Assembly (NCBI GenBank): GCA_963713725.1
Contig: CAVQMZ010000015.1
Coordinates: 269,027-333,026, forward strand
Direction: 5' to 3'
Length of the DNA stretch: 64,000 bases
DNA from: an uncultured Bacteroidota bacterium
GTDB taxonomy: Bacteria; Bacteroidota; Bacteroidia; Bacteroidales; GCA-2748055
Shown here: positions 1 to 64,000 of the stretch, piece by piece
Layout of the letters: the number at the start of each line of letters is the position of its first letter
Position numbering within the stretch: position 1 is the first letter of the stretch
The notes under the pieces: generated by a model
Told to the model about the DNA's origin: nothing
Database searches by the model: none
What the model saw: the letters and a program-made list of their open reading frames with translations, nothing else
Position numbers and translations under genes: made by a program

Positions 1-443
1 TCGCCTCCACACTATCCACCCACTATGATGAAGGAGATGCTTCCAGTACGGATCCGGTGGAGAGGGTGAGCTGCCGTCCTGATTTTTCCATTTTGATCTA
101 TCCTGTTATCAGCTTTGATGATAATTTCACCCATGCCGGATCCAAAAGGAATCTTTTGGGCGAGAGTCCAGATCCGGAGCTGGTGGACTACTACTCCAAC
201 GAAAAGCAGGTCACCGAAGATACTCCGCCAGCTATTCTTATCCACTCTGCCGATGATGCTTCGGTTCCCCTTCAAAACAGCCTGGTATACTATGATGCCA
301 TCAGGAAGGTCAATAAGCTCTCGGAACTGCATGTTTATCCCTACGGAGGTCACGGATATTCCCTGGCCATAGGCAGAGGTCACCTTTCCAGTTGGCCCGA
401 CCGGGTGATTGACTGGATAGCCTATTTGGATGAACAGCCATGA
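1..443 (+). CDS. alpha/beta-hydrolase (esterase/lipase type), 5' end outside the window
   Basis: Frame 3 is open from the window edge to the stop at 441-443. The translation shows the C-terminal half of an alpha/beta fold (PDFSILIYPVI, PPAILIHSADDASVP, YPYGGHGYSL). Confidence 0.7.
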   Translation, partial: ASTLSTHYDEGDASSTDPVERVSCRPDFSILIYPVISFDDNFTHAGSKRNLLGESPDPELVDYYSNEKQVTEDTPPAILIHSADDASVPLQNSLVYYDAIRKVNKLSELHVYPYGGHGYSLAIGRGHLSSWPDRVIDWIAYLDEQP

Positions 444-499
444 TGGACCGTAAAACCCATAATTTGATTTCAGCCCAAAATCACAGGATTAAAAGATAA

Positions 500-1079
500 A
501 GCCCCCAGCACTTACACGGCAGAATTCATGAGGAGATCTCTCAAATGTTAGGTGAATCCAAAGAAAGCAAATGGGCTAAACAGGAACTCCAAAAACTTGA
601 TTTAAACCTGCAACAGTATGCCTGGGACGGATCCTGGTTTATGCGTGGCTACCGGGTGGATGGTATGAAATTTGGTTCATCGGAAAGCCCGGAAGGAAAG
701 ATTTTCCTGAATCCCCAGGCATGGTCAGTGATCAGCGGGGCAGCCACCACCGAACAGGCCGAAGAAGCCATGAAGCAGGTGGGGGAGCAGCTTTTTACAG
801 ATTATGGGATCAGGGTTTGTGCTCCTGCCTACACTTCTTCCGATTACAACATCGTAAGGGCAATGCTCATGAATCCGGGCCAGAAGGAAAACGGTGGAAT
901 TTTCCTACACAGCCCACCGGCTTTTCAGGGGAAAAATTATTAAGATTTTGATCACAAATCCCGATGGCGTTGAACATGGTGTTAAAAGCCTCAGAGTGAA
1001 TGGAAAAGAATTGTCGGGCTCTTACGTCAAGATGGAATTTCTGACCCCGGAAACACTTGTTGAAGTGAGGATGGGATAA
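500..1079 (+). pseudogene. GH94 (cellobiose/chitobiose phosphorylase-like) C-terminal remnant, 5'-truncated with an internal deletion or frameshift
   Basis: ORF 545-943 reads AWDGSWFMRGY...GKIFLNPQAWSVISG...MNPGQKENGGIFLHS, typical of the GH94 catalytic region. It then jumps frame to the extreme C-terminus (ORF 894-1079, ITNPDGVEHGVKSLRVNGKEL). About 600 N-terminal residues are missing. Confidence 0.6.
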
Positions 1080-1184
1080 TTTTCAGAATATTCTTTGCCG
1101 AATTAAAAATTTCATCTATTTTTGCTGCGCATTTGAATGATGCACGTTCTTAAAAGAGCTTAACCATAGCCATCAATAGATTAC

Positions 1185-1259
1185 GGTCCGGTAGTTCAGT
1201 TTGGTTAGAATGCCGGCCTGTCACGCCGGAGGTCGCGGGTTCGAGTCCCGTCCGGACCG
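1185..1259 (+). tRNA. tRNA-Asp (anticodon GTC)
   Basis: A manual cloverleaf fits 75 nt. Acceptor stem GGTCCGG/CCGGACC, D arm GTTC...GAAT, anticodon stem CCGGC/GCCGG with loop CTGTCAC, T arm GCGGG-TTCGAGT-CCCGT, discriminator G. Confidence 0.95.
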
Positions 1260-1260
1260 C

Positions 1261-1540
1261 TTAATCAATCAAAACCCTGAAAAGCAATTTTCAGGGTTTT
1301 TTTATGGCCGTTTGCGAACCAAGCTTGCTTGAGTGAGCAAGCGGGCATAAAAAAACAAAGGCGCTTTAGCGCCAGGGTTTTAATTGATTATGCAAGTTAG
1401 CCCCCCGCAGGGGAAGGGTCGACTGACGAAGTCAGGCAATCCCCCGCAGGGGAAGGGAACCTGGCTCCAGCCAGGAATCCCACAGGGAAACTTGCGAAGC
1501 AATATCCCGCGAGGAACTTGAAAAGTCTGGCTACTTTCAC
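1261..1540. repeat. Nested inverted repeats and tandem degenerate mini-hairpins
   Basis: 1261-1278 (ttaatcaatcaaaaccct) is the near reverse complement of 1374-1390 (agggttttaattgatta). Inner hairpins include gcttgcttgagtgagcaagc and ggcgctttagcgcc. Four degenerate units follow, each a CCC(C)GCAGGGG-like motif plus a small stem-loop; cccccgcaggggaaggg occurs twice. Confidence 0.5.
1271..1303 (+). terminator. Rho-independent terminator after the tRNA
   Basis: Hairpin aaaacCCTGAAAAgcaaTTTTCAGGG followed by a T7 run. Confidence 0.6.
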
Positions 1541-1565
1541 CAACTAATAATTTCCATTTCTTTTA

Positions 1566-1573
1566 TACTTTTG
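1566..1573 (+). promoter_or_regulatory. Candidate Bacteroidota -7 box (TACTTTTG)
   Basis: Matches TAnnTTTG and ends 24 nt upstream of the ATG at 1598. Confidence 0.35.
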
Positions 1574-1597
1574 ATGCTGGATCAATAATAAGAAAAA

Positions 1598-2452
1598 ATG
1601 GAAGCAGACAAAAGCAGGAGCTTCAAGGAAATTGATGTAAAGGATTTGTTTTACGATAAAAATCCGAAACTGGCCAGGTGGATTCCTGGATTCATATATG
1701 CGTACTTAAGAAGAATAGCTCACCAGGATTTTGTCAATGAGATTATCAGGGATTATGGTCATTTGAAAGGATACGATTTCAGCGTGGCCATGATGAAGTT
1801 TTTCAATCTGACCATTGAAGTAATAGGAGAAGAAAATCTGCCAGATGATGGAAGGTACATTTTTGCAGCCAACCATCCCTGGGGCGGCTTAGACGGACAT
1901 ATTGCCATGGTTATCATCGGGAAGAAGTATGGTAAGGATAAGTATAAATGTCTTGTGAACGACATACTTATGAACCTGAAGAACCTTCATGGCGTATTTA
2001 TCCCTGTTAATAAGCATGGTAGACAGGGCTCCCAGCTGGCAGATCAACTAGATTCTGCATTTAAATCCGAGTCACAAATCCTTACTTTTCCCTCCGGACT
2101 GGTAAGCCGGAAGATTGATGGACAGGTGATGGATCTGGAATGGCAAAAAAGCTTCATCAATAAAGCAAAACAGTATCAAAGAGACATCATCCCCATACAC
2201 ATGGGAGGGGAAAATTCAAATTTCTTTTATCGTTTATACCGATTCAGGAAAGCTATAGGTATTAAAGCAAACATCGAGATGCTTTATTTAATTGACGAAT
2301 CGTATAAGCACCGTGGCAAGCATGTTACAGTTTCGATTGGTGAGCCTATCCCCTGGCAAACTTTCGATAAGTCAAAGCGACCATTAGCCTGGGCTAAATG
2401 GGTGAAAGACAAGGTCTATAAATTGGATGGTGTGGAAAATGTCCCGCTTTAG
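1598..2452 (+). CDS. Lysophospholipid/glycerol acyltransferase family protein (PlsC-like)
   Basis: 284 aa. Acyltransferase block FAANHPWGGLDG (an HX4D-type motif variant) and FPSGLVSR block. Confidence 0.7.
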   Translation: MEADKSRSFKEIDVKDLFYDKNPKLARWIPGFIYAYLRRIAHQDFVNEIIRDYGHLKGYDFSVAMMKFFNLTIEVIGEENLPDDGRYIFAANHPWGGLDGHIAMVIIGKKYGKDKYKCLVNDILMNLKNLHGVFIPVNKHGRQGSQLADQLDSAFKSESQILTFPSGLVSRKIDGQVMDLEWQKSFINKAKQYQRDIIPIHMGGENSNFFYRLYRFRKAIGIKANIEMLYLIDESYKHRGKHVTVSIGEPIPWQTFDKSKRPLAWAKWVKDKVYKLDGVENVPL

Positions 2453-2476
2453 CTCACTGCCCGTATAAAAGATCTT

Positions 2477-3972
2477 CTAATTCCTGTAAAACAATCGTTC
2501 CTGGGGAATGGGCGAAGGACTGTTCCCCCCGGGAGTTACATAGAGCAAATTAAGGGCCTTTCCTCCTCCTTTTTGGAAATATTCCAGACGGACCGGATAG
2601 AATCCCTCTTTCAGGGGTATGACATAGGTATGAGCCTTATCAGCTGTGTGCAAGCCGTTATTATCCAGGATCTGCCGATCTCCAATATATAGTTTTGATC
2701 CATCTTCCGAACTCAGTACAAAAATGTAGTATCCCTCTTCTTCAATTTGAATGAACCCCTCAAAGAGACAGGCAAAATTTGTCTTCTCATCCGGCGAATC
2801 CAGGCTGAAGTTCGCACTCGTAATTCCCCTGTTCACTGGTTCTATTGAACTGAAGTCAGGTAACTGATCCCATTCACCTTTGTAGAAAGAATAATTAATA
2901 CCACCCGATTCTGCCTTCTTTGGTTTCTTTCCAGCTCTGGGAACATCACCTTCCAGAAACTTCCCTTCAGCAATTTCTGAATCAAAATTTCCATGGGGAG
3001 AGATGGCTTTCACCTTCAAAATACAGGGTTCCGACAACTCTATTGTTTGTGCCATCATTTCTGAATCCTGATTTGGATCACTACCATCGCTTGTGTACCT
3101 CAATGTTTTACTCCCTGTTGCATTCCAGATTGTAATGGGTTTCCCCTTTTCGAAAATCCCGTTCATGGGGTGAAATTCCACCTGCATGGATGCATAGCCA
3201 TCGTAAGTATACCTTAAACCGTCGTAGGCATGTTTAAGTCTTGAAGTTCCATGGGTCTCATTCTCGTATGCCACTGATTTCCAGTGCAGGTCATCTGGTT
3301 TATACAAGCTGAGTACGGAATCCATTTTATCAATTCCCATGCCGGCATAGGCATTATGGTCCTTTCTGCCTGCAATGAATAGAATGCTATTCGTACCCTC
3401 CAGGGATGGCACCTTCTCAGCAGCCAGATCAACCATGTATCCGTCATCCCACCAGAAACTTGGGTCCCCAGCCAGGTAGGCATCAAAAAGTTTCGGCTCC
3501 TCCAGCAGTGCATACATAGTGAACACCCCGCCAAATGAGTGTCCCAGGAGAATATCTTCACCCTTTACAGGGTAATTTTCATCCATAAAGGGCATTAACT
3601 CGGACTTAATAAATTCAAGAAATTTGTCAGCACCTCCGGAGGTAGGTACACCCTCATTATGTGAAGGCAAAAAATCCCTGTTCCTATCAACATTCACAAT
3701 GGAAACAATGATAGTGGGCGGCATATGCTTTTCAACCCGGATAAAATCCCGGACGGTTCCAACCAGCTCCTGGTTCCAGGGCCCGTCCAGCAGATATATC
3801 GCTGCATATTTCTCCTCTGAATCTGCTTTGTAATTTTTCGGAAAAAGAATTTGTAAATGTCTTGCTCCCCAAGTATTTCTGAATGAAGGGAATCCTTCTC
3901 AATAAAGGCATTCTGGGAAAATAATGTACCTGAATAAACCAGGCACAGAATGAATATAGCTTTTAGTTTCAT
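2477..3972 (-). pseudogene. Secreted esterase (putative-esterase alpha/beta fold) with C-terminal PA14 domain, frameshifted near 3855-3870
   Basis: The signal peptide MKLKAIFILCLVYSGTLFSQ is in one frame. The body (RHLQILFPKNYKADSEEKYAAIYLLDGPWNQ...LLGHSFGG) is in another frame that joins ORF 2477-3724. The C-terminal GEWDQLPDF...YYIFVLSSEDGSKLYIGD...YFQKGGG is PA14-like. Confidence 0.75.
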
Positions 3973-4055
3973 TGGGGTGGTTTTGAGGGATTTATTGTTT
4001 TTGCAAGACAGGTAATTTACCACAAAAAACAGGAAAGCCTGCGACAAATCCATAC

Positions 4056-4887
4056 CTCCCATCTTTATACCTGGAGAAGCTCATAGAAAAAAGGTACAGC
4101 CCCAATACCATCAAGACTTATGTATCATACATAAAGTCCTTTGCCAAAGAGTTCCAGGATCAATCACTTGATGTAGTCAGCACCCGACAAATTAACGATT
4201 ATCTATTGAATTTGATTCGTACTAAGGGCATTTCTGCATCGCAGCAGAACCAGAGAATCAGCGCTATCAAGTTTTACTATGAACATGTATTGGGAAGGGA
4301 AAAAGTATTTTACCAGCTTAGCAGGCCCAAAAAAGAAAGGAAGCTTCCAAAAGTCCTGACGGTTGAGGAAGTAGAACTCATTCTGGGACATGTCAACAAT
4401 ATAAAACATAAATGCATTCTGATGACAATTTATTCGGGCGGATTAAGAAGAAGCGAGCTGATCAATCTAAAAATTTGCGATATAGATTCCCAGCGTATGC
4501 TAATCAGAATTTCACACTCCAAAGGGAATAAGGATCGATATACACTACTGTCGGAGAAGCTGACTCAGCATTTAAGAATCTACTACCAGGCTTACAAACC
4601 CAGATACTGTGTTATTCGAAGGGCAGGGGGGAGGACAATACAGTGCCACCAGTATTGAAAAGATTTTCCGCAAGGCTTTGCAAAAGGCCAAAATCAAAAA
4701 GCACGCCACACCCCATAGCCTCAGGCACAGTTTTGCCACCCATCTTCTGGAACAGGGCATTAGCCTCCGCTATATACAAGAACTGCTTGGCCACTCCAGC
4801 ATCGCAACAACCGAAATTTATACCCATGTTAGTTCAAGACACCTTTCCAAAATCAAAAATCCCCTTGATAATTTGCATACATACTAA
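4056..4887 (+). pseudogene. Tyrosine recombinase (XerC/D-like, not IntI), N-terminally truncated and frameshifted near 4608-4612
   Basis: The translation shows LEKLIEKRYSPNTIKTY (SAM-like N-domain), GGLRRSEL (Arg I), KGNKDR, then after a frame change [12 protein letters not shown] and [16 protein letters not shown] (HxxR and catalytic Tyr). There is no start codon and no N-terminal arm. Only about 60 aa separate KGNKDR from HSLRH. Confidence 0.8.
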
Positions 4888-4957
4888 GCCAAACTCCGTT
4901 TATCTTATTAAATTGTTGGCCATAAACCCCACAACATTGGTTTACCCCATTGTGTGC
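4881..4957 (+). other. attC0: short, degenerate attC-like or attI-like site at the head of the array
   Basis: atACTAAG...ccaaactcc...ggtttacccc-ATTGTGTGC. TTGTGTGC (4950-4957) is the reverse complement of GCACACAA at 5325-5332, which closes the first cassette. The core has A instead of G at its first base. Confidence 0.4.
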
Positions 4958-5010
4958 CATTAGGACCCAACTATTAGCATATCATTTGCATCTTGATTGA
5001 AAAATCTGTC

Positions 5011-5322
5011 ATGAAGAATCATCTAAACAAATTAGTCATCATTTTGCTGCTAATAGTTGGTTGTGCCAAGGATGGACAAAAGTGCAAATACCTTGGCCAA
5101 ATAGTTGGATATGACGGAACAGAATGTTCGTGTTGTCCTGGATGGCTCATAAAGGTAAATGGTGATTCAATAAAAATCCGTTTCCTCCCAAATGAAAGTG
5201 AGATCTGGGATATAGATCGAAGTAAAAGATATCCCATTGATATTGAAATAGATTATAAGAGCTTTCAAGGTGATTGTGATCACTCCTACAAAGAGTTAAT
5301 ATGTTATAAATTAATAGACTAA
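5011..5322 (+). CDS. Small Cys-rich lipoprotein, cassette-encoded, unknown function
   Basis: MKNHLNKLVIILLLIVGCAKD is a lipobox signal peptide. Nine further Cys residues follow. I recognise no family. Confidence 0.55.
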   Translation: MKNHLNKLVIILLLIVGCAKDGQKCKYLGQIVGYDGTECSCCPGWLIKVNGDSIKIRFLPNESEIWDIDRSKRYPIDIEIDYKSFQGDCDHSYKELICYKLID

Positions 5323-5324
5323 CA

Positions 5325-5461
5325 GCACACAACAATAGGTAAATTCCATTTGCCATGTCACACATTTTACACCCCAGAATCCAAACTCAGTTGAGAGCAA
5401 ATCACGTATGCAAAATGGTGTGCCATTTGGCAAACAGTTTATTTACCCGAACCGTTAGCAC
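5325..5461 (+). other. attC1
   Basis: GCACACAAC-aataggtaaattccatttgccatgtcac...tgccatttggcaaacagtttatttacccgaacc-GTTAGCAC. The two arms form an imperfect palindrome. Confidence 0.75.
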
Positions 5462-5492
5462 CATACTGGTTCTCCACTCTTGTATCCTTAAT

Positions 5493-5523
5493 TTTGATAT
5501 ATGTAACTTATAAGTTACCTTTG
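5493..5523 (+). promoter_or_regulatory. Cassette-internal promoter plus operator palindrome
   Basis: TTTG (5493-5496), 19 nt spacer, TACCTTTG (5516-5523), which fits the Bacteroides -33/-7 consensus. The perfect 16-bp palindrome GTAACTTATAAGTTAC (5503-5518) overlaps the -7 box. The ATG at 5528 is 4 nt downstream. Confidence 0.55.
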
Positions 5524-5527
5524 CCCT

Positions 5528-5872
5528 ATGGAGAAGGTTAGAGAGGTAATCGCCTATAAGCATTATTTCGAGTCGTTCTTGCGAAAGCAAAACACAAAAG
5601 TGCAAGACAAAATTTACAAAGTCATCGAGATTATTGAAACTTATGAGCGTGTCCCATCAACCTACCTCAAATATCTTAAAGGTACGGATGGTCTTTATGA
5701 GGCAAGAATAAAGCTTGGCTCAAATATCTGGAGAGTGTTTTGCTTTTTCGATGAAGGTAAATTGGTGATACTTTTAAATGGCTTTTCGAAGAAGTCACAG
5801 AAGACTCCTCAGAATGAGATAAATAAGGCTATTCGTTTAATGAAAATGTATTACGAAGAAAAAACAAAATAA
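5528..5872 (+). CDS. Type II toxin, RelE/ParE superfamily (phage Gp49-like / HigB-2-like)
   Basis: 114 aa. YKHYFESFL...LYEARIKLGSNIWRVFCFFDEGKLVILLNGFSKKSQKTPQNEI is characteristic of the Gp49/DUF891 toxin family. An XRE antitoxin gene follows after a 1-nt gap. Confidence 0.8.
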   Translation: MEKVREVIAYKHYFESFLRKQNTKVQDKIYKVIEIIETYERVPSTYLKYLKGTDGLYEARIKLGSNIWRVFCFFDEGKLVILLNGFSKKSQKTPQNEINKAIRLMKMYYEEKTK

Positions 5873-5873
5873 T

Positions 5874-6164
5874 ATGGAAACTAAAAGTTGGAAAGATATT
5901 AAGGATTCTGTCTATGGCAAACCAGGTACAGAAAGAAGAGATCAGTTGGACAGAGACCTTGAATCTGTAAAAATAGGGCTCCTTCTTCGCAAAGCCAGAG
6001 AAGAAAAGAACTTAACTCAAGCTCAATTGGCAGACCTCGTAGACAAGAAAAGGACATACATCTCAAGAGTGGAGAATAACGGTAGTAATCTTACTCTTAA
6101 AACGTTATATGACATAGTTGAAAAGGGCTTAGGCGGAAAGGTGAATATTTCAATTGATATTTAA
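5874..6164 (+). CDS. XRE-family helix-turn-helix antitoxin
   Basis: 96 aa. The HTH reads LRKAREEKNLTQAQLADLVDKKRTYISRVENN. It is adjacent to the toxin gene. Confidence 0.8.
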   Translation: METKSWKDIKDSVYGKPGTERRDQLDRDLESVKIGLLLRKAREEKNLTQAQLADLVDKKRTYISRVENNGSNLTLKTLYDIVEKGLGGKVNISIDI

Positions 6165-6170
6165 TAGTAC

Positions 6171-6422
6171 GTGCGCTAACATTGTGCAAACTCAATATTG
6201 GCTTTTCACGTGCTTTGCACTTGGAAAATCATATCTTTAAATGAGAGATTGTTAAGTCAATCTATAACAAACTGTACAAAACAATTGCAAACGCAAAGCC
6301 CGCGCCAAGTTCCGCTCCGGCCCTCATTGGGAGGAAGGCTGGATTAACAGTTTCGCAAGAAACATGGTTGGCAGGAATGAGGACCGGAGCGCCAACACAG
6401 AGTTTGCACCAACCGTTAGGCC
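6171..6422 (+). other. attC2 (unusually long, 252 bp)
   Basis: GTGCGCTAAC-attgtgcaaactc ... gagtttgcaccaacc-GTTAGGCC. It contains an inner second palindrome: cgctccggccctcatt / aatgaggaccggagcg. Confidence 0.65.
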
Positions 6423-6457
6423 TAATAGCGAAAAAACTATTCTAGCACGGATTTTGT

Positions 6458-6465
6458 TATATTTG
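6458..6465 (+). promoter_or_regulatory. Candidate -7 box TATATTTG for the ParE-type cassette
   Basis: TAnnTTTG match ending 19 nt upstream of the ATG at 6485. Confidence 0.4.
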
Positions 6466-6484
6466 ATACAGATACATTTCAGAA

Positions 6485-6667
6485 ATGATAACTAAGACTC
6501 AAATTATCGATTCCCTCAGCAATCTTCCAGAGAACTTGACTATTGATCAGGTAATTGATCATTTAGTTGTTGTCGAAAAAATCCAAAAAGGGCTAGAGGA
6601 TTCAGAAAACGGGCGTGTCTATAATAAGGATCAAGCTAAGGATAAGCTGAAGAAATGGCTGAAGTAA
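6485..6667 (+). CDS. Small antitoxin-like protein paired with a ParE/RelE toxin
   Basis: 60 aa. It overlaps the downstream toxin gene by 13 nt. The C-terminal GRVYNKDQAKDKLKKWLK is typical of Bacteroidota addiction-module antitoxins. Confidence 0.6.
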   Translation: MITKTQIIDSLSNLPENLTIDQVIDHLVVVEKIQKGLEDSENGRVYNKDQAKDKLKKWLK

Positions 6668-6972
6668 TCTGGACAGAATCTGCACTGGCTGATTTGGAAG
6701 ATATCGGCGAATACATTGCAAAAGATTCCGTTAGATATGCTGAGCTAATTGTTACGAAGCTTTTCGGATCACCTGATATTCTTGAATTGAATCCAAAAGC
6801 CGGGAAAATGGTTCCTGAGCTTCAGAATGAATCTATACGCCAAATAATTAGGGGAAGTTATCGAATTATATACCATTTAGTTGACGAATATAGAATTGAT
6901 ATTTTAACTGTTCACCGATCTTCACGATTGTTAAGTAATACATACGATTTCGAAGATATCGTCAATGAATAA
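6655..6972 (+). CDS. Type II toxin, RelE/ParE family
   Basis: 105 aa. IWTESALADLEDIGEYIAKDS...GSYRIIYHLVDEYRIDILTVHRSSR matches the ParE pattern. Confidence 0.8.
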   Translation: MAEVIWTESALADLEDIGEYIAKDSVRYAELIVTKLFGSPDILELNPKAGKMVPELQNESIRQIIRGSYRIIYHLVDEYRIDILTVHRSSRLLSNTYDFEDIVNE

Positions 6973-6981
6973 GTACTACAA

Positions 6982-7079
6982 GGCCTAACAATAGATATAC
7001 TCCATTTGCCTTGTCATGCTTTTTGAAACAAAAAGCCCGCCATTTGGCAAACGTTTAGTATATCCGGACCGTTAGACGC
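6982..7079 (+). other. attC3
   Basis: GGCCTAAC-aata-gatatactcc-atttgcc..gctttttgaaacaaaaagc..ggcaaacg-tttagtatatccggacc-GTTAGACGC. The arms pair by eye: gatatact/agtatatc and gcttttt/aaaaagc. Confidence 0.8.
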
Positions 7080-7117
7080 AAGGCAGTGAAATTTCTGCCA
7101 GTTTAAGCTTTATTTCT

Positions 7118-7125
7118 TACATTTG
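7118..7125 (+). promoter_or_regulatory. Candidate -7 box TACATTTG
   Basis: TAnnTTTG match ending 16 nt upstream of the ATG at 7142. Confidence 0.4.
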
Positions 7126-7141
7126 ATAAAAAGCATTTGAA

Positions 7142-7390
7142 ATGGATTCGTCGGAATTAAAACTGAAGATTTTCAGGGAAATAGATTCCTTAGACAGCGG
7201 GAAACTCCAGGAGGTTTACGGTTATATTCAGAATTTCCTTAGGGGTGAAAAAGATTTAAATGATTGGGACAAGCTTTCTACAGTTCAAAAAGAAGGCATT
7301 TATAATTCTATTATGGATCTTGATGCAGGCAAAGGTATTGCGAATGATGAGGTAATATCCAAATACCGGAAAAAGTATCCAAATGCCTAA
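7142..7390 (+). CDS. Antitoxin-like protein paired with a RelE/ParE toxin
   Basis: 82 aa. It overlaps the downstream toxin gene by 8 nt. The C-terminal LDAGKGIANDEVISKYRKKY is typical of antitoxins in this gene arrangement. Confidence 0.6.
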   Translation: MDSSELKLKIFREIDSLDSGKLQEVYGYIQNFLRGEKDLNDWDKLSTVQKEGIYNSIMDLDAGKGIANDEVISKYRKKYPNA

Positions 7391-7682
7391 GGGAATAATC
7401 TGGTCACCTGATTCAGAGAAAGACCTCGATAATATTCTTGCATACTTATCAAGTGGATGGAATCCAACAGTTTCATCAAGATTTCTTGATCTCATAGAAA
7501 AGGTGCTGGTTCAGATTTCAGTAAATCCAAGGCAATTTCCCATAATTCAGCAAAAATTAAAAATCCGTAAGTGTGTTCTCACCAAACACAATACTCTTTA
7601 CTATAGAATTAGCAGAAGCCATGTGGAATTGCTCAGAATCTATGACAACCGACAAGATCCAAAAAATTTAAAATTTAATTAG
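7383..7682 (+). CDS. Type II toxin, RelE/ParE family
   Basis: 99 aa. IIWSPDSEKDLDNILAYL...KCVLTKHNTLYYRISRSHVELLRIYDNRQDP. Confidence 0.75.
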   Translation: MPKGIIWSPDSEKDLDNILAYLSSGWNPTVSSRFLDLIEKVLVQISVNPRQFPIIQQKLKIRKCVLTKHNTLYYRISRSHVELLRIYDNRQDPKNLKFN

Positions 7683-7688
7683 TGCCCA

Positions 7689-7822
7689 GCGTCTAACACT
7701 ATGTAAATTCCATACTGCCTGTCACTCCTTTTGCAGACCTGGAACTAAGATGAAAGAGAAAATAAAACATAGCAAAAGATCGTGCAAGTTGTACGTTCAT
7801 TTACACTAACCGTTATTGCTGT
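7689..7822 (+). other. attC4
   Basis: GCGTCTAAC-actatgtaaattccatactgcctgtcac ... gttcatttacactaacc-GTTATTGCTGT. Confidence 0.7.
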
Positions 7823-7892
7823 CATAAATTGATTTCTTTCGTTTGACTTATATCACCTATCGGCGTAAATTGCAGTTAGCAACCTCATTTAT

Positions 7893-9683
7893 ATGTCCAA
7901 CAAACTATCCCAATTCTGGCAGGAGCTAAAACGACGTAAAGTTCTCCGTTCACTGGCCATCTACGCAGGTACTGCCTTTATCATCCTTGAAGCCTCCTCC
8001 ATCATTTTCCCACTTTGGGATTTTCCAGAATGGAGCATCAACCTGGTGCTTTGGCTTCTGATTCTGGGCGCATTTATCAATGTGATCATCGCCTGGATTT
8101 ATGACATCACCGCGGGAGGTATGCGAAGGACCAAGCCCATGGAAGAGGTCACCCCGGAAGAAAGAATTCCAGATTCCAGAGTATGGAAAGCTGCCACCTA
8201 TATCAGCCTGGTGGTGATTGTTGGTTTGATTGTTCTGAATATTGTGGGTGGAGGCAAACAGTTACGTGCAGGTGACATCGAGTCTTTGGTAATCCTTCCT
8301 TTTGAAAACTTTACCGGGGACGATCAGCTCGATAACATGGTTTCCAGCATGCACTCTTTGCTTTGTGGAGATATGGGCAGGATTAGTGGATTACGGGTGA
8401 TAGGAAAGACTTCCTCAAAAGTTTACAAGGACACTGATTTGTCTGCAAAAGACATAGCCAGGGAATTGAACGTGGATGCAGTGTTGGAGCCGACGATAAT
8501 GTGCCTGGGGGATAGTGTTTGCATGCAGTTCAGGTTGGTAAGCACTACCGGAGAGGAAGATCAAATCTGGGTTGGTGATTACAGGGAGGATAAAAGACAG
8601 ATCCTGAATCTGTTTAACAGGCTTACAAGGCAGGTCGCTGATGAAGTAATGATCGAATTAACTCCTGAAGAAGAGCGATTGCTTGCCAAATCAAGATCAG
8701 TTGATAGGGAAGCCTATGATGCCTATCTGAAAGCCCGCTATTACGTGAATGATTTCAGTAAGGAATCCTTATTCAAAGCACTGGATTATCTGAATAGTGC
8801 CATCGAGAAAGAACCAGACTGGGCACCCCTGTATGGAGGTCTGGCAGAGCTCTGGATGAATATACAACTGGGAGGGTACGAATCACCTTCTGTTGCTGCT
8901 CCTAAAATCTCCGAGAACCTCAATAAGGCCATTGAACTGGATCCGGATCTTGCACAAGTCCATTATCTCTCTGCTATGAACGCTCATTGGGTGGAATGGA
9001 ACTGGGAAAAGAGCGAAAAAGAATTCCTGAAGACCCTGGCCATAAATCCCAATGACTCATGGGCAAGATTGTTGTATTCACAGTTATTATTGATTCTGCA
9101 AAGGAATGATGAAGCATTGGCGCAAATAGAATTGGCAGCAGGCCTGGATCCTTTGAATCCTGCTGAGAAATTGTTGTATTCAGGAACACTGATACAGGCT
9201 GGCGATTTTGCAGCTGCCTTGTCTGTCGCAGAGGAACTTGTGGCCGATGATCCGATGGACATGAATGCGAAAGGGATGCTTGAAATAGCAGCTTACAACT
9301 TAGGCGAGTACGACGAAGTAATCAAATCTCTGAAACATAAACTGCCGTTTTCAGAAGATGTTTATGAGGGGATTGTGAGGATTTATAATGAATCCGGGAT
9401 CGTAGCGGCATATGAAGAATTAATGAAACATATGGAGAAGTATGCGGAAAATATTCCTATCGGGTGGGCTGGTATGGCCGGAGGGTACATCATTGCCAAT
9501 CAACCTGATAAGGCCATGGATTGGATTGAGAAAGGATTTGAAGCGCATGATCCGCAAATCACATATATAACCGCAACAGGGCGGTTTTATGAACAGTTGT
9601 TCGGGAATCCCAGATTTATTGCCATTTGTAAAAAAATGAACCTGCCTTTGCCGGAGGACAAAAGGAATCTTGGAATCATTTGA
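7893..9683 (+). CDS. Membrane-anchored TPR-repeat protein, cassette-encoded
   Basis: 596 aa. The N-terminal FWQELKRRKVLRSLAIYAGTAFIILE motif is followed by two TM segments, then an LVILPFENFTGDDQLD block (TolB-N-like), then a C-terminal half rich in TPR-like helices. Confidence 0.6.
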   Translation: MSNKLSQFWQELKRRKVLRSLAIYAGTAFIILEASSIIFPLWDFPEWSINLVLWLLILGAFINVIIAWIYDITAGGMRRTKPMEEVTPEERIPDSRVWKAATYISLVVIVGLIVLNIVGGGKQLRAGDIESLVILPFENFTGDDQLDNMVSSMHSLLCGDMGRISGLRVIGKTSSKVYKDTDLSAKDIARELNVDAVLEPTIMCLGDSVCMQFRLVSTTGEEDQIWVGDYREDKRQILNLFNRLTRQVADEVMIELTPEEERLLAKSRSVDREAYDAYLKARYYVNDFSKESLFKALDYLNSAIEKEPDWAPLYGGLAELWMNIQLGGYESPSVAAPKISENLNKAIELDPDLAQVHYLSAMNAHWVEWNWEKSEKEFLKTLAINPNDSWARLLYSQLLLILQRNDEALAQIELAAGLDPLNPAEKLLYSGTLIQAGDFAAALSVAEELVADDPMDMNAKGMLEIAAYNLGEYDEVIKSLKHKLPFSEDVYEGIVRIYNESGIVAAYEELMKHMEKYAENIPIGWAGMAGGYIIANQPDKAMDWIEKGFEAHDPQITYITATGRFYEQLFGNPRFIAICKKMNLPLPEDKRNLGII

Positions 9684-9846
9684 TCCAAATATCAGGCCGA
9701 GCAAGAAAGGATCAGGCGATGGTTGGAGAATGAGATGCTATAATTCAACATTTTCTTTGCTACAGATTGGATAAAAATAATCAAGGCCATTAGGAAAGTT
9801 GTTAAGGGATAATCATTTATTGTAAAATCTGATTATGGAATCTACA

Positions 9847-9982
9847 ACAGCTAACATTGAGTAAACTCCATTTGCCATGTCACACTTTTTGCACCCCAGA
9901 ATCACAGGTAACTGAGAAATCCTTAAATTGGCAAAAAGGTGTGCCATCTGGCAAACAGTAATTTACTCCGGCCGTTATGGGC
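9847..9982 (+). other. attC5
   Basis: ACAGCTAAC-attgagtaaactccatttgccatgtcac...ggcaaacagtaatttactccggcc-GTTATGGGC. The roughly 105-nt core is identical to attC6. Confidence 0.8.
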
Positions 9983-10156
9983 AAGCATTTGAGGGCAAAT
10001 AACTAATTCGAAAGACTTGTGAAATGTACTGAAATAACTAACCTTCAGATACAGAGAATACCAGTATGATTGGAATCCACTGCGATACAATCAGATAAAC
10101 CATGACCGTTTGATGATAAGGCTATAGTTTTTTAGAAAGTCTGCTTGTTTCAATAT

Positions 10157-10765
10157 CTAATAAGTAATCTCTCCTTCTCCAGTAAAACTCCACCGGCCTT
10201 CAGCATCAGTATATCCATACATAAGGAAATACCCGTTGGCATCCTGGTATTTTTCCGTACCTCCAATAATCGTGTAAGGATAAAAAAGATTGGGCGGATT
10301 CTCCAAATCGGGGTAAGGAATTCCCATCATCGTATGAATCTCACTTCCGCATGCAGCCGTTATAAATCCATAAACAGGGCTCATAAAAGTACCATCCCAG
10401 TCCATGCAGGCCAGGTTCTGAACTTTGAACAAACCGAGATGAGTGGCAATTCCGCTGCCCTCGATAACCATCTGTAATGGTGCCGGGATCCCGGCACAGT
10501 ATCCCGCATCTGGCACAATGCTAAATGTTCCGGTTGATCTTTTAAATTCAATGCTTTTTGTTAAAGCTTTCTTTCCTGATTTTGCGGATTTTAACGCAGC
10601 CTGCAGATCAAAATCATCTGCCTGGTATTGATTAAAGGCTCTAATGTATGGTTCAAGTACAAAATCGGTCTCTTCAACCATTCTTTCCCGGGTATCCAGA
10701 ATCTCATCCTGGCAGGAGGAAGATAACAGCATAATTCCGATAAGGAATAAAACATTCTTTTTCAT
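10157..10765 (-). CDS. Lipoprotein of unknown function
   Basis: 202 aa. MKKNVLFLIGIMLLSSSCQDE is a lipobox signal peptide. It lies downstream of the kinase gene on the same strand. Confidence 0.55.
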   Translation of the reverse strand: MKKNVLFLIGIMLLSSSCQDEILDTRERMVEETDFVLEPYIRAFNQYQADDFDLQAALKSAKSGKKALTKSIEFKRSTGTFSIVPDAGYCAGIPAPLQMVIEGSGIATHLGLFKVQNLACMDWDGTFMSPVYGFITAACGSEIHTMMGIPYPDLENPPNLFYPYTIIGGTEKYQDANGYFLMYGYTDAEGRWSFTGEGEITY

Positions 10766-10895
10766 GATCTGGTGGTTTTATATTTTTAAACAAACTGCCT
10801 GCAAGCAGACAAGTATCCCAATAAAGGTACTTCAGACATCCAAGCCCTGCTTTGCTCAGAATCTCAAATGTTTTGGAAATTGTCTCAATTACAGA

Positions 10896-13073
10896 TTATT
10901 GGACGGACTTCACTACTTCACTCGGTGAATAACCAAACTCTTCCCTGAATGTAGTACTGAAATGGGATAAATTTTTAAAACCCGAGGCCAGGGCAGCTTC
11001 CGTGACATTTGAAGCCCTGCTTTCCAGCATTACTTTTGCCTTGTACAGGCGATATGACCTGATGTAGCGGCCAATGGACATGTTTGTTAGTGCAGTGAAT
11101 TTGCGATAAAGCTGAGGACGGCTCATCCCGATGGAGGAGCAAATATCAGTCACACCGAAATTTTCCATATGCAGCTTTCCATCCAGGAGCTTGTTTATTT
11201 TGTCCAGGAAAATAAGTTCCTGCTTGTAGGCATTATTATCCTGATGCGTTTGCAGTGGAACTACCTTTAGCTTATCCTGCATTTTGCGCCTGGCAATAAG
11301 CAGGTTATTCAGCTTGAGGAATAGTTCTTTTTCATTGAAAGGTTTAACAAGGAAATGGTCCGCACCAATTTCAAGCCCCTTTATTTTTGATTGAAAATCA
11401 CCCCTGGCCGTAAGGACTACAACCGGAATATGATCTGTATGGATATCAGTCTTCAGTTGATCGAGCAATTCATATCCATCCATTTTCGGCATCATAATAT
11501 CGGTGAGGATAATATCGGGTATTATCTGAAGTGCCTTTTCAAATCCTTGTTCCCCGTTGGAAGCTATTTCGATTATGAATTGATTTTCAAGCACTGACAC
11601 CATATATTCCACTACGTCGTTATTATCATCAACAATCAGGAGAATAGGTTTATCGGGGGACATAACGGCCCTGATTTCCTGATCCTTACCCGGATCCCTG
11701 GTTGGCAGTACATGCTGAGAAGCAGAAGGATTCAGCAGTGAAATGCCATGATCTGCATCCTCCCGGGCTTCTCTGGTAGCCGGCAGACTCACTACGAATT
11801 CCGATCCCTCATTCACCTTGCTCTCAACCCGTATTTCTCCCTTCATCATATGTACCAGTTCCCTCGTAAGTGTAAGGCCGAGACCTGTACCAGGGGTCTC
11901 TTCGTCAATATCCGGAACTTGATAGAATCGTTCGAAGATGTATTTAACAGCTTCCGTTGGTATCCCTTTCCCTGTATCCCTGACATGAATATTCACTGTT
12001 TCCGTATCTCCTTGTGTTCTATTAAATACTTCAACATCTATATGACCACCCGGGGGAGTGAATTTAATGGCATTCGATACGAGGTTGCTAATGATGTGCA
12101 TCAGCTTATCGGGATCGTAGTCCATTTGCAGAGAAACATTGTCTGTTTTAAACTTCAATGTAATGTTCTGGCTTTCGGCAAGGCCATGGAAAGATCCGGT
12201 AAGGTATTTTATATACTTAACAATATCGCCCTGAATGAGATCCAGGTGCATGCTCCCGGCCTCAATCTTGCTGATATTCAGCATTTGGTTCACCAGCCTC
12301 AGAAGAATCTGGCTTTGCATTCTTATTTTGCCAGGTCCCTCTTTCAGCCATTTATCTTTGTGATTTTCCATCTGCTCAGCAATTCCTGAAATGACCGTGA
12401 GCGGAGTACGGAATTCGTGAGACACATTGGTGTAGAGCCGGGTTTTTGCTTCGTCAATTTTTCTTAAACTGTCGGCTTCTCGTTTTTCATAGCGGTTTTT
12501 ATCTTTCATAAATAGGATCACAAGGAACAGCATGCAGGCATTTATCCAGAGATTAAGTACGACGAAGAGAATGGTATTTGTCCTGTATGAAAAGTCTGAT
12601 GGTATTTCTAAATATGGTTGGAGAATACCCGTTAGAACTATGGTCGCACCGTACAAAAGGAAAATTCCAACTGTCCAGCGGATTTTTCCTGCCAGCACCG
12701 ATCCCATGGCACAGTTAATCCCTATAAAAACCAAACCATTGGATGTTTCGAGTCCGCCAAACTTCAACATGGCAAAAAATATCGCAATGATGAAGTAAGA
12801 GAACAAAATGTTCATGACCAGGTCGAAACGCCTCAACCTCCTGAAAAGAGGGAAAGCAACCGCATAGCCCATTAAGAAAGCAGGACCCGCCCACCAGGCC
12901 TGTAATACATCCAGAACAAGAAACAATATGGTTGAAAAGATAACTCCGATACAGGTTACAACCATCCATATCCAGGCCCAACGCTTACGAAGAAGTGCCT
13001 CTGACTCAAGCCTTGAATCTGCAAGGTACCGGTCGATCCACGCAAGGATCTCCTGTTTCGAATATAATTTCAT
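10896..13073 (-). CDS. Hybrid sensor histidine kinase / response regulator with C-terminal AraC-type HTH
   Basis: About six N-terminal TM helices, HisKA H-box SHEFRTPLT, HATPase N/G boxes (NAIKFTPPGG, DTGKGI, GTGLGLTL), receiver domain (LLIVDDNNDV...DIMMPKMDG...LTAR...KPF), and AraC HTH (SHFSTTFREEFGYSPSE). The start is taken at MKLYSK; the ORF extends to 13088. Confidence 0.85.
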   Translation of the reverse strand: MKLYSKQEILAWIDRYLADSRLESEALLRKRWAWIWMVVTCIGVIFSTILFLVLDVLQAWWAGPAFLMGYAVAFPLFRRLRRFDLVMNILFSYFIIAIFFAMLKFGGLETSNGLVFIGINCAMGSVLAGKIRWTVGIFLLYGATIVLTGILQPYLEIPSDFSYRTNTILFVVLNLWINACMLFLVILFMKDKNRYEKREADSLRKIDEAKTRLYTNVSHEFRTPLTVISGIAEQMENHKDKWLKEGPGKIRMQSQILLRLVNQMLNISKIEAGSMHLDLIQGDIVKYIKYLTGSFHGLAESQNITLKFKTDNVSLQMDYDPDKLMHIISNLVSNAIKFTPPGGHIDVEVFNRTQGDTETVNIHVRDTGKGIPTEAVKYIFERFYQVPDIDEETPGTGLGLTLTRELVHMMKGEIRVESKVNEGSEFVVSLPATREAREDADHGISLLNPSASQHVLPTRDPGKDQEIRAVMSPDKPILLIVDDNNDVVEYMVSVLENQFIIEIASNGEQGFEKALQIIPDIILTDIMMPKMDGYELLDQLKTDIHTDHIPVVVLTARGDFQSKIKGLEIGADHFLVKPFNEKELFLKLNNLLIARRKMQDKLKVVPLQTHQDNNAYKQELIFLDKINKLLDGKLHMENFGVTDICSSIGMSRPQLYRKFTALTNMSIGRYIRSYRLYKAKVMLESRASNVTEAALASGFKNLSHFSTTFREEFGYSPSEVVKSVQ

Positions 13074-13133
13074 TGCTGCCCCATACAAGTTACCATAAAT
13101 TATTCATTAATAAAACAATAGGGAAACATGCAT

Positions 13134-13269
13134 GCCCATAACATAGAGTAAATTCCATTTGCCATGTCACACTTTTTGCACCCCAGAATCACAGGTAACT
13201 GAGAAATCCTTAAATTGGCAAAAAGGTGTGCCATCTGGCAAACAGTAATTTACTCTAACCGTTATGAGC
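13134..13269 (+). other. attC6
   Basis: GCCCATAAC-atagagtaaattccatttgccatgtcac...ggcaaacagtaatttactctaacc-GTTATGAGC. Confidence 0.8.
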
Positions 13270-13296
13270 AATTCAAAAAAAAATGAACCATTCTGA

Positions 13297-14340
13297 ATGA
13301 ATATGACAAAAAAACAAATAAAACGAATTCTCAGAATAGTATTTATTATGGCAAGCATATCCTCCCTGTTCTTTGTACCATGGCTTTTGGTAAAGGCGTG
13401 GATACTTCCGCTACCGGATACGGTTCAGGAACAGTTAGATGAGGCCATTGGTCATGGATTTGACGGAATGATTGTTTATGTAGACCAAGCTGGTAAACCA
13501 CCTCAGTATTTTGCTTCCGGCTGGCACGATCGAGAATCCAAGATACCTGCCAAACCTCAAGCCCTATTTAAGATTGCCAGCATCAGCAAGCTATATGATG
13601 CTGTGGCTGTCACCAAATTGGTAAGTGATGGACGTCTTTCTTTGGATAAAACCATCGCCGATTATTTACCGGAGCTTGTAGGAAGAATTGAAAACGCTGA
13701 GAAAATTACCTTGAGGTTGATGATACAGCATAGAAGTGGCATTCCCAATTTTACGGACGCTCCGAATTTTTGGGCAGCTCCAACAGAGACCTATGAAGAA
13801 AGTCTTGCATTGATTCTGGACAAGCCGGCCAACTTTGAACCCGGTGAAGACTATGAATATTGTAATACAAATTATCTGTTAATCAATAAGATAATGGATG
13901 ATGCGCTAGGTTATGGGAACTTTCAATTCATTCAGGAAGAAATTCTAATGCCGCTAAATCTTAACAATACCTTCGGTTCGCTAAGTGAAGTGAATATAGA
14001 CGATGTGATGAGTGGCTATCATGTAGGACATCCCTTTGATTTAAAGGCAGACGAACATGGCATGTTAGCCACAGCAGAAGACGTGGGTACTTTCCTAAGG
14101 GCATTGAACGATGGATCATTGTTTGAACAGGGAGAACAGGAAATATATTCTTCCATTTATGAGTATGAACATGCAGGTTGGGTTCCGGGATACCAGAGTT
14201 TTGCAAAATATCACAAAGACCTTGATGCTGTTGTTATTGAGTTCTACAGCACAACCGATCCTAAACTGTACAATTGGAACTTGTCAGAAATCATAAATAA
14301 TAGAATTGTTAAAATACTGAAAAGGCAAAAAAGCTCATAA
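13297..14340 (+). CDS. Serine hydrolase, beta-lactamase/transpeptidase fold (class C-like), cassette-encoded
   Basis: 347 aa with an N-terminal TM/signal segment and an S-x-x-K motif (FKIASISKLYDAV). The stop codon overlaps the attC7 inverse core. Confidence 0.75.
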   Translation: MNMTKKQIKRILRIVFIMASISSLFFVPWLLVKAWILPLPDTVQEQLDEAIGHGFDGMIVYVDQAGKPPQYFASGWHDRESKIPAKPQALFKIASISKLYDAVAVTKLVSDGRLSLDKTIADYLPELVGRIENAEKITLRLMIQHRSGIPNFTDAPNFWAAPTETYEESLALILDKPANFEPGEDYEYCNTNYLLINKIMDDALGYGNFQFIQEEILMPLNLNNTFGSLSEVNIDDVMSGYHVGHPFDLKADEHGMLATAEDVGTFLRALNDGSLFEQGEQEIYSSIYEYEHAGWVPGYQSFAKYHKDLDAVVIEFYSTTDPKLYNWNLSEIINNRIVKILKRQKSS

Positions 14341-14466
14341 CACTAGGTAAACTCCATTTGCTATGTCACACATTTTGCACCACAATATCCAAACTCAACC
14401 AAGAGCATTACCGTATGCAAAATGGTGCGCCATTAGCAAACGTTAGTATACTCAAACCGTTATTGC
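14333..14466 (+). other. attC7 (its GTT core is interrupted by, or abuts, the group II intron)
   Basis: GCTCATAAC-actaggtaaactccatttgctatgtcac...gccattagcaaacgttagtatactcaaacc-GTTATTGC. It belongs to the same subfamily as attC1. Confidence 0.75.
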
Positions 14467-15114
14467 GACACGAAGTCGTATAAATGATAGTTTTACTAAG
14501 ATTCAGTTCTTTGATAAAACCTGCTGTTTCCCCAGCAGTACCCTACCGGGACAACTGATGTATGGTGCAGCCATTATTGGTTGAAGCTCCCTGGAAATTG
14601 TACCAAACGTTTGGGTCGAGTATCCTTAAAACGGGGCTGAAAACCGTGAGGTGGATAGTCCTCGGAGTCTCAAAGCCGATTTAGGGCATGGGTTTATGGG
14701 TATGGCTAAAGTAATTGAACACTCCGCAACTGCCGTGATCACGTAGGGAGCGAAAAAGAGAATGACACGCTCTTAACCAAAAGGTAGGCTGGCAAGTTAT
14801 AAGCGTTTAACGCAGCTTATACGGGAACGTAGCCCAGTCGGCAGACAGGATGAGCCTAACCTCATTATTTTGTCATTTATACGGAACGTGGAAGCCCGAC
14901 GCTCTCTCCCAACTACCTCGTGCAGGTAACAGGGATAAAACCGTAACCGCAAGGCATCGGGAAACGTCGGACAGAGAAGTTGGAACAAGCGAATGCTGCA
15001 TTGTAATGGTGCAGATAGCAGTTGAGATATCACTGCGGACGAAAGTTCTGCTGACCTCCAACCGGTGCTTTTTGGCAAGAAAACTTTATAGAACCTGTCA
15101 ATGGTAGAAAGCAA

Positions 15115-16639
15115 ATGAACGAGGATGTAAATCTTTCGTGTGCAATACCACACCACACTGATAACTGGCACAGCATTATCTGGCGTCAGGTTATCCAAAG
15201 GGTGCGCAGGCTGCAAAGGAGGATCGCCAAGGCTGTGAAAGAAGGTCGTTGGGGCAAAGCTAAAGCCCTGATGTACCTGGTATCCAAATCATTTTATGCT
15301 AAGTTGCTGGCCGTATTTAGAGTAAGCTCCAATAAGGGAAGTACTACTCCGGGAGTGGACAAGATCGTTTGGATAAACGACCATGCAAAACTCCAGGCAG
15401 CCAGAAGCCTCAAAGCAAGAGGCTATACTCCAAAGCCTCTTCGAAGGGTGTATATCCTGAAGAAGAATGGCAAGAAACGACCATTGAGCATACCATCAAT
15501 GCATGACAGGGCGATGCAAGCCCTGTATGCCATAGCGCTTGATCCTGTTGCTGAGACAACAGCTGACCCGAACTCTTATGGGTTCAGGGAGAAAAGGTCA
15601 TGTGCTGATGCTATCGCCCAATGCTTTTTGTCGTTGTGTAGGAAAACGTCATCTCAGTGGGTGTTTGAAGCAGATATTAAATCTTGCTTTGACCAAATCG
15701 ATCATGATTGGATAATGGAGAATATCCCATCAACAAAACCATCCTCAAAAAATGGTTGAAGTCGGGATACATCGAAAAAAACTCTGTTTCCAACTAAAAG
15801 AGGAACGCCACAGGGCGGTACAATTCCCCTACGATCATGAATATGGTTCTGGATGGTATGGAAATGCTATTAAGAAACACTTCCCTCGGTGGAAAGGACA
15901 AAAAGTAAACTTCATCCGATATGCGGATGACTTTGTGATCACTGCTTCCACATACGAAGCACTGAAATATGAAGTAATCCCTCTGGTGAAGGATTTTCTC
16001 TCTGTGAGAGGGCTCTCCCTCTCCAAAGATAAATCCAAAATCACCCATATCAACGATGGATTTGACTTTTTATCACAAAATATCCGAAAATACAAGGGTA
16101 AATTGTTGATACGTCCCTCCAGGGAGCCTATCCAGTCTTTCAAGGATAAGTTGAAAGACATACTCAGGAGAAACAGGGGAATCCCTGCCCATGGACTAAT
16201 CCGGCTACTTAACCCTGTTATCAGGGGGTGGTCGAATTACCATAAAGGGATATGTTCCAAACTCACCTTCTACAAGTTGGGGACTTTCATTTATTGGCAA
16301 TTAAAACGGTGGGCGAAATACCAGCACGGAAATAAGAACCGACGCTGGATACATAGGCGATACTTCTTAAACACACATTTTACTGACACCAGGACCTCTG
16401 ACAAGGGTAAAGACGTATATCGGCTTTATCGAATTGGTCATGTTCCTATAAGGTATCATGTGAAGATCAGAAGCCTTGCCAATCCCTACCTGCCGGTATA
16501 TGACAAGTACTTTTTCCAACGCAGAGCTTGTAGAGATCTCTTAGCAAAAGAATGTAAACAAATCACTACTTTTAGTGGTAAGGAAACCAACGTTAACAGC
16601 CGGGTGTCCCCGCATGGGGCACGCCTTAAAAGCGCTTGA
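15115..16639 (+). pseudogene. Group II intron reverse transcriptase/maturase, four frameshifts, no endonuclease domain evident
   Basis: RT blocks are present: RRVYILKKNGKKRPLSIPSMHDRAMQ, YGFREKRSCADA, FEADIKSCFDQIDHD, (frame changes) TPQGGTISPTIMNMVLDG, FIRYADDFVI. The maturase X block is LNPVIRGWSNYH. Frame changes occur near 15727, 15785, 15825 and 15868. Confidence 0.85.
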
Positions 16640-16696
16640 GCCATATGCGACGAAAGCCGCACGTAGGGTTCTTAGGGGGCGTAAGCTACCCGGTTT
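16638..16696 (+). ncRNA. Group II intron domains V and VI
   Basis: Domain V is 34 nt with the AGC triad and a GAAA tetraloop. Domain VI is GGGGGC-GTAA-GCT[A]CCC with a GNRA loop and a bulged A at 16688, the candidate branch point, 7-8 nt before 16695/16696. Confidence 0.7.
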
Positions 16697-16732
16697 GCTC
16701 ACATACTGGTTCTCCACTCTTGTAATCTCAAT

Positions 16733-16763
16733 TTTGATATATGTAACTTATAAGTTACCTTTG
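16733..16763 (+). promoter_or_regulatory. Second copy of the TA cassette promoter and operator
   Basis: TTTG, then 19 nt, then TACCTTTG, with the same 16-bp palindrome GTAACTTATAAGTTAC at 16743-16758. Confidence 0.55.
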
Positions 16764-16767
16764 TTCT

Positions 16768-17112
16768 ATGAAGAAGGTTAGAGAGGTAATCGCCTATAAG
16801 CATTATTTCGAGTCTTTCTTGCGAAAGCAAAATACAAAAGTGCAAGACAAGATTTACAAAGTCATCGAGATTATTGAAACTTATGAGCGTGTCCCATCAA
16901 CCTACCTCAAATATCTTAAAGGTACGGATGGTCTTTATGAGGCAAGAATAAAGCTTGGCTCAAATATCTGGAGAGTGTTTTGCTTTTTCGATGAAGGCAA
17001 ATTGGTGATTCTCTTAAATGGCTTTTCGAAGAAGTCACAGAAGACTCCTCAGAATGAGATAAATAAGGCTATTCGTTTAATGAAAATGTATTATGAAGAA
17101 AAAACAAAATAA
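16768..17112 (+). CDS. Type II toxin, Gp49-like RelE/ParE superfamily (second copy)
   Basis: The 114-aa product is identical to that of 5528-5872 except E2K. I counted seven synonymous nucleotide differences. Confidence 0.8.
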   Translation: MKKVREVIAYKHYFESFLRKQNTKVQDKIYKVIEIIETYERVPSTYLKYLKGTDGLYEARIKLGSNIWRVFCFFDEGKLVILLNGFSKKSQKTPQNEINKAIRLMKMYYEEKTK

Positions 17113-17113
17113 A

Positions 17114-17404
17114 ATGGAAACTAAAAGTTGGAAAGATATTAAGGATTCTGTCTATGGCAAACCAGGTACAGAAAGGAGAGATCAGTTGGACAGAGACCTT
17201 GAATCTGTAAAAATAGGGCTCCTTCTTCGAAAAGCCAGAGAAGAAAAGAACTTAACTCAAGCTCAATTGGCAGACCTCGTAGACAAGAAAAGGACATACA
17301 TCTCAAGAGTGGAGAATAACGGTAGTAATCTTACTCTTAAAACGTTATATGACATAGTTGAAAAGGGCTTAGGAGGAAAGGTGAATATTTCAATTGATAT
17401 TTAA
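17114..17404 (+). CDS. XRE-family antitoxin (second copy)
   Basis: The protein is identical to that of 5874-6164, with three synonymous differences. The start is taken at METKSW. Confidence 0.8.
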   Translation: METKSWKDIKDSVYGKPGTERRDQLDRDLESVKIGLLLRKAREEKNLTQAQLADLVDKKRTYISRVENNGSNLTLKTLYDIVEKGLGGKVNISIDI

Positions 17405-17410
17405 TAGTAC

Positions 17411-17503
17411 GTGCGCTGTGTAAATTCCATATTGCCTGTCACGCGGAAAAAAGCAAAAGTCGCACCAGGTGTACAGTATTTGCAATATACGTCGTTAGCA
17501 CAC
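17411..17503 (+). other. attC8 (short; the inverse core lacks AAC)
   Basis: GTGCGCT-gtgtaaattccatattgcctgtcacgcgg...gtatttgcaatatacgtc-GTTAGCACAC. Confidence 0.6.
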
Positions 17504-17524
17504 ATAACAAAAACCAGATGTAAC

Positions 17525-17570
17525 TTGACTCTCGTATTAATTGTACGTATATTTGTACTATATTATGTAC
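17525..17570 (+). promoter_or_regulatory. yefM-yoeB type promoter and operator
   Basis: TTG (17525-17527), 20 nt spacer, TATATTTG (17548-17555). Three TGTAC motifs lie at 17542, 17554 and 17566, exactly 12 bp apart. Confidence 0.5.
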
Positions 17571-17586
17571 GAAATAATTAAAACTA

Positions 17587-17841
17587 ATGATAACAGCATC
17601 AATATCTGATTTCCGGAAAGATATCAAGCGATATCTTGACAATGTGACTAAGAATTTTGAAACGCTAATTATCAATCGAGGGAAGGATAATGGCGTAGTT
17701 GTGATTTCCTTGGACGAATACAATTCATTAACTGCCACTCAACATGAGCTTTCTTCAAAAGCAAATGAGCAGAGATTAGATTCTGCCATTGAGAAACTTC
17801 AATCTGGCAGGTCTTTCGAGAAGAAAATTAACGAGGAATGA
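17587..17841 (+). CDS. yefM: Phd/YefM-family antitoxin
   Basis: 84 aa. ISDFRKDIKRYLDNVTKNFETLIINRGKDNGVVVISLDEYNSL. It overlaps the toxin gene by 4 nt (ATGA). Confidence 0.85.
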   Translation: MITASISDFRKDIKRYLDNVTKNFETLIINRGKDNGVVVISLDEYNSLTATQHELSSKANEQRLDSAIEKLQSGRSFEKKINEE

Positions 17842-18095
17842 AATTAATATTCGTTGACGAGTCTTGGGAGGATTATCTGTATTGGCAAAAGACCGATAAA
17901 AAGATGATGAAAAAGATCAACGAATTGATCAAGGACATCTCACGGAATCCATTTCACGGTATAGGCAAACCAGAGCCTCTTAAATTCAAATATAAAGGTT
18001 ATTGGTCTCGAAGAATAGATCAGGAACATCGACTTATCTATCGAGTCTCAGAAGATGAGATTTGGATTGCTAAATGCAGGCATCACTATGATTAA
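17838..18095 (+). CDS. yoeB: YoeB/Txe-family toxin
   Basis: 85 aa. SWEDYLYWQKTDKKMMKKINELIKDISRNPFHGIGKPEPLKFKYKGYWSRRIDQEHRLIYRV...CRHHY. Confidence 0.9.
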   Translation: MKLIFVDESWEDYLYWQKTDKKMMKKINELIKDISRNPFHGIGKPEPLKFKYKGYWSRRIDQEHRLIYRVSEDEIWIAKCRHHYD

Positions 18096-18104
18096 AAAAG
18101 TTAC

Positions 18105-18203
18105 GTGTGCTAATAATAGGTATATTCCATTTACTATGTCATGCTTTTTGTCACAAAAAGCATGACATTAGCGAACGTTAGCATACCCCGACCGTTATGC
18201 TGC
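18105..18203 (+). other. attC9
   Basis: GTGTGCTAAT-aataggtatattccatttactatgtcatgctttttgtcacaaaaagcatgacattagcgaacgttagcataccccgacc-GTTATGCTGC. Confidence 0.75.
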
Positions 18204-18209
18204 ATAAGG

Positions 18210-18240
18210 TTGACATTTATAAAAGTTATACTTACCTTTG
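18210..18240 (+). promoter_or_regulatory. higBA cassette promoter candidate
   Basis: TTG (18210-18212), 20 nt spacer, TACCTTTG (18233-18240). The ATG is at 18265. Confidence 0.45.
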
Positions 18241-18264
18241 ACGTTAGTATCGTAAAGCGTTATT

Positions 18265-18549
18265 ATGATTAGGTCGTTTGGATCGAAAGAAACCGAGAAA
18301 ATCTGGAATGGGATTAGATCTAACAAGATCCCCCCTGAAATTCAAAAGGCAGGTCGACGGAAGCTTAGAATGATCAACAATTCAATTGACATTAATGATC
18401 TAAGAATACCACCCTCTAACCGGCTTGAAAAGCTTAAAGGAGATCTTAAAAACTTTCATAGTGTAAGAATAAATGGTCAATGGAGGATCATATTTAAGTG
18501 GGAAGCCGGTCACGCACAAGAAGTTGAAATTGCTGATTATCATACATAA
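18265..18549 (+). CDS. higB: HigB-type toxin (plasmid maintenance system killer family)
   Basis: 94 aa. IRSFGSKETEKIWNG...LRMINNSIDINDLRIPPSNRLEKLKGDLKNFHSVRINGQWRIIFKW. Confidence 0.85.
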   Translation: MIRSFGSKETEKIWNGIRSNKIPPEIQKAGRRKLRMINNSIDINDLRIPPSNRLEKLKGDLKNFHSVRINGQWRIIFKWEAGHAQEVEIADYHT

Positions 18550-18555
18550 GTGAAA

Positions 18556-18855
18556 ATGGAAAAGCTAGATAACATTCATCCGGGTGAGGTGCTAAAAGAG
18601 GAATTCATGATACCACTGGATATTACGGCGTATCGCCTGTCTAAAGACCTGAGGATTCCTCAAACTCGTATTAGTGAGATCTTGAAAGGCCGCAGACGTA
18701 TTTCGGCTGATACAGCATTAAGATTGAGCAAGTACTTTGGAAATTCTGCCAAATTCTGGTTAGGACTTCAGGACGACTATGATCTTGAAGAAGAGCTTAC
18801 TGCAAGGAAACGAGAATTCCAGAAGATCAAAAGAAGAAAGGATTATGCAGCATAA
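18556..18855 (+). CDS. higA: HigA-type HTH antitoxin
   Basis: IHPGEVLKEEFMIPLDITAYRLSKDLRIPQTRISEILKGRRRISADTALRLSKYFGNSAKFWLGLQ. A GTG at 18550 is an alternative start. Confidence 0.85.
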   Translation: MEKLDNIHPGEVLKEEFMIPLDITAYRLSKDLRIPQTRISEILKGRRRISADTALRLSKYFGNSAKFWLGLQDDYDLEEELTARKREFQKIKRRKDYAA

Positions 18856-18947
18856 CAATGTACATACCCCATTCTGCTTGTCATGCCTTTCGCAGAAAAG
18901 CAAAAGATCGCGCCAATTGAACAGTGTATGTAAGGTAAGTTACAAAC
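18847..18947 (+). other. attC10
   Basis: GCAGCATAAC-aatgtacataccccattctgcttgtcatgcc...cagtgtatgtaaggtaa-GTTACAAAC. It overlaps the higA stop codon. Confidence 0.6.
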
Positions 18948-19192
18948 AATGCCTCTGCAACTAGGAAAAACTAAAGCTCATTCTGAAATGACTGTAGTAA
19001 ATTAAGATTTATATGACAATTAGTATTCAAGAAATATCTGAGAAAGATAAGTAGCAAAGAATAGGCAGAGCTAATTCTTGAAAACCTGGATTAGAAGAAG
19101 ATAATTATAACTATCTATTTCCTATTGAACTTATTCAAATTTTGCATTGTTTTGATTTAAGCAATCTACATTACATAAAATTGTAAGTAAAT

Positions 19193-20305
19193 ATGATTAA
19201 AAGAAAATTAATTCGCTCACAAAATATTTTCCTATGGTTTGCTATAAGCTTACTCGGACTTTCTTTATCTGTAAAAGCGCAAGAATCAGATGATTATAAT
19301 TTAACAGATGCCTTGCAAGAAGTTTCTGAAGAAAATATTTTTCGTGATAAAGATTATTTTAATTGGGGATCTACTATCATAAAGGGGGAGGATGGTAAAT
19401 ATCATTTGTTTTATGATCAAATGCCAAGAAAACATAGTTTTTATTCTTGGTTAACTGATGGAATAGTATCAAGAGCTGTTTCTGATAGTCCAACGGGTCC
19501 ATGGAAGAAGGTCCAGGAAGTCTTAAAGGCCAGAGGTGGTAGCTTTTGGGATCAATATACAGTGCATTGCTCCAAAGCTTACAAATTTGATGGCAAATAT
19601 TACCTTTATTATATGTCTACTAATTCTGGAAACTTAGAATTAACACCAGAGCAACTTGATGAAATCCGTCATCAGCCATGGAAACATGATAACCTGAGAG
19701 GTATGATGCGATTAAACCAACGTATTGGCGTTGCAGTAGCTGATAAAATTGAAGGGCCCTGGAAACGTTTTGACAGACCCTTGTTTGAACCTCAACTTCC
19801 AATCGCAAATCAGTCAAACAATGTTACAGTTACTAAACGGCCTGAAGGTGGTTATTTGATGATTATTAGAGGGGATCAACCAGATCAACCATTTGATCAA
19901 ATTGTTCGGATGCAAGCTGTCTTACTGGCAGATCACCCGCTTGGCCCATGGAAAATGCAAGCTAAACCTGTTGTTATAAATTACAACTCGGAGGATCCAG
20001 AGGTCTGGTATGACACAGAACGTAAACGCTACTATAATTTATATCATGCGTTCGGTTATATGGGCATGATTACGTCTACTGATGGATTAAATTGGGAGCG
20101 AGCAAAACACTATAAAGTTGCAGACAAGGCATATAAAACAACAGATGGTAAGATAGTTCCAGTTCATCGTTTTGAAAGGATGGGCATATATCTGGAAAAT
20201 GGTAAACCTTTAGTAATGACGGCAGGGATTTTTACAAAAGAAGGTGGCGTTAATGATACTTATTCGTTATTTATTCCGCTTAAACAAGATAGTATAAAAA
20301 AATAA
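19193..20305 (+). CDS. Secreted beta-propeller glycoside-hydrolase-like protein (GH43/GH32-clan-like); family uncertain
   Basis: 370 aa with a signal peptide. Repeated blades of the type WGSTIIKGEDGKYHLFY, AVSDSPTGPWKK, DGKYYLYYMS and VADKIEGPWKRF. Confidence 0.5.
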   Translation: MIKRKLIRSQNIFLWFAISLLGLSLSVKAQESDDYNLTDALQEVSEENIFRDKDYFNWGSTIIKGEDGKYHLFYDQMPRKHSFYSWLTDGIVSRAVSDSPTGPWKKVQEVLKARGGSFWDQYTVHCSKAYKFDGKYYLYYMSTNSGNLELTPEQLDEIRHQPWKHDNLRGMMRLNQRIGVAVADKIEGPWKRFDRPLFEPQLPIANQSNNVTVTKRPEGGYLMIIRGDQPDQPFDQIVRMQAVLLADHPLGPWKMQAKPVVINYNSEDPEVWYDTERKRYYNLYHAFGYMGMITSTDGLNWERAKHYKVADKAYKTTDGKIVPVHRFERMGIYLENGKPLVMTAGIFTKEGGVNDTYSLFIPLKQDSIKK

Positions 20306-20343
20306 AAGCCAATGGTGAAACCATCTGAAATAAAACTAATATC

Positions 20344-21804
20344 ATGAAACTACAAAAACTGATTATTACCATATTAATCTTTATGGCAATTGTATCATGC
20401 TCTCAAAATCATAAAGAAAAAGAAGAAAAAAAACCAAATATTTTGTTTCTCAGTATCAACGACACTAATGATTTTGTTGGTTTCCTTGATGGTAGATACA
20501 AAGCTAAAACACCTAATATGGATAGGCTTGCTGAAAAAGGGATCAATTTTACCAACGCACATTGTGTTACCCCGTCTTGTGGCCCCAGCAGAAATGCACT
20601 TTTATTCGGCCAGTACCCTTTTAATTCTGGTTTGTACCGATATAACCAGGAAATGTTTGAAGTTCAGAAAGAAATCCAGAAGAGCAATCCTGAATTTATT
20701 TCCTTACCTCAGCTACTAAAAGAAAACGGGTACAGTACTTATGCTTCGGGAGAAATTCATTGTTACGACTGGACTTATACATATATGGATGGGAAAATTG
20801 AATGGACTGGTCATTATTTTCCGAAGTCGAAGAAAATGAAACCGATTGATGAGTTAGGATATAGTTCTGATAGAGACGAATCATGGAAATTTTACCCCAC
20901 AACCAACGATGATTCTGATTATGAGTCACACGATGTTATAAATTACGGTATTGAAATTCTTAAACAGGAGCATGATAGGCCATTTTTTCTGGCACTTGGC
21001 TTAACAGAAGCCCACATTCCTTTAATGACTCCAAAAAAATATTTCGACCTCTACCCTGATTTTGAATTGGGGCCTATGTATCCCAGTGATCTGGATGATA
21101 TTCCTGCTGTTGGTTTAGAACTTGCCGGTAAAGGTGGTGATTATAAACAAATTCAGAATGATGGGAAATGGGATCTGGTTATCAAATCCTATCTTGCTAC
21201 TTTGTCATTTATCGATAATCAGGTAGGGCGTATAATATCCACTCTGGAAAAGAGCAAGTACGGTAAAAATACTGTTGTTATTCTATGGTCAGACCATGGT
21301 AACCATTATGGTAGTAAGGGTAAGTTAAGCAAATTTACATTATGGGAAGATGCCACCAGGGTGCCACTTGTAATCTGGGATTTGCGTGAAAAGGAAAAGA
21401 AAGGCAGGATTTGCAGTGAAAGTACGTCACTAGTAGATTTATACCCAACCATCACTTCATTGACAGGCATAACACCTCCGGGTTACCTTGATGGCATTGA
21501 CTTGGCACCCTGGTTGGAAAATCAATCTACACCTCGTAAAATTCCTGCAATAACTGCCATGGGGAGAGGCAACTACTCGATAAGGACAAAAGATTGGCGT
21601 TACATTCATTACTTCGATGGCGGAGAAGAACTCTATAACAATACATTGGATAAGCTTGAATTGAAAAATCTTGCGGATATTGAAAAATTTTCCACTAAAA
21701 AAGAGGAGTTAAAAAAATGGTTGCCAGCTTATGAAGCTCCTTTGAATGATATGCATGCAGGATTCATGAAGTTTTTTGATGCTGACTTTGTAAATGGAAA
21801 TTAG
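20344..21804 (+). CDS. Sulfatase (formylglycine-dependent, S1 family)
   Basis: 486 aa. PNILFLSINDTND, then the CxPSR motif in TPSCGPSRNALLFG, then WSDHG. Confidence 0.85.
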   Translation: MKLQKLIITILIFMAIVSCSQNHKEKEEKKPNILFLSINDTNDFVGFLDGRYKAKTPNMDRLAEKGINFTNAHCVTPSCGPSRNALLFGQYPFNSGLYRYNQEMFEVQKEIQKSNPEFISLPQLLKENGYSTYASGEIHCYDWTYTYMDGKIEWTGHYFPKSKKMKPIDELGYSSDRDESWKFYPTTNDDSDYESHDVINYGIEILKQEHDRPFFLALGLTEAHIPLMTPKKYFDLYPDFELGPMYPSDLDDIPAVGLELAGKGGDYKQIQNDGKWDLVIKSYLATLSFIDNQVGRIISTLEKSKYGKNTVVILWSDHGNHYGSKGKLSKFTLWEDATRVPLVIWDLREKEKKGRICSESTSLVDLYPTITSLTGITPPGYLDGIDLAPWLENQSTPRKIPAITAMGRGNYSIRTKDWRYIHYFDGGEELYNNTLDKLELKNLADIEKFSTKKEELKKWLPAYEAPLNDMHAGFMKFFDADFVNGN

Positions 21805-21824
21805 TTGGATGTCTTGTTAATTAT

Positions 21825-21935
21825 GCTTACAACATTCATAATTCGAAAAAAGAATAATAGTCTAAGCTGACTGGTAATTAGCTTTTACAGCCAAACATTA
21901 GCAAACAGTATGTTTACCCGGCACCTTATTGCTGC
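21825..21935 (+). other. attC11 (degenerate)
   Basis: GCTTACAAC-attcataa ... gccaaacattagcaaacagtatgtttacccggcac-CTTATTGCTGC. The 3' arm matches the family, but the core has C in place of G. Confidence 0.45.
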
Positions 21936-22018
21936 CCTTAAGATAAACTAAATCATTCAGCATAACAATCAGATAATGAATACTTCCAATCAAAATATAG
22001 AGCAAATTGATAGCAACT

Positions 22019-22331
22019 TCAAATAAACAAATTAGACGAATACTCAGAATAGTATTTATTATTGCAAGCATTAAACGATGGTTCTGTGTTTGATGCAGGT
22101 GAACAGGAAATTTATTCGTCCATTTACGTGTACGAACATACAGGTCTGCTTTTTGGCTATCAGAGTATTGCAAAATACCACAAAGACATTGATACAGTTG
22201 TTATTCAGTTTAATAATACAACTAACTTAAATGGATATGAATGGAGCTTAGCGGAGATAATCTATAGTCGTATTGTGAGATTATTGAGAAGTAAAAAGGC
22301 TCATATTAGGGAAAAAGCATGGAAATATTAA
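22019..22331 (+). pseudogene. Internally deleted paralog of the 13297-14340 serine hydrolase
   Basis: KQIRRILRIVFIIASI (compare residues 6-21 of the intact gene) is fused at a GCAT microhomology directly to ALNDGSVFDAGEQEIYSSIYVYEH...AKYHKDIDTVVIQF (compare the C-terminal ~80 aa). Confidence 0.8.
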
Positions 22332-22337
22332 CCATAT

Positions 22338-22364
22338 GGCAATAAAGATCTTAGGTAAATGTGG
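22338..22364 (+). other. Truncated attC 5' arm marking the distal end of the array
   Basis: GGCAATAAag-atcttaggtaaatgtgg resembles the inverse core plus the aggtaaa(t/c)tcc arm of the family. I see no matching 3' arm. Confidence 0.3.
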
Positions 22365-22415
22365 TTGGTGTTATAATAAAGCGTAAATTTGAATTTTAAT
22401 TTATAAATTAATATA

Positions 22416-22607
22416 ATGGGTAACGGAACAGTAAAGTTTTTCAATGATTCTAAAGGATTTGGATTCATTACACCAGAAGATGGTAGCAAAGATGTATTTG
22501 TACATGTAAATGGACTCGTTGATGAAATCAACGAAGGGGACAAAGTAAGCTACAATGTAGAAGAAGGTCCTAAAGGATTAAATGCAACAAATGTAAAAGT
22601 TATTTAA
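22416..22607 (+). CDS. Cold-shock protein (CspA family)
   Basis: 63 aa. GTVKFFNDSKGFGFITPEDGSKDVFVHV carries the RNP1 and RNP2 motifs. Confidence 0.95.
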   Translation: MGNGTVKFFNDSKGFGFITPEDGSKDVFVHVNGLVDEINEGDKVSYNVEEGPKGLNATNVKVI

Positions 22608-22635
22608 TAAATTTCTTTTCACCGTATTTTTTAGA

Positions 22636-22668
22636 AAAAGCTTGTCATCACTGACAGGCTTTTTTTGT
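22636..22668 (+). terminator. Rho-independent terminator
   Basis: aaaaAGCTTGTCAtcacTGACAGGCTttttttg. Confidence 0.65.
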
Positions 22669-22724
22669 TGTTACTGGACAATACCAGTAAAAGCTTCGAC
22701 AGGGATTATCCCTAAAATATCTTC

Positions 22725-24398
22725 ATGATGAAATATATGCTCTTACTCTTATTCTTATCAAGCTGGGTAATTTTGGCAAGGGGGCATGCAGAAGCCCCAC
22801 CTGATCATGTAGTCATAAGCTACAAAACGAAGCTTACCCAGGTAAGTTCTGATGAAAATGGGGTCTTACACTTAAATGTATCCCCAGAAGATGTCTCCGA
22901 ATTTAAAGCCCTTGGAAGGGTTCACTATAGTGACTTTGGTGCCAAAGGCGACGGCAAAACCGATGATATGGACGCTATCGCTGCAGCCCACGCATTTGCC
23001 AATGAGCAAGGTCTTAAGGTGAAAGCCGACGCAGGGGCCTTTTACTATATTGGAGGAAAGGAACGCACAGCAGTCATCCGGACCGATACCGATTTCGGAA
23101 CGGCGTCCTTCATCATTGACGATACCGAAGTTGAAAACCTTAACGCTTCTATTTTTCTGGTCACTTCCAGCAAGCAGGCATTCATCCCTGAAGGGATCGC
23201 TTCTCTAAAAAGGAATCAGGAGAAAGTCAATGTCTCATTGCCGGCAAGCTGTCTGATCACGGTCACCGATTCAAGTATAAGGCGCTATATACGCTTTGGC
23301 TTAAACCAAAATGATGGATCTGCGCAAACAGATATCTTTGTGCTTGATAAAAACGGCAATGTGGATATGAACGCTCCGATTATCTGGGACTTCGATCGGA
23401 TTACGGAAATCACTGCTCTTCCCATTGACGAGGAAACGCTGAACATCACCGGAGGAATTTTCACCACTATCGCCAACAGGGCAGAATCGAAATACACTTA
23501 TTATAGCCGTAATATCGCAATCAGGCGTTCCCATGTTATTGTGGACGGGCTGGAACATCGCGTCACCGGCGAAGGAGATCAGGGTGCGCCCTATGGCGGC
23601 TTTATCAATATCCGCGACTGCTCCTACGTAACAGTTAAGAATACCGTACTGACCGGACACCTTACGTACCGCACCATTGGTTCGGCAGGGAAGCCGGTCT
23701 CCATGGGCTCTTATGATATTTCGGTCAACCGCGCCCTCAATATATCATTCGTGAACTGCAGCCAGACAAATGATATTAACGACAGAAGATACTGGGGAAT
23801 CCTGGGCTCCAACTATTGCAAAAATCTTCTATATGACAATTGCACGCTTTCGAGGTTCGACGCCCACATGGGGGTTGCCAATGCTACCATCCGTAACTCG
23901 ACCCTGGGACACATGGGTATAAATGCCATTGGGACCGGGGTCTTCACAGTGGAGAATTCCACCCTATACGGCAATAACCTTATTAATCTACGCAGCGATT
24001 ATGGCAGTACATGGGAGGGAGAATTTGTTATCCGCGACTGTGTTTTTGTGCCTTCAGGCGGCAGAACGACCAGTGCCAGTCTGATCGGCGGTTTCAATTC
24101 CGGGCAGCATGATTTCGGCTACACCTGTTATATGCCGGAACGGATTACAATTGAAAATCTTCGCATCGACGACTCCAATCATCCGGAGGATTATCAGGGG
24201 CCTGCAATTTTTGCAAATTTCAATTCGCAAATGACCGACGATTCATACGGGGAGAAGTTTCCCTACATCAGGACCAGGGAGGTTTTTCTTAGGAATGTAA
24301 GCACTACCAGCGGTAAGAAATTGAGGATCAGTGAAAATGCCTTCATGTTTAAGGATGTAATTGTATCTGAAAACGGGAAACCCCGAGCCTATAAATAA
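22725..24398 (+). CDS. Secreted right-handed beta-helix protein (pectate-lyase superfamily / GH28-related N-terminus)
   Basis: 557 aa with a signal peptide. The YSDFGAKGDGKTDDMDAIAAAHAFANEQG motif is typical of Pectate_lyase_3-type proteins. Confidence 0.65.
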   Translation: MMKYMLLLLFLSSWVILARGHAEAPPDHVVISYKTKLTQVSSDENGVLHLNVSPEDVSEFKALGRVHYSDFGAKGDGKTDDMDAIAAAHAFANEQGLKVKADAGAFYYIGGKERTAVIRTDTDFGTASFIIDDTEVENLNASIFLVTSSKQAFIPEGIASLKRNQEKVNVSLPASCLITVTDSSIRRYIRFGLNQNDGSAQTDIFVLDKNGNVDMNAPIIWDFDRITEITALPIDEETLNITGGIFTTIANRAESKYTYYSRNIAIRRSHVIVDGLEHRVTGEGDQGAPYGGFINIRDCSYVTVKNTVLTGHLTYRTIGSAGKPVSMGSYDISVNRALNISFVNCSQTNDINDRRYWGILGSNYCKNLLYDNCTLSRFDAHMGVANATIRNSTLGHMGINAIGTGVFTVENSTLYGNNLINLRSDYGSTWEGEFVIRDCVFVPSGGRTTSASLIGGFNSGQHDFGYTCYMPERITIENLRIDDSNHPEDYQGPAIFANFNSQMTDDSYGEKFPYIRTREVFLRNVSTTSGKKLRISENAFMFKDVIVSENGKPRAYK

Positions 24399-24507
24399 GG
24401 TCTATTTAACCATTCGGAACTTTTGACAGAGTATGACGAGATTCTTGGAGCATAGTTTTTTTTTAAAGCTCTATACTTATTTCCTTTAACCCCATTCAAA
24501 ATAGATT

Positions 24508-25098
24508 ATGATGAAAAATAAGAAAGTGCTGTTGTTTCTTGCCCAGGGATTTGAAGCGTTTGAAGCCAGTGTATTCACTGATGTAATCGGTTGGAGCAGG
24601 GCTTTTGGGACAGAAGCTGTGGATATGCTTACTACGGCATTGCGACCTGAGATTAAGTGTACCTGGAATCTGATTGTAAAGCCTGAGATTGCTTTTAATG
24701 AGGTAGATGTTAGTGATTTTGATGCACTGGCAATCCCGGGAGGATTTGAAAAAGCTGGATTTTATGAAGATACTTTCGATGAAAGATTTTTAGAACTGAT
24801 CAGAGAATTTGATAAACAGGGAAAAATAATTGCTTCCATTTGCGTTGCGGCATTACCCATTGGCAAAGCCGGAGTTTTAAATGGGAGGGAGGCTACTACT
24901 TATGATTTACTGGATGGACTAAGAAGAAAACAACTTGCGGATTTCGGAGCTGTAATTCTGGATCAAAGCCTGGTGGTCGATAATAATATAATTACTTCCA
25001 CCGGACCATCCACCGGACTGGATGTTGCATTTACACTGCTTGAAATGCTGACAGACACTGAAAATGTTGATATTGTGAAAGAATACATGAGAATTTAA
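24508..25098 (+). CDS. DJ-1/PfpI family protein
   Basis: 196 aa. ALAIPGGFE...GKIIASICVAALPIGKAGVL shows the nucleophile-elbow Cys context. Confidence 0.8.
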   Translation: MMKNKKVLLFLAQGFEAFEASVFTDVIGWSRAFGTEAVDMLTTALRPEIKCTWNLIVKPEIAFNEVDVSDFDALAIPGGFEKAGFYEDTFDERFLELIREFDKQGKIIASICVAALPIGKAGVLNGREATTYDLLDGLRRKQLADFGAVILDQSLVVDNNIITSTGPSTGLDVAFTLLEMLTDTENVDIVKEYMRI

Positions 25099-25260
25099 TA
25101 AAACAAAAAGGATAATCCGGGCAATATTGCGTACAAGCTGGGATATATCTCTCCTTGGCGATATGTTCACGATAGTTGTTCAGCTCACCATAAGGGTGAA
25201 TAATCTGGATGTAATTATTTTAAGCTTTTTCTGAAAATTCTCCAGTGAAGGATCAGTAGT

Positions 25261-25653
25261 TCAATTATACCGCTCTTTAAATATCTCGATAAGCTTTTCG
25301 GGAGGAATGACCTTATTGGGGTAATCGTTCATTTTGGTAAGCACCTGGTCGGTTGCTTCGGGATTAAGTCCGATACGTATGCCCATGTCTTTCAAAAAAT
25401 GCACTTCTTTATCACTGGTCTCCTGGTCGACATTCATAAGCAGAACCAGGCGGTGGAATTGCAAAATCCTTTCAAACTCAGATTCGGGAGGAGTGAATTC
25501 AATATGTTTTTCAAACAGGGAATCGAAATCCTCCTTGCTTACTTTAAGTATCCGGGCTATGGTCTGTAAAAATTGGTATTCTTGTTCACGGACTTCCTGG
25601 TCACATCTTGCAAGTTTGATGAGTTCCGACAACAGGCTAAGTTTTTCTTTCAT
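25261..25653 (-). CDS. TerB-like (tellurite-resistance TerB family) protein
   Basis: Start taken at MKEKLSLLSELIKLARCDQEVREQEYQFL. Two TerB-like helical repeats are visible. Confidence 0.55.
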   Translation of the reverse strand: MKEKLSLLSELIKLARCDQEVREQEYQFLQTIARILKVSKEDFDSLFEKHIEFTPPESEFERILQFHRLVLLMNVDQETSDKEVHFLKDMGIRIGLNPEATDQVLTKMNDYPNKVIPPEKLIEIFKERYN

Positions 25654-25746
25654 TTTTAAAAGGCTTGGGTGCACCGAAATATAAGGATTTTGTTGAAGAA
25701 GGATTATCTTGTTAAGGATAAGTATAAAAGTTTCCAAAATAAGGCT

Positions 25747-26091
25747 ATGAATAGAGGTTTTTGCATCACGCTAACAGCCATAATTGTGGCATTAGCTTTT
25801 TCTTCGTCTTCGTGTCAATCAAAGAAAAATGATGCAAATCGGGCGTCCTCAAATTTAAGACTCATTAGCTACAATGTTTGGTATGGTTTTACTAAAGTAC
25901 CAGACAGAAAACTGGCCTGGATTGAATGGATGAATAGGCAGAAGCCTGATATTGTGAGCCTCCAGGAACTTAATGGATATACCCATGAAAAACTGGCTGA
26001 AGATGCCAGAGCTTACGGCCATGCCTATGTTGCTTTGCTGAAGGAGGAGGGCTTCCCAACCGGGATTACTTTAGGATTTTATTTGAAATAA
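25747..26091 (+). pseudogene. Endonuclease/exonuclease/phosphatase family protein, C-terminally truncated
   Basis: A lipoprotein signal peptide is followed by LRLISYNVWYGF...KPDIVSLQELNG. The ORF stops after about 115 aa; this family is usually about 280 aa. Confidence 0.55.
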
Positions 26092-26123
26092 TCAAACACA
26101 CGTTTACCAAAGTACAAATAAAC

Positions 26124-27383
26124 TTATGTCTTTTTAGTCAGGGCACTGGAAAGGAAAAGACTGGAAAGGCAGAAGAAGAGGAATAGATAGAATCCTCCGG
26201 TCAGGTGAGTGCCATTGGTGGTCAGAATTTCTATGGGTTCACTGGACCGGCTTAAATTGGCCATCTGACTGCCCACAATTCCATTAAATCCGATATAGGC
26301 CATAAAGATGGCTACCACCATTACATCGGCCATGGACCATTTGCCCGACTTGATCACAAAAAATTGAATCAGCTTATTATCCATTATTTTCGGCTTATTC
26401 AGCGAATAGAGAAAGGAGCTGATGAGTTTTACCGAAGGGAATATAATACTGAAGGTAAAGATCAGTATTCCCACAAAAATCATCTCCACTGAACCATCGG
26501 TCATCAGAATGTGGACCATATCTGTAATGCTCTTGCTCTGGAAGAAGATAATGTTGTTTCTGAATATCACTTCCTCTCCGAGGAGCTGGAATAGCAGCAT
26601 GTCGATTTTTGCCTCAAGCTCGATCATGGGCGTGATGATTCCAGCCAGCAAAAGACAGAGGGAAGACAGAATCAGGATAATGGCCTGGACCTGGTTGGGT
26701 TTATGTTTTGAAATAAGGTTGATCAGAAATACCAGAAGCACGATCCCCAGTAGCACAAGAACCCGGAGATTAATGGCTTCCTGCATTTGTTCAAGTTCAG
26801 CACTCAACTGTTCTTTACATGCCTCTTTCCCATCACATTCATACTTCAGCAGCAGTTGATTTAAGAGCTCGGTATGATCACGGTTATAGGTGGAAGCAGT
26901 AAAGTCTTCAAGCTTATCGTTGAGATAATTCTGTAACAGGGTTTTTGTTTCAGGTTTGTCAAGCTCATTTACCACCGTATGAGCAAATGAAGGCACACTG
27001 TCCCTTAATTGATCCATATCCACCGCAAATCCGGCAACCCACTTTTTTACACCTGAAAAGCTGCCTGAAGTCCGCACTTCCATCAACTGTTCCACTTCAT
27101 CAATCAGGGTATAGAGCACATTGGAAACGCTGGTCTCCAGCTGCTCCCGGTTTTCAGGGGTAACCTCAAACTCATTAATCTTCTCTGTAAGAATAAAAGC
27201 CACCTGCCCGGCCCATTCATCCACATTAAGCAAGCCATAGCGGATATTATTTATCTCTGAGAGGTCAATTTTTACCAGTTGATGCTCCTTTGCCATTTTT
27301 ATTATCTGAACGCTTAGGACTATGGCTGCTGCCAGTAATGCGGCACTGATTGAAATTTTCAGAATGGATTTAGGTGCTTTCAT
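26124..27383 (-). CDS. PqiA-like integral membrane protein
   Basis: 419 aa. A long N-terminal helical region is followed by TM helices and KSGKWSMADVMVVAIFMAYIG, characteristic of paraquat-inducible protein A. Confidence 0.55.
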   Translation of the reverse strand: MKAPKSILKISISAALLAAAIVLSVQIIKMAKEHQLVKIDLSEINNIRYGLLNVDEWAGQVAFILTEKINEFEVTPENREQLETSVSNVLYTLIDEVEQLMEVRTSGSFSGVKKWVAGFAVDMDQLRDSVPSFAHTVVNELDKPETKTLLQNYLNDKLEDFTASTYNRDHTELLNQLLLKYECDGKEACKEQLSAELEQMQEAINLRVLVLLGIVLLVFLINLISKHKPNQVQAIILILSSLCLLLAGIITPMIELEAKIDMLLFQLLGEEVIFRNNIIFFQSKSITDMVHILMTDGSVEMIFVGILIFTFSIIFPSVKLISSFLYSLNKPKIMDNKLIQFFVIKSGKWSMADVMVVAIFMAYIGFNGIVGSQMANLSRSSEPIEILTTNGTHLTGGFYLFLFFCLSSLFLSSALTKKT

Positions 27384-27475
27384 ATACAGCTTAATAGGAT
27401 TGCATTCTCAAGTTAGGAATTATTGTTCACAAAAACATTTCTTGTTTCTTTGATATCTTTGGAAAAATTTGCGAG

Positions 27476-29104
27476 ATGACCATGCCCCCCTGGAAATGGA
27501 TACTCACCGGTGTACTGGTGTTTTTGTTTGGCTACCTCCTGTGGCCCTTGAATACGGATCACTGGGAAATTGAAAGAAACAATTCCCGTCAGGAAACAAA
27601 AGAGGCCTGGTTGAATCCGGGGCCGGCAGGATCACAGGGAAGTGCGATAATATGTCCGGACAGACCAAATGTCGTGCTCATTATGGCAGATGATCTGGGT
27701 TGGGCAGATCTGAAACTATACGAAAAGCATGGGCAATCGGCACCCCATTTAGAGCAATTTGCCTCCGAGGGGGTTAAATTCAATCATGCCTATGTGACTT
27801 CGCCAGTCTGCAGTCCTTCCCGGGCGGCCATTATCACAGGCAGGTATACCCAGCGATTTGGATTTGAATACCAGTTGCATGACCGCTATTTAAAAAACCG
27901 ACTGGAGTACAAGGCCTTTAAACTGATGATGAAAAGTGGTCCATGGTTTCCCAAATGGATGTCAGAGGTCCCAGGTAAAGAGGCTATCTTAAAACAGGGA
28001 CTGCCGCCGGACGAAATTACCCTTCCCGAGATCATGCAAAAACATGCTTACCGAACCGGACTGATTGGTAAATGGCATCTGGGGTGGAATGGGGACAACA
28101 AACCCTGTAATTTTGGCTTCGATTATCAATATGGATTTTACGAGTCTCATTCACTTTATGCCTATGAAGGTACTCCCGGGATTATTGACCAGAAGGTAAG
28201 AGAGGATTTTACGGACAAGCACATCTGGAAAGGACAACGGAATGGTCCCCATGCCATTTACAGGAATTGCCAGGAGATTGATGAACCGGATTACCTGACC
28301 GACAGGATTGCCGAAGAAGGCATCGGTTTCATTAACAGGAACAAGGAAGCCCCCTTTTTCCTCTGGTTGTCCTTTAATGCACCTCACACCCCCTTGCAGG
28401 CAAAAGAAGAATATTATAATCGCTTTGCACATATCCAGGATCCGGTGAAAAGAATTTATGCTGCAATGATTGCCAATCTGGACGATGCCATTGGAAGTGT
28501 TCTGAACCACATCAAAAAAGAGAACCTGGAGGAGAATACACTGATTTTTTTCATCAGTGACAATGGCGGGGCCGAGTATACCTTCACCACGGAGAACGGG
28601 CCTTATAAGGGTGGGAAAATAACCGATTTCGAAGGAGGGGTTAAGGTTCCGTTCATCGTTAAATGGAAGGGGAAGATCCCAGAGGGTGAAAGCTATGATC
28701 CCATGGTATCATCCATGGATATATTTCAATCCGTAGTATCTGCAGCCGGAGCCTCTTTACCTGATGACAGGAAATACGACGGTGTAAATTTATTACCCTT
28801 CCTCAGCGGAGATTCAACAGGATCCCCCCATGATATCCTTTTCTGGCAGCGCGGATTCAGTAAAGCCCTGCGCACCAACGATTGGAAGCTTCTGCTGAAT
28901 GAGGATTCAGGAGATACTCTTCTTTACCGTATTAAGGATGATCCAGTGGAAAGCAAAGATGTGATGGCAGCAAACAGGATCAGGGCTGAAGAATTATTTG
29001 CAAAGCATAAACTATGGTCCTCTGAACTGGCCGATCCGCTCTGGCCATCCCTTGTGCATTACCAGTTTCGTGACGGGGACAAAGTTTATTATTTCGACCA
29101 ATAA
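27476..29104 (+). CDS. Sulfatase (S1 family)
   Basis: 542 aa. PNVVLIMADDLGWADL, the CxPSR motif in SPVCSPSRAAIITG, and FISDNGG. Confidence 0.9.
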   Translation: MTMPPWKWILTGVLVFLFGYLLWPLNTDHWEIERNNSRQETKEAWLNPGPAGSQGSAIICPDRPNVVLIMADDLGWADLKLYEKHGQSAPHLEQFASEGVKFNHAYVTSPVCSPSRAAIITGRYTQRFGFEYQLHDRYLKNRLEYKAFKLMMKSGPWFPKWMSEVPGKEAILKQGLPPDEITLPEIMQKHAYRTGLIGKWHLGWNGDNKPCNFGFDYQYGFYESHSLYAYEGTPGIIDQKVREDFTDKHIWKGQRNGPHAIYRNCQEIDEPDYLTDRIAEEGIGFINRNKEAPFFLWLSFNAPHTPLQAKEEYYNRFAHIQDPVKRIYAAMIANLDDAIGSVLNHIKKENLEENTLIFFISDNGGAEYTFTTENGPYKGGKITDFEGGVKVPFIVKWKGKIPEGESYDPMVSSMDIFQSVVSAAGASLPDDRKYDGVNLLPFLSGDSTGSPHDILFWQRGFSKALRTNDWKLLLNEDSGDTLLYRIKDDPVESKDVMAANRIRAEELFAKHKLWSSELADPLWPSLVHYQFRDGDKVYYFDQ

Positions 29105-29112
29105 TTTTTTTC

Positions 29113-29532
29113 TCAGCTGTTTAATTCAGAGATCCGTTTTTCGATTTGTGATAGTCTGGCCTGCTTATCCAGCGAATATGCCCCGGTTTTTTCACTGACA
29201 AAACTTATGAGTAAGCGTGATTTCTGGTAGTAGGGAAGACTGCTGTTCCAATCTCCCTGTGCGAATGAAAGTTCAGCCTGGGCATAAAACAGTTCTGCAA
29301 GAATTTCCAGATGACCATGGGTGTAATTATGTTGTTGGATCAGATCATCGGTCAGCCCGGACAATGGAATGCCATTGAAAAATGCAGCATCTTCTTTCAG
29401 CACATCCTGGTAGGCTTCGTCCAAAGATTCCAAGGCTTCCTTATAATCTCCTTTTTTGATCAGACCCAGGATTCCGGCAACCAGAATGCCGATCCGCTCA
29501 ATCATTCTCAATATATAATCTTGTTGATACAT
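29113..29532 (-). CDS. Hypothetical helical protein
   Basis: 139-aa ORF. I recognise no motif. Confidence 0.4.
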   Translation of the reverse strand: MYQQDYILRMIERIGILVAGILGLIKKGDYKEALESLDEAYQDVLKEDAAFFNGIPLSGLTDDLIQQHNYTHGHLEILAELFYAQAELSFAQGDWNSSLPYYQKSRLLISFVSEKTGAYSLDKQARLSQIEKRISELNS

Positions 29533-29658
29533 AGCCCAGGATTTAATAATAACTCAAGCCTTGAAACAGGAAGATATACAAGATACAAAAAAGACAATCA
29601 GCCAGCAGATTCAAGGAATTTGTAACTTATGCAAAATTTGAATAAAACCCTCAAGCAT

Positions 29659-30420
29659 ATGAAACGCTTTAGCTTTGTCCCGCTTATCTTTCTTTTCCTT
29701 TTCCTTCCTGTAGAAACGAAAAGCAAGTTGAATCTTGACCTGATCTGCTGGCCATAGAAAATGGCCTGCTACCCGCTATCCAGGTGAAAGGAGAACCTGT
29801 AAAGACTTACAATATCCTGGAAAGAATGGAACTCTATAAAGTTCCGGGGCATAGTATGGCTCTGGTAGAAGGTGGGAAGATTAAATGGGCTAAGGCTTAA
29901 GGCATAATTATCCGGAGCAGGCTGCAGCTGGCCTGTGGACTACCCCAAGTGATCTGGCAAAGTACTGCATCGAAATTCAGGAAATCCTGAAGGGAAAAGA
30001 GAATGCGGTCCTGTCCAGGGAAAGTGTTGAAGGGATGTTGACCAAGCATAAAAACGATTGGGGATTGGGACCATCACTGAAATGGGCCGAAGATTCGTTA
30101 ATATTCCAGCATGGTGGGAAAAATGCCGGTTTTACAAATAATATGCTTGCTTTTGCAAACAGGGGAGAGGCGCTTATTGTAATGACCAATGCTGACAATG
30201 GCAACAAGCTTATTGGCGATTATATCGTTGATGTATCGGTGAAAAATGGTAAGCTCTATATGGATGATCCCAATAATGATTAACACAATGTGCTAACTCC
30301 CCTTGAAGAGATGAAATTTCTGGATATGAAAAAGGGTGATGAGATCCTCTTTGAAGGGGAGAATGAATCGCTCAGTTTTTTATGGAATTACAGATTTCGC
30401 TTCCATAAAGTTGTGATTTG
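29659..30420 (+). pseudogene. Beta-lactamase-fold serine hydrolase remnant (multiple frame breaks and deletions)
   Basis: A signal peptide (MKRFSFVPLIFLF) is followed by fragments in three frames: LPAIQVKGEPVKTYNILERMELYKVPG.SMALVEGGKIKWAKA, GLWTTPSDLAKYCIEIQ, and WGLGPSLKWAEDSLIFQHGGKNAGFTNNMLAFANRGEALIVMTNADNG. Confidence 0.7.
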
Positions 30421-30432
30421 AAGCCCGATTCA

Positions 30433-31104
30433 TTATTGCGAATCAATCCCTGGATGAATTTCCCAGGAGATCTGGGAATAGAGCAGCATAATACTACCGT
30501 TTACAGATTCATTTTTATCCAAAAGGGAATCTATCCCCTCCTGTTTCCCCATAAACTTAAGGGGGAGTTTAAGCGGCATTGCCTCAAAACTAATCTCGGT
30601 CTGTTCAGGAAAAAAATCTGATTCAGTGGCATATGAGTGCCGAAGGTTATATTCACCATGTTTCCTTGTGGAAATGAGCATTGATTGAATTCTTGCATCC
30701 GATTGAGTCAATTCAATATCAACAGTTATCCACTCGGTTTTTCTATCGAGTGATATCACTTTGTAAACGATGGTGTCGCCATTATCCCTGAGCGGAATGG
30801 CCTGACTGTCCACTTCCAGAAACTCCCTGTACTGCCCGATGATTCCATGCCTGGGAAGGACTGTAATACCTTCGCCCTTGATCTTTGGTTTCTTCCCTTT
30901 TTCCAGTTCGAGTTCTATTTCCTTATCAGGCATACTCAGTCCGGGAACATCCAGCCTGATATTTATAATACATGAAAGTGACTGATATGCTGTATCATTT
31001 CTGAGCACCTCCTGTAATATTTCCGGAAGATTCTGTGACTTTGCATTCGTCAGCCATGATGGAAAGCAAAGCAGCAGCAATATGGATAGCATCCGGAATT
31101 TCAT
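30433..31104 (-). CDS. Secreted protein or lipoprotein of unknown function (last gene of the ABC operon)
   Basis: 223 aa with a signal peptide. Its start coincides with the first base of the upstream permease stop codon. Confidence 0.5.
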   Translation of the reverse strand: MKFRMLSILLLLCFPSWLTNAKSQNLPEILQEVLRNDTAYQSLSCIINIRLDVPGLSMPDKEIELELEKGKKPKIKGEGITVLPRHGIIGQYREFLEVDSQAIPLRDNGDTIVYKVISLDRKTEWITVDIELTQSDARIQSMLISTRKHGEYNLRHSYATESDFFPEQTEISFEAMPLKLPLKFMGKQEGIDSLLDKNESVNGSIMLLYSQISWEIHPGIDSQ

Positions 31105-31940
31105 TATTCGGTAATTTTCATGCGCTTAAAAATGAAGAAAGCTATGGACAAAACAAGCACCTGGTGAGCCAGTAAAACCCCTGCCGATTTAATGATTGGA
31201 ATAAAATCCACATCATTGAAGAATAAATTTTGCCACTGGGCCATGTGCCAGGTAAACAAAAGATTCCGCCAGGATTCGAAGATGCCCATTCCAAAGGTCT
31301 GCAGAAGGGTGGACACAATCAGGATTCCAAGTGAAACCAGTATGGCTGCAAGTGAATTTCTAAGTAATACGGAAAACAATATCGAGATACTTGCAAAGGT
31401 CATCATCCCCAGTGTTCCGAATAAAAGGGCCAATATAAAGCGCCACAGTACTTCCTTATCTTCAATAATTTGAATGCCAGCGTTAAATACAAGTAAGTCA
31501 CCACTGCCAAAAATCAGCTGTGCAGGAATAATCATTAACACTCCGCTAAAAAGCATGAAAAAGAAGATGTAAATAAGGGCTGCCACAACTTTTGCAGTCA
31601 GCCATTGTGCCCTTGACCAGGTGGAACACAAGATCAGTCGGATGGTGCCGGTATCAAATTCTCCTGATACCAGGTCTCCTGTGACGATTACAAGAAGGAC
31701 CGGGATGTGGACCCACAACATGTTTAAAGCCACATACGCGATCAGATGACCATTAATAAGATTTCCCGAGATAATAAACTGTTCAGAGAGGGGTTTGATC
31801 AGGAGATCGATCATCTTCTGCCCATCAATGCCCATCCCCAGATTTATCAGAAACATCAACACCGTCATCACCGCAAAAGTCAGCCATACCCGTGGTTGCC
31901 GGATGAGTTTATATGTTTCGAAGCGAATGAGTCGTATCAT
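31104..31940 (-). CDS. ABC-2 type transporter permease
   Basis: 278 aa with about six TM helices. It overlaps the ATPase gene by 4 nt. Confidence 0.7.
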   Translation of the reverse strand: MIRLIRFETYKLIRQPRVWLTFAVMTVLMFLINLGMGIDGQKMIDLLIKPLSEQFIISGNLINGHLIAYVALNMLWVHIPVLLVIVTGDLVSGEFDTGTIRLILCSTWSRAQWLTAKVVAALIYIFFFMLFSGVLMIIPAQLIFGSGDLLVFNAGIQIIEDKEVLWRFILALLFGTLGMMTFASISILFSVLLRNSLAAILVSLGILIVSTLLQTFGMGIFESWRNLLFTWHMAQWQNLFFNDVDFIPIIKSAGVLLAHQVLVLSIAFFIFKRMKITE

Positions 31941-32824
31941 TTGATGATCTCGGAGTATTTTGAGTGCAATAAATCGGCACGTTCAATTTCATAGGGAATA
32001 TATCCGGCTGAAGCCCATTTCCTTACTGCCTTGGTAGTTTCGGATATACTTAATCTTGTTTCCCAGCACCAGGGATTGTCCTTAAGCATTTTACCCATTG
32101 AAATTGCTTCCAGCAATTTGATTTCAGGTTCACTTTCAAACCAAAAGCATACAGTTTGTCGTTCGCCATTATAGCCGGATAAGCTCCCGGCTGCATGTAC
32201 CTTTCCTTCACTGAGCAAAACAAAATCATCAGCCATCGCTTCAAGGTCAGTGAGCAAATGTGAGGAAACCAGGATGGCCTTGTTTTTTTCAAGTGCAAGC
32301 TGTTTAATGAGATTCATCAGAAACTGTTTCACTTCGGGATCGAGTCCATTAAAGGGTTCATCCAGTACCAGAATCGTGGGATCACCCATCAGGGCCTGGG
32401 CGATGCCAAGTCTTTGTTTCATTCCGCTGGAGAACTTCCGGACTTTCTTTCCGGCTGCATAATCAATGCCAACCAGGCTTAATAAATCTGATACAGACTG
32501 CTTGCCCTTCCTGATCCGCTTAAGAAGCAACAGATTTTGCCGGGCATTCAGGTTTTCATAAAAAGCGGGACCTTCTATGAAAAATCCTGCCTGATGATGA
32601 ATTGAAGAAGGCGAAGAAAGTGCTTTCCCATTCATTGTAATCTGGCCACGCTCGGGTAAAACCAGGCCTGCAAGCATACGCATAATGGAACTTTTTCCGG
32701 CGCCATTGGGACCAATTAAAGCCAGGATTCTTCCGGGATAAAGCTGAAAAGAAGCGTCATTTACTACTTTTTGCCTGCCATAACTTAATTCAAGCTTTCT
32801 GACTTCAAGTACCGGATTTACCAT
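31937..32824 (-). CDS. ABC transporter ATP-binding protein
   Basis: Walker A GPNGAGKSS, signature SSGMKQRL, Walker B ILVLDEP. Confidence 0.9.
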   Translation of the reverse strand: MVNPVLEVRKLELSYGRQKVVNDASFQLYPGRILALIGPNGAGKSSIMRMLAGLVLPERGQITMNGKALSSPSSIHHQAGFFIEGPAFYENLNARQNLLLLKRIRKGKQSVSDLLSLVGIDYAAGKKVRKFSSGMKQRLGIAQALMGDPTILVLDEPFNGLDPEVKQFLMNLIKQLALEKNKAILVSSHLLTDLEAMADDFVLLSEGKVHAAGSLSGYNGERQTVCFWFESEPEIKLLEAISMGKMLKDNPWCWETRLSISETTKAVRKWASAGYIPYEIERADLLHSKYSEIIK

Positions 32825-33369
32825 AAAAAATATTTAGAATGATAAGTTCTTACAAAAAGCGTTTTGTTCCAGTAATCTTTGGTAAACAGAATGAGTGGAT
32901 TTTGCACAACAATATATGGCAGGATATGATACCAGCGAAATCCCATCTTATAGGTAAGCTGTTTAAATTCTTTTTCGAGATTTAAATCCTTAGCAGCAGC
33001 GCGGATTGCATCGCGTTGACACCTGGAATACATAAAGGGTTTCAGGAGTCGGGTATCAAAACCATATTGAAAGAGTCTGTCCTTGGCCATTTTATAGTTT
33101 TGATAGCGACTTCGGGCATCAAAAAGGCTGAAAAAAATGAGCGTGAGAAAATACAGGCCCGCAAATCCATATAATATGTAGTTCCAAATACGTCCTCCGT
33201 CTTCCAGGAGATTCAAAAATCTTTTCCCGAAAAAGAAAACCATAATGATGCTGAACATAGCCATAAGGTGGAGTAGATATGCTGCCTGTAGGAAGCGTAA
33301 AAATCTCATTCTTACCACTTTTATGCCAGTGTAAGCAGGGCGATAGGATATGTGTGCCGCAAAATCCAT
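32818..33369 (-). CDS. Membrane protein of unknown function
   Basis: 183-aa ORF with two or three TM segments, overlapping the ABC ATPase start. The true start may be MRFLRF at about 33309. Confidence 0.45.
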   Translation of the reverse strand: MDFAAHISYRPAYTGIKVVRMRFLRFLQAAYLLHLMAMFSIIMVFFFGKRFLNLLEDGGRIWNYILYGFAGLYFLTLIFFSLFDARSRYQNYKMAKDRLFQYGFDTRLLKPFMYSRCQRDAIRAAAKDLNLEKEFKQLTYKMGFRWYHILPYIVVQNPLILFTKDYWNKTLFVRTYHSKYFLW

Positions 33370-33483
33370 AAGATTGGTATTATTACAAATACCAGTAATT
33401 TAATCTTCGAAAATTAGTGGGTTTAATATATGAAACTGATACCATTTGGAAATTACAAGATATAAAGAAAGACCAAAAACAAA

Positions 33484-34080
33484 TCAGATTTTTTCATTCA
33501 ACACACTGTTTCCCTTTTTGTTTCGAAAAGCGAATAAAATACTTGCCGACAGTCCAACAAGCGCAAAAACAGCCAGCACAGTAAATACAAAACAGGACCT
33601 TATTATTTTGGAGGCATTTAGCTTATCGGCCATGTCCCGATGGCAGCTGAGCTCACCTCGTTAAAGGAAAGAACCTCGTTTGCATACAGTGAAAGAACAT
33701 CGCTTATCAGGGCGGCCCAAAACAGCAGTATGGTCGTTAGCCCCCAAAATGCATATAAAACAATCATACCACCGTTTAGTGGTGTAAACCACATGATTAA
33801 GCCCCTCAGCGAAGTCAGGCCCAGGGCAATGCTCATTAGATTAGCGGGAAGGATATTTATCAGCCAGAGGTCCCCCGAAAAAGTAGGAAAACACGGCAAC
33901 TATACCATAAACAGAAAAATATGTTCCCAGCTGGGTATTTGTAATTTCAAATACTGCCAGGAGGCTTGGTCGGAAAATGCGCGGAATTACAAAGGGCAAA
34001 AAGAAAATGGTTTTACCGGCAATGATCAGGGTGATTAGTGACAGGGATCGTCGCTTCAGAAAAATAGATCTGACCATCAA
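33484..34080 (-). pseudogene. MFS transporter remnant (frameshifted with a large internal deletion)
   Basis: The N-terminal MFS TM1-2 reads ...QLGTYFSVYGIVAVFSYFFGGPLADKY (ORF 33841-34080). A second-frame fragment is ORF 33618-33899. A terminal TM, CFVFTVLAVFALVGLSASILFAFRNKK, ends at 33484. The total is far shorter than the roughly 400 aa expected. Confidence 0.55.
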
Positions 34081-34105
34081 TTCATTTCAGGTATACGAGT
34101 TAAGA

Positions 34106-35149
34106 TTAATCGAATTCACCCAGCATAAAGGCCTCAAGTGCTGCTTCCATTTCTTCCCCAGGCTTATCCAGTACCAGGTAGGAATGATTAGAGTTTTCCT
34201 TCTCTTCCCAGGTGTTTCCTCCATTGTCATCTGCCACACAGATTCCATTTTCCACCCTGTGCCAGTAGGAGCCGATGCCATCGCGAACGGCATAGAGCAC
34301 AGCGGTTTGATCAAAGGTGGAATTGTCCAATATCTCACCCTGAAAGTTTTGTTTTATCCAGGGGGCATTTTCGCTGAAATGGTAAAAGCCCAGGTAAAGG
34401 GGGTGGTCTTTGGGCAGTTCATTAAAGACTTCACCGGTTTTTAAGGAAACACCCAATTCGAACCCGAGGAAGGTAACGGGTATTTCAAGATTTTCCAGCA
34501 CATACTTTGTTACCCCGGGCATGTTGCCATTAAAGTTCCATTCGCTTTCACCACTGGGGAACTGTCCTCCCATAAGCACAAACTCCTTCACTTTAGCCTC
34601 AATTAATTCCTTGCCATTCAGGGCTGAAAATTCATCTGCCCGGGAATCAATAAGCTTCTTAATGTTCATATAGGGTCCCACAGCCACAATTACCACGCTT
34701 TTATCGTCACTATCACTTAATAACTGTCGATAAAGCAAGGTGGCATCGGGGGCTTCCTCGGATGTACGCTTATGCACTAAATTATCGGCCAAAACCCGGG
34801 TATAGTTCCACGGGGTTTCATGCTGCTCATCCTTTCGCACTGCAATGGGGATGTCGGGATTGCCATAGTAGGTATTTACCGCATCGATGGCGCTCACTGC
34901 ATATTTTTCAGTACTCCAGCACATTACGGCAAGCAGGTCGATTTCGCCCTTGTTCTGAAAATGGTTTAACATGGCCAGTGCGCCCAGGTCGTCGGCATCA
35001 CCGCCAAAATCGGTGTCAAAGATTATTTTTATTTCAGAAGTCCCGGGGCTACAGCCCGGCATGATAAATAAACTTAAGAGCATTAAGGCCCCTGAAATCT
35101 TGTGAAGCAGTGTCTTGCTTAAGTTATTTGACAGCATAGTTTTATCCAA
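34106..35149 (-). CDS. Nucleoside hydrolase-like (IU-NH fold) secreted protein
   Basis: 347 aa. After the signal peptide, IIFDTDFGGDADDLGALAML matches a variant of the N-terminal DxDxxxDD motif. Confidence 0.6.
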   Translation of the reverse strand: MDKTMLSNNLSKTLLHKISGALMLLSLFIMPGCSPGTSEIKIIFDTDFGGDADDLGALAMLNHFQNKGEIDLLAVMCWSTEKYAVSAIDAVNTYYGNPDIPIAVRKDEQHETPWNYTRVLADNLVHKRTSEEAPDATLLYRQLLSDSDDKSVVIVAVGPYMNIKKLIDSRADEFSALNGKELIEAKVKEFVLMGGQFPSGESEWNFNGNMPGVTKYVLENLEIPVTFLGFELGVSLKTGEVFNELPKDHPLYLGFYHFSENAPWIKQNFQGEILDNSTFDQTAVLYAVRDGIGSYWHRVENGICVADDNGGNTWEEKENSNHSYLVLDKPGEEMEAALEAFMLGEFD

Positions 35150-35390
35150 TTGTGATATTAATCCAGGTAAAGATAGTGATCAACTTATACTTTCTAAGCC
35201 TGATCCGCTTTTCCTGTGAATAAACTCCCGGGGGGTACATTTGGTAAGGAAATACCAGGTCGGTACATGGCCTTTTCATAAAGGAGAATGATTTATCTGT
35301 ACTGAAGGTGGGTTGATTTACGAGGGGGTGGGGATCCTGCATGATATTTATCCTTTTTTGTAAATTTGCTATACATCAAAATCTTCCTTT

Positions 35391-37779
35391 ATGAGAGCCT
35401 TTATTTTCCTCTTCATCTCTTCCATCGCACTTACAGGCAGTGTCTTTGGACAATCCCTTAACACTTGATAAATGGCAATATATAGAAGCAGACGACTCGC
35501 GATCGAAATGGGGCGACCATGGAGAACCTGAGTGGCTTCGTTACTTTGGGCTGGATGCCAAGGACATTAATAAGGATGGCCATATGGATATTATCGCCGG
35601 ATCATATTTTTACCTGAATCCGGGTGGAAATATGGAAGGCGCCTGGAAACGTACGGACCTGGGCATGAATGTGGATGGATATCTTTTTGTTGATGTGGAT
35701 GGGGATGAATTTGCAGATGTGATTGCACTGGCTCTCCCAGATGTTTTCTGGTTTGAGAGTCGATGACTGGGAAGGAAGCACCTGGACAGCCAGGAAAATT
35801 GGGATGCTGCCTAAAACGGGTCATGTGAATAGTCAGGGCTACCGCGCAGGCTCAACTCCTCGAGGGCGAAAAAAAACAGCTGCTCTTTGCTGTGGAAGGT
35901 GGCATTCATGCCTGTACCATTCCGCAGAATCCAAACCTGGCCAGCAATTGGGCATTTTTTAAGATTATTCCTACAGAGTCGGACGAGGGCATCGGGATCG
36001 GCGACATTGATGGCGATGGTGATCTGGATATTGCCTGTGGGGATATTTTAGAAGGGCAGAAAGAAATGCCTACCCTGGTCAACTGGCATGAGAATCCCGG
36101 TTCGATATCGGAGGTGTGGAAGAAACATCAGATTGGTAACACCATACAGGCTGCTGATCGTTTTAAAGTGGCCGATATTGATGGTGACGGGAATGCGGAT
36201 ATTATTGTGTCTGAAGAAATGTATCCTGGACTGGAACCCGAAGCCTCGGTTTTTGTATATACAAATCCCGGAAATCCTGCAGAAGCAGAGTGGGAACGGC
36301 AGGCACTTGTCACCACCTGGTCAGTCAACAACCTGGATGTGGGCGACCTGGACCAGGACGGGGATATGGATATCGTTTCATGTGAACATAAAGGACAGGA
36401 TTATCGCCGTTTGATTTTCGAAAATGACGGGAAAGGAGCATTTACCCTGCATTCACCCGATCAGGGGCGGGAAAGTCACCTGGGTGCATAGCTTTTTGAT
36501 CTGGATAGTGATGGAGATCTTGATATGGTGAGTATTGGATGGGATCACCACCAGTACCTGCATATCTGGCGAAATGATGCCATTAACAAGCCTCTATAGC
36601 TGGAAACATCTGAGTACAAAAACAGGAGAGATTCCACCGACCAACGGAGGAAAGCAACAAACTTCCTGCCTGGTGGCTGACCTTGATCAGGATGGGGCAG
36701 CCGATATTGTTATAACAGACCGAAGTGTTACTCCATCGGTGATCATGTATAAGTACAAGGATGGCAAGTTTGTAAAATCCATCATTGATAATGATCCGCC
36801 TGAAGATTGAAGCTGGAAGTGCCGTATTTGGATATTGACAGCGATGGTGATATGGACATTATATTTCCGGGTGAAGGCCAGAGCAATCAAATCTGGTGGT
36901 GGGAAAATCCCTATCCGGCCGACGACAGCAAGCCCTGGACCAGGCGGACCATTAAGAACAGTGGAAAAAATAAACATCATGATTTATTACCAGGAGATTT
37001 TGACGGCGATGGTTTAACTGAACTGGCCTTCTGGAACCAGGGTGCAAACTCACTGGCCATTGCTGAGATTCCCGCCAAGCCACACAAAGCAAAAGAGTGG
37101 GAATTGGTATCCCATATATACCTACTCCGACGACAGCGAAATGGAACCCGTCATTGGCCTGGAGAACTACCCGTCCTTCAGGGGTATAAACGAACATGAA
37201 GGCCTGGCCACTGCAGATATTGACGGTGATGGACTGACAGATGTTGTAGGAGGTGGTCGGTGGTTTAAACACAAAGGCAATGGTATTTATGAAGCCAGGA
37301 TGATAGAGGCAGGCTATATATTTACCCGCTGTGCAGCCGGACAGCTCATCGAGGGTGGGCGACCTGAAATCATTATGTCGGCAGGCGATGGATATGGACC
37401 CATGAATCTGTACCAGTGGGAGGAAAAATATGACGACTGGAATAAAAAGTGGACGGGTACCGGTACCTGGATTTGTACCCCCATTATAGAAACCCTTTAT
37501 GACGGGCATACCCTGGATATACTCGATTTTAACGGGGATGGGCACCTGGATATCTACACGGCTGAAATGCGTCTCGATCCAAAGAATCCCGGAACCATCA
37601 GGATTCTGCTTGGGGACGGCAAGGGGAATTTTAAGCATCTTGTGGTGGCTGAAGATATTGGTAATCACGAGGGCAAAATTGCTGATGTGGATGGCGATGG
37701 CGACTATGATGTGGTTTCAAAACCCTACAACTGGGATGCGCCCCGTTTGGATGTATTTATCAATAACACAGATAAATAG
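35391..37779 (+). pseudogene. FG-GAP/VCBS repeat protein, broken by several frameshifts and in-frame TAG stops
   Basis: The signal peptide MRAFIFLFISSIALTG and five ORF pieces (35440-35766, 35892-36491, 36535-36810, 36807-37199, 37042-37779) all carry D.DGDGD.D repeats. The TAG at 36489-36491 interrupts HLGA*LFDLDSDGDLDMV in frame. Confidence 0.8.
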
Positions 37780-37787
37780 GACCAGCC

Positions 37788-39045
37788 ATGAGAAAAACAC
37801 AAAGCTGCATCCTATTTTTACTCTTCGCTTTTTCTGCGTTTGCTCAACCCGGTCCGGGCGACGTTTTCAGAGAATATACCTGGTCAATGCCGGGAGATGG
37901 GCAGAGTGAATCCTTTCTAAGGGTATGTGGTGACGGAGATTATTACGAACCTACAAGTGACGAATGGAATTTTTTTCCAGAAGGCTTCGTGAATAATGGG
38001 TGGCTTAGCCTGCATTCTGAGCTGGATTTGGAAGAGGCCATCAGGGCTGAAATCGTGGTGGAACGCATGCTCTGTCATGACGGGTCCACCGGGCTTGGCG
38101 GTAAAATTCAATGAGGGGGAATGGCATGCCTTTCCTGATGCTGATAGCATACCCCGGCCCCAGAGTGAGTATTTATATCATTATTATCCCATCGTAAAGA
38201 TCCCACTGTCAGAACTTAAAAGTGGCCCGGAAATCAACCGCTTCCGCTTTACCCTGAACCCCGGTCAGCGATTTGGAATGCCCCAGAATATGGTATACGG
38301 TATGGTGCTTCGGATCTATTATAAAAATACAAAGCCTCATTGTGAAGCTGAGATAGCAGGTATAAATCATGGAGATGGACTTGGTGAGGAAATAGAGTTA
38401 AATGTAAAATCCAAATCGGCATTTTCGAAAGTGGATTATTTTGGATTGATGGACAACCTTAATTATGAAGGTGATGGTGTTTATTATCAATGGCATTATA
38501 ATTATCACCGGGGAGAACTGGTAAATCACATTGGAAGTTCTGAAACAGGCGAATTTATATGGGATACAAAATGGATTCCAGATCAGTCCAGAGGCATACA
38601 AATTGCCGCCCGGGTGACTGATGAAAATGGAATCATCTATATGACTCCGGCGGTAAAAGACCTCCACTTTGAAAGAGCTTTTAAGGTAGAGCTTTGTAAA
38701 CCCTACAATATTCCCCGCCGTTGGGCCACCCGTGAAAGTGAATTTGTGGCAGGTTTTGATGTAAAAGGCGATCTGTCTAAAGTTGAAAGCTTCCTGGTAA
38801 GTGCAGTCACCTGGTCGCCGGGATATCTGAATGGCGTCTATCTTAACGACTTTCTTATCCTGGACAGGGAATCCTGCAAATATTGCTACCATATTATCCG
38901 CATTGAATCCGATGAATCCGCATTTTTATCTGGCATGAACAGCTTGAAAACGGGGAAAACACCATATTACCACGGAAAAATGGTTCATGGGACTGAGATT
39001 CAGTACCCTGGTTTTATGGTATTGGTCAGGTATAAAGCAGATTAA
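37788..39045 (+). pseudogene. Secreted protein of unknown function, single frameshift near 38090
   Basis: ORF 37788-38114 (signal peptide ...CHDGSTGL) continues as ...AVKFNEGEWHAFPD in ORF 37996-39045. Confidence 0.6.
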
Positions 39046-39046
39046 G

Positions 39047-39937
39047 ATGGACTCAGTGAAACGATCAGGTATAATTCTACTATTCTTCAGTTTGATGCTC
39101 GCACTTCCCCTGCATGCAGAGTTTTCGTCAACAGAGCTTCAGTTTAAGGAGGAAGTCTATGAGGGCAAGTCCCACTATGTGATTGCCACCCCGAATATTA
39201 CCTATTACTATGACATGGAGGGAGGGGGATTTTCCCGGATGATTGATAGGTCAGGAAGGGATTGGATTTCTTTTAAACGTGAACCATGGGGAGAATATCC
39301 CGCATCGGCCGCCTCAGCATTTCGTGGCATCCCCAACCTGGTATTTAATGGTGATGATGGCGGAGCCGGTCATCCCGGGCATGAAAAGTGCACTTCTTAT
39401 TTGGAGGGTAATAAGATCGTAAGCGAGTCCCTCAGCGGAATCTGGAAATGGACCTGGGAGTTTTTTGATTCCTATGCTGTTCTTGAGGTACTCAAAGTCG
39501 ATCCCGATCTGGCATACTGGTTTCTCTATGAAGGAACTCCGGGCGGAGCCTATACCCCTGATGATTATTTTTTCGGAACATCAAACATGCCTCCGGCTGC
39601 GGGGCTACCCGATTTTTATAAGGGAGAAAATATATTCGGGCATTTTCAATGGATCTACTGTGGAGCTAAGGAAAAAAGAAGAAGCTTTTTTATGATCCAG
39701 CTTACTCCCGATGAACAAGTGGATTTAGTTGGCTATCTTGGAAATACCAAAGAGGGAGTAAATAGCCCCGATGGCATGACCGTATTTGGCTTTGGGCGGG
39801 ATGAGAATACCACACCCTTACTAAGCGGGAAACAGAAGTTTGTAATCGGTCTTTATCCAAAAAACCTGGACGATAAAAAGCAGGTAAAAAAATTTGAGAC
39901 CTTCCTTAAATCGAAATTTGAAATTCAATCTTACTAA
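39047..39937 (+). CDS. Secreted protein of unknown function
   Basis: Start taken at MDSVKRSGIILLFFSLMLALPLHA (signal peptide), 1 nt after the upstream stop. Confidence 0.5.
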   Translation: MDSVKRSGIILLFFSLMLALPLHAEFSSTELQFKEEVYEGKSHYVIATPNITYYYDMEGGGFSRMIDRSGRDWISFKREPWGEYPASAASAFRGIPNLVFNGDDGGAGHPGHEKCTSYLEGNKIVSESLSGIWKWTWEFFDSYAVLEVLKVDPDLAYWFLYEGTPGGAYTPDDYFFGTSNMPPAAGLPDFYKGENIFGHFQWIYCGAKEKRRSFFMIQLTPDEQVDLVGYLGNTKEGVNSPDGMTVFGFGRDENTTPLLSGKQKFVIGLYPKNLDDKKQVKKFETFLKSKFEIQSY

Positions 39938-39947
39938 AAACAAGCAG

Positions 39948-41171
39948 ATGAACACCCTTCTATCTACCTTCATTGCAATGACGCTAATTATGATGGGCTG
40001 CCACACTACAAGTAAAAATGAGCCGGTTTCCCAGATAAAAAATGAGCTCAGTTTCGAGCAGACTATGATTGCCGATTCACTTGAACATCTTTGGGCACAT
40101 TGCCCTGTAGATCTTACGGGTGATGGTCTGGTGGACCTGGTCTATATCTTCCGCAATTCCTCAGGAGGCTACCTGGCTTATCGCCAGGGCCAGGAGGAAG
40201 CCGGGGAGTGGAAGGAGGTGATCATCGCCCAGAGCCCTCCTGATTTTGGTCTTTTTGCGGCAGGTGATATGGAATGTGGAGACATGGACAATGATGGCGA
40301 CGTTGATGTGATTGCTGTACGTCACCCCGGTGAATGGGTGGATGCAGGTGCCGAAGCGGATCTTTTCTGGTATGAAAACCCGGATTGGACCCCCCACTAT
40401 ATTGGCCAGGTACCAGATGCAGTCAAGGATGTGAGTGTGGCCGATTTTGACAATGACAAGAAAATTGATCTGGCCATTATGACTTTCGACAACAACACCC
40501 TTTCGATTTTCAAGCAGGTGGATAAGGATCACTTTGAAAGGGTTCAGTACTGGGAGAATTTTATGAATCTACACGAGGGAATGGGATTGGGAGATGCCAA
40601 TGACGATGGATGGAACGACATCATTGCAGGGGCAATCCTCTTTACCAATCCATCCGAGGATATAACCCGGGAATGGAAGGTTCAGAACATTGACGAGTCA
40701 CGTAACAATCAGACGGGCGACTGGTCGCGCAATGCCACAAAGGCCTTTCTGAAGGATTTAGATGGTAACGGGAAAATGGAGATTTTCCTCAGTCATTCGG
40801 AGCGCAACGGATATCCGGTAAGTTATTATCAGTTAAACGAAAAAAACGAATACGTGGAGCATATTGTTGCTGACAGTGTTTCTTCCTGCCATACCCTGCA
40901 GGTTTACGATTTTGATCTGGATGGATCTTATGATGTGCTCACAGGGGTGAACATTCACAGGGCTGTGAACATTAATCAGACAGAATTTCCCATTACCATT
41001 TACAGGGGCAACGAAGACTATAGTCAGTGGGATCCATTTATTATAGGAAATGAGGGTATATACAATGGGCAGGTCGTTGATTTTGAGGGTGATGGCGATA
41101 TGGACATCTTCCGCTACCAGGGTCATGAGGCCAGTGAGTTTTTTCTGCTGATCAATAAAGTGATTGATTAA
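39948..41171 (+). CDS. FG-GAP repeat lipoprotein
   Basis: MNTLLSTFIAMTLIMMGC lipobox, plus repeats DLTGDGLVDLV, DMDNDGDVDVI, DFDNDKKIDL, DANDDGWNDI and DFEGDGDMDIF. Confidence 0.75.
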   Translation: MNTLLSTFIAMTLIMMGCHTTSKNEPVSQIKNELSFEQTMIADSLEHLWAHCPVDLTGDGLVDLVYIFRNSSGGYLAYRQGQEEAGEWKEVIIAQSPPDFGLFAAGDMECGDMDNDGDVDVIAVRHPGEWVDAGAEADLFWYENPDWTPHYIGQVPDAVKDVSVADFDNDKKIDLAIMTFDNNTLSIFKQVDKDHFERVQYWENFMNLHEGMGLGDANDDGWNDIIAGAILFTNPSEDITREWKVQNIDESRNNQTGDWSRNATKAFLKDLDGNGKMEIFLSHSERNGYPVSYYQLNEKNEYVEHIVADSVSSCHTLQVYDFDLDGSYDVLTGVNIHRAVNINQTEFPITIYRGNEDYSQWDPFIIGNEGIYNGQVVDFEGDGDMDIFRYQGHEASEFFLLINKVID

Positions 41172-41186
41172 ATTCTTTAAGCTAAG

Positions 41187-42278
41187 ATGAAAGCGCTTCC
41201 CTTACTTTTATTCCTTGGCCTGATCCTTCAGGCCTGCTCAAGCTCGCCGGACCAGGTTTTCCCGGTAGAGGAATGGCTGAGCACACCGCCCGAGGAACAG
41301 GGAATGGATCCGGAGAAGATGCAGGAGGCCCTTGATTATCTGGCTTCACAATCAAAGCACAATAAAAACAAAGAAGTGCTGATCATCAGAAACGGTTACC
41401 AGATATTTGCCGGTGAAAATATCGACAGCATCCACAATATCTGGTCCTGTTCCAAAACCTTTACCAGTACCGTACTGGGACTGCTGGTAGATGATGGGGT
41501 GATATCCCTGGATGATAAAGCCGCTCAATACGAGCCTCTTCTAAAAGAATATTACCCGGATGTAAGTTTTCGGCATTTTACCACCATGACTTCGGGTTAC
41601 AGTGCAAAGGGGAGGAGTCGCTGGGAAGATGCCGATTATGCAGACTGGTCCTGGACAGTGTATGAGCCGGAGGAACCACTCTTTCCTGCCGGATCTGCCT
41701 TTGCTTACTGGGACGAAGCGCAGATGATGTTTGGCCGGGTGCTGACCCGGATCCTTCAGGAGCCCATGCATGATTTTCTAAAGGAACGTATCACCGATCC
41801 CATTGGAATGGGCGAATGGAACTGGTATCCGGAAAAGGATCTGGATGGAATTCCCATAAATAATGGTTGTACAAATGTTTTTATCTCTGCAAAGCAATTT
41901 GCGCGCTGGGGCTGGCTATTCCTGAACCAGGGGAACTGGGATGGCCAGCAACTTATCTCAAAGGAATGGGTGGAAAAGGCCACATCTGTGCAGGTCCCGT
42001 TTTCTCTTCCAATGGGAGATACCGATCGAAGGGAAACCATAGGCCCTGGTTGCTATGGCTTCAACTGGTGGGTAAATGGCGAGATGGCCGATGGAAGCAT
42101 GAAACTACCCGGTGCCCCTGAAGGGCTTTATTTCCCATCCGGACTGAACAACAATAAGTGCCTGGTCATCCCCCAATGGAACATGGTAATTGTCCGGATG
42201 GGTGAAGATGGCCACCCCCAAAAGCCGGATATGGTCTATGGAACCTTCCTGGGCTTAATGGGAGAGGCTATTAAATAA
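41187..42278 (+). CDS. Serine hydrolase (beta-lactamase family)
   Basis: 363 aa with a lipoprotein signal peptide and the S-x-x-K motif in WSCSKTFTSTVLG. Confidence 0.8.
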   Translation: MKALPLLLFLGLILQACSSSPDQVFPVEEWLSTPPEEQGMDPEKMQEALDYLASQSKHNKNKEVLIIRNGYQIFAGENIDSIHNIWSCSKTFTSTVLGLLVDDGVISLDDKAAQYEPLLKEYYPDVSFRHFTTMTSGYSAKGRSRWEDADYADWSWTVYEPEEPLFPAGSAFAYWDEAQMMFGRVLTRILQEPMHDFLKERITDPIGMGEWNWYPEKDLDGIPINNGCTNVFISAKQFARWGWLFLNQGNWDGQQLISKEWVEKATSVQVPFSLPMGDTDRRETIGPGCYGFNWWVNGEMADGSMKLPGAPEGLYFPSGLNNNKCLVIPQWNMVIVRMGEDGHPQKPDMVYGTFLGLMGEAIK

Positions 42279-42283
42279 TCTAA

Positions 42284-45200
42284 CTAGTATTTAATCATCT
42301 TCTTGATACTCACCCCTTCATTTGTATGAATCTGTAGGAACCATATTCCTGCGCTTACCGACGAGAGGTCAATCTGTATATTTCCATTTGCCTGATCCAC
42401 ATCAGAAATCTGCAATACTACTTTGCCGGAGATATCTTTGACCTCAATAAGATCAACAAGCTCCCTGGATTTTGAATAATCAAGGTAGACTATGCTCTCA
42501 AACGGGTTGGGATAGGTCCTGAACTGATCTGTTTCATTCATATCCAATACCGAAGTTGTCTGTCCATCGGTGGAGAGAACGATATCAAAATTGCCGTTTG
42601 CTCCGTCAAAACCATCCACCATAATGTAGTAGGTTTTTCCGGCAGTCAGTCCTTCAACGGGTAGATAACTGTCAAAGAAAGTTGAACAGTCATCCGGGCC
42701 GGCATCGTTGGCGGCAATCAGGGTAAAGGTGTTAAAATCATTCGGATCTGTGGCATCATACAATGCGAGCTGGGTATCAAAATCAGCCAGGTCGCAGGTA
42801 CTGATGTAGACGATGCCGCCGGAGGGAGCGATAAATTTAAACCATACAGAATTTTCCACCAGCTCATCACACCAGCCCGTGAGGCAATCATCCATGTTGG
42901 CACCCATTGGGTGAATCATCTGTTCAAATTCACTGGCAGTTGCCAGGGAGTTTGAAAATCCTGTCTGGATCTCTCCGTTAACCGGCAGCATGATTGCCGC
43001 CAAAACATCATCGTTTACCGGACCAGGGGTAATGTCGTCATTTATTACAATGCTGAAGTGACCCTTGTCGTTCCCATAACCATCCACTACAATATAATAG
43101 GTGTCACCAGCCTTTAAATCATATACCGGCAGATAGCTATCTCCGTTTGTTGAACAGCTTGTGGGACCATCCTCGTTGGCTGCCATCAGTGTAAAGGTTT
43201 CAAGATTGGCACAATCGCCAACCGCGTAAACTGCGAGCTGGGTATCAAAATTGGCCAGATTGCAGGTCGATATCTCCACATCACCGTCTGAGGGTGCTGT
43301 AAATTTGAACCAGACTGAGCTGTTCATACTGCCATCCTTCCATACCTCGGCAGGAACGATATTATCCTCGATGGTATCGGCCGATGCACCATGATTCGTA
43401 AACAGTCCCTGCACGGTCCCATCAACAGGGAGCTCATAGGCTTCGCAAACTTCATCATTTACAGGTGTTTCGGGAGGAGATGCTATGATATCAATGCTGA
43501 ACACCCCAACATCATTCATACTTCCGTCGATCATTAAGTAGTAGACAGAATCTGCCTCCAGGTCAGTAATATTCAAAATGCTTCCACGCACACCTCGGCC
43601 ATTTGGATATTCATCATCCGGCGGGACCTGGCGAATATGGGAGTTGTCTTCAGCAGCAATAAGCCTGTAGCTGGCAAAATCTGCGCATGATCCGACTTCA
43701 TACAGTGCTAACTGTGTAATGAAATTGGTCTGGTTCCAGGTGCTGATTTCGACGGAGCCGCTTGGCGGGGCAACAAATTTAAACCAAACGGACTTTTCAA
43801 CCTGGCGGGCAAACTCATTTACAGGTTTATCGGTCCATCCATTCTCCCCCGACTCCACATAGGGTGGCGCCAGTGCCTGCTCCGCAGTGGAAGAGGTCGC
43901 ACCGCCATTGCTGAATGGTCCCTGGAATACGGTATTATTATCAAGACTTATTGCATAGCATGCTTCATCATTTTTTGGTTTGGGAATCGATATTTTAATG
44001 TCGAATTCTCCAGTCTGGCCCTTAAATCCATCCACCAGGATGAGGTAAGCTTTCCCTTTGGTAAGTCCCTTATAAGTCAGGCGACTGTTGTGCCCTCCCT
44101 GGAAGGTAATGTCATCGTTAAAAGCCAGCTTAGAATAGGTACGGAACCATTCGGGGCCACAAATATTACCTTCAGTGGCATACAGACCCAACTGTGTGTC
44201 GAAGGTGGCATTTTCCAGATCTATAATGACCTCTCCACCTGGCGGAGCGACAAAGTTAAACCAAACGGAACTCTGAATGCTGTCCGATTTCCAACCATAA
44301 ACCGGATCGGTGGATGAGGGTGTCAGCATTTGCTCATTTTCCTCGGCAGTAGCCAGGTAATTATTGAAATGAACGGGCTGTCCATCCACTGAAAGCAGCT
44401 CATACATACAGGCATTATCGATGCGTGGTGCCGGCGAACTCAGGCGTAGTCCAAAATCGCTCTGTGCTCCTGCAAAACCATCGACTAAAAGATAAAGTGT
44501 ATCACCAAAGATTAAGTTATCCAGGTATATCCAGCTGCTGCTACCAGTGCACCCGTCGTCGTTTGAGGCCAGAAGCTGGAAGGTACTCAGATCGTCGCAA
44601 TCGCCAACGCTGTATACGGCTATTTGAGAATTGAAACCAGTGTTCATGTCTTCACAGGCGCTGATGGTGAGTTCCGGACTGATCACAACAAATTTGAACC
44701 AAACGGAATTGGTAATTTCAGCCAGGTTTCCACTTGTTTCAGGACACCAGCCATTTGCACAATCAGCCGGAGGTGTAAGAATCTGTTCTTCGATAACTGA
44801 ATAGGAATTTTTATTGGAAATATTTGAGATTGCACCAAATTTATTCGTGTAAGTTGTTTGCAGGCTATTGTCAACAGGTAAGATTAAGGCATTACAAACC
44901 AAATTGTTATCGGGTGGCCGGTTATTATCCGTTGCTCCGTAAAAAGCTGAAAGAAAAACCCTGTCGGCACCTATTGTATCATACAGGGGCTGGAAGCGGA
45001 CTTCAAAATCCTCAAATCCCCTGGCTTCAATTTTTGGATTCGATACCCTCAGGTTGATGGTCCTGCTTTCTCCGGGATCCATCTCAAAAGCCTCCCCAAG
45101 GTCCTCGTCGGTGTCGATCTTTGGTTTATTTATGGTATTGGGGATTTTTAAGAAATAGGAGCGGAGTTCATCTGAATTATTGCTTATCCTCAGGCTGAAA

Positions 45201-54380: not shown

Positions 54381-55982
54381 TTAGTCATATTTGACCATGC
54401 CCTTCCGGGTTTCTTCCCTCATTTCTTCCAAAGAGATATCATCTCCGTACTGCTCCTGAAGTTTTTTTAGTTCTTCCTTCAAACTGGCGATTAAGTCTGC
54501 ATGGCCTGGGTCCATATAAAGGTTGTTAAGTTCATCGGGATCTTCCTCCAGATCATAGAGCTCCCACACATCGATATCATAATAGAAGTGGATCAGTTTG
54601 TAGCGATTGGTCCGGATTCCATAGTGGGGCTGGACATTGTGCCACTTGGGATATTCGTAATAGTGATAATAGATGGCATCCCGCCAAGGTTCTTTACCTG
54701 CACCATCCAGGAGCCCGGCAAAACTCTCACCCTGCATTTCTTCGGGTATTTCCACTCCGGCCATATCAAGCAGGGTGGGCGCAAAATCCACATTGAGGGT
54801 CATCTCCTCAATTATTTGTCCCGCTTCTATGCTGCCTGGATATCTGATCAAAAAGGGCATGCGCAGTGACTCTTCATACATGAAGCGTTTGTCGTACCAG
54901 CCATGGTCTCCCAGGTAGAAACCCTGGTCGGCTGTATAGATTACAATGGTGTTTTCAGCCAGTCCGCTTTCGTCCAGGTAGGCCAGGAGACGCCCGACAT
55001 TATCGTCCACCGAACGTACGCAGGCCAGGTAATCCTTAATGTATTTCTGATATTTCCATTTTTTCAGGGCCATTCCGGTGAGGGTGTCCGACGGGGATAC
55101 AAATTCGCCTTTGTCTCCGGTTCGCTCCCACTTATGCAATTCCTGGCCTTCCAGTCCGGGTGGAGGTGTCATTTTCATGTCCTTTCGGGTCAGGTGATTT
55201 TCAATGGTCATCATGCTTGCACCGGCGGTCAGTTCCCTGCCGGCATAATCGTCATTGAAGGTTTCGGGGTAGGGCATTTCGATGCCTTCAAAAAGATCCA
55301 GGTAGATGCTGTCGGGATACCAGGGACGGTGAGGTGCTTTAAATTGATAGAGGAGGCAGAAAGGCTTTGATCTGTCGCGTTTGTTCTTCAGCCAATCCAG
55401 GGCAAAATCACCCGCAAAATTTGTGGCATAACCGCTTTCGGCTACTTCCTGTCCGTTGTCGTTGTATGTGGGATTCCAGTATGAACCCTGTTCTCCATTG
55501 AGAATGTGATATTTATAATAGTCAAAGCCCGTGGGTTCGCTCCACAGGTGCCACTTGCCCACTACCGCGGTTGTATATCCTGCCTCTTTCAAAAGTTTTG
55601 GGAAGGTGGTCTGGCTACCATCAAAGGGATCTCCACCTTCATTCTTATAAAAGCCATTCCTGTGAGAGTATTTCCCGGTGAGAATGGAAGCACGACTGGG
55701 TCCGCAAATGCTGTTGGTGCAAAAGGTATTTGTGAACAGGGCACCCTCACTGGCCAATCTATCGATATTGGGCGTGGGGGCCACCTCTTTATAAATTCCC
55801 CCGTAAGCACTTATGGCGTGGGAGGCGTGGTCGTCCGACATAATATAGATGATATTTGGCGTAGCAATCTCAGTGGGCCGGTTACAAACCAGTAATACCA
55901 GAGCTAAAGCACTTGTCAGAATCAGGGGAAAGGCTCTTTTTTTTATCATATGCTTATATTTTGTTTTAATGATGCGGGTCAT
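54381..55982 (-). CDS. Sulfatase (S1 family)
   Basis: PNIIYIMSDDHASHAISAYGG, the CxPSR motif in NSICGPSRASILTGKYSHRNG, and YTADQG. The start may be MIKKRAF at 55949. Confidence 0.9.
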   Translation of the reverse strand: MTRIIKTKYKHMIKKRAFPLILTSALALVLLVCNRPTEIATPNIIYIMSDDHASHAISAYGGIYKEVAPTPNIDRLASEGALFTNTFCTNSICGPSRASILTGKYSHRNGFYKNEGGDPFDGSQTTFPKLLKEAGYTTAVVGKWHLWSEPTGFDYYKYHILNGEQGSYWNPTYNDNGQEVAESGYATNFAGDFALDWLKNKRDRSKPFCLLYQFKAPHRPWYPDSIYLDLFEGIEMPYPETFNDDYAGRELTAGASMMTIENHLTRKDMKMTPPPGLEGQELHKWERTGDKGEFVSPSDTLTGMALKKWKYQKYIKDYLACVRSVDDNVGRLLAYLDESGLAENTIVIYTADQGFYLGDHGWYDKRFMYEESLRMPFLIRYPGSIEAGQIIEEMTLNVDFAPTLLDMAGVEIPEEMQGESFAGLLDGAGKEPWRDAIYYHYYEYPKWHNVQPHYGIRTNRYKLIHFYYDIDVWELYDLEEDPDELNNLYMDPGHADLIASLKEELKKLQEQYGDDISLEEMREETRKGMVKYD

Positions 55983-56131
55983 AGCAGCTCTTGGCTGATT
56001 CCAGCTTCCAGATCACGCAATTCTGCCTCCTTGTGATAGCCAAAGGCAAGACCCCGTTTGGGATTTTTGTGATGACCGAAGGAAAGGAGTGTGATTCCAA
56101 GGGTAAGCATTTTCATAAAGGATTTCTTCAT
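55979..56131 (-). CDS. Possible 50-aa small ORF between the cytochrome and sulfatase genes
   Basis: MKKSFMKMLTLGITLLSFGHHKNPKRGLAFGYHKEAELRDLEAGISQELL. Its TGA overlaps the ATG at 55982 (ATGA). It is below the ORF-track length cutoff, and I have no homology evidence. Confidence 0.25.
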   Translation of the reverse strand: MKKSFMKMLTLGITLLSFGHHKNPKRGLAFGYHKEAELRDLEAGISQELL

Positions 56132-56156
56132 GAAGGTACCGGATCTTAAAGATTAA

Positions 56157-57662
56157 CTAGTAGAGGTAGCGGTGACAATCCGCGCAGGCCATTTCTTTCC
56201 ATGCTTCATCTATATCCACCGGATGTCTGAACTCAAGGCTCTGATCAATTGTGGTTGACTCATAGGATTCAGCGCTTCCCTGGGCAAGTATGGTATGGCA
56301 CAAATTACAGTCCCTGGATATAACTCTGCCGTCTTCGCTTTCATGGCTTCCATTGTGGCATCTGAAGCATCCGTTAAATTCCATATGACCAATATGACTG
56401 GGATAGGCATCCCAGCTTGCCTTCATTTCCGGGAAAATATTTTTGTTATAACCTGCCAGCAGGCCCTCAATGGCCTGTTCAATTACCTGGGGTTTTTCAG
56501 CAGCAAGATCGGGATAGCCGGTCTCGTAAAAATCCCTTACGCCTGCCCTTATCTCCATGCTCCCGGAATCACGGGTGGTGAATGTGCTGTTTAATAACTG
56601 CATCGCCAGTGTTTTTATTTCCGGTAATTCCTGTGGAATTTTCCCGGAAGAGATCAGTTCATCCACAAACTTCTGGGGCGGTAGAAATTGGTGGGAAGGC
56701 CGGTTGTGGCAATCCAGGCAATCCATCTCCCTCATTTCCATCGTATCGAGTGCCTCCTGGTCCAGGGTTTCATAGATATCCTGATATATAACGGTATCCC
56801 CGGAAGCAATATCAATAAATCTTACCCAGGGCAGGAATTCCCTCTTCCTGGTGGAGGTGATATACTCAACCTTGACATTGGGATTAATATGCCAGTGCAC
56901 ACCTTCAACCAGACCGTGGGCAGAGTTTTCGGATCCAATCATCATTTTTAGCTGGATATTCCATTCAGTATTTGCTGAATCAGCAAGGTAATTCCTTTCA
57001 TTCCGAAGGTTATAGGAATAAAACTTTTCAGGCCAGTGACACTCTTCACAGGTTTCACGTGCAGGTCTCAGATTGTGAATGGGCGTTTCAATGGGAGTGG
57101 GGAATTTGTTGAACAGAACGGAGTATACCTGGTAGAGTCCTGACATCTTGCTCTTCACATACCATCCTGCACCATCACCCACATGGCATTCCACACAGGT
57201 TACCCTGGAATGGGGAGACTCCTGGTAAGCCACATATTCCGGCTCCATCACATTGTGACAGAGTGTGCCACAAAATTCAATGGTTTCGGTGTAGTGGAAG
57301 GCCTTATAGCTTCCGATGGCAGTTAGAAGCAGGAAGAGAATGGACCCCCCGATAAACATGCCCACTGCATTCCAGTGCCTTTGATTGCTCAGGTCGAGTA
57401 CTACACTTGATACGGCGCTTCCTTCTCCCTCTCTCTTTATTCTCTTTGAGCGCCTCGACATTCCCACGGGAATTAAAATAAGCCCGATAATCAGAAATAC
57501 GGGCAGCACGATGTAGACAAAAAGACCAATGTAAGACCCCGATTCCCCATGCTCAAAGAAAACCATGGCGATCATGAAGAAGAAAATTATTAAGGCTGAC
57601 ACGCTTGAAAGGATTGTCCCAAAAAGGGAAATGGGATTGTAATAAGTCCTCGGGAGTTTCAT
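56157..57662 (-). CDS. Membrane-anchored multiheme cytochrome c (NapC/NirT/NrfH-like N-terminus)
   Basis: 501 aa with three N-terminal TM segments. Six CxxCH motifs are present (CVECH, CEECH, CLDCH, CFRCH, CNLCH, CADCH), plus one CxxxCH (CGTLCH). Confidence 0.85.
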   Translation of the reverse strand: MKLPRTYYNPISLFGTILSSVSALIIFFFMIAMVFFEHGESGSYIGLFVYIVLPVFLIIGLILIPVGMSRRSKRIKREGEGSAVSSVVLDLSNQRHWNAVGMFIGGSILFLLLTAIGSYKAFHYTETIEFCGTLCHNVMEPEYVAYQESPHSRVTCVECHVGDGAGWYVKSKMSGLYQVYSVLFNKFPTPIETPIHNLRPARETCEECHWPEKFYSYNLRNERNYLADSANTEWNIQLKMMIGSENSAHGLVEGVHWHINPNVKVEYITSTRKREFLPWVRFIDIASGDTVIYQDIYETLDQEALDTMEMREMDCLDCHNRPSHQFLPPQKFVDELISSGKIPQELPEIKTLAMQLLNSTFTTRDSGSMEIRAGVRDFYETGYPDLAAEKPQVIEQAIEGLLAGYNKNIFPEMKASWDAYPSHIGHMEFNGCFRCHNGSHESEDGRVISRDCNLCHTILAQGSAESYESTTIDQSLEFRHPVDIDEAWKEMACADCHRYLY

Positions 57663-57762
57663 CGGATTAGAGTTTGTATTTTACGGTTGAAATATACGGT
57701 TATGTGTGCTAATTTCCTTAAGAGCCTGAGTATACAGAATAAATCTAATTAACTTGGTGCCT

Positions 57763-59898
57763 ATGAAAACAAACTTCCTTTTCATCCTGTCCTTTCTGAT
57801 GTTTCCTGCTGTTCTATCCGGACAAAGTGATTTTGATCTTGTAAAGCAGCGTGTTGTTTCTGAAATTCTGGAGTCTTCCGCCTCCGTTGAAACTGTGACA
57901 AGGCTTTTGGAGACCATTCAGGAGGATGGTAGCTGGACCGGAATAAATTATGAAGATGTTTCCAATACAGGCTTTGAGAATCGCTTCCACCTGGAGAATA
58001 TGTTTGAGATGAGCCTGGCTTTTAGTAAGGAAGGATCAGTGTTTTATCAAAGTGAGCACCTGGCGGAACAGGTGAACAGGGCCCTTGAATTCTGGTGTGA
58101 AAATGATTTCATCTGTGAAAACTGGTGGTGGAATCAGATCGGAACACCCACGGGTCTTGTGGAGGTTTTACTGCTTATGGATGAGCATATTGAAGAAGCG
58201 CTTAAAGCCAGGGCCATCACAATTATCGGGCGGGCAAACCTAAATGCTTCCGGGGCCCGGCAGGGGGGTGACCGTATAAAGGTTGGTGGGATTGCTGCAA
58301 AAAGAGGCCTGGTTGCGGGTGATGAGGATCAGTTCGGAGAGATTATGAAGGTGCTAAACCAGGAGATAAAATTTGCCACCGGCGATCGCGGCATGCAGCA
58401 GGACTATAGTTTTCATCACCGCATAGACAGGGTGAACACCACCTATTCCTATGGTGGAAGCTATGCCGGTGTATTTGCCGAATGGCTTGCCTATGTGGCT
58501 GGAACGGAATATGCTTTCACAAGCGATAAGATTGAGCTCTTCACCGATTACTATCTGGATGGAATCTGTAAACAGGCTGTCTATGGTATTTACCTGGAGA
58601 AGGGAGCCATGAACCGGGGCATCTCCCGGAAGGAAAGCTTTGGCCCCCTGACCACAGGTACGCCGGAAAATATAATTAAGACTTCCAATTACAGGCAGGA
58701 TGAGCTAGAAGAGATCATCCGGCTGCGAAAGGGTGAGCTTGAACCGAAAGCGGCATTCTCAAGGTTTTACTGGCAAAGTGAGCATTTTGTGTGTCAACGT
58801 CCCGATTTCTTTACCACGGTAAGAATGTATTCGGTAAGAAATATGAATATGGAAGCACCCTATAATTCGGAAGGTCTTTTAAATCATCACAGGGGAGACG
58901 GCGCGAATCATCTTTCCATCAGGGGAGACGAATACCTGAATATCTGGCCGGTTTATGACTGGCAGAAAATACCAGGAACTACCGCAATGCAAAAACCCCG
59001 GCTACCTTCGCCCTCGGAGATCCAGAAACCCGGATTGACCGCGTTTGTGGGGGCTGTAACAGATGGATATTTTGGGGCTGTGGGCTTTGATTTCATCAGT
59101 CCCCATGACCTTATCAAGGCCAGGAAGTCCTGGTTTTTTTTTGATGATGTCTATGTATGCCTGGGAGCGGGCATTGAATCGGAGTCCTATTCCTATCCCC
59201 TGGTAACGACTTTGGACCAGGCCCTTTTAAAAGGAGATGTCATGGTGGACAGGGGACAGGGCATGGAAGTCCTGGATGAAGGCGTTCATGAAATTCAGAA
59301 TGCAAACTGGGTATTTCACCGGGGTACAGGCTACATCTTCCCGGAGCCTGTGGAAATCAAGCTTTCAAACCGGAGGGAGAGTGGAAGCTGGACCCGGATT
59401 ACAAAACAATCCAATGTTTCAGAAGAAACCGTTCATGAGGAAGTTTTTAAGCTGTGGATCGATCACGGAGTAAGGCCCCAGGGAAGGAGGGGAGGTTTGG
59501 TGAATACACCCATGCTGGCCAAAGATGTCAGATATCAGTATTTGGTTATTCCATCAACAGAAGTCCACAGGATGAATGTTGACCTGGGAATAAAGATTGT
59601 TGTCAATAACCGGCTGGTTCAGGCCGTAAAATGTGAAAAGCCAGGACTGGCACAGGCCATTTTCTACCAGGCCGGCGAGGTGATCTTTTCTGAAGACCTG
59701 GTTCTATCTGTGGAAAGTCCGGCCGCAGTCATCCTTAAGATAAGCGGGGGAGTTGTGAAAGAGATATCCGCAGCTGATCCTTCCCGTAAATTAAGCCAAC
59801 TGCACCTGAAAATTTCCGACAAAAGCGGAGTAAATGATCGGGTAATTGAGCTTCCTTCCGGCTTTTTTGCCGGGCAGAGTGTAAGTGTTGAATTATAA
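57763..59898 (+). CDS. Polysaccharide lyase family 8-like (chondroitin AC / hyaluronate / xanthan lyase family)
   Basis: Signal peptide, ENWWWNQIGTPTGL, NLNASGARQGGDRIKVGG, and the overall ~710-aa size are typical of PL8. Confidence 0.7.
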   Translation: MKTNFLFILSFLMFPAVLSGQSDFDLVKQRVVSEILESSASVETVTRLLETIQEDGSWTGINYEDVSNTGFENRFHLENMFEMSLAFSKEGSVFYQSEHLAEQVNRALEFWCENDFICENWWWNQIGTPTGLVEVLLLMDEHIEEALKARAITIIGRANLNASGARQGGDRIKVGGIAAKRGLVAGDEDQFGEIMKVLNQEIKFATGDRGMQQDYSFHHRIDRVNTTYSYGGSYAGVFAEWLAYVAGTEYAFTSDKIELFTDYYLDGICKQAVYGIYLEKGAMNRGISRKESFGPLTTGTPENIIKTSNYRQDELEEIIRLRKGELEPKAAFSRFYWQSEHFVCQRPDFFTTVRMYSVRNMNMEAPYNSEGLLNHHRGDGANHLSIRGDEYLNIWPVYDWQKIPGTTAMQKPRLPSPSEIQKPGLTAFVGAVTDGYFGAVGFDFISPHDLIKARKSWFFFDDVYVCLGAGIESESYSYPLVTTLDQALLKGDVMVDRGQGMEVLDEGVHEIQNANWVFHRGTGYIFPEPVEIKLSNRRESGSWTRITKQSNVSEETVHEEVFKLWIDHGVRPQGRRGGLVNTPMLAKDVRYQYLVIPSTEVHRMNVDLGIKIVVNNRLVQAVKCEKPGLAQAIFYQAGEVIFSEDLVLSVESPAAVILKISGGVVKEISAADPSRKLSQLHLKISDKSGVNDRVIELPSGFFAGQSVSVEL

Positions 59899-60153
59899 GT
59901 AAGCAAGACCTTTGATATAACGCTGAATTAAGTAGCTTCCATTGACCGTGGACAGGGCCGGACCGCTGTAGTCATAAGTGGGAAAATTTGCAGCGGCTGG
60001 ACCTTTAAAAGGATAGAGGATCACATACATTTGACGAATTGATTATTTATTGTTATTATTACACGTGTGAATTATGATACTAACTGATTTGAATAACAAA
60101 AACTATTTTCGCAATTTTGGCTGTGCAGATCCCCTTTGGTTTAAAAGATAATC

Positions 60154-60982
60154 ATGAGCTCGGAAATTATTTATCTGGATCGTCTCTGCATTCATACCAT
60201 TACCACTAAACCCCTTGCATTTGAGGAGGCTTGTTCGAAATATGCTAACCTGGGTGTGAAGGGAATCTCCATCTGGAGGGATGCAGTTGCCGGACTGGAC
60301 CACAAAAGCGTAAGGGAAATTCTCCGGAAAAATGACCTGAGTCCGGTTTCCTATGTGAGGGGAGGTTTTTTCCCTTCCCTGGAAGCAGATAAGCGTAAGG
60401 CCGCCATTAAGGATAACATTTTGATGCTGGAGGAAGCTGCAGACATGGAAATCCCCATGCTGGTCCTGGTTTGTGGCGCAGAACCCCGGCAATCGCTGAA
60501 AGAATCCAGGAATCAGATCAGGGCAGGAATTGAGCTCATTCTTCCGGAGGCAAAAAAACTGGGAGTTAAACTTGCCATCGAACCCCTGCACCCCATGTAT
60601 GCGGATACCCGTTCAGCCATTACTTCTTTGGAGCAGGCCAATGACATGGCAGAGTATTTTAATGACGATTTCCTTGGGATCGCCGTGGATGTCTATCATC
60701 TCTGGTTTGACAATGAGCTGGAAAAGCAGATTAAAAGATGCGGATCCATGGGGAATCTTTTTGCCTATCACATCTGCGACTGGAATGTTCCGACTGAGGA
60801 TATGTTGCTGGACCGTGGCTTAATGGGAGAGGGATGTATTCCTTTAAAAGAGATCAGGGGATGGGTTGAAGATGCAGGATTTACCGGCTTTAATGAGGTG
60901 GAGATATTTCTCCACTAAATTTTGGGAGGAAGACCAGGACCTTTTCCTGGAAAAGATAAAAAATGCATATTTACAAACATAG
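60154..60982 (+). pseudogene. Sugar phosphate isomerase/epimerase (xylose isomerase-like TIM barrel) with a C-terminal frameshift near 60908
   Basis: ORF 60154-60918 ends ...NEVEIFLH*. The +1 frame continues STKFWEEDQDLFLEKIKNAYLQT* to 60982, the usual C-terminus of this family. The protein may still be functional. Confidence 0.65.
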
Positions 60983-60997
60983 CTAAAGCATTAAAAC

Positions 60998-62143
60998 ATG
61001 AAGATACACAGGGTAGGAATAATTATGAATGGTGTCACCGGCAGGATGGGTAAGAACCAGCACCTCCTGAGGTCCATTGTGGAGATCATAAAACAGGGTG
61101 GCGTAAAAATTTCGGACAACGAATACATCATGCCAGATCCCATACTGGTGGGAAGAAATGAGGCCAAACTGAAGGAACTCTCGGAACTCTCTGGCGTGGA
61201 AAAATATACCACTGACCTGGAAAGTATAATAGCAGACCCTGCCTATGAAATTTACTTTGATGCCCAGGTTACCGGCAGAAGGGCAGAAGCGGTCAAACTT
61301 GCTGCATCAAATGGAAAGCATGTTTATTGTGAAAAACCCACTGCTTCTGATTTTCAAACCGCCTATGATCTTTATGTTTTTTGCGAAAAGGCCGGGGTGA
61401 AACATGGTGTGGTCCAGGATAAACTATGGCTGCCGGGCATGTTGAAATTAAAACGTTTGATTCAAAAGGGCTTTTTTGGCCGTATACTTTCGGTCCGCGG
61501 CGAGTTCGGATACTGGGTATTTGAGGGAGATACGGTTCCGGCCCAACGACCTTCCTGGAATTACCGCAAGGAAGATGATGGTGGAATTATTGTGGATATG
61601 TTGTGTCACTGGCGCTATGTGCTGGATAATATCTTCGGGAAAGTTCAGGCAGTATCCTGCCTGGGTGCTACCCACATCAAAGAGAGGGTGGATGAGCAGG
61701 GCAAAACTTACAAGTGTACCGCCGATGATGCTGCCTATGCAAGTTTTCAGCTTGAGAATGAAGTGGTAGCCCATTTTAATTCTTCCTGGTGTGTAAGGGT
61801 AAGGCGGGATGACCTGCTGACCATACAGGTGGACGGGACACTGGGTTCGGCCGTGGCCGGATTGCGTGAGTGCTACACCCAGCATTATGGTAATACACCC
61901 AAACCGGTCTGGAATCCCGATATCGAGCAGTCCATTCCTTTCTTTGAAGGCTGGTCAAAGGTCCCCGAACAGGAGGTGTTTGAAAATGCCTTCAAGGTTC
62001 AGTGGGAGCTTTTCCTGAAGCATGTGGTGAAGGATGAGCCCTTCCCCTGGGATTTGAAGGAGGGGGCCAAGGGAGTTCAGCTGGCAGAAAAAGGCCTTGA
62101 AAGCTGGGATAAGAAGGCATGGGTAGATTTGCCTGAAATTTAA
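60998..62143 (+). CDS. Gfo/Idh/MocA family oxidoreductase
   Basis: 381 aa with an N-terminal Rossmann fold (VGIIMNGVTGRMG) and an EKP motif (YCEKPTA). Confidence 0.8.
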   Translation: MKIHRVGIIMNGVTGRMGKNQHLLRSIVEIIKQGGVKISDNEYIMPDPILVGRNEAKLKELSELSGVEKYTTDLESIIADPAYEIYFDAQVTGRRAEAVKLAASNGKHVYCEKPTASDFQTAYDLYVFCEKAGVKHGVVQDKLWLPGMLKLKRLIQKGFFGRILSVRGEFGYWVFEGDTVPAQRPSWNYRKEDDGGIIVDMLCHWRYVLDNIFGKVQAVSCLGATHIKERVDEQGKTYKCTADDAAYASFQLENEVVAHFNSSWCVRVRRDDLLTIQVDGTLGSAVAGLRECYTQHYGNTPKPVWNPDIEQSIPFFEGWSKVPEQEVFENAFKVQWELFLKHVVKDEPFPWDLKEGAKGVQLAEKGLESWDKKAWVDLPEI

Positions 62144-62151
62144 AAACAGCT

Positions 62152-62922
62152 ATGAAAAGAACCGCATTAATCACAGGAGGATCAAGGGGCATAGGCCTGG
62201 GCATAGCCCTTGAACTGGCTGGTGAGGGAATCGATCTGGCCATTAACGGGGTACGCCCGGAAGAGCAGGTCGCCGAAGTCCTGGATCAGCTCAGGTCCCA
62301 TGGAATCCAGGTCATCTATTGCCAGGGTGATATCAGCGAGAAAGGACAGCGTGAATCCATCCTGGAGAAGATTCAGAAGGAGTGGGGGCAACTCAATTTC
62401 CTTGTCAATAACGCAGGTGTTGCTCCAAAGCAGCGGAACGACATTCTTGAAGCCAGTGAAGAGAGCTTTGAATATGTGATGAAAACCAACCTGCAGGGAC
62501 CCTACTTTCTGAGCCAGGCTGTGGCCAACTGGCTGGTGGCACAGAAAGGAGCGGATCCTGAGTTCTTCGGGTCTATTATCAATATCACTTCCATTTCAGC
62601 CACCGTGGCTTCTGTGAACAGGGGAGAGTACAGTGTAAGCAAAGCAGGGATGGCCATGATGTCAAGGCTTTTTGCTGTTCGCCTGGGCGAATATGGTATT
62701 CCGGTTTATGAAGTGCGGCCCGGCGTGATTCAGACAGACATGACTGCTGGAGTCAAAGCTAAATATGATAAACTATTTGCAGAGGGCCTGAGCGTTCAGC
62801 CCAGGTGGGGCTTACCTTCTGATGTGGGGAAAGTTGTTCTCGCCCTGGCAAAGGGCCTCTTACCCTACTCCACAGGCGAAGTAATAATGGCCGATGGCGG
62901 CCTCACCATACCAAGACTTTAG
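62152..62922 (+). CDS. Short-chain dehydrogenase/reductase (SDR)
   Basis: TGGSRGIG, NNAG, S...YSVSK catalytic motif. Confidence 0.9.
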   Translation: MKRTALITGGSRGIGLGIALELAGEGIDLAINGVRPEEQVAEVLDQLRSHGIQVIYCQGDISEKGQRESILEKIQKEWGQLNFLVNNAGVAPKQRNDILEASEESFEYVMKTNLQGPYFLSQAVANWLVAQKGADPEFFGSIINITSISATVASVNRGEYSVSKAGMAMMSRLFAVRLGEYGIPVYEVRPGVIQTDMTAGVKAKYDKLFAEGLSVQPRWGLPSDVGKVVLALAKGLLPYSTGEVIMADGGLTIPRL

Positions 62923-62943
62923 ATTTTTAAAAGATAAACGATA

Positions 62944-63171
62944 ATGAAAAGAGACCCCAGATATTGGAGGATATGTGTGATCCTCGTAGTCCTGCTGATT
63001 ATTCTGGCCTATACGCCCTTGATGCTCCCCAATGGCATTTATAAACCCATGCTTTTGGGATTGCCCTATACCCTATGGACCAGCATCCTGATAACCATGG
63101 CACTTGTGGTATTAACTTACATAGGCTCAAAAGTTCATCCTGGCAGCGATGAAGAGGAGGGTGAATTATGA
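62944..63171 (+). CDS. Small two-TM membrane protein (DUF3311-like symporter accessory subunit)
   Basis: 75 aa with two hydrophobic helices. It overlaps the symporter start (ATGA). Confidence 0.5.
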   Translation: MKRDPRYWRICVILVVLLIILAYTPLMLPNGIYKPMLLGLPYTLWTSILITMALVVLTYIGSKVHPGSDEEEGEL

Positions 63172-64000
63172 AAACCTGGATCTATATTTTCTTTGGGATT
63201 TTCTTCGCCCTGCTTGCCTTTGCATCATGGAAATCCTACCGGCGCAACCGTTCTGCCGAGGAGTTTATGCTTGCAGGAAAGAGCATTGGCCCCATCCTGG
63301 GTTTTTTAACTTTTTCGGCAGCATTATTCAGCGCCTTTACCTTCATGGGCATGCCCGATTTTTTCCGGAACCACGGGGTAGGGGCATGGACCTTCCTGGC
63401 CTTTTCAGACGGGGTCATGGTCTTTTTTATACTCTGGTTTGGCTACCAGTTAAGAAAGAAAGCAAAAGAACATAATTTCCAGGGGGTGGCAGGTTTGATG
63501 GTTTCTAGTTATGGTACAAAATGGGCAGGGGTGGCCATGTTTACCTCTGCATTCATCTTCCTGATTCCCTATGTGGCCATTCAGATCCGCGGGATCTCCA
63601 TCTTTCTTGAAGCAGCCTTCCCCGGCATGCTTCCCTCCTGGGCCTGGGCATTGATCATGGTGGTAATGATGCTGGTTTATGCGGAAATCGGAGGCTTAAA
63701 GGCCATTGTATACAGTGATGCCATACAGGGCCTGATCCTGCTGCTGGTGATCTGGTTGATCGGGAGTACCTGCATCAGGGCCTTTGGATCTGTACCTGAT
63801 CTGTTTAAAGCTGTAGAGGAAGTCAATGACAAATTGCTGTCCACACCGGGTCCCAACGGGCTCTTTTCCTGGCAGTTTTTGCTGGGCTCTATGATTGCAG
63901 TGGTGATGATTCCAGTAAGCCAGCCTCAGCTTACCACAAGGCTGGTGGTTATCAAGGACCTGGCTTCCATGAGAAAAATGGCCTATGCTGTGGGAATTTT
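63168..64000 (+). CDS. Sodium:solute symporter (SSS) family transporter, 3' end outside the window
   Basis: The frame is open from the ATG at 63168 to the window end. MKTWIYIFFGIFFALLAFASWKSYRRNRSAEEFMLAGKSIGP...GGLKAIVYSDAIQG is typical of SSS proteins. It is absent from the ORF track because no stop codon is reached. Confidence 0.8.
   Translation, partial: MKTWIYIFFGIFFALLAFASWKSYRRNRSAEEFMLAGKSIGPILGFLTFSAALFSAFTFMGMPDFFRNHGVGAWTFLAFSDGVMVFFILWFGYQLRKKAKEHNFQGVAGLMVSSYGTKWAGVAMFTSAFIFLIPYVAIQIRGISIFLEAAFPGMLPSWAWALIMVVMMLVYAEIGGLKAIVYSDAIQGLILLLVIWLIGSTCIRAFGSVPDLFKAVEEVNDKLLSTPGPNGLFSWQFLLGSMIAVVMIPVSQPQLTTRLVVIKDLASMRKMAYAVGI

Follow-up and report, generated by a model that had tools for sequence, protein, structure and literature searches.

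The window analysed here, a 64,000-nt stretch of an uncultured Bacteroidota chromosome, contains a 14-kb integron-style array (4.95-18.95 kb) of ten cassettes and ten attC-type hairpin sites, headed by a tyrosine-recombinase pseudogene and carrying a group II intron (Table 1). Type II toxin-antitoxin (TA) operons make up six of the ten cassettes (60%), and are of five distinct kinds: Gp49/XRE, which is present twice, two antitoxin/ParE pairs, YefM/YoeB and HigB/HigA. The earlier note on this DNA had put five pairs and four modules in its title, to be corrected to six and five, and its cassette lengths of 0.57-0.73 kb become 0.66-0.96 kb when measured from crossover to crossover. All six TA cassettes are in sense orientation, and they lie in two terminal blocks, at 5.45-7.8 kb and 16.7-18.9 kb.

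Table 1. Features of the cassette array, in window positions
Feature	Position	Strand	Details
Tyrosine-recombinase pseudogene	4055-4887	+	heads the array; start codon absent, +1 frameshift near 4600
attI-like region	4888-4952	+	recombinase stop to first cassette boundary (..GGTTTACCCCA↓TTGTGTGCC)
Cassette 1	4950-5464	+	one small ORF (4993-5322) resembling a lipoprotein gene; lacks a promoter box; attC 5322-5464
TA cassette Gp49-like toxin/XRE antitoxin, copy 1	5454-6425	+	toxin 5528-5872, antitoxin 5874-6164
Gp49/XRE copy 1, predicted promoter elements	5493-5523	+	-33 TTTG 5493-5496; -7 TACCTTTG 5516-5523; palindrome GTAACTTATAAGTTAC 5503-5518
Gp49/XRE copy 1 long attC	6169-6425	+	33.9 bits with R2
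TA cassette unclassified antitoxin/ParE-RelE toxin 1	6415-7081	+	ORFs 6485-6667, 6655-6972; attC 6978-7081
ParE-RelE 1 -7 box	6458-6465	+	TATATTTG
TA cassette unclassified antitoxin/ParE toxin 2	7071-7822	+	ORFs 7142-7390, 7383-7682; attC 7686-7822; boundary complementary to R''
ParE 2 -7 box	7118-7125	+	TACATTTG
Non-TA cassette, TPR protein	7812-9984	+	596 aa, 7893-9683; no box; attC 9844-9984
Non-TA cassette, two reverse-strand genes	9974-13271	-	lipoprotein 10157-10765; hybrid histidine kinase/receiver/AraC 10896-13088
Non-TA cassette, serine hydrolase/beta-lactamase fold	13261-14469	+	13297-14340; 31-nt leader, no box; attC 14330-14469
Group II intron	14464-16700 (approximate)	+	directly 3' of attC R' box, same sense as cassettes
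TA cassette Gp49/XRE, copy 2	16700-17501	+	toxin 16768-17112, antitoxin 17114-17404; attC 17404-17501
Gp49/XRE copy 2, predicted promoter elements	16743-16763	+	-7 box 16756-16763; palindrome 16743-16758
TA cassette YefM/YoeB	17494-18204	+	YefM 17587-17841, YoeB 17838-18095; attC 18103-18204
YefM/YoeB, predicted promoter elements	17525-17571	+	TTG 17525-17527; -7 TATATTTG 17548-17555; three TGTAC repeats within 17541-17571
TA cassette HigB/HigA, final cassette	18194-18949	+	HigB 18265-18549, HigA 18550/18556-18855; attC 18845-18949
HigB/HigA, predicted promoter elements	18210-18240	+	TTG 18210-18212; -7 TACCTTTG 18233-18240

The ten attC sites were located with a covariance model, all inside 5322-18949, and the same search detected none past 18949. 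They are 100-257 nt long, contain a GTTA core and follow the canonical R''-L''/L'-R' order. On the bottom strand they form hairpins with bulges, at folding z-scores that reach -6. In a set of 53 related sites, pairing was seen in 93% of cells and compensatory changes were found in 15 of 29 pairs, a result matched by none of 500 shuffles. Seven of nine cassettes, four TA cassettes among these, have a 5' boundary (after G↓TT) that complements the R'' box of the same cassette; in the ParE-RelE 1 cassette, for example, GTTAGGCCT pairs with R'' AGGCCTAAC. The two Gp49/XRE copies are ~97.5% identical over 712 nt and diverge at R'', and the R'' box of the copy 2 attC is defective. With classical integrons and with CALIN, which are clusters of attC sites without an integron integrase, the array shares RYYYAAC/GTTRRRY-like boxes, imperfect hairpins with bulged bases, single-unit cassettes with the G↓TT crossover signature and an attI-like site beside the recombinase gene. 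In the latter region a block, TAAATTG..ATAAAC.CCACAA..GTTTACyCC..GTT, is kept 3' of seven recombinase genes, and the boundary with cassette 1 is complementary to the R'' box of that cassette (GCACACAAC).

The recombinase remnant shares 68% identity over 273 aa with an intact 282-aa protein (L060:1096-1944) and scores 229 bits with NCBIfam NF040815 (cut-off 220), whereas its match to TIGR02249 (IntI), in two stretches, reaches 218 bits and stays under the cut-off of 265. The missing start codon favours real decay of the gene; the frameshift could be a sequencing error. The description of the array as integrase-less holds functionally but not by origin, since the co-oriented pseudogene adjoins the array. 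Intact relatives head arrays with the same attC family and, unlike classical integron integrases, lack the IntI-specific domain: they have 21 residues where VchIntIA has 64 (179-242, the IntI-specific region) and score below the TIGR02249 cut-off. Because IntegronFinder-type searches require the intI_Cterm region, such arrays would be called CALIN.

Another parallel for the platform is rAID, in which an XerD-like tyrosine recombinase at the 5' end is followed by co-oriented short genes and conserved intergenic repeats that its authors found reminiscent of integrons (bioRxiv 10.1101/471110). The window likewise holds a recombinase-headed, co-oriented array with conserved inter-gene sites, and the remnant, like its intact relatives, shares 51% identity with the recombinase that heads a T6SS immunity-gene array (rAID-1-like) in Parabacteroides distasonis. 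This value exceeds the authors' own threshold of 44%, which they set against a different reference, that of B. fragilis. The inter-gene sites of P. distasonis, however, are ~50 nt long, end in AACCATTA and were undetected by our attC model, and the cargo of the window consists of TA pairs, TPR proteins, a sensor kinase and a hydrolase rather than T6SS immunity genes. Paralogues of the TPR protein sit in cassettes of four related loci (L061, L046, L123 and L080). Neither TA cassettes nor cassette promoters are mentioned in the rAID preprint (bioRxiv 10.1101/471110). We consider it probable that an integron-like element of a Bacteroidota chromosome has its cassette array here, that its own recombinase has decayed, and that its TA cassettes are self-promoted and may be stabilising.

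Every toxin gave a full-length match above the Pfam gathering score, at 77 bits for Gp49 (copy 1), 58 and 40 for the first and second ParE, 138 for YoeB and 79 for HigB, and HigA matched TIGR02607 at 107 bits. The small ORFs that precede the ParE genes, overlapping them by 13 and 8 nt, are putative antitoxins that matched no known family. Toxicity and antitoxin lability are assumed here from family membership.

A perfect TAnnTTTG box lies inside each of the six TA cassettes, at the positions reported in the earlier note, and 4-31 nt separate it from the first ATG. The range given before was 4-24 nt, but the gap of YefM is actually 31 nt; a 9-nt gap leads to an out-of-frame ATG. Four of the six also have the TTG 19-20 nt farther upstream that had been described for several, and the two ParE cassettes contain no -33 element. 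Compared with the Bacteroidota consensus of TTTG at -33 and TAnnTTTG at -7 (PMC7366714), all six boxes are perfect -7 elements and the four TTG spacings fit -33. These TA leaders, 56-91 nt long, belong to the mobile unit, which starts at the G↓TT crossover and closes with the attC hairpin. Non-TA leaders are as short as 9-31 nt without a box; as the earlier note had seen in the non-TA cassettes that it checked, such as that of the serine hydrolase, none occurs in the leaders of the serine-hydrolase, TPR or first cassettes.

With only six fixed bases in the motif and leaders of ~30% G+C, one could suppose that these are chance matches in AT-rich DNA. Shuffled leaders, however, contained a box with P = 0.03-0.06 each, which gives a joint P of 1.8e-7 for five independent leaders, and in the window together with 11 related loci the box was found in 15/15 TA cassettes but in 0/~37 non-TA cassettes (Fisher p = 2e-13). 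A 33-nt block from the -33 element through the -7 box is moreover invariant in both Gp49/XRE copies of the window and in a 91%-identical cassette of another genome, although the leaders of the three have diverged outside it. A chance origin is statistically refuted by the shuffles and the cross-array split, and we give it practically no weight. The + strand of the array has 10 TAnnTTTG matches against 5.3 expected, and the six leader boxes are among these. The proposal that each TA cassette has a Bacteroidota-type promoter is thus upheld for predicted promoters, on which the window and independent related arrays agree. Elsewhere consensus boxes are scarce, with only ~3 other genes of the window preceded by one, which speaks for the leader boxes but also means that rules for local promoters have to be taken from other Bacteroidota. 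No consensus box precedes any of 29 recombinase genes of the window recombinase's family, nor was one found on either side of the remnant, upstream or in the stretch that leads to the first cassette.

In Flavobacterium the box occupies -12 to -5 (PMC9723704), and transcription would accordingly be expected to start 5 nt past its G. The predicted mRNAs would be leaderless for Gp49/XRE, where only 4-5 nt separate box and ATG, and would have 5' UTRs of 12-27 nt in the other TA cassettes. The leaderless class is a minority: 5' UTRs shorter than 10 nt amount to 3.7% in Bacteroides, and leaderless mRNAs to 5.5% in Flavobacterium psychrophilum (PMC7366714, PMC9723704). Operator-like repeats overlap the boxes, namely a 16-bp palindrome in Gp49/XRE and TGTAC repeats in YefM/YoeB, and are the likely sites at which the antitoxin or the TA complex would repress its own operon; a GTAC..box..GTAC layout recurs in the Phd/YoeB cassette of a related locus (L120). 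Each TA cassette would be transcribed independently at any array position, without read-through from the platform, while the non-TA cassettes would depend on upstream transcription, possibly from TA promoters.

That dependence raises the alternative that the boxes serve mainly as internal promoters for promoterless downstream cassettes, replacing a missing platform promoter. The lack of a box before the first cassette and the recombinase remnant agrees with it, as do the TPR cassette directly 3' of three TA promoters and the lack of a + strand terminator-like site behind any TA cassette. Yet no array cassette lies downstream of the last three TA cassettes, TA promoters under autorepression tend to be weak, attC hairpins may stop read-through, and the strict link between box and TA cassette has a simpler reason in that a TA operon has to be expressed constantly. 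We therefore regard this role as unlikely.

If self-promoted TA cassettes constantly express a stable toxin and a labile antitoxin, their loss would be harmful, whether they were excised or attC repeats recombined around them, and they would persist together with any DNA that would be removed with them; TA cassettes would so have come to be 60% of an array no longer able to acquire cassettes. It is plausible, by this argument, that they stabilise the array. The layout protects only part of it, since deletions limited to the central non-TA cassettes would not be penalised by TA operons in two end blocks. The cassette with the two reverse-strand genes is bracketed by near-identical attC sites, 9844-9984 and 13131-13271, and recombination between these would excise just this one non-TA cassette.

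The same layout, which leaves the central cassettes unguarded, is also what would be seen if TA cassettes persist selfishly, without benefit to host or array, and a decaying array is enriched in them because they alone are punished on loss. The duplicated Gp49/XRE cassette points the same way, as does the TA share of 6/10 beside a dead recombinase, against 2/7, 0/6 and 0/5 in three arrays with intact ones (L119, L122 and L123). The sample is small, however, and L061, an array that may belong to either group, has 2/5; addiction could also enrich the array in TA cassettes and at the same time stabilise the DNA that flanks them, and array maintenance by TA cassettes has experimental support in Vibrio (PMC13108822). 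Purely selfish persistence is a real possibility, but we think it the less probable one.

Stabilisation is the role proposed for TA cassettes in Vibrio chromosomal integrons, where their own promoters are documented (PMC13108822). As in the sedentary chromosomal integron of Vibrio cholerae (higBA, parDE, relBE, phd-doc and others), the window has a whole type II TA operon in each attC-bounded TA cassette, an own promoter for each of these beside promoterless ordinary cassettes, several TA families in one array, and some duplicated cassettes. It differs in host phylum, in its sigma-A -7/-33 rather than -10/-35 promoters with leaderless or very short predicted 5' UTRs, in being small (10 cassettes) and 60% TA with all six in sense orientation, and in a platform recombinase that points the same way as the cassettes and falls outside the classical IntI type. 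The Vibrio superintegron pattern is thus found in another phylum, beside a decayed rAID-type recombinase instead of a classical integron integrase.

It had also been suggested that some of the modules may be abortive-infection defences, as proposed for Vibrio integron cassettes. Defence systems are over-represented among integron cassettes (bioRxiv 10.1101/2024.07.02.601686), gut relatives (rAID-1) bear T6SS immunity genes, and the first cassette of a related array (L177) encodes a ThsB-TIR-like protein. PADLOC, however, returned no system-specific match for any of the ten TA proteins, giving only a partial Gp49-NsnC domain match and generic HTH matches, so that the suggestion is left unsupported, and nothing in the sequence separates these TA pairs from ordinary addiction modules. 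A primarily anti-phage role appears improbable to us.

The group II intron resembles the group IIC-attC introns in being lodged at an attC site within a cassette array. It encodes an RT/maturase in two ORF pieces (15115-15759 and 15752-16639) with RVT_N, RVT_1 and GIIM domains, and Rfam matches were obtained to RF02012 (14520-14686) and RF00029 (16636-16694). The bottom strand is the target of known IIC-attC introns, which therefore run against cassette transcription (PMC3001079), whereas that of the window is on the top strand in cassette sense, immediately behind the R' box. The host is Bacteroidota, as its T9SS sorting domains and GlsA show.

The array occupies 4.95-18.95 kb of the window on the + strand, and its units are integron gene cassettes, as judged by the fold of their attC sites, by the signature at their crossover points and by their recurrence in other arrays and positions. 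When aligned, ten sites share the attC layout of an R'' box (..yTAAC), an L'' box (GTAAATTCCATTTGCCATGTCAC), a variable centre, an L' box (GTGCCATTTGGCAAAC) and an R' box (ACCGTTAk), and DNA folding of their bottom strands gives long imperfect hairpins with bulged bases (z-scores down to -6), the consensus fold of nine sites having compensatory changes in 9 of its 29 pairs. A covariance model made from the window sites detects nine strong attC sites (53-143 bits) between 5322 and 18949, which all have one orientation, and none elsewhere in the window. R1, the first attC model, proved too narrow to cover distant arrays; the broader model R2 was then built, and it recovered the long attC at 6169-6425 with 33.9 bits. 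Across 53 related sites 93% of the cells are paired, with compensatory changes in 15 of 29 pairs, a level reached by none of 500 shuffles and to be compared with 37-47% pairing in slid controls, in an alignment that had been fitted to the model and so favours the pairing result. A degenerate 19-mer attC pattern returned mostly chance matches over the genome collection, and only loci confirmed by a covariance model were used.

In seven of nine cassettes, among them ParE1, ParE2, YefM/YoeB and HigBA, the bases following the 5' G/TT are the reverse complement of the cassette's own R'' box (for example GTTAGGCCT paired with AGGCCTAAC), which reads as the signature of a unit that has cycled through a circular form; in Gp49/XRE copy 1 this complementarity is partial. 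The attC family of the window is also present in other Bacteroidota metagenome-assembled genomes (MAGs), and the Gp49/XRE cassette recurs in the related locus L061, with 91% and 95% amino acid identity, the same GTTAGCAC boundary and other neighbours. Over 712 nt the two Gp49/XRE copies of the window have about 97.5% identity, and they part exactly at R''. They carry different attC sites because the R'' box of copy 2 is defective: its attC (17404-17501) lacks the AAC (GCGCT followed by GTGTAAATTCC, compared with GCGCTAAC in copy 1) and folds poorly (z = +0.9). Simple duplication of a cassette would not be expected to produce this difference, which suggests a deletion or a recombination event. 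The site at 6169-6425 is unusually long (257 nt), its centre containing a strong internal hairpin at about 6306-6396 in which CGCTCCGGCCCTCATT pairs with AATGAGGACCGGAGCG; neither this site nor the other attC sites have a match in Rfam.

Domain assignment with Pfam and NCBIfam gives six toxin-antitoxin (TA) cassettes of five kinds among the ten, and not the five pairs and four modules announced in the title of the earlier note, although its text and its six coordinates were right. The toxins (Gp49, two ParE, YoeB and HigB) all score above the Pfam gathering score with full-length matches, antitoxins were recognised for three kinds (XRE/HTH_3, PhdYeFM and HigA, TIGR02607), and the partner genes overlap or sit 0-1 nt apart. 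The two overlapping small ORFs upstream of the ParE genes have no Pfam or NCBIfam match. Of the four non-TA cassettes, one has a small lipoprotein-like ORF and the others encode a 596-aa TPR protein, a reverse-strand lipoprotein with a hybrid sensor kinase, and a serine hydrolase. Many related arrays likewise contain cassettes for TPR proteins of about 600 aa that share a conserved N-terminus (..FWQELKRRKVLRSLAIYAG..); with 58-68% identity and several per array, these paralogues were the commonest cargo observed. Directly 3' of the R' box of the attC at 14330-14469 there is a group II intron with its RT/maturase ORF split near 15755. It occupies the top strand in the sense of the cassettes, whereas described IIC-attC introns go into the bottom strand and run against cassette transcription (PMC3001079). 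In the related array L120 an intron RT is oriented the opposite way. Placement of the window in Bacteroidota follows from two T9SS sorting-domain proteins, a GlsA glycine-lipid acyltransferase, sulfatases and a hybrid two-component regulator.

Coordinates of features in the window and in related loci (L numbers) of other genomes and metagenomes
Feature	Locus	Position	Strand	Remark
TAnnTTTG boxes of TA cassettes	window	5516, 6458, 7118, 16756, 17548, 18233		
TTG/TTTTG-box promoters	window	6453-6465		
TTG/TTTTG-box promoters	L046	848-862		
TTG/TTTTG-box promoters	L119	13696-13710		
TTG/TTTTG-box promoters	L075			
TPR cassette proteins	window	7893-9683		
TPR cassette proteins	L061	2832-4637, 5006-6808		
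TPR cassette proteins	L046	3273-5075		
TPR cassette proteins	L123	2585-4594, 8113-9882		
TPR cassette proteins	L080			
Group II intron	window	14464-16700	+	approximate boundaries; between the hydrolase cassette attC and Gp49/XRE copy 2
Recombinase heading array	L044			frameshifted
Recombinase heading array	L119, L122, L123			5-7 attC downstream in each
Recombinase heading array	L120			
Contig ending 0.4-1 kb downstream of recombinase gene	L136, L150, L158, L163, L173, L176, L184, L186, L197, L200, L202			

The exact -7 element of the Bacteroidota sigma-A promoter, TAnnTTTG, is present in all six TA cassettes at the positions where it had been noticed earlier. Its distance from the first ATG is 4, 19, 16, 4, 31 and 24 nt in the order of the operons, so that the range of 4-24 nt proposed in the earlier note stands except for the one gap of 31 nt. 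Each box is found 39-62 nt inside its own cassette and therefore travels with it. The probability of a box is 0.03-0.06 per shuffled leader, which for the five independent leaders together gives P = 1.8e-7, and in the remainder of the 64-kb window exact boxes are found before only one tRNA and about three other genes. Matches to a sigma-70-type promoter are not enriched (45 found vs 39.9 +/- 7.2 expected). The further TTG/TTTG that had been remarked upstream of several boxes was seen at 19-20 nt in four of the six TA cassettes (three of the five kinds) and in neither ParE cassette; in Bacteroides promoters, from which the -7/-33 consensus derives, the -33 element is not always detectable (PMC7366714). 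The non-TA cassettes of the window are free of the box, as had been suggested from those first inspected, and some of their leaders are too short to hold a promoter (31 nt in the hydrolase cassette).

In related arrays, the TA cassettes (HicB/HicA, two antitoxin/ParE pairs, a weak PIN match, MNT/HepT, Phd/YoeB remnants and Gp49/XRE) all have the box 4-20 nt before the first ATG. The tally is 15 of 15 TA cassettes, about ten of them independent, vs none of about 37 non-TA cassettes (Fisher p = 2e-13; 2e-10 on the independent set), and no hidden TA pair was found among the small ORFs of the non-TA class. Both the statistics and the cross-genome comparison support well the proposal that these TA cassettes have their own promoters. 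The pattern as such is already known, as TA cassettes of Vibrio chromosomal integrons "contain their own promoter" (PMC13108822); what is new is the phylum, the promoter grammar of that phylum and the rAID-related platform (see below), and no paper joining TAnnTTTG with integron cassettes was found in the literature searched. The rule of self-promoted TA cassettes is not peculiar to Vibrio, and its recurrence in a second phylum with a grammar of its own argues that autonomous expression is required for the survival of TA cassettes in arrays.

The promoter region may also be the site of regulation. All three Gp49/XRE copies agree at every one of the 33 nt that run from TTTTG (-33) through TACCTTTG (-7), whereas they have diverged in the leader's upstream half, and a perfect 16-bp palindrome, GTAACTTATAAGTTAC, overlaps the box. 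Three TGTAC repeats lie around the YefM/YoeB box, an arrangement shared by the Phd/YoeB cassette of L120, and in E. coli the core of the yefM-yoeB operator is TGTACA. The palindrome and the repeats are putative operators, as would be expected for TA autoregulation. Because the sigma-A box of Flavobacterium psychrophilum occupies -12 to -5 (PMC9723704), transcription is predicted to start about 5 nt 3' of the box, and a 4-nt gap would place the start at the A of the ATG. Gp49/XRE and the MNT/HepT cassette of L119 are thus predicted to have leaderless mRNAs, and the remaining TA cassettes of the window 5' UTRs of 12-27 nt. This compaction of the TA leaders is notable because leaderless mRNAs are a small minority in these bacteria (3.7% in Bacteroides, PMC7366714; 5.5% in F. 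psychrophilum, PMC9723704). By analogy with Vibrio chromosomal integrons, each TA cassette would be an autonomous, autorepressed transcription unit whose loss is penalised. The YefM/YoeB promoter (17525-17553) can in addition be read as a good sigma-70-type promoter (TTGACT-17-TATATT, 10/12 matches), and the HigBA leader (18210-18240) has TTGACA at the -33 position; these two cassettes might be expressed outside Bacteroidota too. In several TA promoters the -7 box is directly preceded by TTG or TTTTG, as in attttgtTATATTTG, aaggttgTAACTTTG and caattttgTATCTTTG, which resembles an extended -7 element.

Stabilisation of the array by its TA cassettes, as the earlier note proposed, is plausible by this analogy, and would be only partial. 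The TA cassettes form two terminal blocks with the non-TA cassettes between them, and near-identical direct attC sites (9844-9984 and 13131-13271) flank the sole cassette with reverse-strand genes, that of the lipoprotein and the hybrid sensor kinase/AraC protein. Such a pair would be a ready substrate for deletion by homologous recombination, unpenalised by any TA cassette, and with this pair in place and the TA blocks at the ends, deletions confined to the centre of the array would cost nothing. Selfish persistence of TA cassettes in a decaying array fits at least as well as stabilisation, given that TA cassettes make up 60% of the array here vs 0-29% in three arrays with intact recombinases, although this sample is small. 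The suggestion that some modules act in abortive infection or defence received no support: no system-specific PADLOC profile was matched, and the TA proteins gave nothing beyond generic HTH matches and, for Gp49, a partial match to the NsnC domain. Defence-type cargo does occur in related arrays, since the first cassette after the recombinase in L177 (2010-2417) encodes a protein with a ThsB-TIR-like (Thoeris) domain.

The array had been regarded as integrase-less, which is correct for function but not for origin, as a tyrosine-recombinase gene, now a pseudogene, adjoins it at 4055-4887. This remnant has the orientation of the cassettes and intact catalytic motifs, lacks a start codon, has a +1 insertion near 4600 and is 68% identical to an intact 282-aa protein of L060, which is encoded directly upstream of an array with this attC family. 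Recombinases head arrays at further loci (see table), two of which, L119 and L120, share their upstream chromosomal genes and differ in their cassettes. Among 80 metagenome loci with relatives of the recombinase (52-71% identity) there were 16 R2 matches, to which L120 adds three, and all 19 attC matches lie downstream of the recombinase in cassette orientation. R2 misses the short rAID sites and divergent attC families, for example at L180, a locus without a match where three divergent attC sites were found only as repeats. Many contigs end less than 1 kb downstream of the recombinase gene, and these ends may be assembly breaks at repeated attC sites, in which case such arrays would be under-represented in MAGs. 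At seven loci a conserved attI-like block ending in GTT lies 3' of the recombinase gene's stop codon. No consensus promoter (Pc) was found beside the recombinase/attI-like region, and none of 29 recombinase genes examined has the consensus TAnnTTTG upstream; the rAID-type recombinase gene of Parabacteroides distasonis has it with a gap of 24 nt. A candidate 3-nt deletion in the attI of the window was dropped; the boundary is complementary to the R'' box of the first cassette.

IntI has been defined by an IntI-specific region (Cury et al. 2016), and surveys have reported almost no integrons in Bacteroidota. The intact recombinase relatives are 278-292 aa long (longer calls such as P0075 have an N-terminal extension) and, at the position of VchIntIA 179-242, where this region lies, have 21 residues; the additional domain near patch III is thus missing from them, the window gene itself being a pseudogene. 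Against TIGR02249 (IntI) they score 213-221 bits vs a cut-off of 265, still above their XerC/XerD scores, and their best solved relatives are archaeal XerA proteins. The family is large, with more than 7,700 homologues at E <= 1e-40 among 8,000 candidates scored.

The recombinase-array platform itself is not new, its architecture being that of the published rAID-1, a system of recombinase-associated arrays that was found in 226 of 423 Bacteroidales genomes and combines a XerD-family recombinase with repetitive intergenic sequences "reminiscent of integrons" (bioRxiv 10.1101/471110). According to a 2025 preprint the mechanism by which rAID arises is still under study. A plasmid tblastn search led to a P. 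distasonis locus where co-oriented T6SS immunity genes (Tdi1 and SMI1/KNR4) form an array behind a recombinase to which the window remnant is 51% identical, the rAID threshold of Ross et al. (2019) being >44% to the B. fragilis reference. The array of the window agrees with rAID in its co-oriented downstream genes (8 of 10 cassettes, at least two being required), its G+C content (bound of <=41%; 0.36-0.38 in the TA parts but 0.40-0.46 in the large cassettes) and its conserved intergenic motifs. It differs in its sites, which are of canonical attC length, whereas those of P. distasonis are short, about 50 nt, end in AACCATTA and are missed by the attC model. The cargo differs as well: that of rAID consists of orphan immunity genes directed at interbacterial toxins, and no immunity-protein family was found among the cassette proteins of the window; the rAID preprint makes no mention of antitoxins or promoters. 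The window probably represents an environmental sister lineage of rAID with canonical-length attC sites and other cargo. This joins two literatures: textbook attC hairpins and crossover signatures occur in environmental relatives of the gut arrays, the biogenesis of which has been called unknown, and rAID-type systems can therefore be tested as integrons.

A tentative reading, to which we give rather less than even weight, is that the short, co-oriented XerD-like recombinases at the head of such arrays, a family to which the rAID recombinase belongs, are true cassette integrases that act on canonical folded attC sites without the IntI domain, that Bacteroidota hold a large overlooked class of integrons and that the TA cassettes are addiction modules. 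Recombination of canonical attC by a domain-less recombinase is a more interesting question than the TA-cassette pattern itself. If the recombinase is active, the indispensability of the IntI-specific domain and the view of Bacteroidota as integron-free would need revising, and integron-finding tools would need a second integrase profile. If these recombinases are integrases, their arrays are at present filed as CALIN or missed by present tools, and could be a source of exported resistance genes, for example tet(X3). On the Acinetobacter indicus plasmid NZ_CP041297.1 (L205, 5043-7064), tet(X3), which confers tigecycline resistance, lies 190 nt downstream of a co-oriented, 5'-truncated homologue with 57.5% identity to the array recombinase family, called tpnF in the literature. 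No paper combining tpnF with attC was found in the literature searched, and the attC-like fold on the 3' side of tet(X3) did not reach significance. Located 20 nt before the ATG of tet(X3), the sequence ..CCACTTGTTATGTGCCATT agrees with the attI junction of L122 (TGTTATGTGCCATT), which suggests that the gene was acquired from the first-cassette position in a Bacteroidota array.

Follow-up and report, generated by a model that had tools for sequence, protein, structure and literature searches.

A degenerate group IIB1 intron in an attC core of a Bacteroidales cassette array, and its probable descent from a CL1-type lineage that homes to the attC top strand

The window studied here, a 64,000-nucleotide stretch of an uncultured Bacteroidales genome (contig CAVQMZ010000015.1 of assembly GCA_963713725.1), contains a single copy of a group II intron, as found with Rfam models, which interrupts an attC site within its R' core and is oriented like the cassette genes. 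On the evidence of its sequence the intron is a group IIB1 intron with a CL1-type reverse transcriptase (RT), and it very probably represents the degenerate copy of a mobile element whose lineage, equipped with an RT that lacks an endonuclease, retrohomes into attC sites by way of their top (coding) strand. There is a wider reading, towards which we lean only slightly, in which a widespread CL1/IIB1 lineage of Bacteroidota and Verrucomicrobiota has evolved attC homing on its own, apart from the class C attC introns, whose mirror image it is (top strand, R', sense), with an IIC-like minimal recognition, a coordinated change of the intron ends and a form of cassette-borne hitch-hiking that does not silence the array. 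On this reading the lineage is probably present also in phyla beyond these two.

The attC R' core is split as CCGTTA/intron/TTGCTCAC, where here and below a slash marks a point of insertion or crossover, and the sequence across the element reads aaaCCGTTA/TTGCGACACGAAGTCG...GCTACCCGGT/TTGCTCACATACTGGTTCTCC. An earlier note, made from the letters of the window, had recognised that a group II intron interrupts an attC within its GTT-containing R' core and runs sense with the cassettes, and had considered the placement to be more than chance, both of which hold. It had also noticed that the downstream flank resumes the cassette start at 5454, and indeed the downstream cassette, from CATACTGG on, is a 97% copy of the one found there with an uninterrupted start. 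The limits that it gave to the insert, 14464-16695, require a shift of one nucleotide, to 14463-16694, since TTGCGAC...CTACCCGGT is kept exactly in more than 30 related copies with differing flanks and the Rfam domain VI match stops at 16694; the ligated exons are identical either way. Two Rfam models match on the + strand, group-II-D1D4-7 over the domain I segment and the domain V/VI model over 16636-16694 (47.6 bits). The features of the intron and its surroundings are collected in Table 1.

Table 1. Intron, exon and cassette features, numbered by position in the window.
Feature	Position	Strand	Evidence
Cassette 7 ORF, serine hydrolase, beta-lactamase family	13297-14340	+	Pfam PF00144, E = 1.5e-38
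Top strand of attC7, R'' (GCTCATAAC, 14333-14341) through the initial four R' bases (GTTA, 14459-14462)	14333-14462	+	
IBS1 CGTTA, last five 5'-exon bases; includes the attC crossover triplet G/TT	14458-14462	+	EBS1 complementarity
Group II intron, IIB1/CL1-like, ends 5'-UUGCG...GU-3', 2232 nt	14463-16694	+	Rfam, conserved boundaries, covarying fold
Domain I segment, RF02012 (group-II-D1D4-7)	14520-14686	+	58.5 bits, E = 1.7e-9
UAUGG, 5' half of the presumed 11-nt GAAA-tetraloop receptor (zeta); partner CCUAA at 14855-14859	14701-14705	+	
Homologue of the IIB 'EBS2 loop': U-G-A (EBS2a = G14737), then UCACG	14736-14743	+	placed via canonical relatives
EBS1 hairpin UAUAAGC-GUUUAACGCA-GCUUAUA; EBS1 UAACG at 14808-14812	14798-14821	+	stem covaries
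RT/maturase pseudogene; RVT_N, RT with YADD, X domain; 509 aa when repaired	15115-16639	+	Pfam, alignment
Domain V, 34 nt, AGC triad, GAAA loop, AC bulge	16638-16671	+	RF00029, 30-copy comparison
Domain VI, GUAA loop, bulged branch-point A 16688, seven nt from the 3' end	16675-16691	+	
3' exon start TTGCTCAC, remainder of R' and first bases of cassette 8	16695-16702	+	sequence
Cassette 8, a Gp49-like toxin paired with an HTH antitoxin; cassette 2 (5455-6416) in a 97% copy	16695-17500	+	

What kind of group II intron is this? Its RT has as its best solved relative the RT of T.el4h (6ME0_C), against which it scores 521 bits, compared with 122 and 98 bits for the IIC RTs 7UIM and 6AR1 and 119 bits for LtrA. 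T.el4h (Th.e.I3) belongs to the IIB1 introns and has an RT of CL1 type (PMC8643678), and the window protein is in addition 50% identical to that of UHB.I2, a protein that has been placed in CL1 by phylogeny (PMC7923331). UHB.I2 also falls in the clade of the window RT in a neighbour-joining tree that serves only as a sketch, and in which loci L009 and L022 were disregarded because the ORFs taken there were the RTs of neighbouring introns. The nearest homologues of the RT point to a Bacteroidales-like host. The domain V triad is AGC, whereas a CGC triad marks IIC introns (PMC7923331), and the architecture of the EBS2 loop is homologous to that of IIB relatives. With an RT so much closer to CL1 than to IIC, and with AGC in place of CGC, the class C (S.ma.I2-type) membership suggested in the earlier note is not upheld, and the approximately 650 nt of ribozyme upstream of the RT ORF, which had been remarked on as an oddity, are of ordinary IIB size. 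Neither is the combination of sense orientation, U1 and a position just after an attC new to the literature, as it has been published once already, for UHB.I2 from a soda-lake metagenome (PMC7923331).

The fold and the ends of the RNA are in keeping with a genuine group II intron. Domains I to IV, for which the earlier note had left room for the lack of any coherent fold, give one with 173 consensus pairs, 81 of them with compensatory changes, and its description of domain V (16638-16671), of the GUAA loop and of the A bulged out at 16688 is correct. The helices that flank UAUGG and CCUAA covary, and this pair we take, from the known motif, to be the zeta tetraloop receptor. At its ends the intron reads UUGCG...GU rather than the consensus 5'-GUGYG...AY-3'. 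Across about 45 relatives, however, the ends covary, such that G1 occurs with a penultimate A, and U1 or C1 with a penultimate G. This coordinated change fits the contact of the intron's first nucleotide with its penultimate one, which was reportedly described by Chanfreau and Jacquier in 1993, and the ends are thus a variant that gives no ground for exclusion from the group II introns.

The nature of the attC sites was judged by the logic of the cassettes and by folding, as no attC-like Rfam model matched over the array in a scan at E <= 5. The R'' of attC7, GCTCATAAC (14333), within which the stop codon of the cassette 7 ORF falls, matches the cassette start GTTATGAGC (13262) exactly in reverse complement, and the same relation between a cassette start and its own R'' holds for six cassettes of the window array. 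The core logic of R'' (RYYYAAC) and R' (GTTRRRY) is found in these six cassettes, in 8 related loci and in 2 Verrucomicrobiota loci, and at every attC of the window array the bottom strand reads TGTTA and the top strand CGTTA. When folded, the bottom strand of attC7 is more stable than the top (-18.8 against -12.3 kcal/mol), as is the case in 8 of 8 folded attC sequences, all of which form imperfect hairpins. The GC skew of the + strand is positive in 13 of 16 bins, which is weak evidence on the strand. The adjacent recombinase gene (4063-4887) is truncated, frameshifted and Xer-like; it scores 230 bits with the profile NF040815 (cut-off 220) and 218 bits, split in two pieces, with TIGR02249 (cut-off 265), and a comparison with the profiles finds the IntI-specific insertion absent from it. 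Given this Xer-like pseudogene without the IntI insertion, the array counts formally as one of cassettes for which no IntI is proven.

The key to the location of the intron is the match between its guide and the one part of the attC that does not vary. Comparison of guide and target sequences shows that the intron RNA recognises the invariant R' core through a predicted EBS1-IBS1 pairing, in which UAACG, from a hairpin loop of domain ID, pairs over 5 bp with CGTTA. The earlier note had looked to EBS1 and EBS3 for pairing with the flanks CCGTTAT / TGCTCAC; the EBS1 part is borne out, with CGTTA as IBS1, while the first 3'-exon base appears unconstrained, being any of the four among near-identical related copies, which speaks against a fixed EBS3-IBS3 pair. 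Other copies, for which the same note had called, likewise sit at attC R' cores. In Bacteroidales genomes CGTTR/ ends 25 of 29 distinct junctions, with CGTT invariant in those 25, and in a metagenome scan it ends 52 of 108, most of the others belonging to retargeted sub-lineages; genomes and metagenomes together hold 76 distinct CGTTR junctions, a count of distinct junctions because many related copies come from few MAGs, and of events that are only partly independent. The guide covaries with its target, as copies with a CAACG EBS1 sit at CGTTG/ in 9 of 9 cases and those with UAACG at CGTTA/ or CGTTG/. Retargeted copies have EBS1 CGUAUG at CAUACG/ and EBS1 CGACC at GGTCG/, and more distant relatives form a 6-bp pairing from the same EBS1 hairpin.

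That the target sites are top-strand cassette junctions follows from what lies downstream of them. In 8 of 27 loci the spliced junction recurs as its reverse complement, with a C after it, 275-870 nt downstream, against an expectation of about 0.004 per locus. The R'' of the downstream cassette is complementary to the spliced junction, and this is so at two Verrucomicrobiota loci as well. Moreover, the DNA upstream of the 76 distinct junctions is more structured than that upstream of control CGTTR sites (median z of -2.1 against -0.74, p = 2.4e-7). The G of EBS1 could wobble-pair with the bottom-strand TGTTA, so that base-pairing alone would be insufficient for the choice of strand. It is from the enrichment of structure, and from the inability of a 5-mer alone to explain the specificity, that we infer a role for the hairpin in targeting.

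The second guide pairing of IIB introns has a different history. In canonical relatives of the window intron the EBS2 loop pairs over 5-6 bp with the exon, and the N-EBS2a-A spacer shows clearly. In the window copy the EBS2 slot pairs at 2 of 5 positions and its UCACG is not complementary to positions -13..-8 of the site. EBS2-IBS2 complementarity is at chance level in 33 of 44 sites of the attC clade and is kept in one family only (11 sites in one MAG), as UGGCG with CGCCA; most copies share one EBS2. These alignments show that the predicted EBS2-IBS2 pairing has been lost in most members, the window copy included, a loss which is not universal and which makes the targeting resemble that of IIC introns. 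By the same kind of comparison the presumed constraint on the first 3'-exon base likewise appears to have been lost in most members and in the window copy. Two other candidates for EBS2 were rejected: GGGUAUGG (14698-14705), which is complementary to exon AUACUC, lies in covarying helices and corresponds to the UAUGG/CCUAA receptor motif, and the 15-nt loop AAAAAGAGAAUGACA is conserved whatever the target. When 5-7-mers with complementarity to exon positions -6..-18 were sought blindly, no consistent column emerged.

The copy in the window is itself in decay. The Pfam domains RVT_N, RVT_1 and GIIM span two ORF pieces, 15115-15759 and 15752-16639, no endonuclease (HNH) domain is found in the protein with Pfam, and once repaired the protein scores 345.8 bits with NCBIfam TIGR04416 (cut-off 300). 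The repair takes four frame corrections, for deletions of 1, 2, 1 and 1 nt at 15731, 15783, 15824 and 15877, and in domain V there is an A16643.G16666 mismatch that is unique to the window copy, the pair being G-C in all 30 other copies. The earlier note had the features of the RT/maturase ORF and of domain V right and overlooked both the frameshifts and the mismatch. On account of the four RT frameshifts and the broken domain V pair, the window copy is probably degenerate and immobile, and could at best splice with help in trans. Programmed frameshifting of the RT gene was rejected, as four shifts would be required and such shifts are found in no relative. A functional copy marred by sequencing or assembly errors, for instance through the collapse of a multi-copy repeat, would account for the fact that all four deletions fall inside 150 nt, a clustering that random decay makes unlikely (roughly 1e-3), and multi-copy introns do assemble poorly, related contigs often breaking at the intron. 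We nevertheless regard such errors as an improbable cause: there is no indel in the other 2070 nt relative to an intact copy that is 89-91% identical, the deletions lie outside homopolymer runs, and long ORFs are intact elsewhere in the window. Furthermore, the patch that holds the deletions is also the most diverged in substitutions (78% identity to the intact copy L081 over 15701-15900, compared with 91% for the whole intron), and both domain V substitutions fall on one base pair.

Three other accounts of the targeting have to be weighed against homing by a IIB1/CL1 lineage. A class C intron of the IIC-attC, S.ma.I2 type, in sense orientation by accident and with an enlarged ribozyme, would explain the attC location, a form of targeting that has long been known for class C only (PMC4424553), together with the short IBS1, the missing EBS2 pairing and the upstream hairpin, all of which resemble IIC. 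The RT scores, the AGC triad and the approximately 650 nt of ribozyme with IIB EBS2-loop architecture before the ORF oppose it, as does the insertion at the top-strand R' instead of the bottom-strand R'' TTGT/T, and taken together these leave a class C origin highly improbable. Even less credence can be given to a chance insertion beside an attC, unrelated to integrons. The presence of only a single copy in the 64-kb window would be compatible with such an accident, but not the 76 distinct CGTTR junctions, the R'' complementarity that is positive in 10 loci or the covariation of EBS1 with IBS1.

More serious is the proposal of ordinary IIB homing, in which EBS1 together with protein contacts to conserved attC bases (such as YATAY at -17..-12) would suffice, hairpin and single-strandedness would be irrelevant, and the orientation would simply reflect the strand that bears the sequence. 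Positions -17..-10 are in fact partly conserved among the target attC sites, one family has a full EBS2/EBS2a match to the attC consensus of its genome (C-CGCCA-NN-ACGTTG), and retargeted variants track EBS1 to sequences that are not attC. On the other hand, close intron kin use attC sites of different genomes that share little besides CGTTR, three retargeted copies sit 6 nt past a strong hairpin, which is domain VI of another intron, and structure is enriched upstream of the junctions. Ordinary homing is therefore a possible but rather doubtful explanation, and homing into the attC top strand with a contribution from the hairpin is the account that we carry forward.

The closest described counterpart is UHB.I2, of type IIB1/CL1, which comes from a metagenome of the soda lake Tanatar-5 (Sonbol and Siam 2021; PMC7923331). 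It shares with the window intron the 5'-UUGCGAC...CCCGGU-3' boundaries, the sense orientation with respect to the cassettes, the position directly after an attC and a CL1-type RT without an endonuclease domain. No EBS3 bulge is reported for it (PMC7923331), and in the lineage of the window intron the first 3'-exon base appears free. Its report describes a single copy, no conserved flanking exons and an EBS1 that was not linked to the attC core (PMC7923331), whereas the lineage of the window intron has dozens of copies per Bacteroidales genome, extends to Verrucomicrobiota, has mostly lost the EBS2 pairing and targets CGTTR in a manner backed by covariation. The EBS1 loop of UHB.I2 does contain GAACG, which predicts CGTTC/ as its target.

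The IIC-attC introns (S.ma.I2) resemble the window lineage in having no endonuclease domain, in inserting at the 3' side of the attC hairpin, and in using a short IBS1 that overlaps the GTT core without an EBS2 pairing. They differ in their class C RNA and protein, their CGC triad and their small ribozyme, and, in published accounts, they occupy R'' (consensus TTGT/T) of the bottom strand, run antisense to the cassettes and are credited with outward promoters (PMC7923331; PMC3001079). An intron so oriented could not be spliced from cassette transcripts. The window intron, by contrast, lies in the top-strand R' after CGTTR/ and is sense. A class C intron of Enterobacter cloacae in an attC's top strand is cited in PMC7923331 as a single case. 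With T.el4h (Th.e.I3) and EcI5 the window intron has in common the EBS1 hairpin and the EBS2-loop architecture, including the N-EBS2a-A spacer (PMC8643678). Those two introns, however, use a homing site of 20-35 bp with EBS1, EBS2, EBS2a and EBS3 pairings and have GUGYG...AY ends, whereas in the window lineage EBS1 pairs over 5 bp, EBS2 pairing is mostly absent, a constraint by EBS3 is not apparent and the ends are Y1...G(-2).

How, then, might such an intron live within a cassette array? It is inserted after GTTR, 3 nt past the crossover point of the integrase, so that it lies at the extreme 5' end of the downstream cassette and sense with its genes. The specificity that remains beyond EBS1 would be supplied by the hairpin of the attC, or by conserved attC bases that the protein reads, which would amount to an IIC-like mode of working on a IIB scaffold. 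Since the lineage has no endonuclease, the top strand would probably be invaded while single-stranded as the lagging-strand template. The sense orientation would permit the intron to be transcribed with the array and then spliced out, and in this way the downstream cassettes would not be silenced. As the attC crossover point (G/TT) lies 3 nt upstream of it, the intron would belong to the downstream cassette, and the position may let it ride with that cassette through excision and re-integration; by the established mechanism of integrons, cassette 8 would carry the intron along.

In a review of 2015 the targeting of attC is special to class C, and all other lineages use long homing sites (PMC4424553), and the 2021 paper describes a single IIB1 intron behind an attC, the meaning of which was left to speculation (PMC7923331). 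Homing to attC by a whole IIB1/CL1 lineage appears to be new. The window copy, a decayed relic, is of little functional interest in its own right. The lineage would represent a second, independent route of group II introns into integrons, with the opposite strand logic, and its mechanism is readable, in that the EBS1 guide fits the only sequence that no attC can do without. It bears on how long guide pairings may be lost in a shift to the recognition of structure, as in a IIB-to-IIC-like transition, and it raises the question of whether a IIB1 scaffold that can be programmed and asks for only a minimal target could become a tool. It bears, too, on the effects that introns may have on the expression, shuffling and duplication of cassettes in large chromosomal arrays, where the at least 16 intron copies present in one MAG would be ready substrates for homologous recombination.

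The single group II intron in the window, an Rfam scan of the 64 kb having found no second copy, splits the R' core box of attC7 in the orientation of the cassette genes: aaaCCGTTA ^ TTGCGACACGAAGTCG ... GCTACCCGGT ^ TTGCTCACATACTGG (^ marks a boundary). The intron proposed in the earlier note is thus confirmed by matches to Rfam group-II-D1D4-7 (58.5 bits) and to the Rfam domain V/VI model (47.6 bits), by Pfam matches to RVT_N, RVT_1 and GIIM in the intron ORF, by the junction, and by a 97% copy of the downstream cassette. The insert had been placed at 14464-16695, which leaves identical ligated exons, but the boundaries in the table are preferred because TTGCGAC...CTACCCGGT is kept exactly in more than 30 related copies with differing flanks and because they give the usual register, with UUGCG for GUGCG. 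The bulged A16688 stands seventh from the intron 3' end. No ORF is interrupted: the stop codon of cassette 7 lies 122 nt upstream of the intron and the cassette 8 start codon 73 nt downstream.

What, then, of the unusual ends? Among some 45 relatives (loci L035-L080 and the window) G1 always occurs with a penultimate A (GUGCG...AC or AU), and U1 or C1 always with a penultimate G (UUGCG, UCGCG or CUGCG...GU or GC), a rule that holds even in the close pair L041 (G..A) and L037 (U..G). The first and penultimate nucleotides of group II introns are in contact, and their coordinated change argues for functional boundaries. In a crude neighbour-joining tree one group is formed by the introns with U1 or C1 and penultimate G, the published intron UHB.I2 and the Bacteroidales clade.

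The intron had been taken for a class C (S.ma.I2-type) element, which is not borne out. The repaired RT, 509 aa in length and aligned without gaps to intact homologues (up to 91% identical), has its best match among solved structures in the T.el4h RT (6ME0_C, 521 bits), compared with 122 and 98 bits for the IIC enzymes 7UIM and 6AR1 and 119 bits for LtrA. T.el4h (= Th.e.I3) belongs to the IIB1 introns and encodes a chloroplast-like-1 RT (PMC8643678), and the window protein has 50% identity across 465 residues with that of UHB.I2, assigned to CL1 through its authors' phylogeny (PMC7923331). The domain V triad is AGC, where IIC introns have CGC (PMC7923331), and the ~650 nt of ribozyme 5' of the ORF, thought too long for class C, are of normal IIB size. 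A consensus fold of ten copies contains 173 pairs, 81 of which retain pairing via two-sided changes, and a tetraloop-receptor motif (UAUGG/CCUAA) is present. By sequence, the intron is IIB1/CL1 and not class C.

The logic of integron cassettes holds for the surrounding array. Each cassette start is the reverse complement of the R'' box of its own attC, so that the + strand is the attC top strand, and DNA folding of eight attC sequences gave the bottom strand the greater stability in 8 of 8. Directly 5' of the first cassette, and in cassette sense, lies a tyrosine recombinase gene with an N-terminal truncation and one frameshift near 4620. Its score lies above the cut-off of NCBIfam NF040815 ('XerA / integron integrase'; 230 vs 220 bits) and below that of TIGR02249 (218 vs 265 bits), and it is without the insertion that defines integron integrases; it is an Xer-like pseudogene, not a proven integron integrase. 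Cassette 8 (Gp49-like toxin and HTH antitoxin) is a 97% duplicate of cassette 2, whose start at 5454 is uninterrupted. The two end in different attC sites, the R'' of cassette 8 being without TAAC (gtgcgc^tgtgtaaattcc at 17418, gtgcgcTAACattgtgc at 6172 in cassette 2), and their first bases are unlike (GTTA-TTGCTCAC and GTTA-GCACC, respectively). Cassette 6 is unusually large, with two genes of 202 and 730 aa opposite to the array. After a tRNA gene (69.8 bits) come a terminator-like hairpin and cccccgcaggggaaggg in two copies, and an integrated element adjoining the array may have its edge in this region (1185-1460).

Coordinates of the array and intron features, with cassette starts set against the R'' box of their own attC
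Feature	Position	Strand	Sequence	R'' of own attC	Relation
tRNA gene	1185-1259				
Hairpin and repeats	1400-1460				
Recombinase pseudogene	4063-4887	+			
attC ends	~5458, 6420, 7076, 7815, 9975, 13265, 14462, 17500, 18210	+			
Cassette 2	5455-6416	+			
Cassette start	6416	+	GTTAGGCC	GGCCTAAC	reverse complements
Cassette start	7072	+	GTTAGACGC	GCGTCTAAC	reverse complements
Cassette start	9972	+	GTTATGGGC	GCCCATAAC	reverse complements
Cassette 6	9976-13262	+			
Two genes in cassette 6	10157-13088	-			
Cassette start	13262	+	G^TTATGAGC	GCTCATAAC at 14333	reverse complements
Group II intron	14463-16694	+			
group-II-D1D4-7 match	14520-14686	+			
Tetraloop-receptor motif	14701-14705 / 14855-14859	+	UAUGG/CCUAA		
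EBS2 slot	14736-14743	+			
EBS1 hairpin	14798-14821	+	loop GUUUAACGCA		
EBS1	14808-14812	+	UAACG		
Domain V/VI match	16636-16694	+			
Cassette 8	16695-17500	+			

A scan of one genome per species gave 34 loci with RT identities of 65-78% to the window RT, 34 of 34 from Bacteroidales (Prolixibacteraceae, Marinilabiliaceae and related groups); many copies come from few MAGs, and a single MAG contig holds at least 16. The 5' junctions of these loci read CGTTA^ or CGTTG^ in 25 of 29 distinct cases, with C, G, T and T invariant at -5..-2; all four bases occur at the first 3'-exon position, and +5..+7 are mostly CAA. In a metagenome scan for the intron's initial 18 nt, 52 of 108 distinct junctions ended in CGTTR. 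The downstream cassette should carry an R'' that reads as the reverse complement of TTR and the initial 6-7 nt of the 3' exon, with C after it. Such a sequence lies 275-870 nt further on in 8 of 27 loci, against a chance expectation of ~0.004 per locus, and none of these matches is recovered with the unspliced junction; two Verrucomicrobiota loci are positive as well. The result jointly proves that the targets are attC R' boxes, that the intron is on the top strand and that its boundaries are exact.

The target is matched by a guide within the ribozyme, where UAACG, in the loop of the EBS1 hairpin, is complementary to CGUUA and covaries with the site across copies. Copies with CAACG, in the MAG with at least 16 copies, lie at CGTTG^ in 9 of 9 cases; UAACG copies lie at CGTTA^, or at CGTTG^ via a U.G wobble, CGUAUG copies at CAUACG^ and the single CGUAC copy at GUGCG^. 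Relatives of ~50% protein identity form 6 bp from the same hairpin, as in CUAACG with CGTTAG^, CGAACG with CGTTCG^ and, where the intron ends are the canonical GUGCG type, CAUAAC with GTTATG^. A sister group from metagenomes, with identical first 18 nt and EBS1 CGACC, is inserted at GGTCG^, in ~25 distinct sites ..CCAAGTTNCGGTCG^ (loci L082-L201, for example L091, L112, L132, L161 and L189); its sites are often directly after an ORF end. The pairing of EBS1 and EBS3 with the flanks proposed in the earlier note stands for EBS1, which pairs with CGTTA, but the +1 exon base is unconstrained across copies.

In canonical relatives exon -13..-8 is paired by 5-6 nt of the slot cgucg-U-C-A-EBS2-aacaagcc, which lies ~65 nt 5' of EBS1 and corresponds to the 'EBS2 loop', including the EBS2a nucleotide, described for IIB introns (PMC8643678). 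The attC clade, the window intron's lineage inserted at attC, retains this slot, and the pairing is kept in one family only (UGGCG with CGCCA at -12..-8, 11 of 11 sites, one MAG); at the other 33 distinct sites it is at chance level, including those of the window intron (UCACG vs ACUCA) and its nearest intact relative. CGTTR is expected about every 500 nt, yet the insertions are at attC R' boxes, and since EBS2 pairing and a +1 constraint are absent and 5 bp of EBS1 remain, we infer that something else in attC must be read. The cue would be the hairpin or else conserved positions, for example YATAY at -17..-12. Upstream DNA is more structured at 76 distinct CGTTR junctions than at 60 controls (median z -2.1 vs -0.74; Mann-Whitney p = 2.4e-7), a conservative comparison because the controls, CGTTR sites from the same loci, include empty attC sites. 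Three retargeted copies with EBS1 CGUAUG (L009 3360, L022 3360, L019 7048) lie 6 nt past the point where another intron ends with its domain VI hairpin, ..CUACUCGAC CAUACG^, a hint that it is structure that is read. Functionally the clade would resemble IIC introns, with their short IBS1, upstream hairpin and lack of EBS2, on a IIB1 scaffold.

On the top strand each window attC presents CGTTA (R'); on the bottom it presents TGTTA (complement of R''), which fits the TTGT/T consensus of IIC-attC introns. Window-type and IIC-attC introns therefore use mirror-image sites. The window RT is without an endonuclease domain, no HNH domain having been found in the Pfam search of the protein, and endonuclease-lacking group II introns use replication forks. 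GC skew is positive on the + strand in 13 of 16 bins of the window, a slight pointer to the top strand probably being the lagging-strand template. The integrase crossover in attC is at G^TT and insertion is after GTTR; from the established integron mechanism, the intron would therefore belong to the downstream cassette and move with it. Its sense orientation would allow it to be co-transcribed with the array and spliced.

The window copy is itself most likely an immobile relic. Against L081, an intact metagenome copy (91% identity across the intron; its own site reads CCGTTA^...^TGCCCAA), the 2232 nt show no indels other than four deletions of 1, 2, 1 and 1 nt at 15731, 15783, 15824 and 15877, all frameshifting and all in RT blocks 4-5, within a 150-nt patch. 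The region 15701-15900 is the most diverged of the intron (78% identity to L081 vs 91% overall); it may have been taken over from a decayed copy of greater divergence, or may reflect a local assembly problem. Domain V pair 6-29 is altered on both sides, from G-C to A16643.G16666, uniquely among 31 copies. The EBS1 still matches its own site. Other group II lineages, also in sense, occupy the same cassette arrays as relatives of the window intron (L010 6571-8458, L009 ~1200-3353, L019 ~5590-7041, L033 up to 493), with canonical GUGUG/GUGCG...AC ends and Rfam D1D4-2 or D1D4-7 matches; that in L010 is inserted just past the R' box (GTTAGCGGCAAGC^). At L008 2939-7412 two complete copies of the window lineage stand head to tail with zero bases between them.

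In a 2015 review attC targeting is counted as a property of class C, and homing sites are said to serve 'all lineages but class C' (PMC4424553), and one case of a class C intron in the attC top strand, from Enterobacter cloacae, is cited in PMC7923331. The one full IIB1/CL1 intron reported by Sonbol & Siam 2021 (PMC7923331), UHB.I2, comes from a soda-lake contig; like the window intron it has 5'-UUGCG..GU-3' ends and lies in cassette sense directly behind an attC. No EBS3 bulge was found in it, and 'poor conservation' of the flanking exons among homologues was reported (PMC7923331). In a full-text literature search, no subsequent paper on UHB.I2 or on attC introns outside class C turned up. 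The idea of a sense, attC-associated intron is right, with this one published precedent, and the presence of other copies at attC R' boxes speaks against a chance insertion. Beyond the precedent, the comparisons give evidence of a multi-phylum, multi-copy lineage in which EBS1 is matched to the attC core and the guide pairings of IIB introns are largely lost.

Follow-up and report, generated by a model that had tools for sequence, protein, structure and literature searches.

We consider it likely that the 64,000-nt stretch of Bacteroidota DNA analyzed here (the window) holds two alleles of one toxin-antitoxin cassette within a decaying array, and that the second of these (copy 2) lost its own attC by deletion and was fused to the stump of a neighbor's attC. 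Copy 1 is a complete cassette, running from the TT after the upstream R′ G to its own R′ G (5455-6415; all features lie on the + strand unless stated), with boundaries taken from at least 12 independent contexts. The cassette body of copy 2 extends from 16695 to the deletion junction at 17417, as delimited by repeat search, MAFFT, and base comparison, with near-identity to copy 1 from 16702. Its closest alleles are on metagenome contigs L006 and L091-L094.

Positions 5462-6177 of copy 1 align with 16702-17417 of copy 2 over 716 nt with 0 gaps and 17 mismatches (97.6% identity; MAFFT alignment and base-by-base comparison at an offset of 11240). A preliminary description of this DNA had given the repeat as 5461-6177 and 16703-17410; the repeat and the other coordinates stand, while the end of copy 2 was placed 7 nt short and its start 1 nt off. 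Five of the 17 mismatches fall in the 66 nt of non-coding upstream sequence (5485, 5486, 5489, 5524, and 5525), and one is intergenic (5873). The toxin genes differ by one non-synonymous (5531, E2K) and seven synonymous changes and the antitoxin genes by three synonymous changes, the same 10 synonymous and 1 non-synonymous counted previously. Formal dN/dS, which the preliminary description had called for, was calculated with the Nei-Gojobori method (S = 127.5, N = 502.5) and yielded dS = 0.083, dN = 0.002, and ω = 0.024 for the coding sequence; the binomial probability of at least 10 of 11 coding changes being synonymous is 1.0 × 10^-6. All seven substitutions private to either copy are at third positions, and both toxin-antitoxin copies are intact.

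The toxin gene of copy 1 (5528-5872) encodes a 114-aa Gp49/HigB-RelE-like protein (Pfam PF05973, E = 9.7e-22; 77 bits against a cut-off of 23.9) that scores 29 bits to the NCBIfam RelE/ParE model TIGR02683, under the cut-off of 62.85. Its closest matches are 91-92% identical and come from Bacteroidales/Bacteroidetes MAGs. Copy 1 carries the E2 allele; the toxin gene of copy 2 (16768-17112) translates to the K2 allele, a protein that L006 encodes without any difference. The toxin gene is followed in the same operon, after 1 nt in copy 1, by an antitoxin gene for a 96-aa XRE-type HTH protein (5874-6164; Pfam HTH_3, E = 2.6e-13). The antitoxin gene of copy 2 (17093-17404) is listed as an open reading frame of 103 aa (ATG at 17093) or 96 aa (ATG at 17114). 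A C-to-T change at 17094, synonymous in the toxin gene, and the intergenic T-to-A change at 17113 create the in-frame upstream ATG, from which gene callers predict a 103-aa antitoxin with an additional MKKKQNK, making the two genes overlap by 20 nt. The longer form is called on eight other contigs. Only in the 96-aa reading are the antitoxins of the two copies identical.

Upstream of the toxin gene of copy 1, we read from the sequence a cassette promoter and candidate operator (5493-5523), composed of a -33 element (TTTG, 5493-5496), a palindrome (GTAACTTATAAGTTAC, 5503-5518), and a -7 element (TAccTTTG, 5516-5523). The same elements are found in copy 2 (16733-16763; palindrome GTAACTTATAAGTTAC at 16743-16758). 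We take the TTTG and TAnnTTTG elements to be a promoter, going by the Bacteroidetes promoter consensus. The perfect 16-bp palindrome overlaps the TTTG-N19-TAnnTTTG motif in both copies and is identical between them, as previously noted. Of 80 Bacteroidota homologue loci, 68 contain the palindrome and 59 the TTTG-N19-TAnnTTTG arrangement. We predict that the pair is a self-regulated type II module with a Gp49/HigB-like toxin, an XRE-type HTH antitoxin, and its own promoter.

Near-identity between the copies stops at GTGCGCT (6171-6177 and 17411-17417). Past this motif, copy 1 continues with AAC and then an attC of ~250 nt up to the R′ core GTTAGGC (6415-6421), whereas copy 2 continues directly into GTGTAAATTCC, without AAC, up to the R′ core GTTAGCA (17494-17500). 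Alignment of the cassette ends puts the breakpoint at 6177/17417, so the preliminary description was correct that homology ends inside this motif and that the two sites differ from the R″ box onward. Among attC sites, AAC is the one stretch conserved universally and the place of recombination, within the R box that R′ and R″ form by pairing; on the top strand the AAC cleavage triplet is located in R″ (PMC5027507).

A cassette attC was defined by the order R″(RYYYAAC)-L″-L′-R′(GTTRRRY) in an imperfect hairpin. The site after copy 1 (attC2, 6171-6421), with R″ GTGCGCTAAC, AAC at 6178-6180, and the R′ core at 6415-6421, has this organization, with its R and L boxes paired. Its bottom strand folds with a minimum free energy of -46.6 kcal/mol (z = -4.76; 0 of 200 shuffled sequences were as stable), and the consensus fold across five alleles contains 63 pairs, 9 of them with compensatory changes.

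Exact-protein look-ups located the same cassette on 15 other metagenome contigs, and the preliminary description had proposed checking related genomes for the pairing of either copy with either attC. Twelve of the 15 contigs read through the 3′ junction, and all 12 have the long attC with an intact R″. The cassette is followed by the long attC on L001, L002, L004, L005, and L091-L095, and by the first part of the long attC, with GCGCTAAC intact, on L003 and L006. The cassettes on L091, L092, and L093 have 0 differences in 650 nt, yet they have three different upstream and downstream neighbors, with breaks all at G|TT, and mobility of the cassette is therefore recent. Because the long attC accompanies the cassette in 12 contexts, three of which have identical coding sequence and different neighbors, it is the native site, and the site of copy 2 is a secondary loss. 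The cassette normally moves with a conserved, structured attC of ~250 nt and ends at the canonical G|TT crossover. We also considered recombination at R″ with an attC belonging to the downstream gene, but in the 12 contexts the downstream attC is kept while the upstream one changes, with breaks at G|TT, which rules this out. One contig, L096, reads GCGCTAC at R″. It was ruled out as a second independent exchange with AAC loss, as it carries a 5%-diverged allele with an attC homologous to that of L004 and a loss of 1-2 nt in R″.

At the deletion junction of copy 2 (17417-17418), alignment gives GCGCT|GTGTAAATT, with the AAC triplet and ~3 spacer bases gone. Of its R″ box, copy 2 retains only the initial bases (GCGCT), which abut the L″ arm of an unrelated short attC. 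It then runs on into a remnant of 86 nt, in contrast to the ~250-nt attC after copy 1. This remnant (attC8, 17418-17500) derives from a different, attC4-type attC, of which it preserves the body and R′ (GTTAGCA, 17494-17500), as indicated by alignment with attC4, attC10, the attC on L012, and an attC on L092. Its 3′ part fits the attC4 family motif GCAAAAG.TCG.GC.AG.TG.AC. An internally deleted long attC was ruled out as its source, with the 5′ arm ~77% similar to the long attC (manual count) versus ~86% to attC4. Compared with its own family, attC8 has further lesions: the 5′ half of the terminal stem is gone, and there are three extra bases in the 3′ spacer.

Whether attC8 still folds as a recombinogenic hairpin had been raised as a question, and it folds no better than shuffled sequence: its bottom strand has a minimum free energy of -9.5 kcal/mol (z = +0.26; 119 of 200 shuffles were as stable), and the AAC of R′ is unpaired. 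Its attC4-type relatives also fold weakly (z = -0.5 and -1.2), so the poor fold alone is not decisive, and the missing AAC is the main argument. With an R″ lacking AAC and an unpaired R′ AAC, copy 2 does not have an attC of its own. It instead corresponds to a fused or truncated-attC cassette, as only GTGCGCT is left of a site that is complete in 12 other contexts. As judged from its sequence, copy 2 is a cassette remnant, not a free-standing cassette.

Exact 24-mer and 21-mer scans of metagenome contigs gave 0 matches to an intact parent of attC8, and the BLAST matches in ~1 Mb of comparison loci were limited to 24-nt stretches of attC4 and the L012 attC, at family level. Because the parent was not found, we infer both the deleted content and a single-step event. 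The junction of copy 2 is seen in this assembly only. Downstream lies a YefM/YoeB cassette (17495-18199; identified with Pfam) with attC9, in which R″ has AAT (18112-18114) where AAC is expected; the start of this cassette, TTAGCACACATAA, is common to L007 and L008. Since attC8 is dead, copy 2 could move only together with the YefM/YoeB cassette. Exact-protein look-up of YefM returned no match on record, and YoeB was taken in its place.

Copy 1 differs from the alleles on L001 and L002 at 3 positions and copy 2 from the allele on L006 at 5, whereas the two copies differ from each other at 17 and, among the alleles compared, fall into separate clades. Ten of these 17 differences are polymorphisms common to other environmental alleles, which occur in different array contexts. 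The copy-2 allele, including its upstream variants AATCTC and TGTTCTATGAAG, is found on L006 and L091-L094 with a normal R″. Given these nearer environmental alleles and shared polymorphisms, the divergence belongs to the mobile cassette population rather than to this locus. Most likely, copy 1 and copy 2 are two alleles from the mobile cassette pool that were captured separately. We ascribe the selection signal to the cassette lineage; it offers no evidence for maintenance after a local duplication.

The preliminary description had instead proposed an old duplication within the array, after which both copies were kept functional and one attC was later exchanged or partly deleted at the R″ box. 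The two copies do share an array, separated by 11.2 kb, with dS = 0.083 and ω = 0.024, and a tandem cassette duplication (100% identical copies 812 nt apart) is present on L012, a related array. Formally, duplication in situ with later shuffling of the array in relatives is also conceivable. However, each copy is much nearer to alleles at other array positions on other contigs than to its partner (3 and 5 differences versus 17), 10 of the 17 differences are shared population polymorphisms, and the copy-2 allele has a normal attC elsewhere. We therefore regard an old duplication with later exchange at R″ as unlikely. What survives of that proposal is that both modules are intact and under constraint (ω = 0.024); the old duplication does not, given those nearer environmental alleles. 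Likewise, the comparative data agree with a partial deletion of the attC but not with its exchange: 12 contexts keep the long attC, and an in-register exchange would have retained AAC. Since cassette and long attC stay together in the 12 other readable contexts, the normal rule that an attC belongs to its cassette holds, and copy 2 is a damaged exception. Nor is the arrangement unusual, as previously suggested, since cassettes that are fused or have a truncated attC have already been described (PMC4670013; PMC12901181).

In the explanation that we favor, deletion of the native attC, one illegitimate, out-of-register event would have eliminated the native attC in full together with the AAC of its R″, any intervening cassette, and the R″ and spacer of the following attC. 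The likely route is slippage or microhomology joining between neighboring hairpin-forming attC sites. The two-gene module would have been left intact and, being an addiction module that carries its own promoter, would continue to experience purifying selection. Copy 2 would no longer be excisable alone; at best, a composite of the intron described below, the toxin-antitoxin pair, and YefM/YoeB could be excised via attC7 and attC9.

The break in copy 2 falls exactly at the AAC of R″, where the top strand carries its cleavage triplet (PMC5027507), which could point to an aberrant recombinase event in which a crossover at R″, by top-strand recombination or cleavage, swapped the attC body and faulty repair lost the AAC. 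The cassette pool contains other R″-proximal anomalies, namely a YoeB cassette on L010 that has a different attC body after GTGTGCTAACAATAGG and the GCGCTAC of L096. However, a site-specific crossover is in register and keeps AAC, ~3 spacer bases are also gone, and attC8 contains two more lesions. The L096 anomaly is best read as point decay, given its 5%-diverged allele and L004-homologous attC, and homologous recombination in the ~25-nt conserved 5′ part that the attC sites share accounts equally well for the in-register swap on L010. The local recombinase is also a pseudogene. Collectively, these observations make an aberrant recombinase event distinctly unlikely.

Repeats of 716 nt at 97.6% identity and many similar attC sites are difficult for assemblers, and the junction was found in no other data set searched; a chimeric join or collapsed repeat at the end of copy 2 was therefore weighed. 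The junction partners have at most 1-2 nt in common, which is unlike a k-mer chimera; the right side reaches a bona fide cassette boundary, G|TTAGCACACATAA, that is common to L007 and L008; and the proteins of the window are recorded on a contig of >1 Mb. The 17 differences between the copies and their unique flanks show that they are not collapsed, and we consider an assembly artefact very improbable. We give hardly any credence to gene conversion, in which a clade-B allele overwrote the coding part of a distant homologue with a short attC at the copy-2 position: the L012 homologue does have a 91% identical toxin protein and a short attC of the attC8/attC4 type, but its DNA is only ~78% identical (139-143 differences in 650 nt), the tract would need to end exactly at both cassette ends, copy 2 has no mosaic tracts or residual L012-type polymorphisms, and the missing AAC and other attC8 lesions would be left unexplained.

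Ten attC-like sites in one orientation lie within 5327-18945 and delimit an array of attC-bounded cassettes. The first, attC1 (5327-5460), belongs to the cassette upstream of copy 1 and has the R′ core GTTAGCA at 5454-5460; it was recognized from repeat families D2/D3 and its bottom-strand fold (z = -2.1). The array adjoins an Xer-like tyrosine recombinase pseudogene (4056-4884), identified from translations, profile scores, and alignment, which is frameshifted near 4600 and lacks an upstream in-frame start codon; alignment with intact homologues indicates that the frameshift is single. The recombinase scores 228.9 to the NCBIfam XerA-type model (cut-off 220) and 219 to the integron-integrase model TIGR02249, under the cut-off of 265 and with the match in two stretches. 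Its family lacks the IntI additional domain (VchIntIA aligns at 12-186/14-188 and 200-274/245-319), with 13 residues where IntI4 has 56, and is thus not of the IntI type. Recombinases of this family consistently precede such arrays in Bacteroidota. The gene at 2477-3724 (- strand) was ruled out as an integrase and encodes an esterase/PA14 protein.

Directly after the recombinase stop codon is a conserved block that we consider a candidate attI, degenerate here (4885-4960; alignment with L098, L099, L100, and L001). A block of ~60 nt after the stop codon is common to the window, L098, L099, and L100, with identity ending at CTATG|TT; on L001, the toxin-antitoxin cassette is inserted at this CTATG|TT end.

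Upstream of copy 2, the attC7 site (14337-14462, R′ from G14459; recognized by sequence and fold) is followed 3 nt past its crossover G by a group II intron (14463-16694, 5′ UUGCG ... GU 3′). Rfam (RF02012, RF00029) places domains D1-D4 at 14520-14686 and D5/D6 at 16636-16694, and for the boundaries we followed UHB.I2 (PMC7923331) and took 16694, where the Rfam model ends, as the 3′ limit. The reverse-transcriptase ORF is split (15115-15759 and 15752-16639), with the Pfam domains RVT_N, RVT_1, and GIIM spread over the two ORFs. These Rfam domains and reverse-transcriptase/maturase ORFs substantiate the intron that had been noted in the attC upstream of copy 2. The intron is on the strand of the cassette genes, inserted after GTTA of R′, and does not qualify as a group IIC-attC intron. 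No further copies of the intron were found in the window or the comparison loci. From its G1-to-U start and its frameshifted ORF, this copy is predicted to be inactive.

The array looks frozen, given its frameshifted recombinase gene and the group II intron that interrupts the upstream R′ core, although the genome may encode a functional recombinase at another locus. Because the recombinase is a pseudogene, attC damage of this kind would escape purging, and the array is probably undergoing decay where it lies. Toxin-antitoxin cassettes have their own promoters and penalize excision (PMC13108822). Damage to the attC of such a cassette could be neutral or even favored, because excising an addiction module is penalized. 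We tentatively suggest, as a possibility that we hold less than probable, that the array belongs to an unrecognized, Bacteroidota-wide, integron-like class with a ~278-aa Xer/XerA-like recombinase without the IntI additional domain, the recombinase gene on the cassette strand, a candidate attI after its stop codon, and movement at G|TT, in which toxin-antitoxin cassettes are especially prone to attC loss (copy 2, attC9, and L096).

Copy 2 is a clean natural example of array decay, in which addiction-module genes are under selection, the recombination site is destroyed, and a mobile cassette becomes a fixed chromosomal locus; we consider it illustrative rather than surprising. The comparative data add that one toxin-antitoxin cassette circulates with its own attC through the arrays of many Bacteroidota. 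Of wider interest is that these arrays adjoin a recombinase that falls outside the definition of an integron integrase. If this recombinase family drives cassette movement, then attC recognition without the additional domain would need a new mechanistic explanation, and current integron detection would be overlooking the elements of a whole phylum.

The lost or truncated attC of copy 2 belongs to a known category of cassette decay. Loss or truncation of an attC, giving fused cassettes, has been described for integrons (PMC4670013; PMC12901181), and fused or truncated-attC cassettes in mobile integrons are category i of Partridge et al. 2009, as summarized in PMC12901181. As in fused cassettes, the first attC of copy 2 is partly or wholly deleted, with only R″-proximal bases recognizable, and the cassette is permanently tied to the next. 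Unlike those of mobile integrons, copy 2 is a toxin-antitoxin cassette in a chromosomal Bacteroidota array, and its deletion ends within a second attC, giving a hybrid-looking site without an ORF fusion.

The intron resembles UHB.I2 (group IIB1, PMC7923331) in its 5′-UUGCG..GU-3′ boundaries, its position just after an attC, and its cassette-gene orientation, and it resembles group IIC-attC introns (PMC3001079) in lying at an attC site within a cassette array. However, group IIC-attC introns target R″ (TTGT/T) on the bottom strand and run against the cassette genes (PMC3001079; PMC7923331), whereas the intron described here occupies the top strand within the R′ core and has a frameshifted reverse-transcriptase ORF. 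In its gene order (toxin first, HTH antitoxin second), its small proteins, and the palindromic candidate operator in its promoter, the module is similar to HigB/HigA type II systems; it differs in matching Pfam Gp49 (PF05973) and, weakly, NCBIfam RelE/ParE, and its toxin-antitoxin activity is predicted. The toxin-antitoxin cassettes of the Vibrio cholerae superintegron (PMC13108822) are likewise type II modules with their own promoters, present in several copies or paralogues per array and thought to stabilize it through the penalty on their excision. They belong to another host phylum and recombinase type, whereas the cassettes described here are known from sequence and have their genes co-oriented with other cassette genes.

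The two copies of the toxin-antitoxin cassette (genes at 5528-6164 in copy 1 and 16768-17404 in copy 2) lie within a gap-free direct repeat of 716 nt (5462-6177 and 16702-17417) that contains 17 mismatches according to MAFFT alignment and base-by-base comparison. Each copy consists of a 66-nt upstream region, a gene encoding a 114-aa Gp49-family toxin (PF05973), and a gene encoding a 96-aa HTH_3 antitoxin. Five mismatches fall in the upstream region, one nonsynonymous (E2K) and seven synonymous changes in the toxin gene, one in the intergenic region, and three synonymous changes in the antitoxin gene. The preliminary description had one repeat coordinate 7 nt off, but its repeat, differing attC sites, and count of 10 synonymous changes and 1 nonsynonymous change were borne out. 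A formal Nei-Gojobori comparison of the coding regions yielded dS = 0.083, dN = 0.002, and omega = 0.024, and the neutral probability of at least 10 of 11 changes being synonymous is 1e-6. As previously reported, the operator palindrome GTAACTTATAAGTTAC is identical in the two copies. It overlaps a TTTG-N19-TAccTTTG arrangement upstream of the toxin gene, which we take to fit the Bacteroidetes promoter consensus. Among 80 homologue loci of other Bacteroidota, the palindrome is kept in 68 and the TTTG-N19 promoter arrangement in 59. At 17093-17116 (compared with 5853-5876), two substitutions that are silent in the toxin create an in-frame upstream ATG in the copy-2 allele, and gene callers therefore annotate a 103-aa antitoxin with an extra MKKKQNK and a 20-nt overlap with the toxin gene. 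This is a possible form of the protein and is also permitted by many homologues.

Alignment confirmed that homology ends at GTGCGCT, the last near-identical bases of the two copies, and that different attC sites follow. In copy 1, GTGCGCT is followed by AAC and a ~250-nt palindromic site closing with GTTAGGC (attC2). In copy 2, AAC is absent, and GTGTAAATTCC and an 86-nt stretch closing with GTTAGCA (attC8) follow at once. By exact-protein look-up, this cassette was found on a further 15 metagenome contigs (loci compared with the window are numbered L001-L100). The long attC follows the antitoxin gene in L001, L002, L004, L005, and L091-L095, and L003 and L006 show its initial part, with GCGCTAAC intact. 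The long attC is structurally conserved: the bottom-strand fold reaches -46.6 kcal/mol (z = -4.76), and five alleles together give a consensus fold with 63 pairs, 9 of which stay paired through two-sided changes. L091, L092, and L093 have no differences in the 650-nt coding block, yet the three contigs all differ in their upstream neighbours and in their downstream neighbours, and each break lies at the G|TT of an R' core. These contexts show recent movement of the cassette together with its long attC and with canonical integron boundaries. The preliminary description had raised the occurrence of either copy with either site in related genomes, and the copy-2 allele (K2 and the diagnostic upstream variants) was indeed found on L006 and L091-L094. 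Because the R'' is normal on these contigs, the short site without AAC in copy 2 is derived and particular to this genome.

Copy 1 differs from L001 and L002 at 3 positions and copy 2 differs from L006 at 5, compared with 17 differences between the two copies. Ten of the 17 separate two allele groups, both of which are present in other samples and array positions. Of the rest, copy 2 alone has four and copy 1 alone three, and all of these private changes are at third codon positions. Given the shared polymorphisms and the external nearest alleles, the divergence belongs to a mobile cassette population, and two separate captures are the likeliest origin of the copies. The old duplication previously proposed is unlikely, since each copy is nearer to external alleles than to the other, and the allele network likewise disfavours a duplication in situ followed by exchange of the attC. 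The purifying selection is real but is a property of the cassette lineage rather than a sign that a local duplicate has been maintained.

By alignment, attC8 falls in one sub-family with attC4 and attC10 (both from the window), the L012 homologue's attC, and an attC of L092. Compared with these relatives, attC8 lacks AAC and ~3 spacer bases at the junction, lacks the 5' half of the terminal CTTTTGC/GCAAAAG stem, and has a 3' spacer that is 3 nt longer. The AAC triplet is the sole universally conserved stretch of attC sites; R' and R'' pair to form the R box, and recombination occurs inside the AAC triplet of this box (PMC5027507). The recombinogenic hairpin considered in the preliminary description was not supported; the bottom strand folds at only -9.5 kcal/mol (z = +0.26), 119 of 200 shuffles were equally stable, and the AAC of R' is unpaired. 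With the AAC of the recombination point lost or unpaired and a fold no better than shuffled sequence, attC8 should be inactive. At its right end, attC8 meets a true cassette boundary: on L007 and L008, too, the YefM/YoeB cassette starts with TTAGCACACATAA. The simplest history for the copy-2 junction is one out-of-register deletion, which would have started just past the ..GCGCT of the copy-2 R'' and ended just before the L'' arm of a downstream attC, taking the native attC of copy 2 and everything in between. We infer the content of the deletion and the number of steps, since no intact parent of attC8 was found in exact scans of metagenome contigs or by BLAST against ~1 Mb of compared loci. 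If instead a distant homologue with its own short attC, like that of L012, had undergone gene conversion, the attC8 lesions would go unexplained, and the tract limits would have to coincide with the limits of the cassette. A crossover at R'' by the recombinase would stay in register and keep the AAC. An assembly chimera is unlikely given the 17 differences between the copies, the unique flanks of each, and the lack of shared sequence between the partners at the junction.

Other abnormal cassette ends were seen on other contigs. L009 and L010 (yoeB stop codons at 455 and 395; compare 18096-18200 of the window) encode identical YoeB proteins but differ after GTGTGCTAACAAT(AGG), where L009 runs into non-attC sequence and L010 into an attC from a different sub-family. 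Such sequences suggest that, in this cassette pool, the conserved 5' part of attC sites often recombines or undergoes deletion. In a toxin-antitoxin copy on L097 (493-532), GTGCAAAC is joined straight to the L'-like TGTTTATTCCGG, and an allele on L096 (513-668) that is 5% diverged has an R'' of GCGCTAC. The related L012 array, whose attC family is that of the window, contains a whole-cassette tandem duplication (6302-6601 and 7114-7413; 100% identity, 812-nt spacing).

The array spans ~5300-18950 and has ten attC-like sites in a single orientation, each opening with ..YTAACA and closing with ..CCGTTRnnn. Its cassettes are small and encode two ParE-type toxin-antitoxin pairs, YefM/YoeB, HigB/HigA, a TPR protein, a beta-lactamase-fold protein, and others. 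Two attC sites (9852-9984 and 13139-13271) are 95% identical over 133 nt, and the segment between them holds an opposite-strand gene (10896-13088) for a 730-aa hybrid two-component regulator; the arrangement could reflect duplication of an attC, or else inversion or insertion of the segment. The gene content of the window also includes a sulfatase and GH43, and these genes, the hybrid two-component regulator, the promoter type, and the closest relatives all indicate Bacteroidota. At 42759-43792, a 92-nt repeat occurs in three copies (71-73% identical to the reference copy, spaced 468-474 nt), probably repeated domains inside one gene.

Just upstream of the cassettes, on the same strand, is a tyrosine recombinase pseudogene (4056-4884) that carries a single frameshift near 4600 and lacks an in-frame start codon. 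A tRNA gene (1185-1259; Rfam, 69.8 bits) lies ~2.8 kb further upstream. The recombinase family directly precedes a cassette array on the same strand in the window and in L012, L023, L038, L098, L099, and L100 (regions containing the recombinase, with or without a candidate attI: window 4056-4960, L012 5188-6006, L023 7021-7830, L038 7021-7815, L098 10001-11020, L099 10001-10920, and L100 306-1480). The family is without the integron-specific additional domain: it aligns with VchIntIA on either side of that domain, where it has 13 residues versus 56 in IntI4. It falls below the integron-integrase model cut-off, and its nearest structural relative by sequence is archaeal XerA; the Xer/XerA-like family has 7743 matches at E <= 1e-40. 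A ~60-nt block after the recombinase stop codon is conserved in the window, L098, L099, and L100, with identity stopping at CTATG|TT, exactly where the toxin-antitoxin cassette is inserted in L001 and L002. This block is a candidate attI. Many Bacteroidota genomes, those of cultured Flavobacteriia among them, hold toxin-antitoxin cassette homologues whose R' and R'' ends are complementary, and a Winogradskyella array exceeds 16 kb. An IntegronFinder 2.0 survey reported only In0 elements in Bacteroidetes and one Salinibacter integron (PMC9024848), and our literature search, limited in reach, found no description of such Bacteroidota elements. Judging from sequence, the recombinase-linked arrays may represent an unrecognised integron class in Bacteroidota.

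As previously noted, the attC upstream of copy 2 (attC7) contains an intron, a group II element at 14463-16694 on the cassette-gene strand. It is inserted inside the R' core, 3 nt past the crossover G, and has UUGCG..GU boundaries; its reverse-transcriptase ORF is broken by a frameshift (15115-15759 and 15752-16639). Because the intron starts with TTGC, the first four bases of the 3' exon, the R' core GTTATTG is preserved in sequence. Copy 2 would not be excisable on its own. In principle, the intron, copy 2, and YefM/YoeB could still travel as one composite unit by way of attC7 and of attC9, the site after YefM/YoeB. Such movement is doubtful, however, because attC9 reads GCTAAT (18109-18114), with AAT for AAC, and the local recombinase is dead; L007, L008, and L010 read GCTAAC. 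YefM/YoeB is thus a second toxin-antitoxin cassette here whose R'' triplet is damaged. Overall, the array seems to be frozen and in decay. Toxin-antitoxin cassettes bring promoters of their own and make their loss costly (PMC13108822), which would account for intact genes beside a ruined attC8.

The window intron does not fit the IIC-attC introns, which insert into the bottom strand at R'' and opposite to the cassette genes (PMC3001079), but resembles the group IIB1 intron UHB.I2 in its UUGCG..GU boundaries, position, and orientation (PMC7923331). Several toxin-antitoxin cassettes per chromosomal array are well known (PMC13108822). For mobile integrons, partial or complete loss of a cassette's attC, with fusion of that cassette to its successor, has already been described (PMC4670013), and a passage of PMC12901181 cites Partridge 2009 for such loss and fusion. 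Copy 2, with its lost attC, is a fresh instance of this cassette type.
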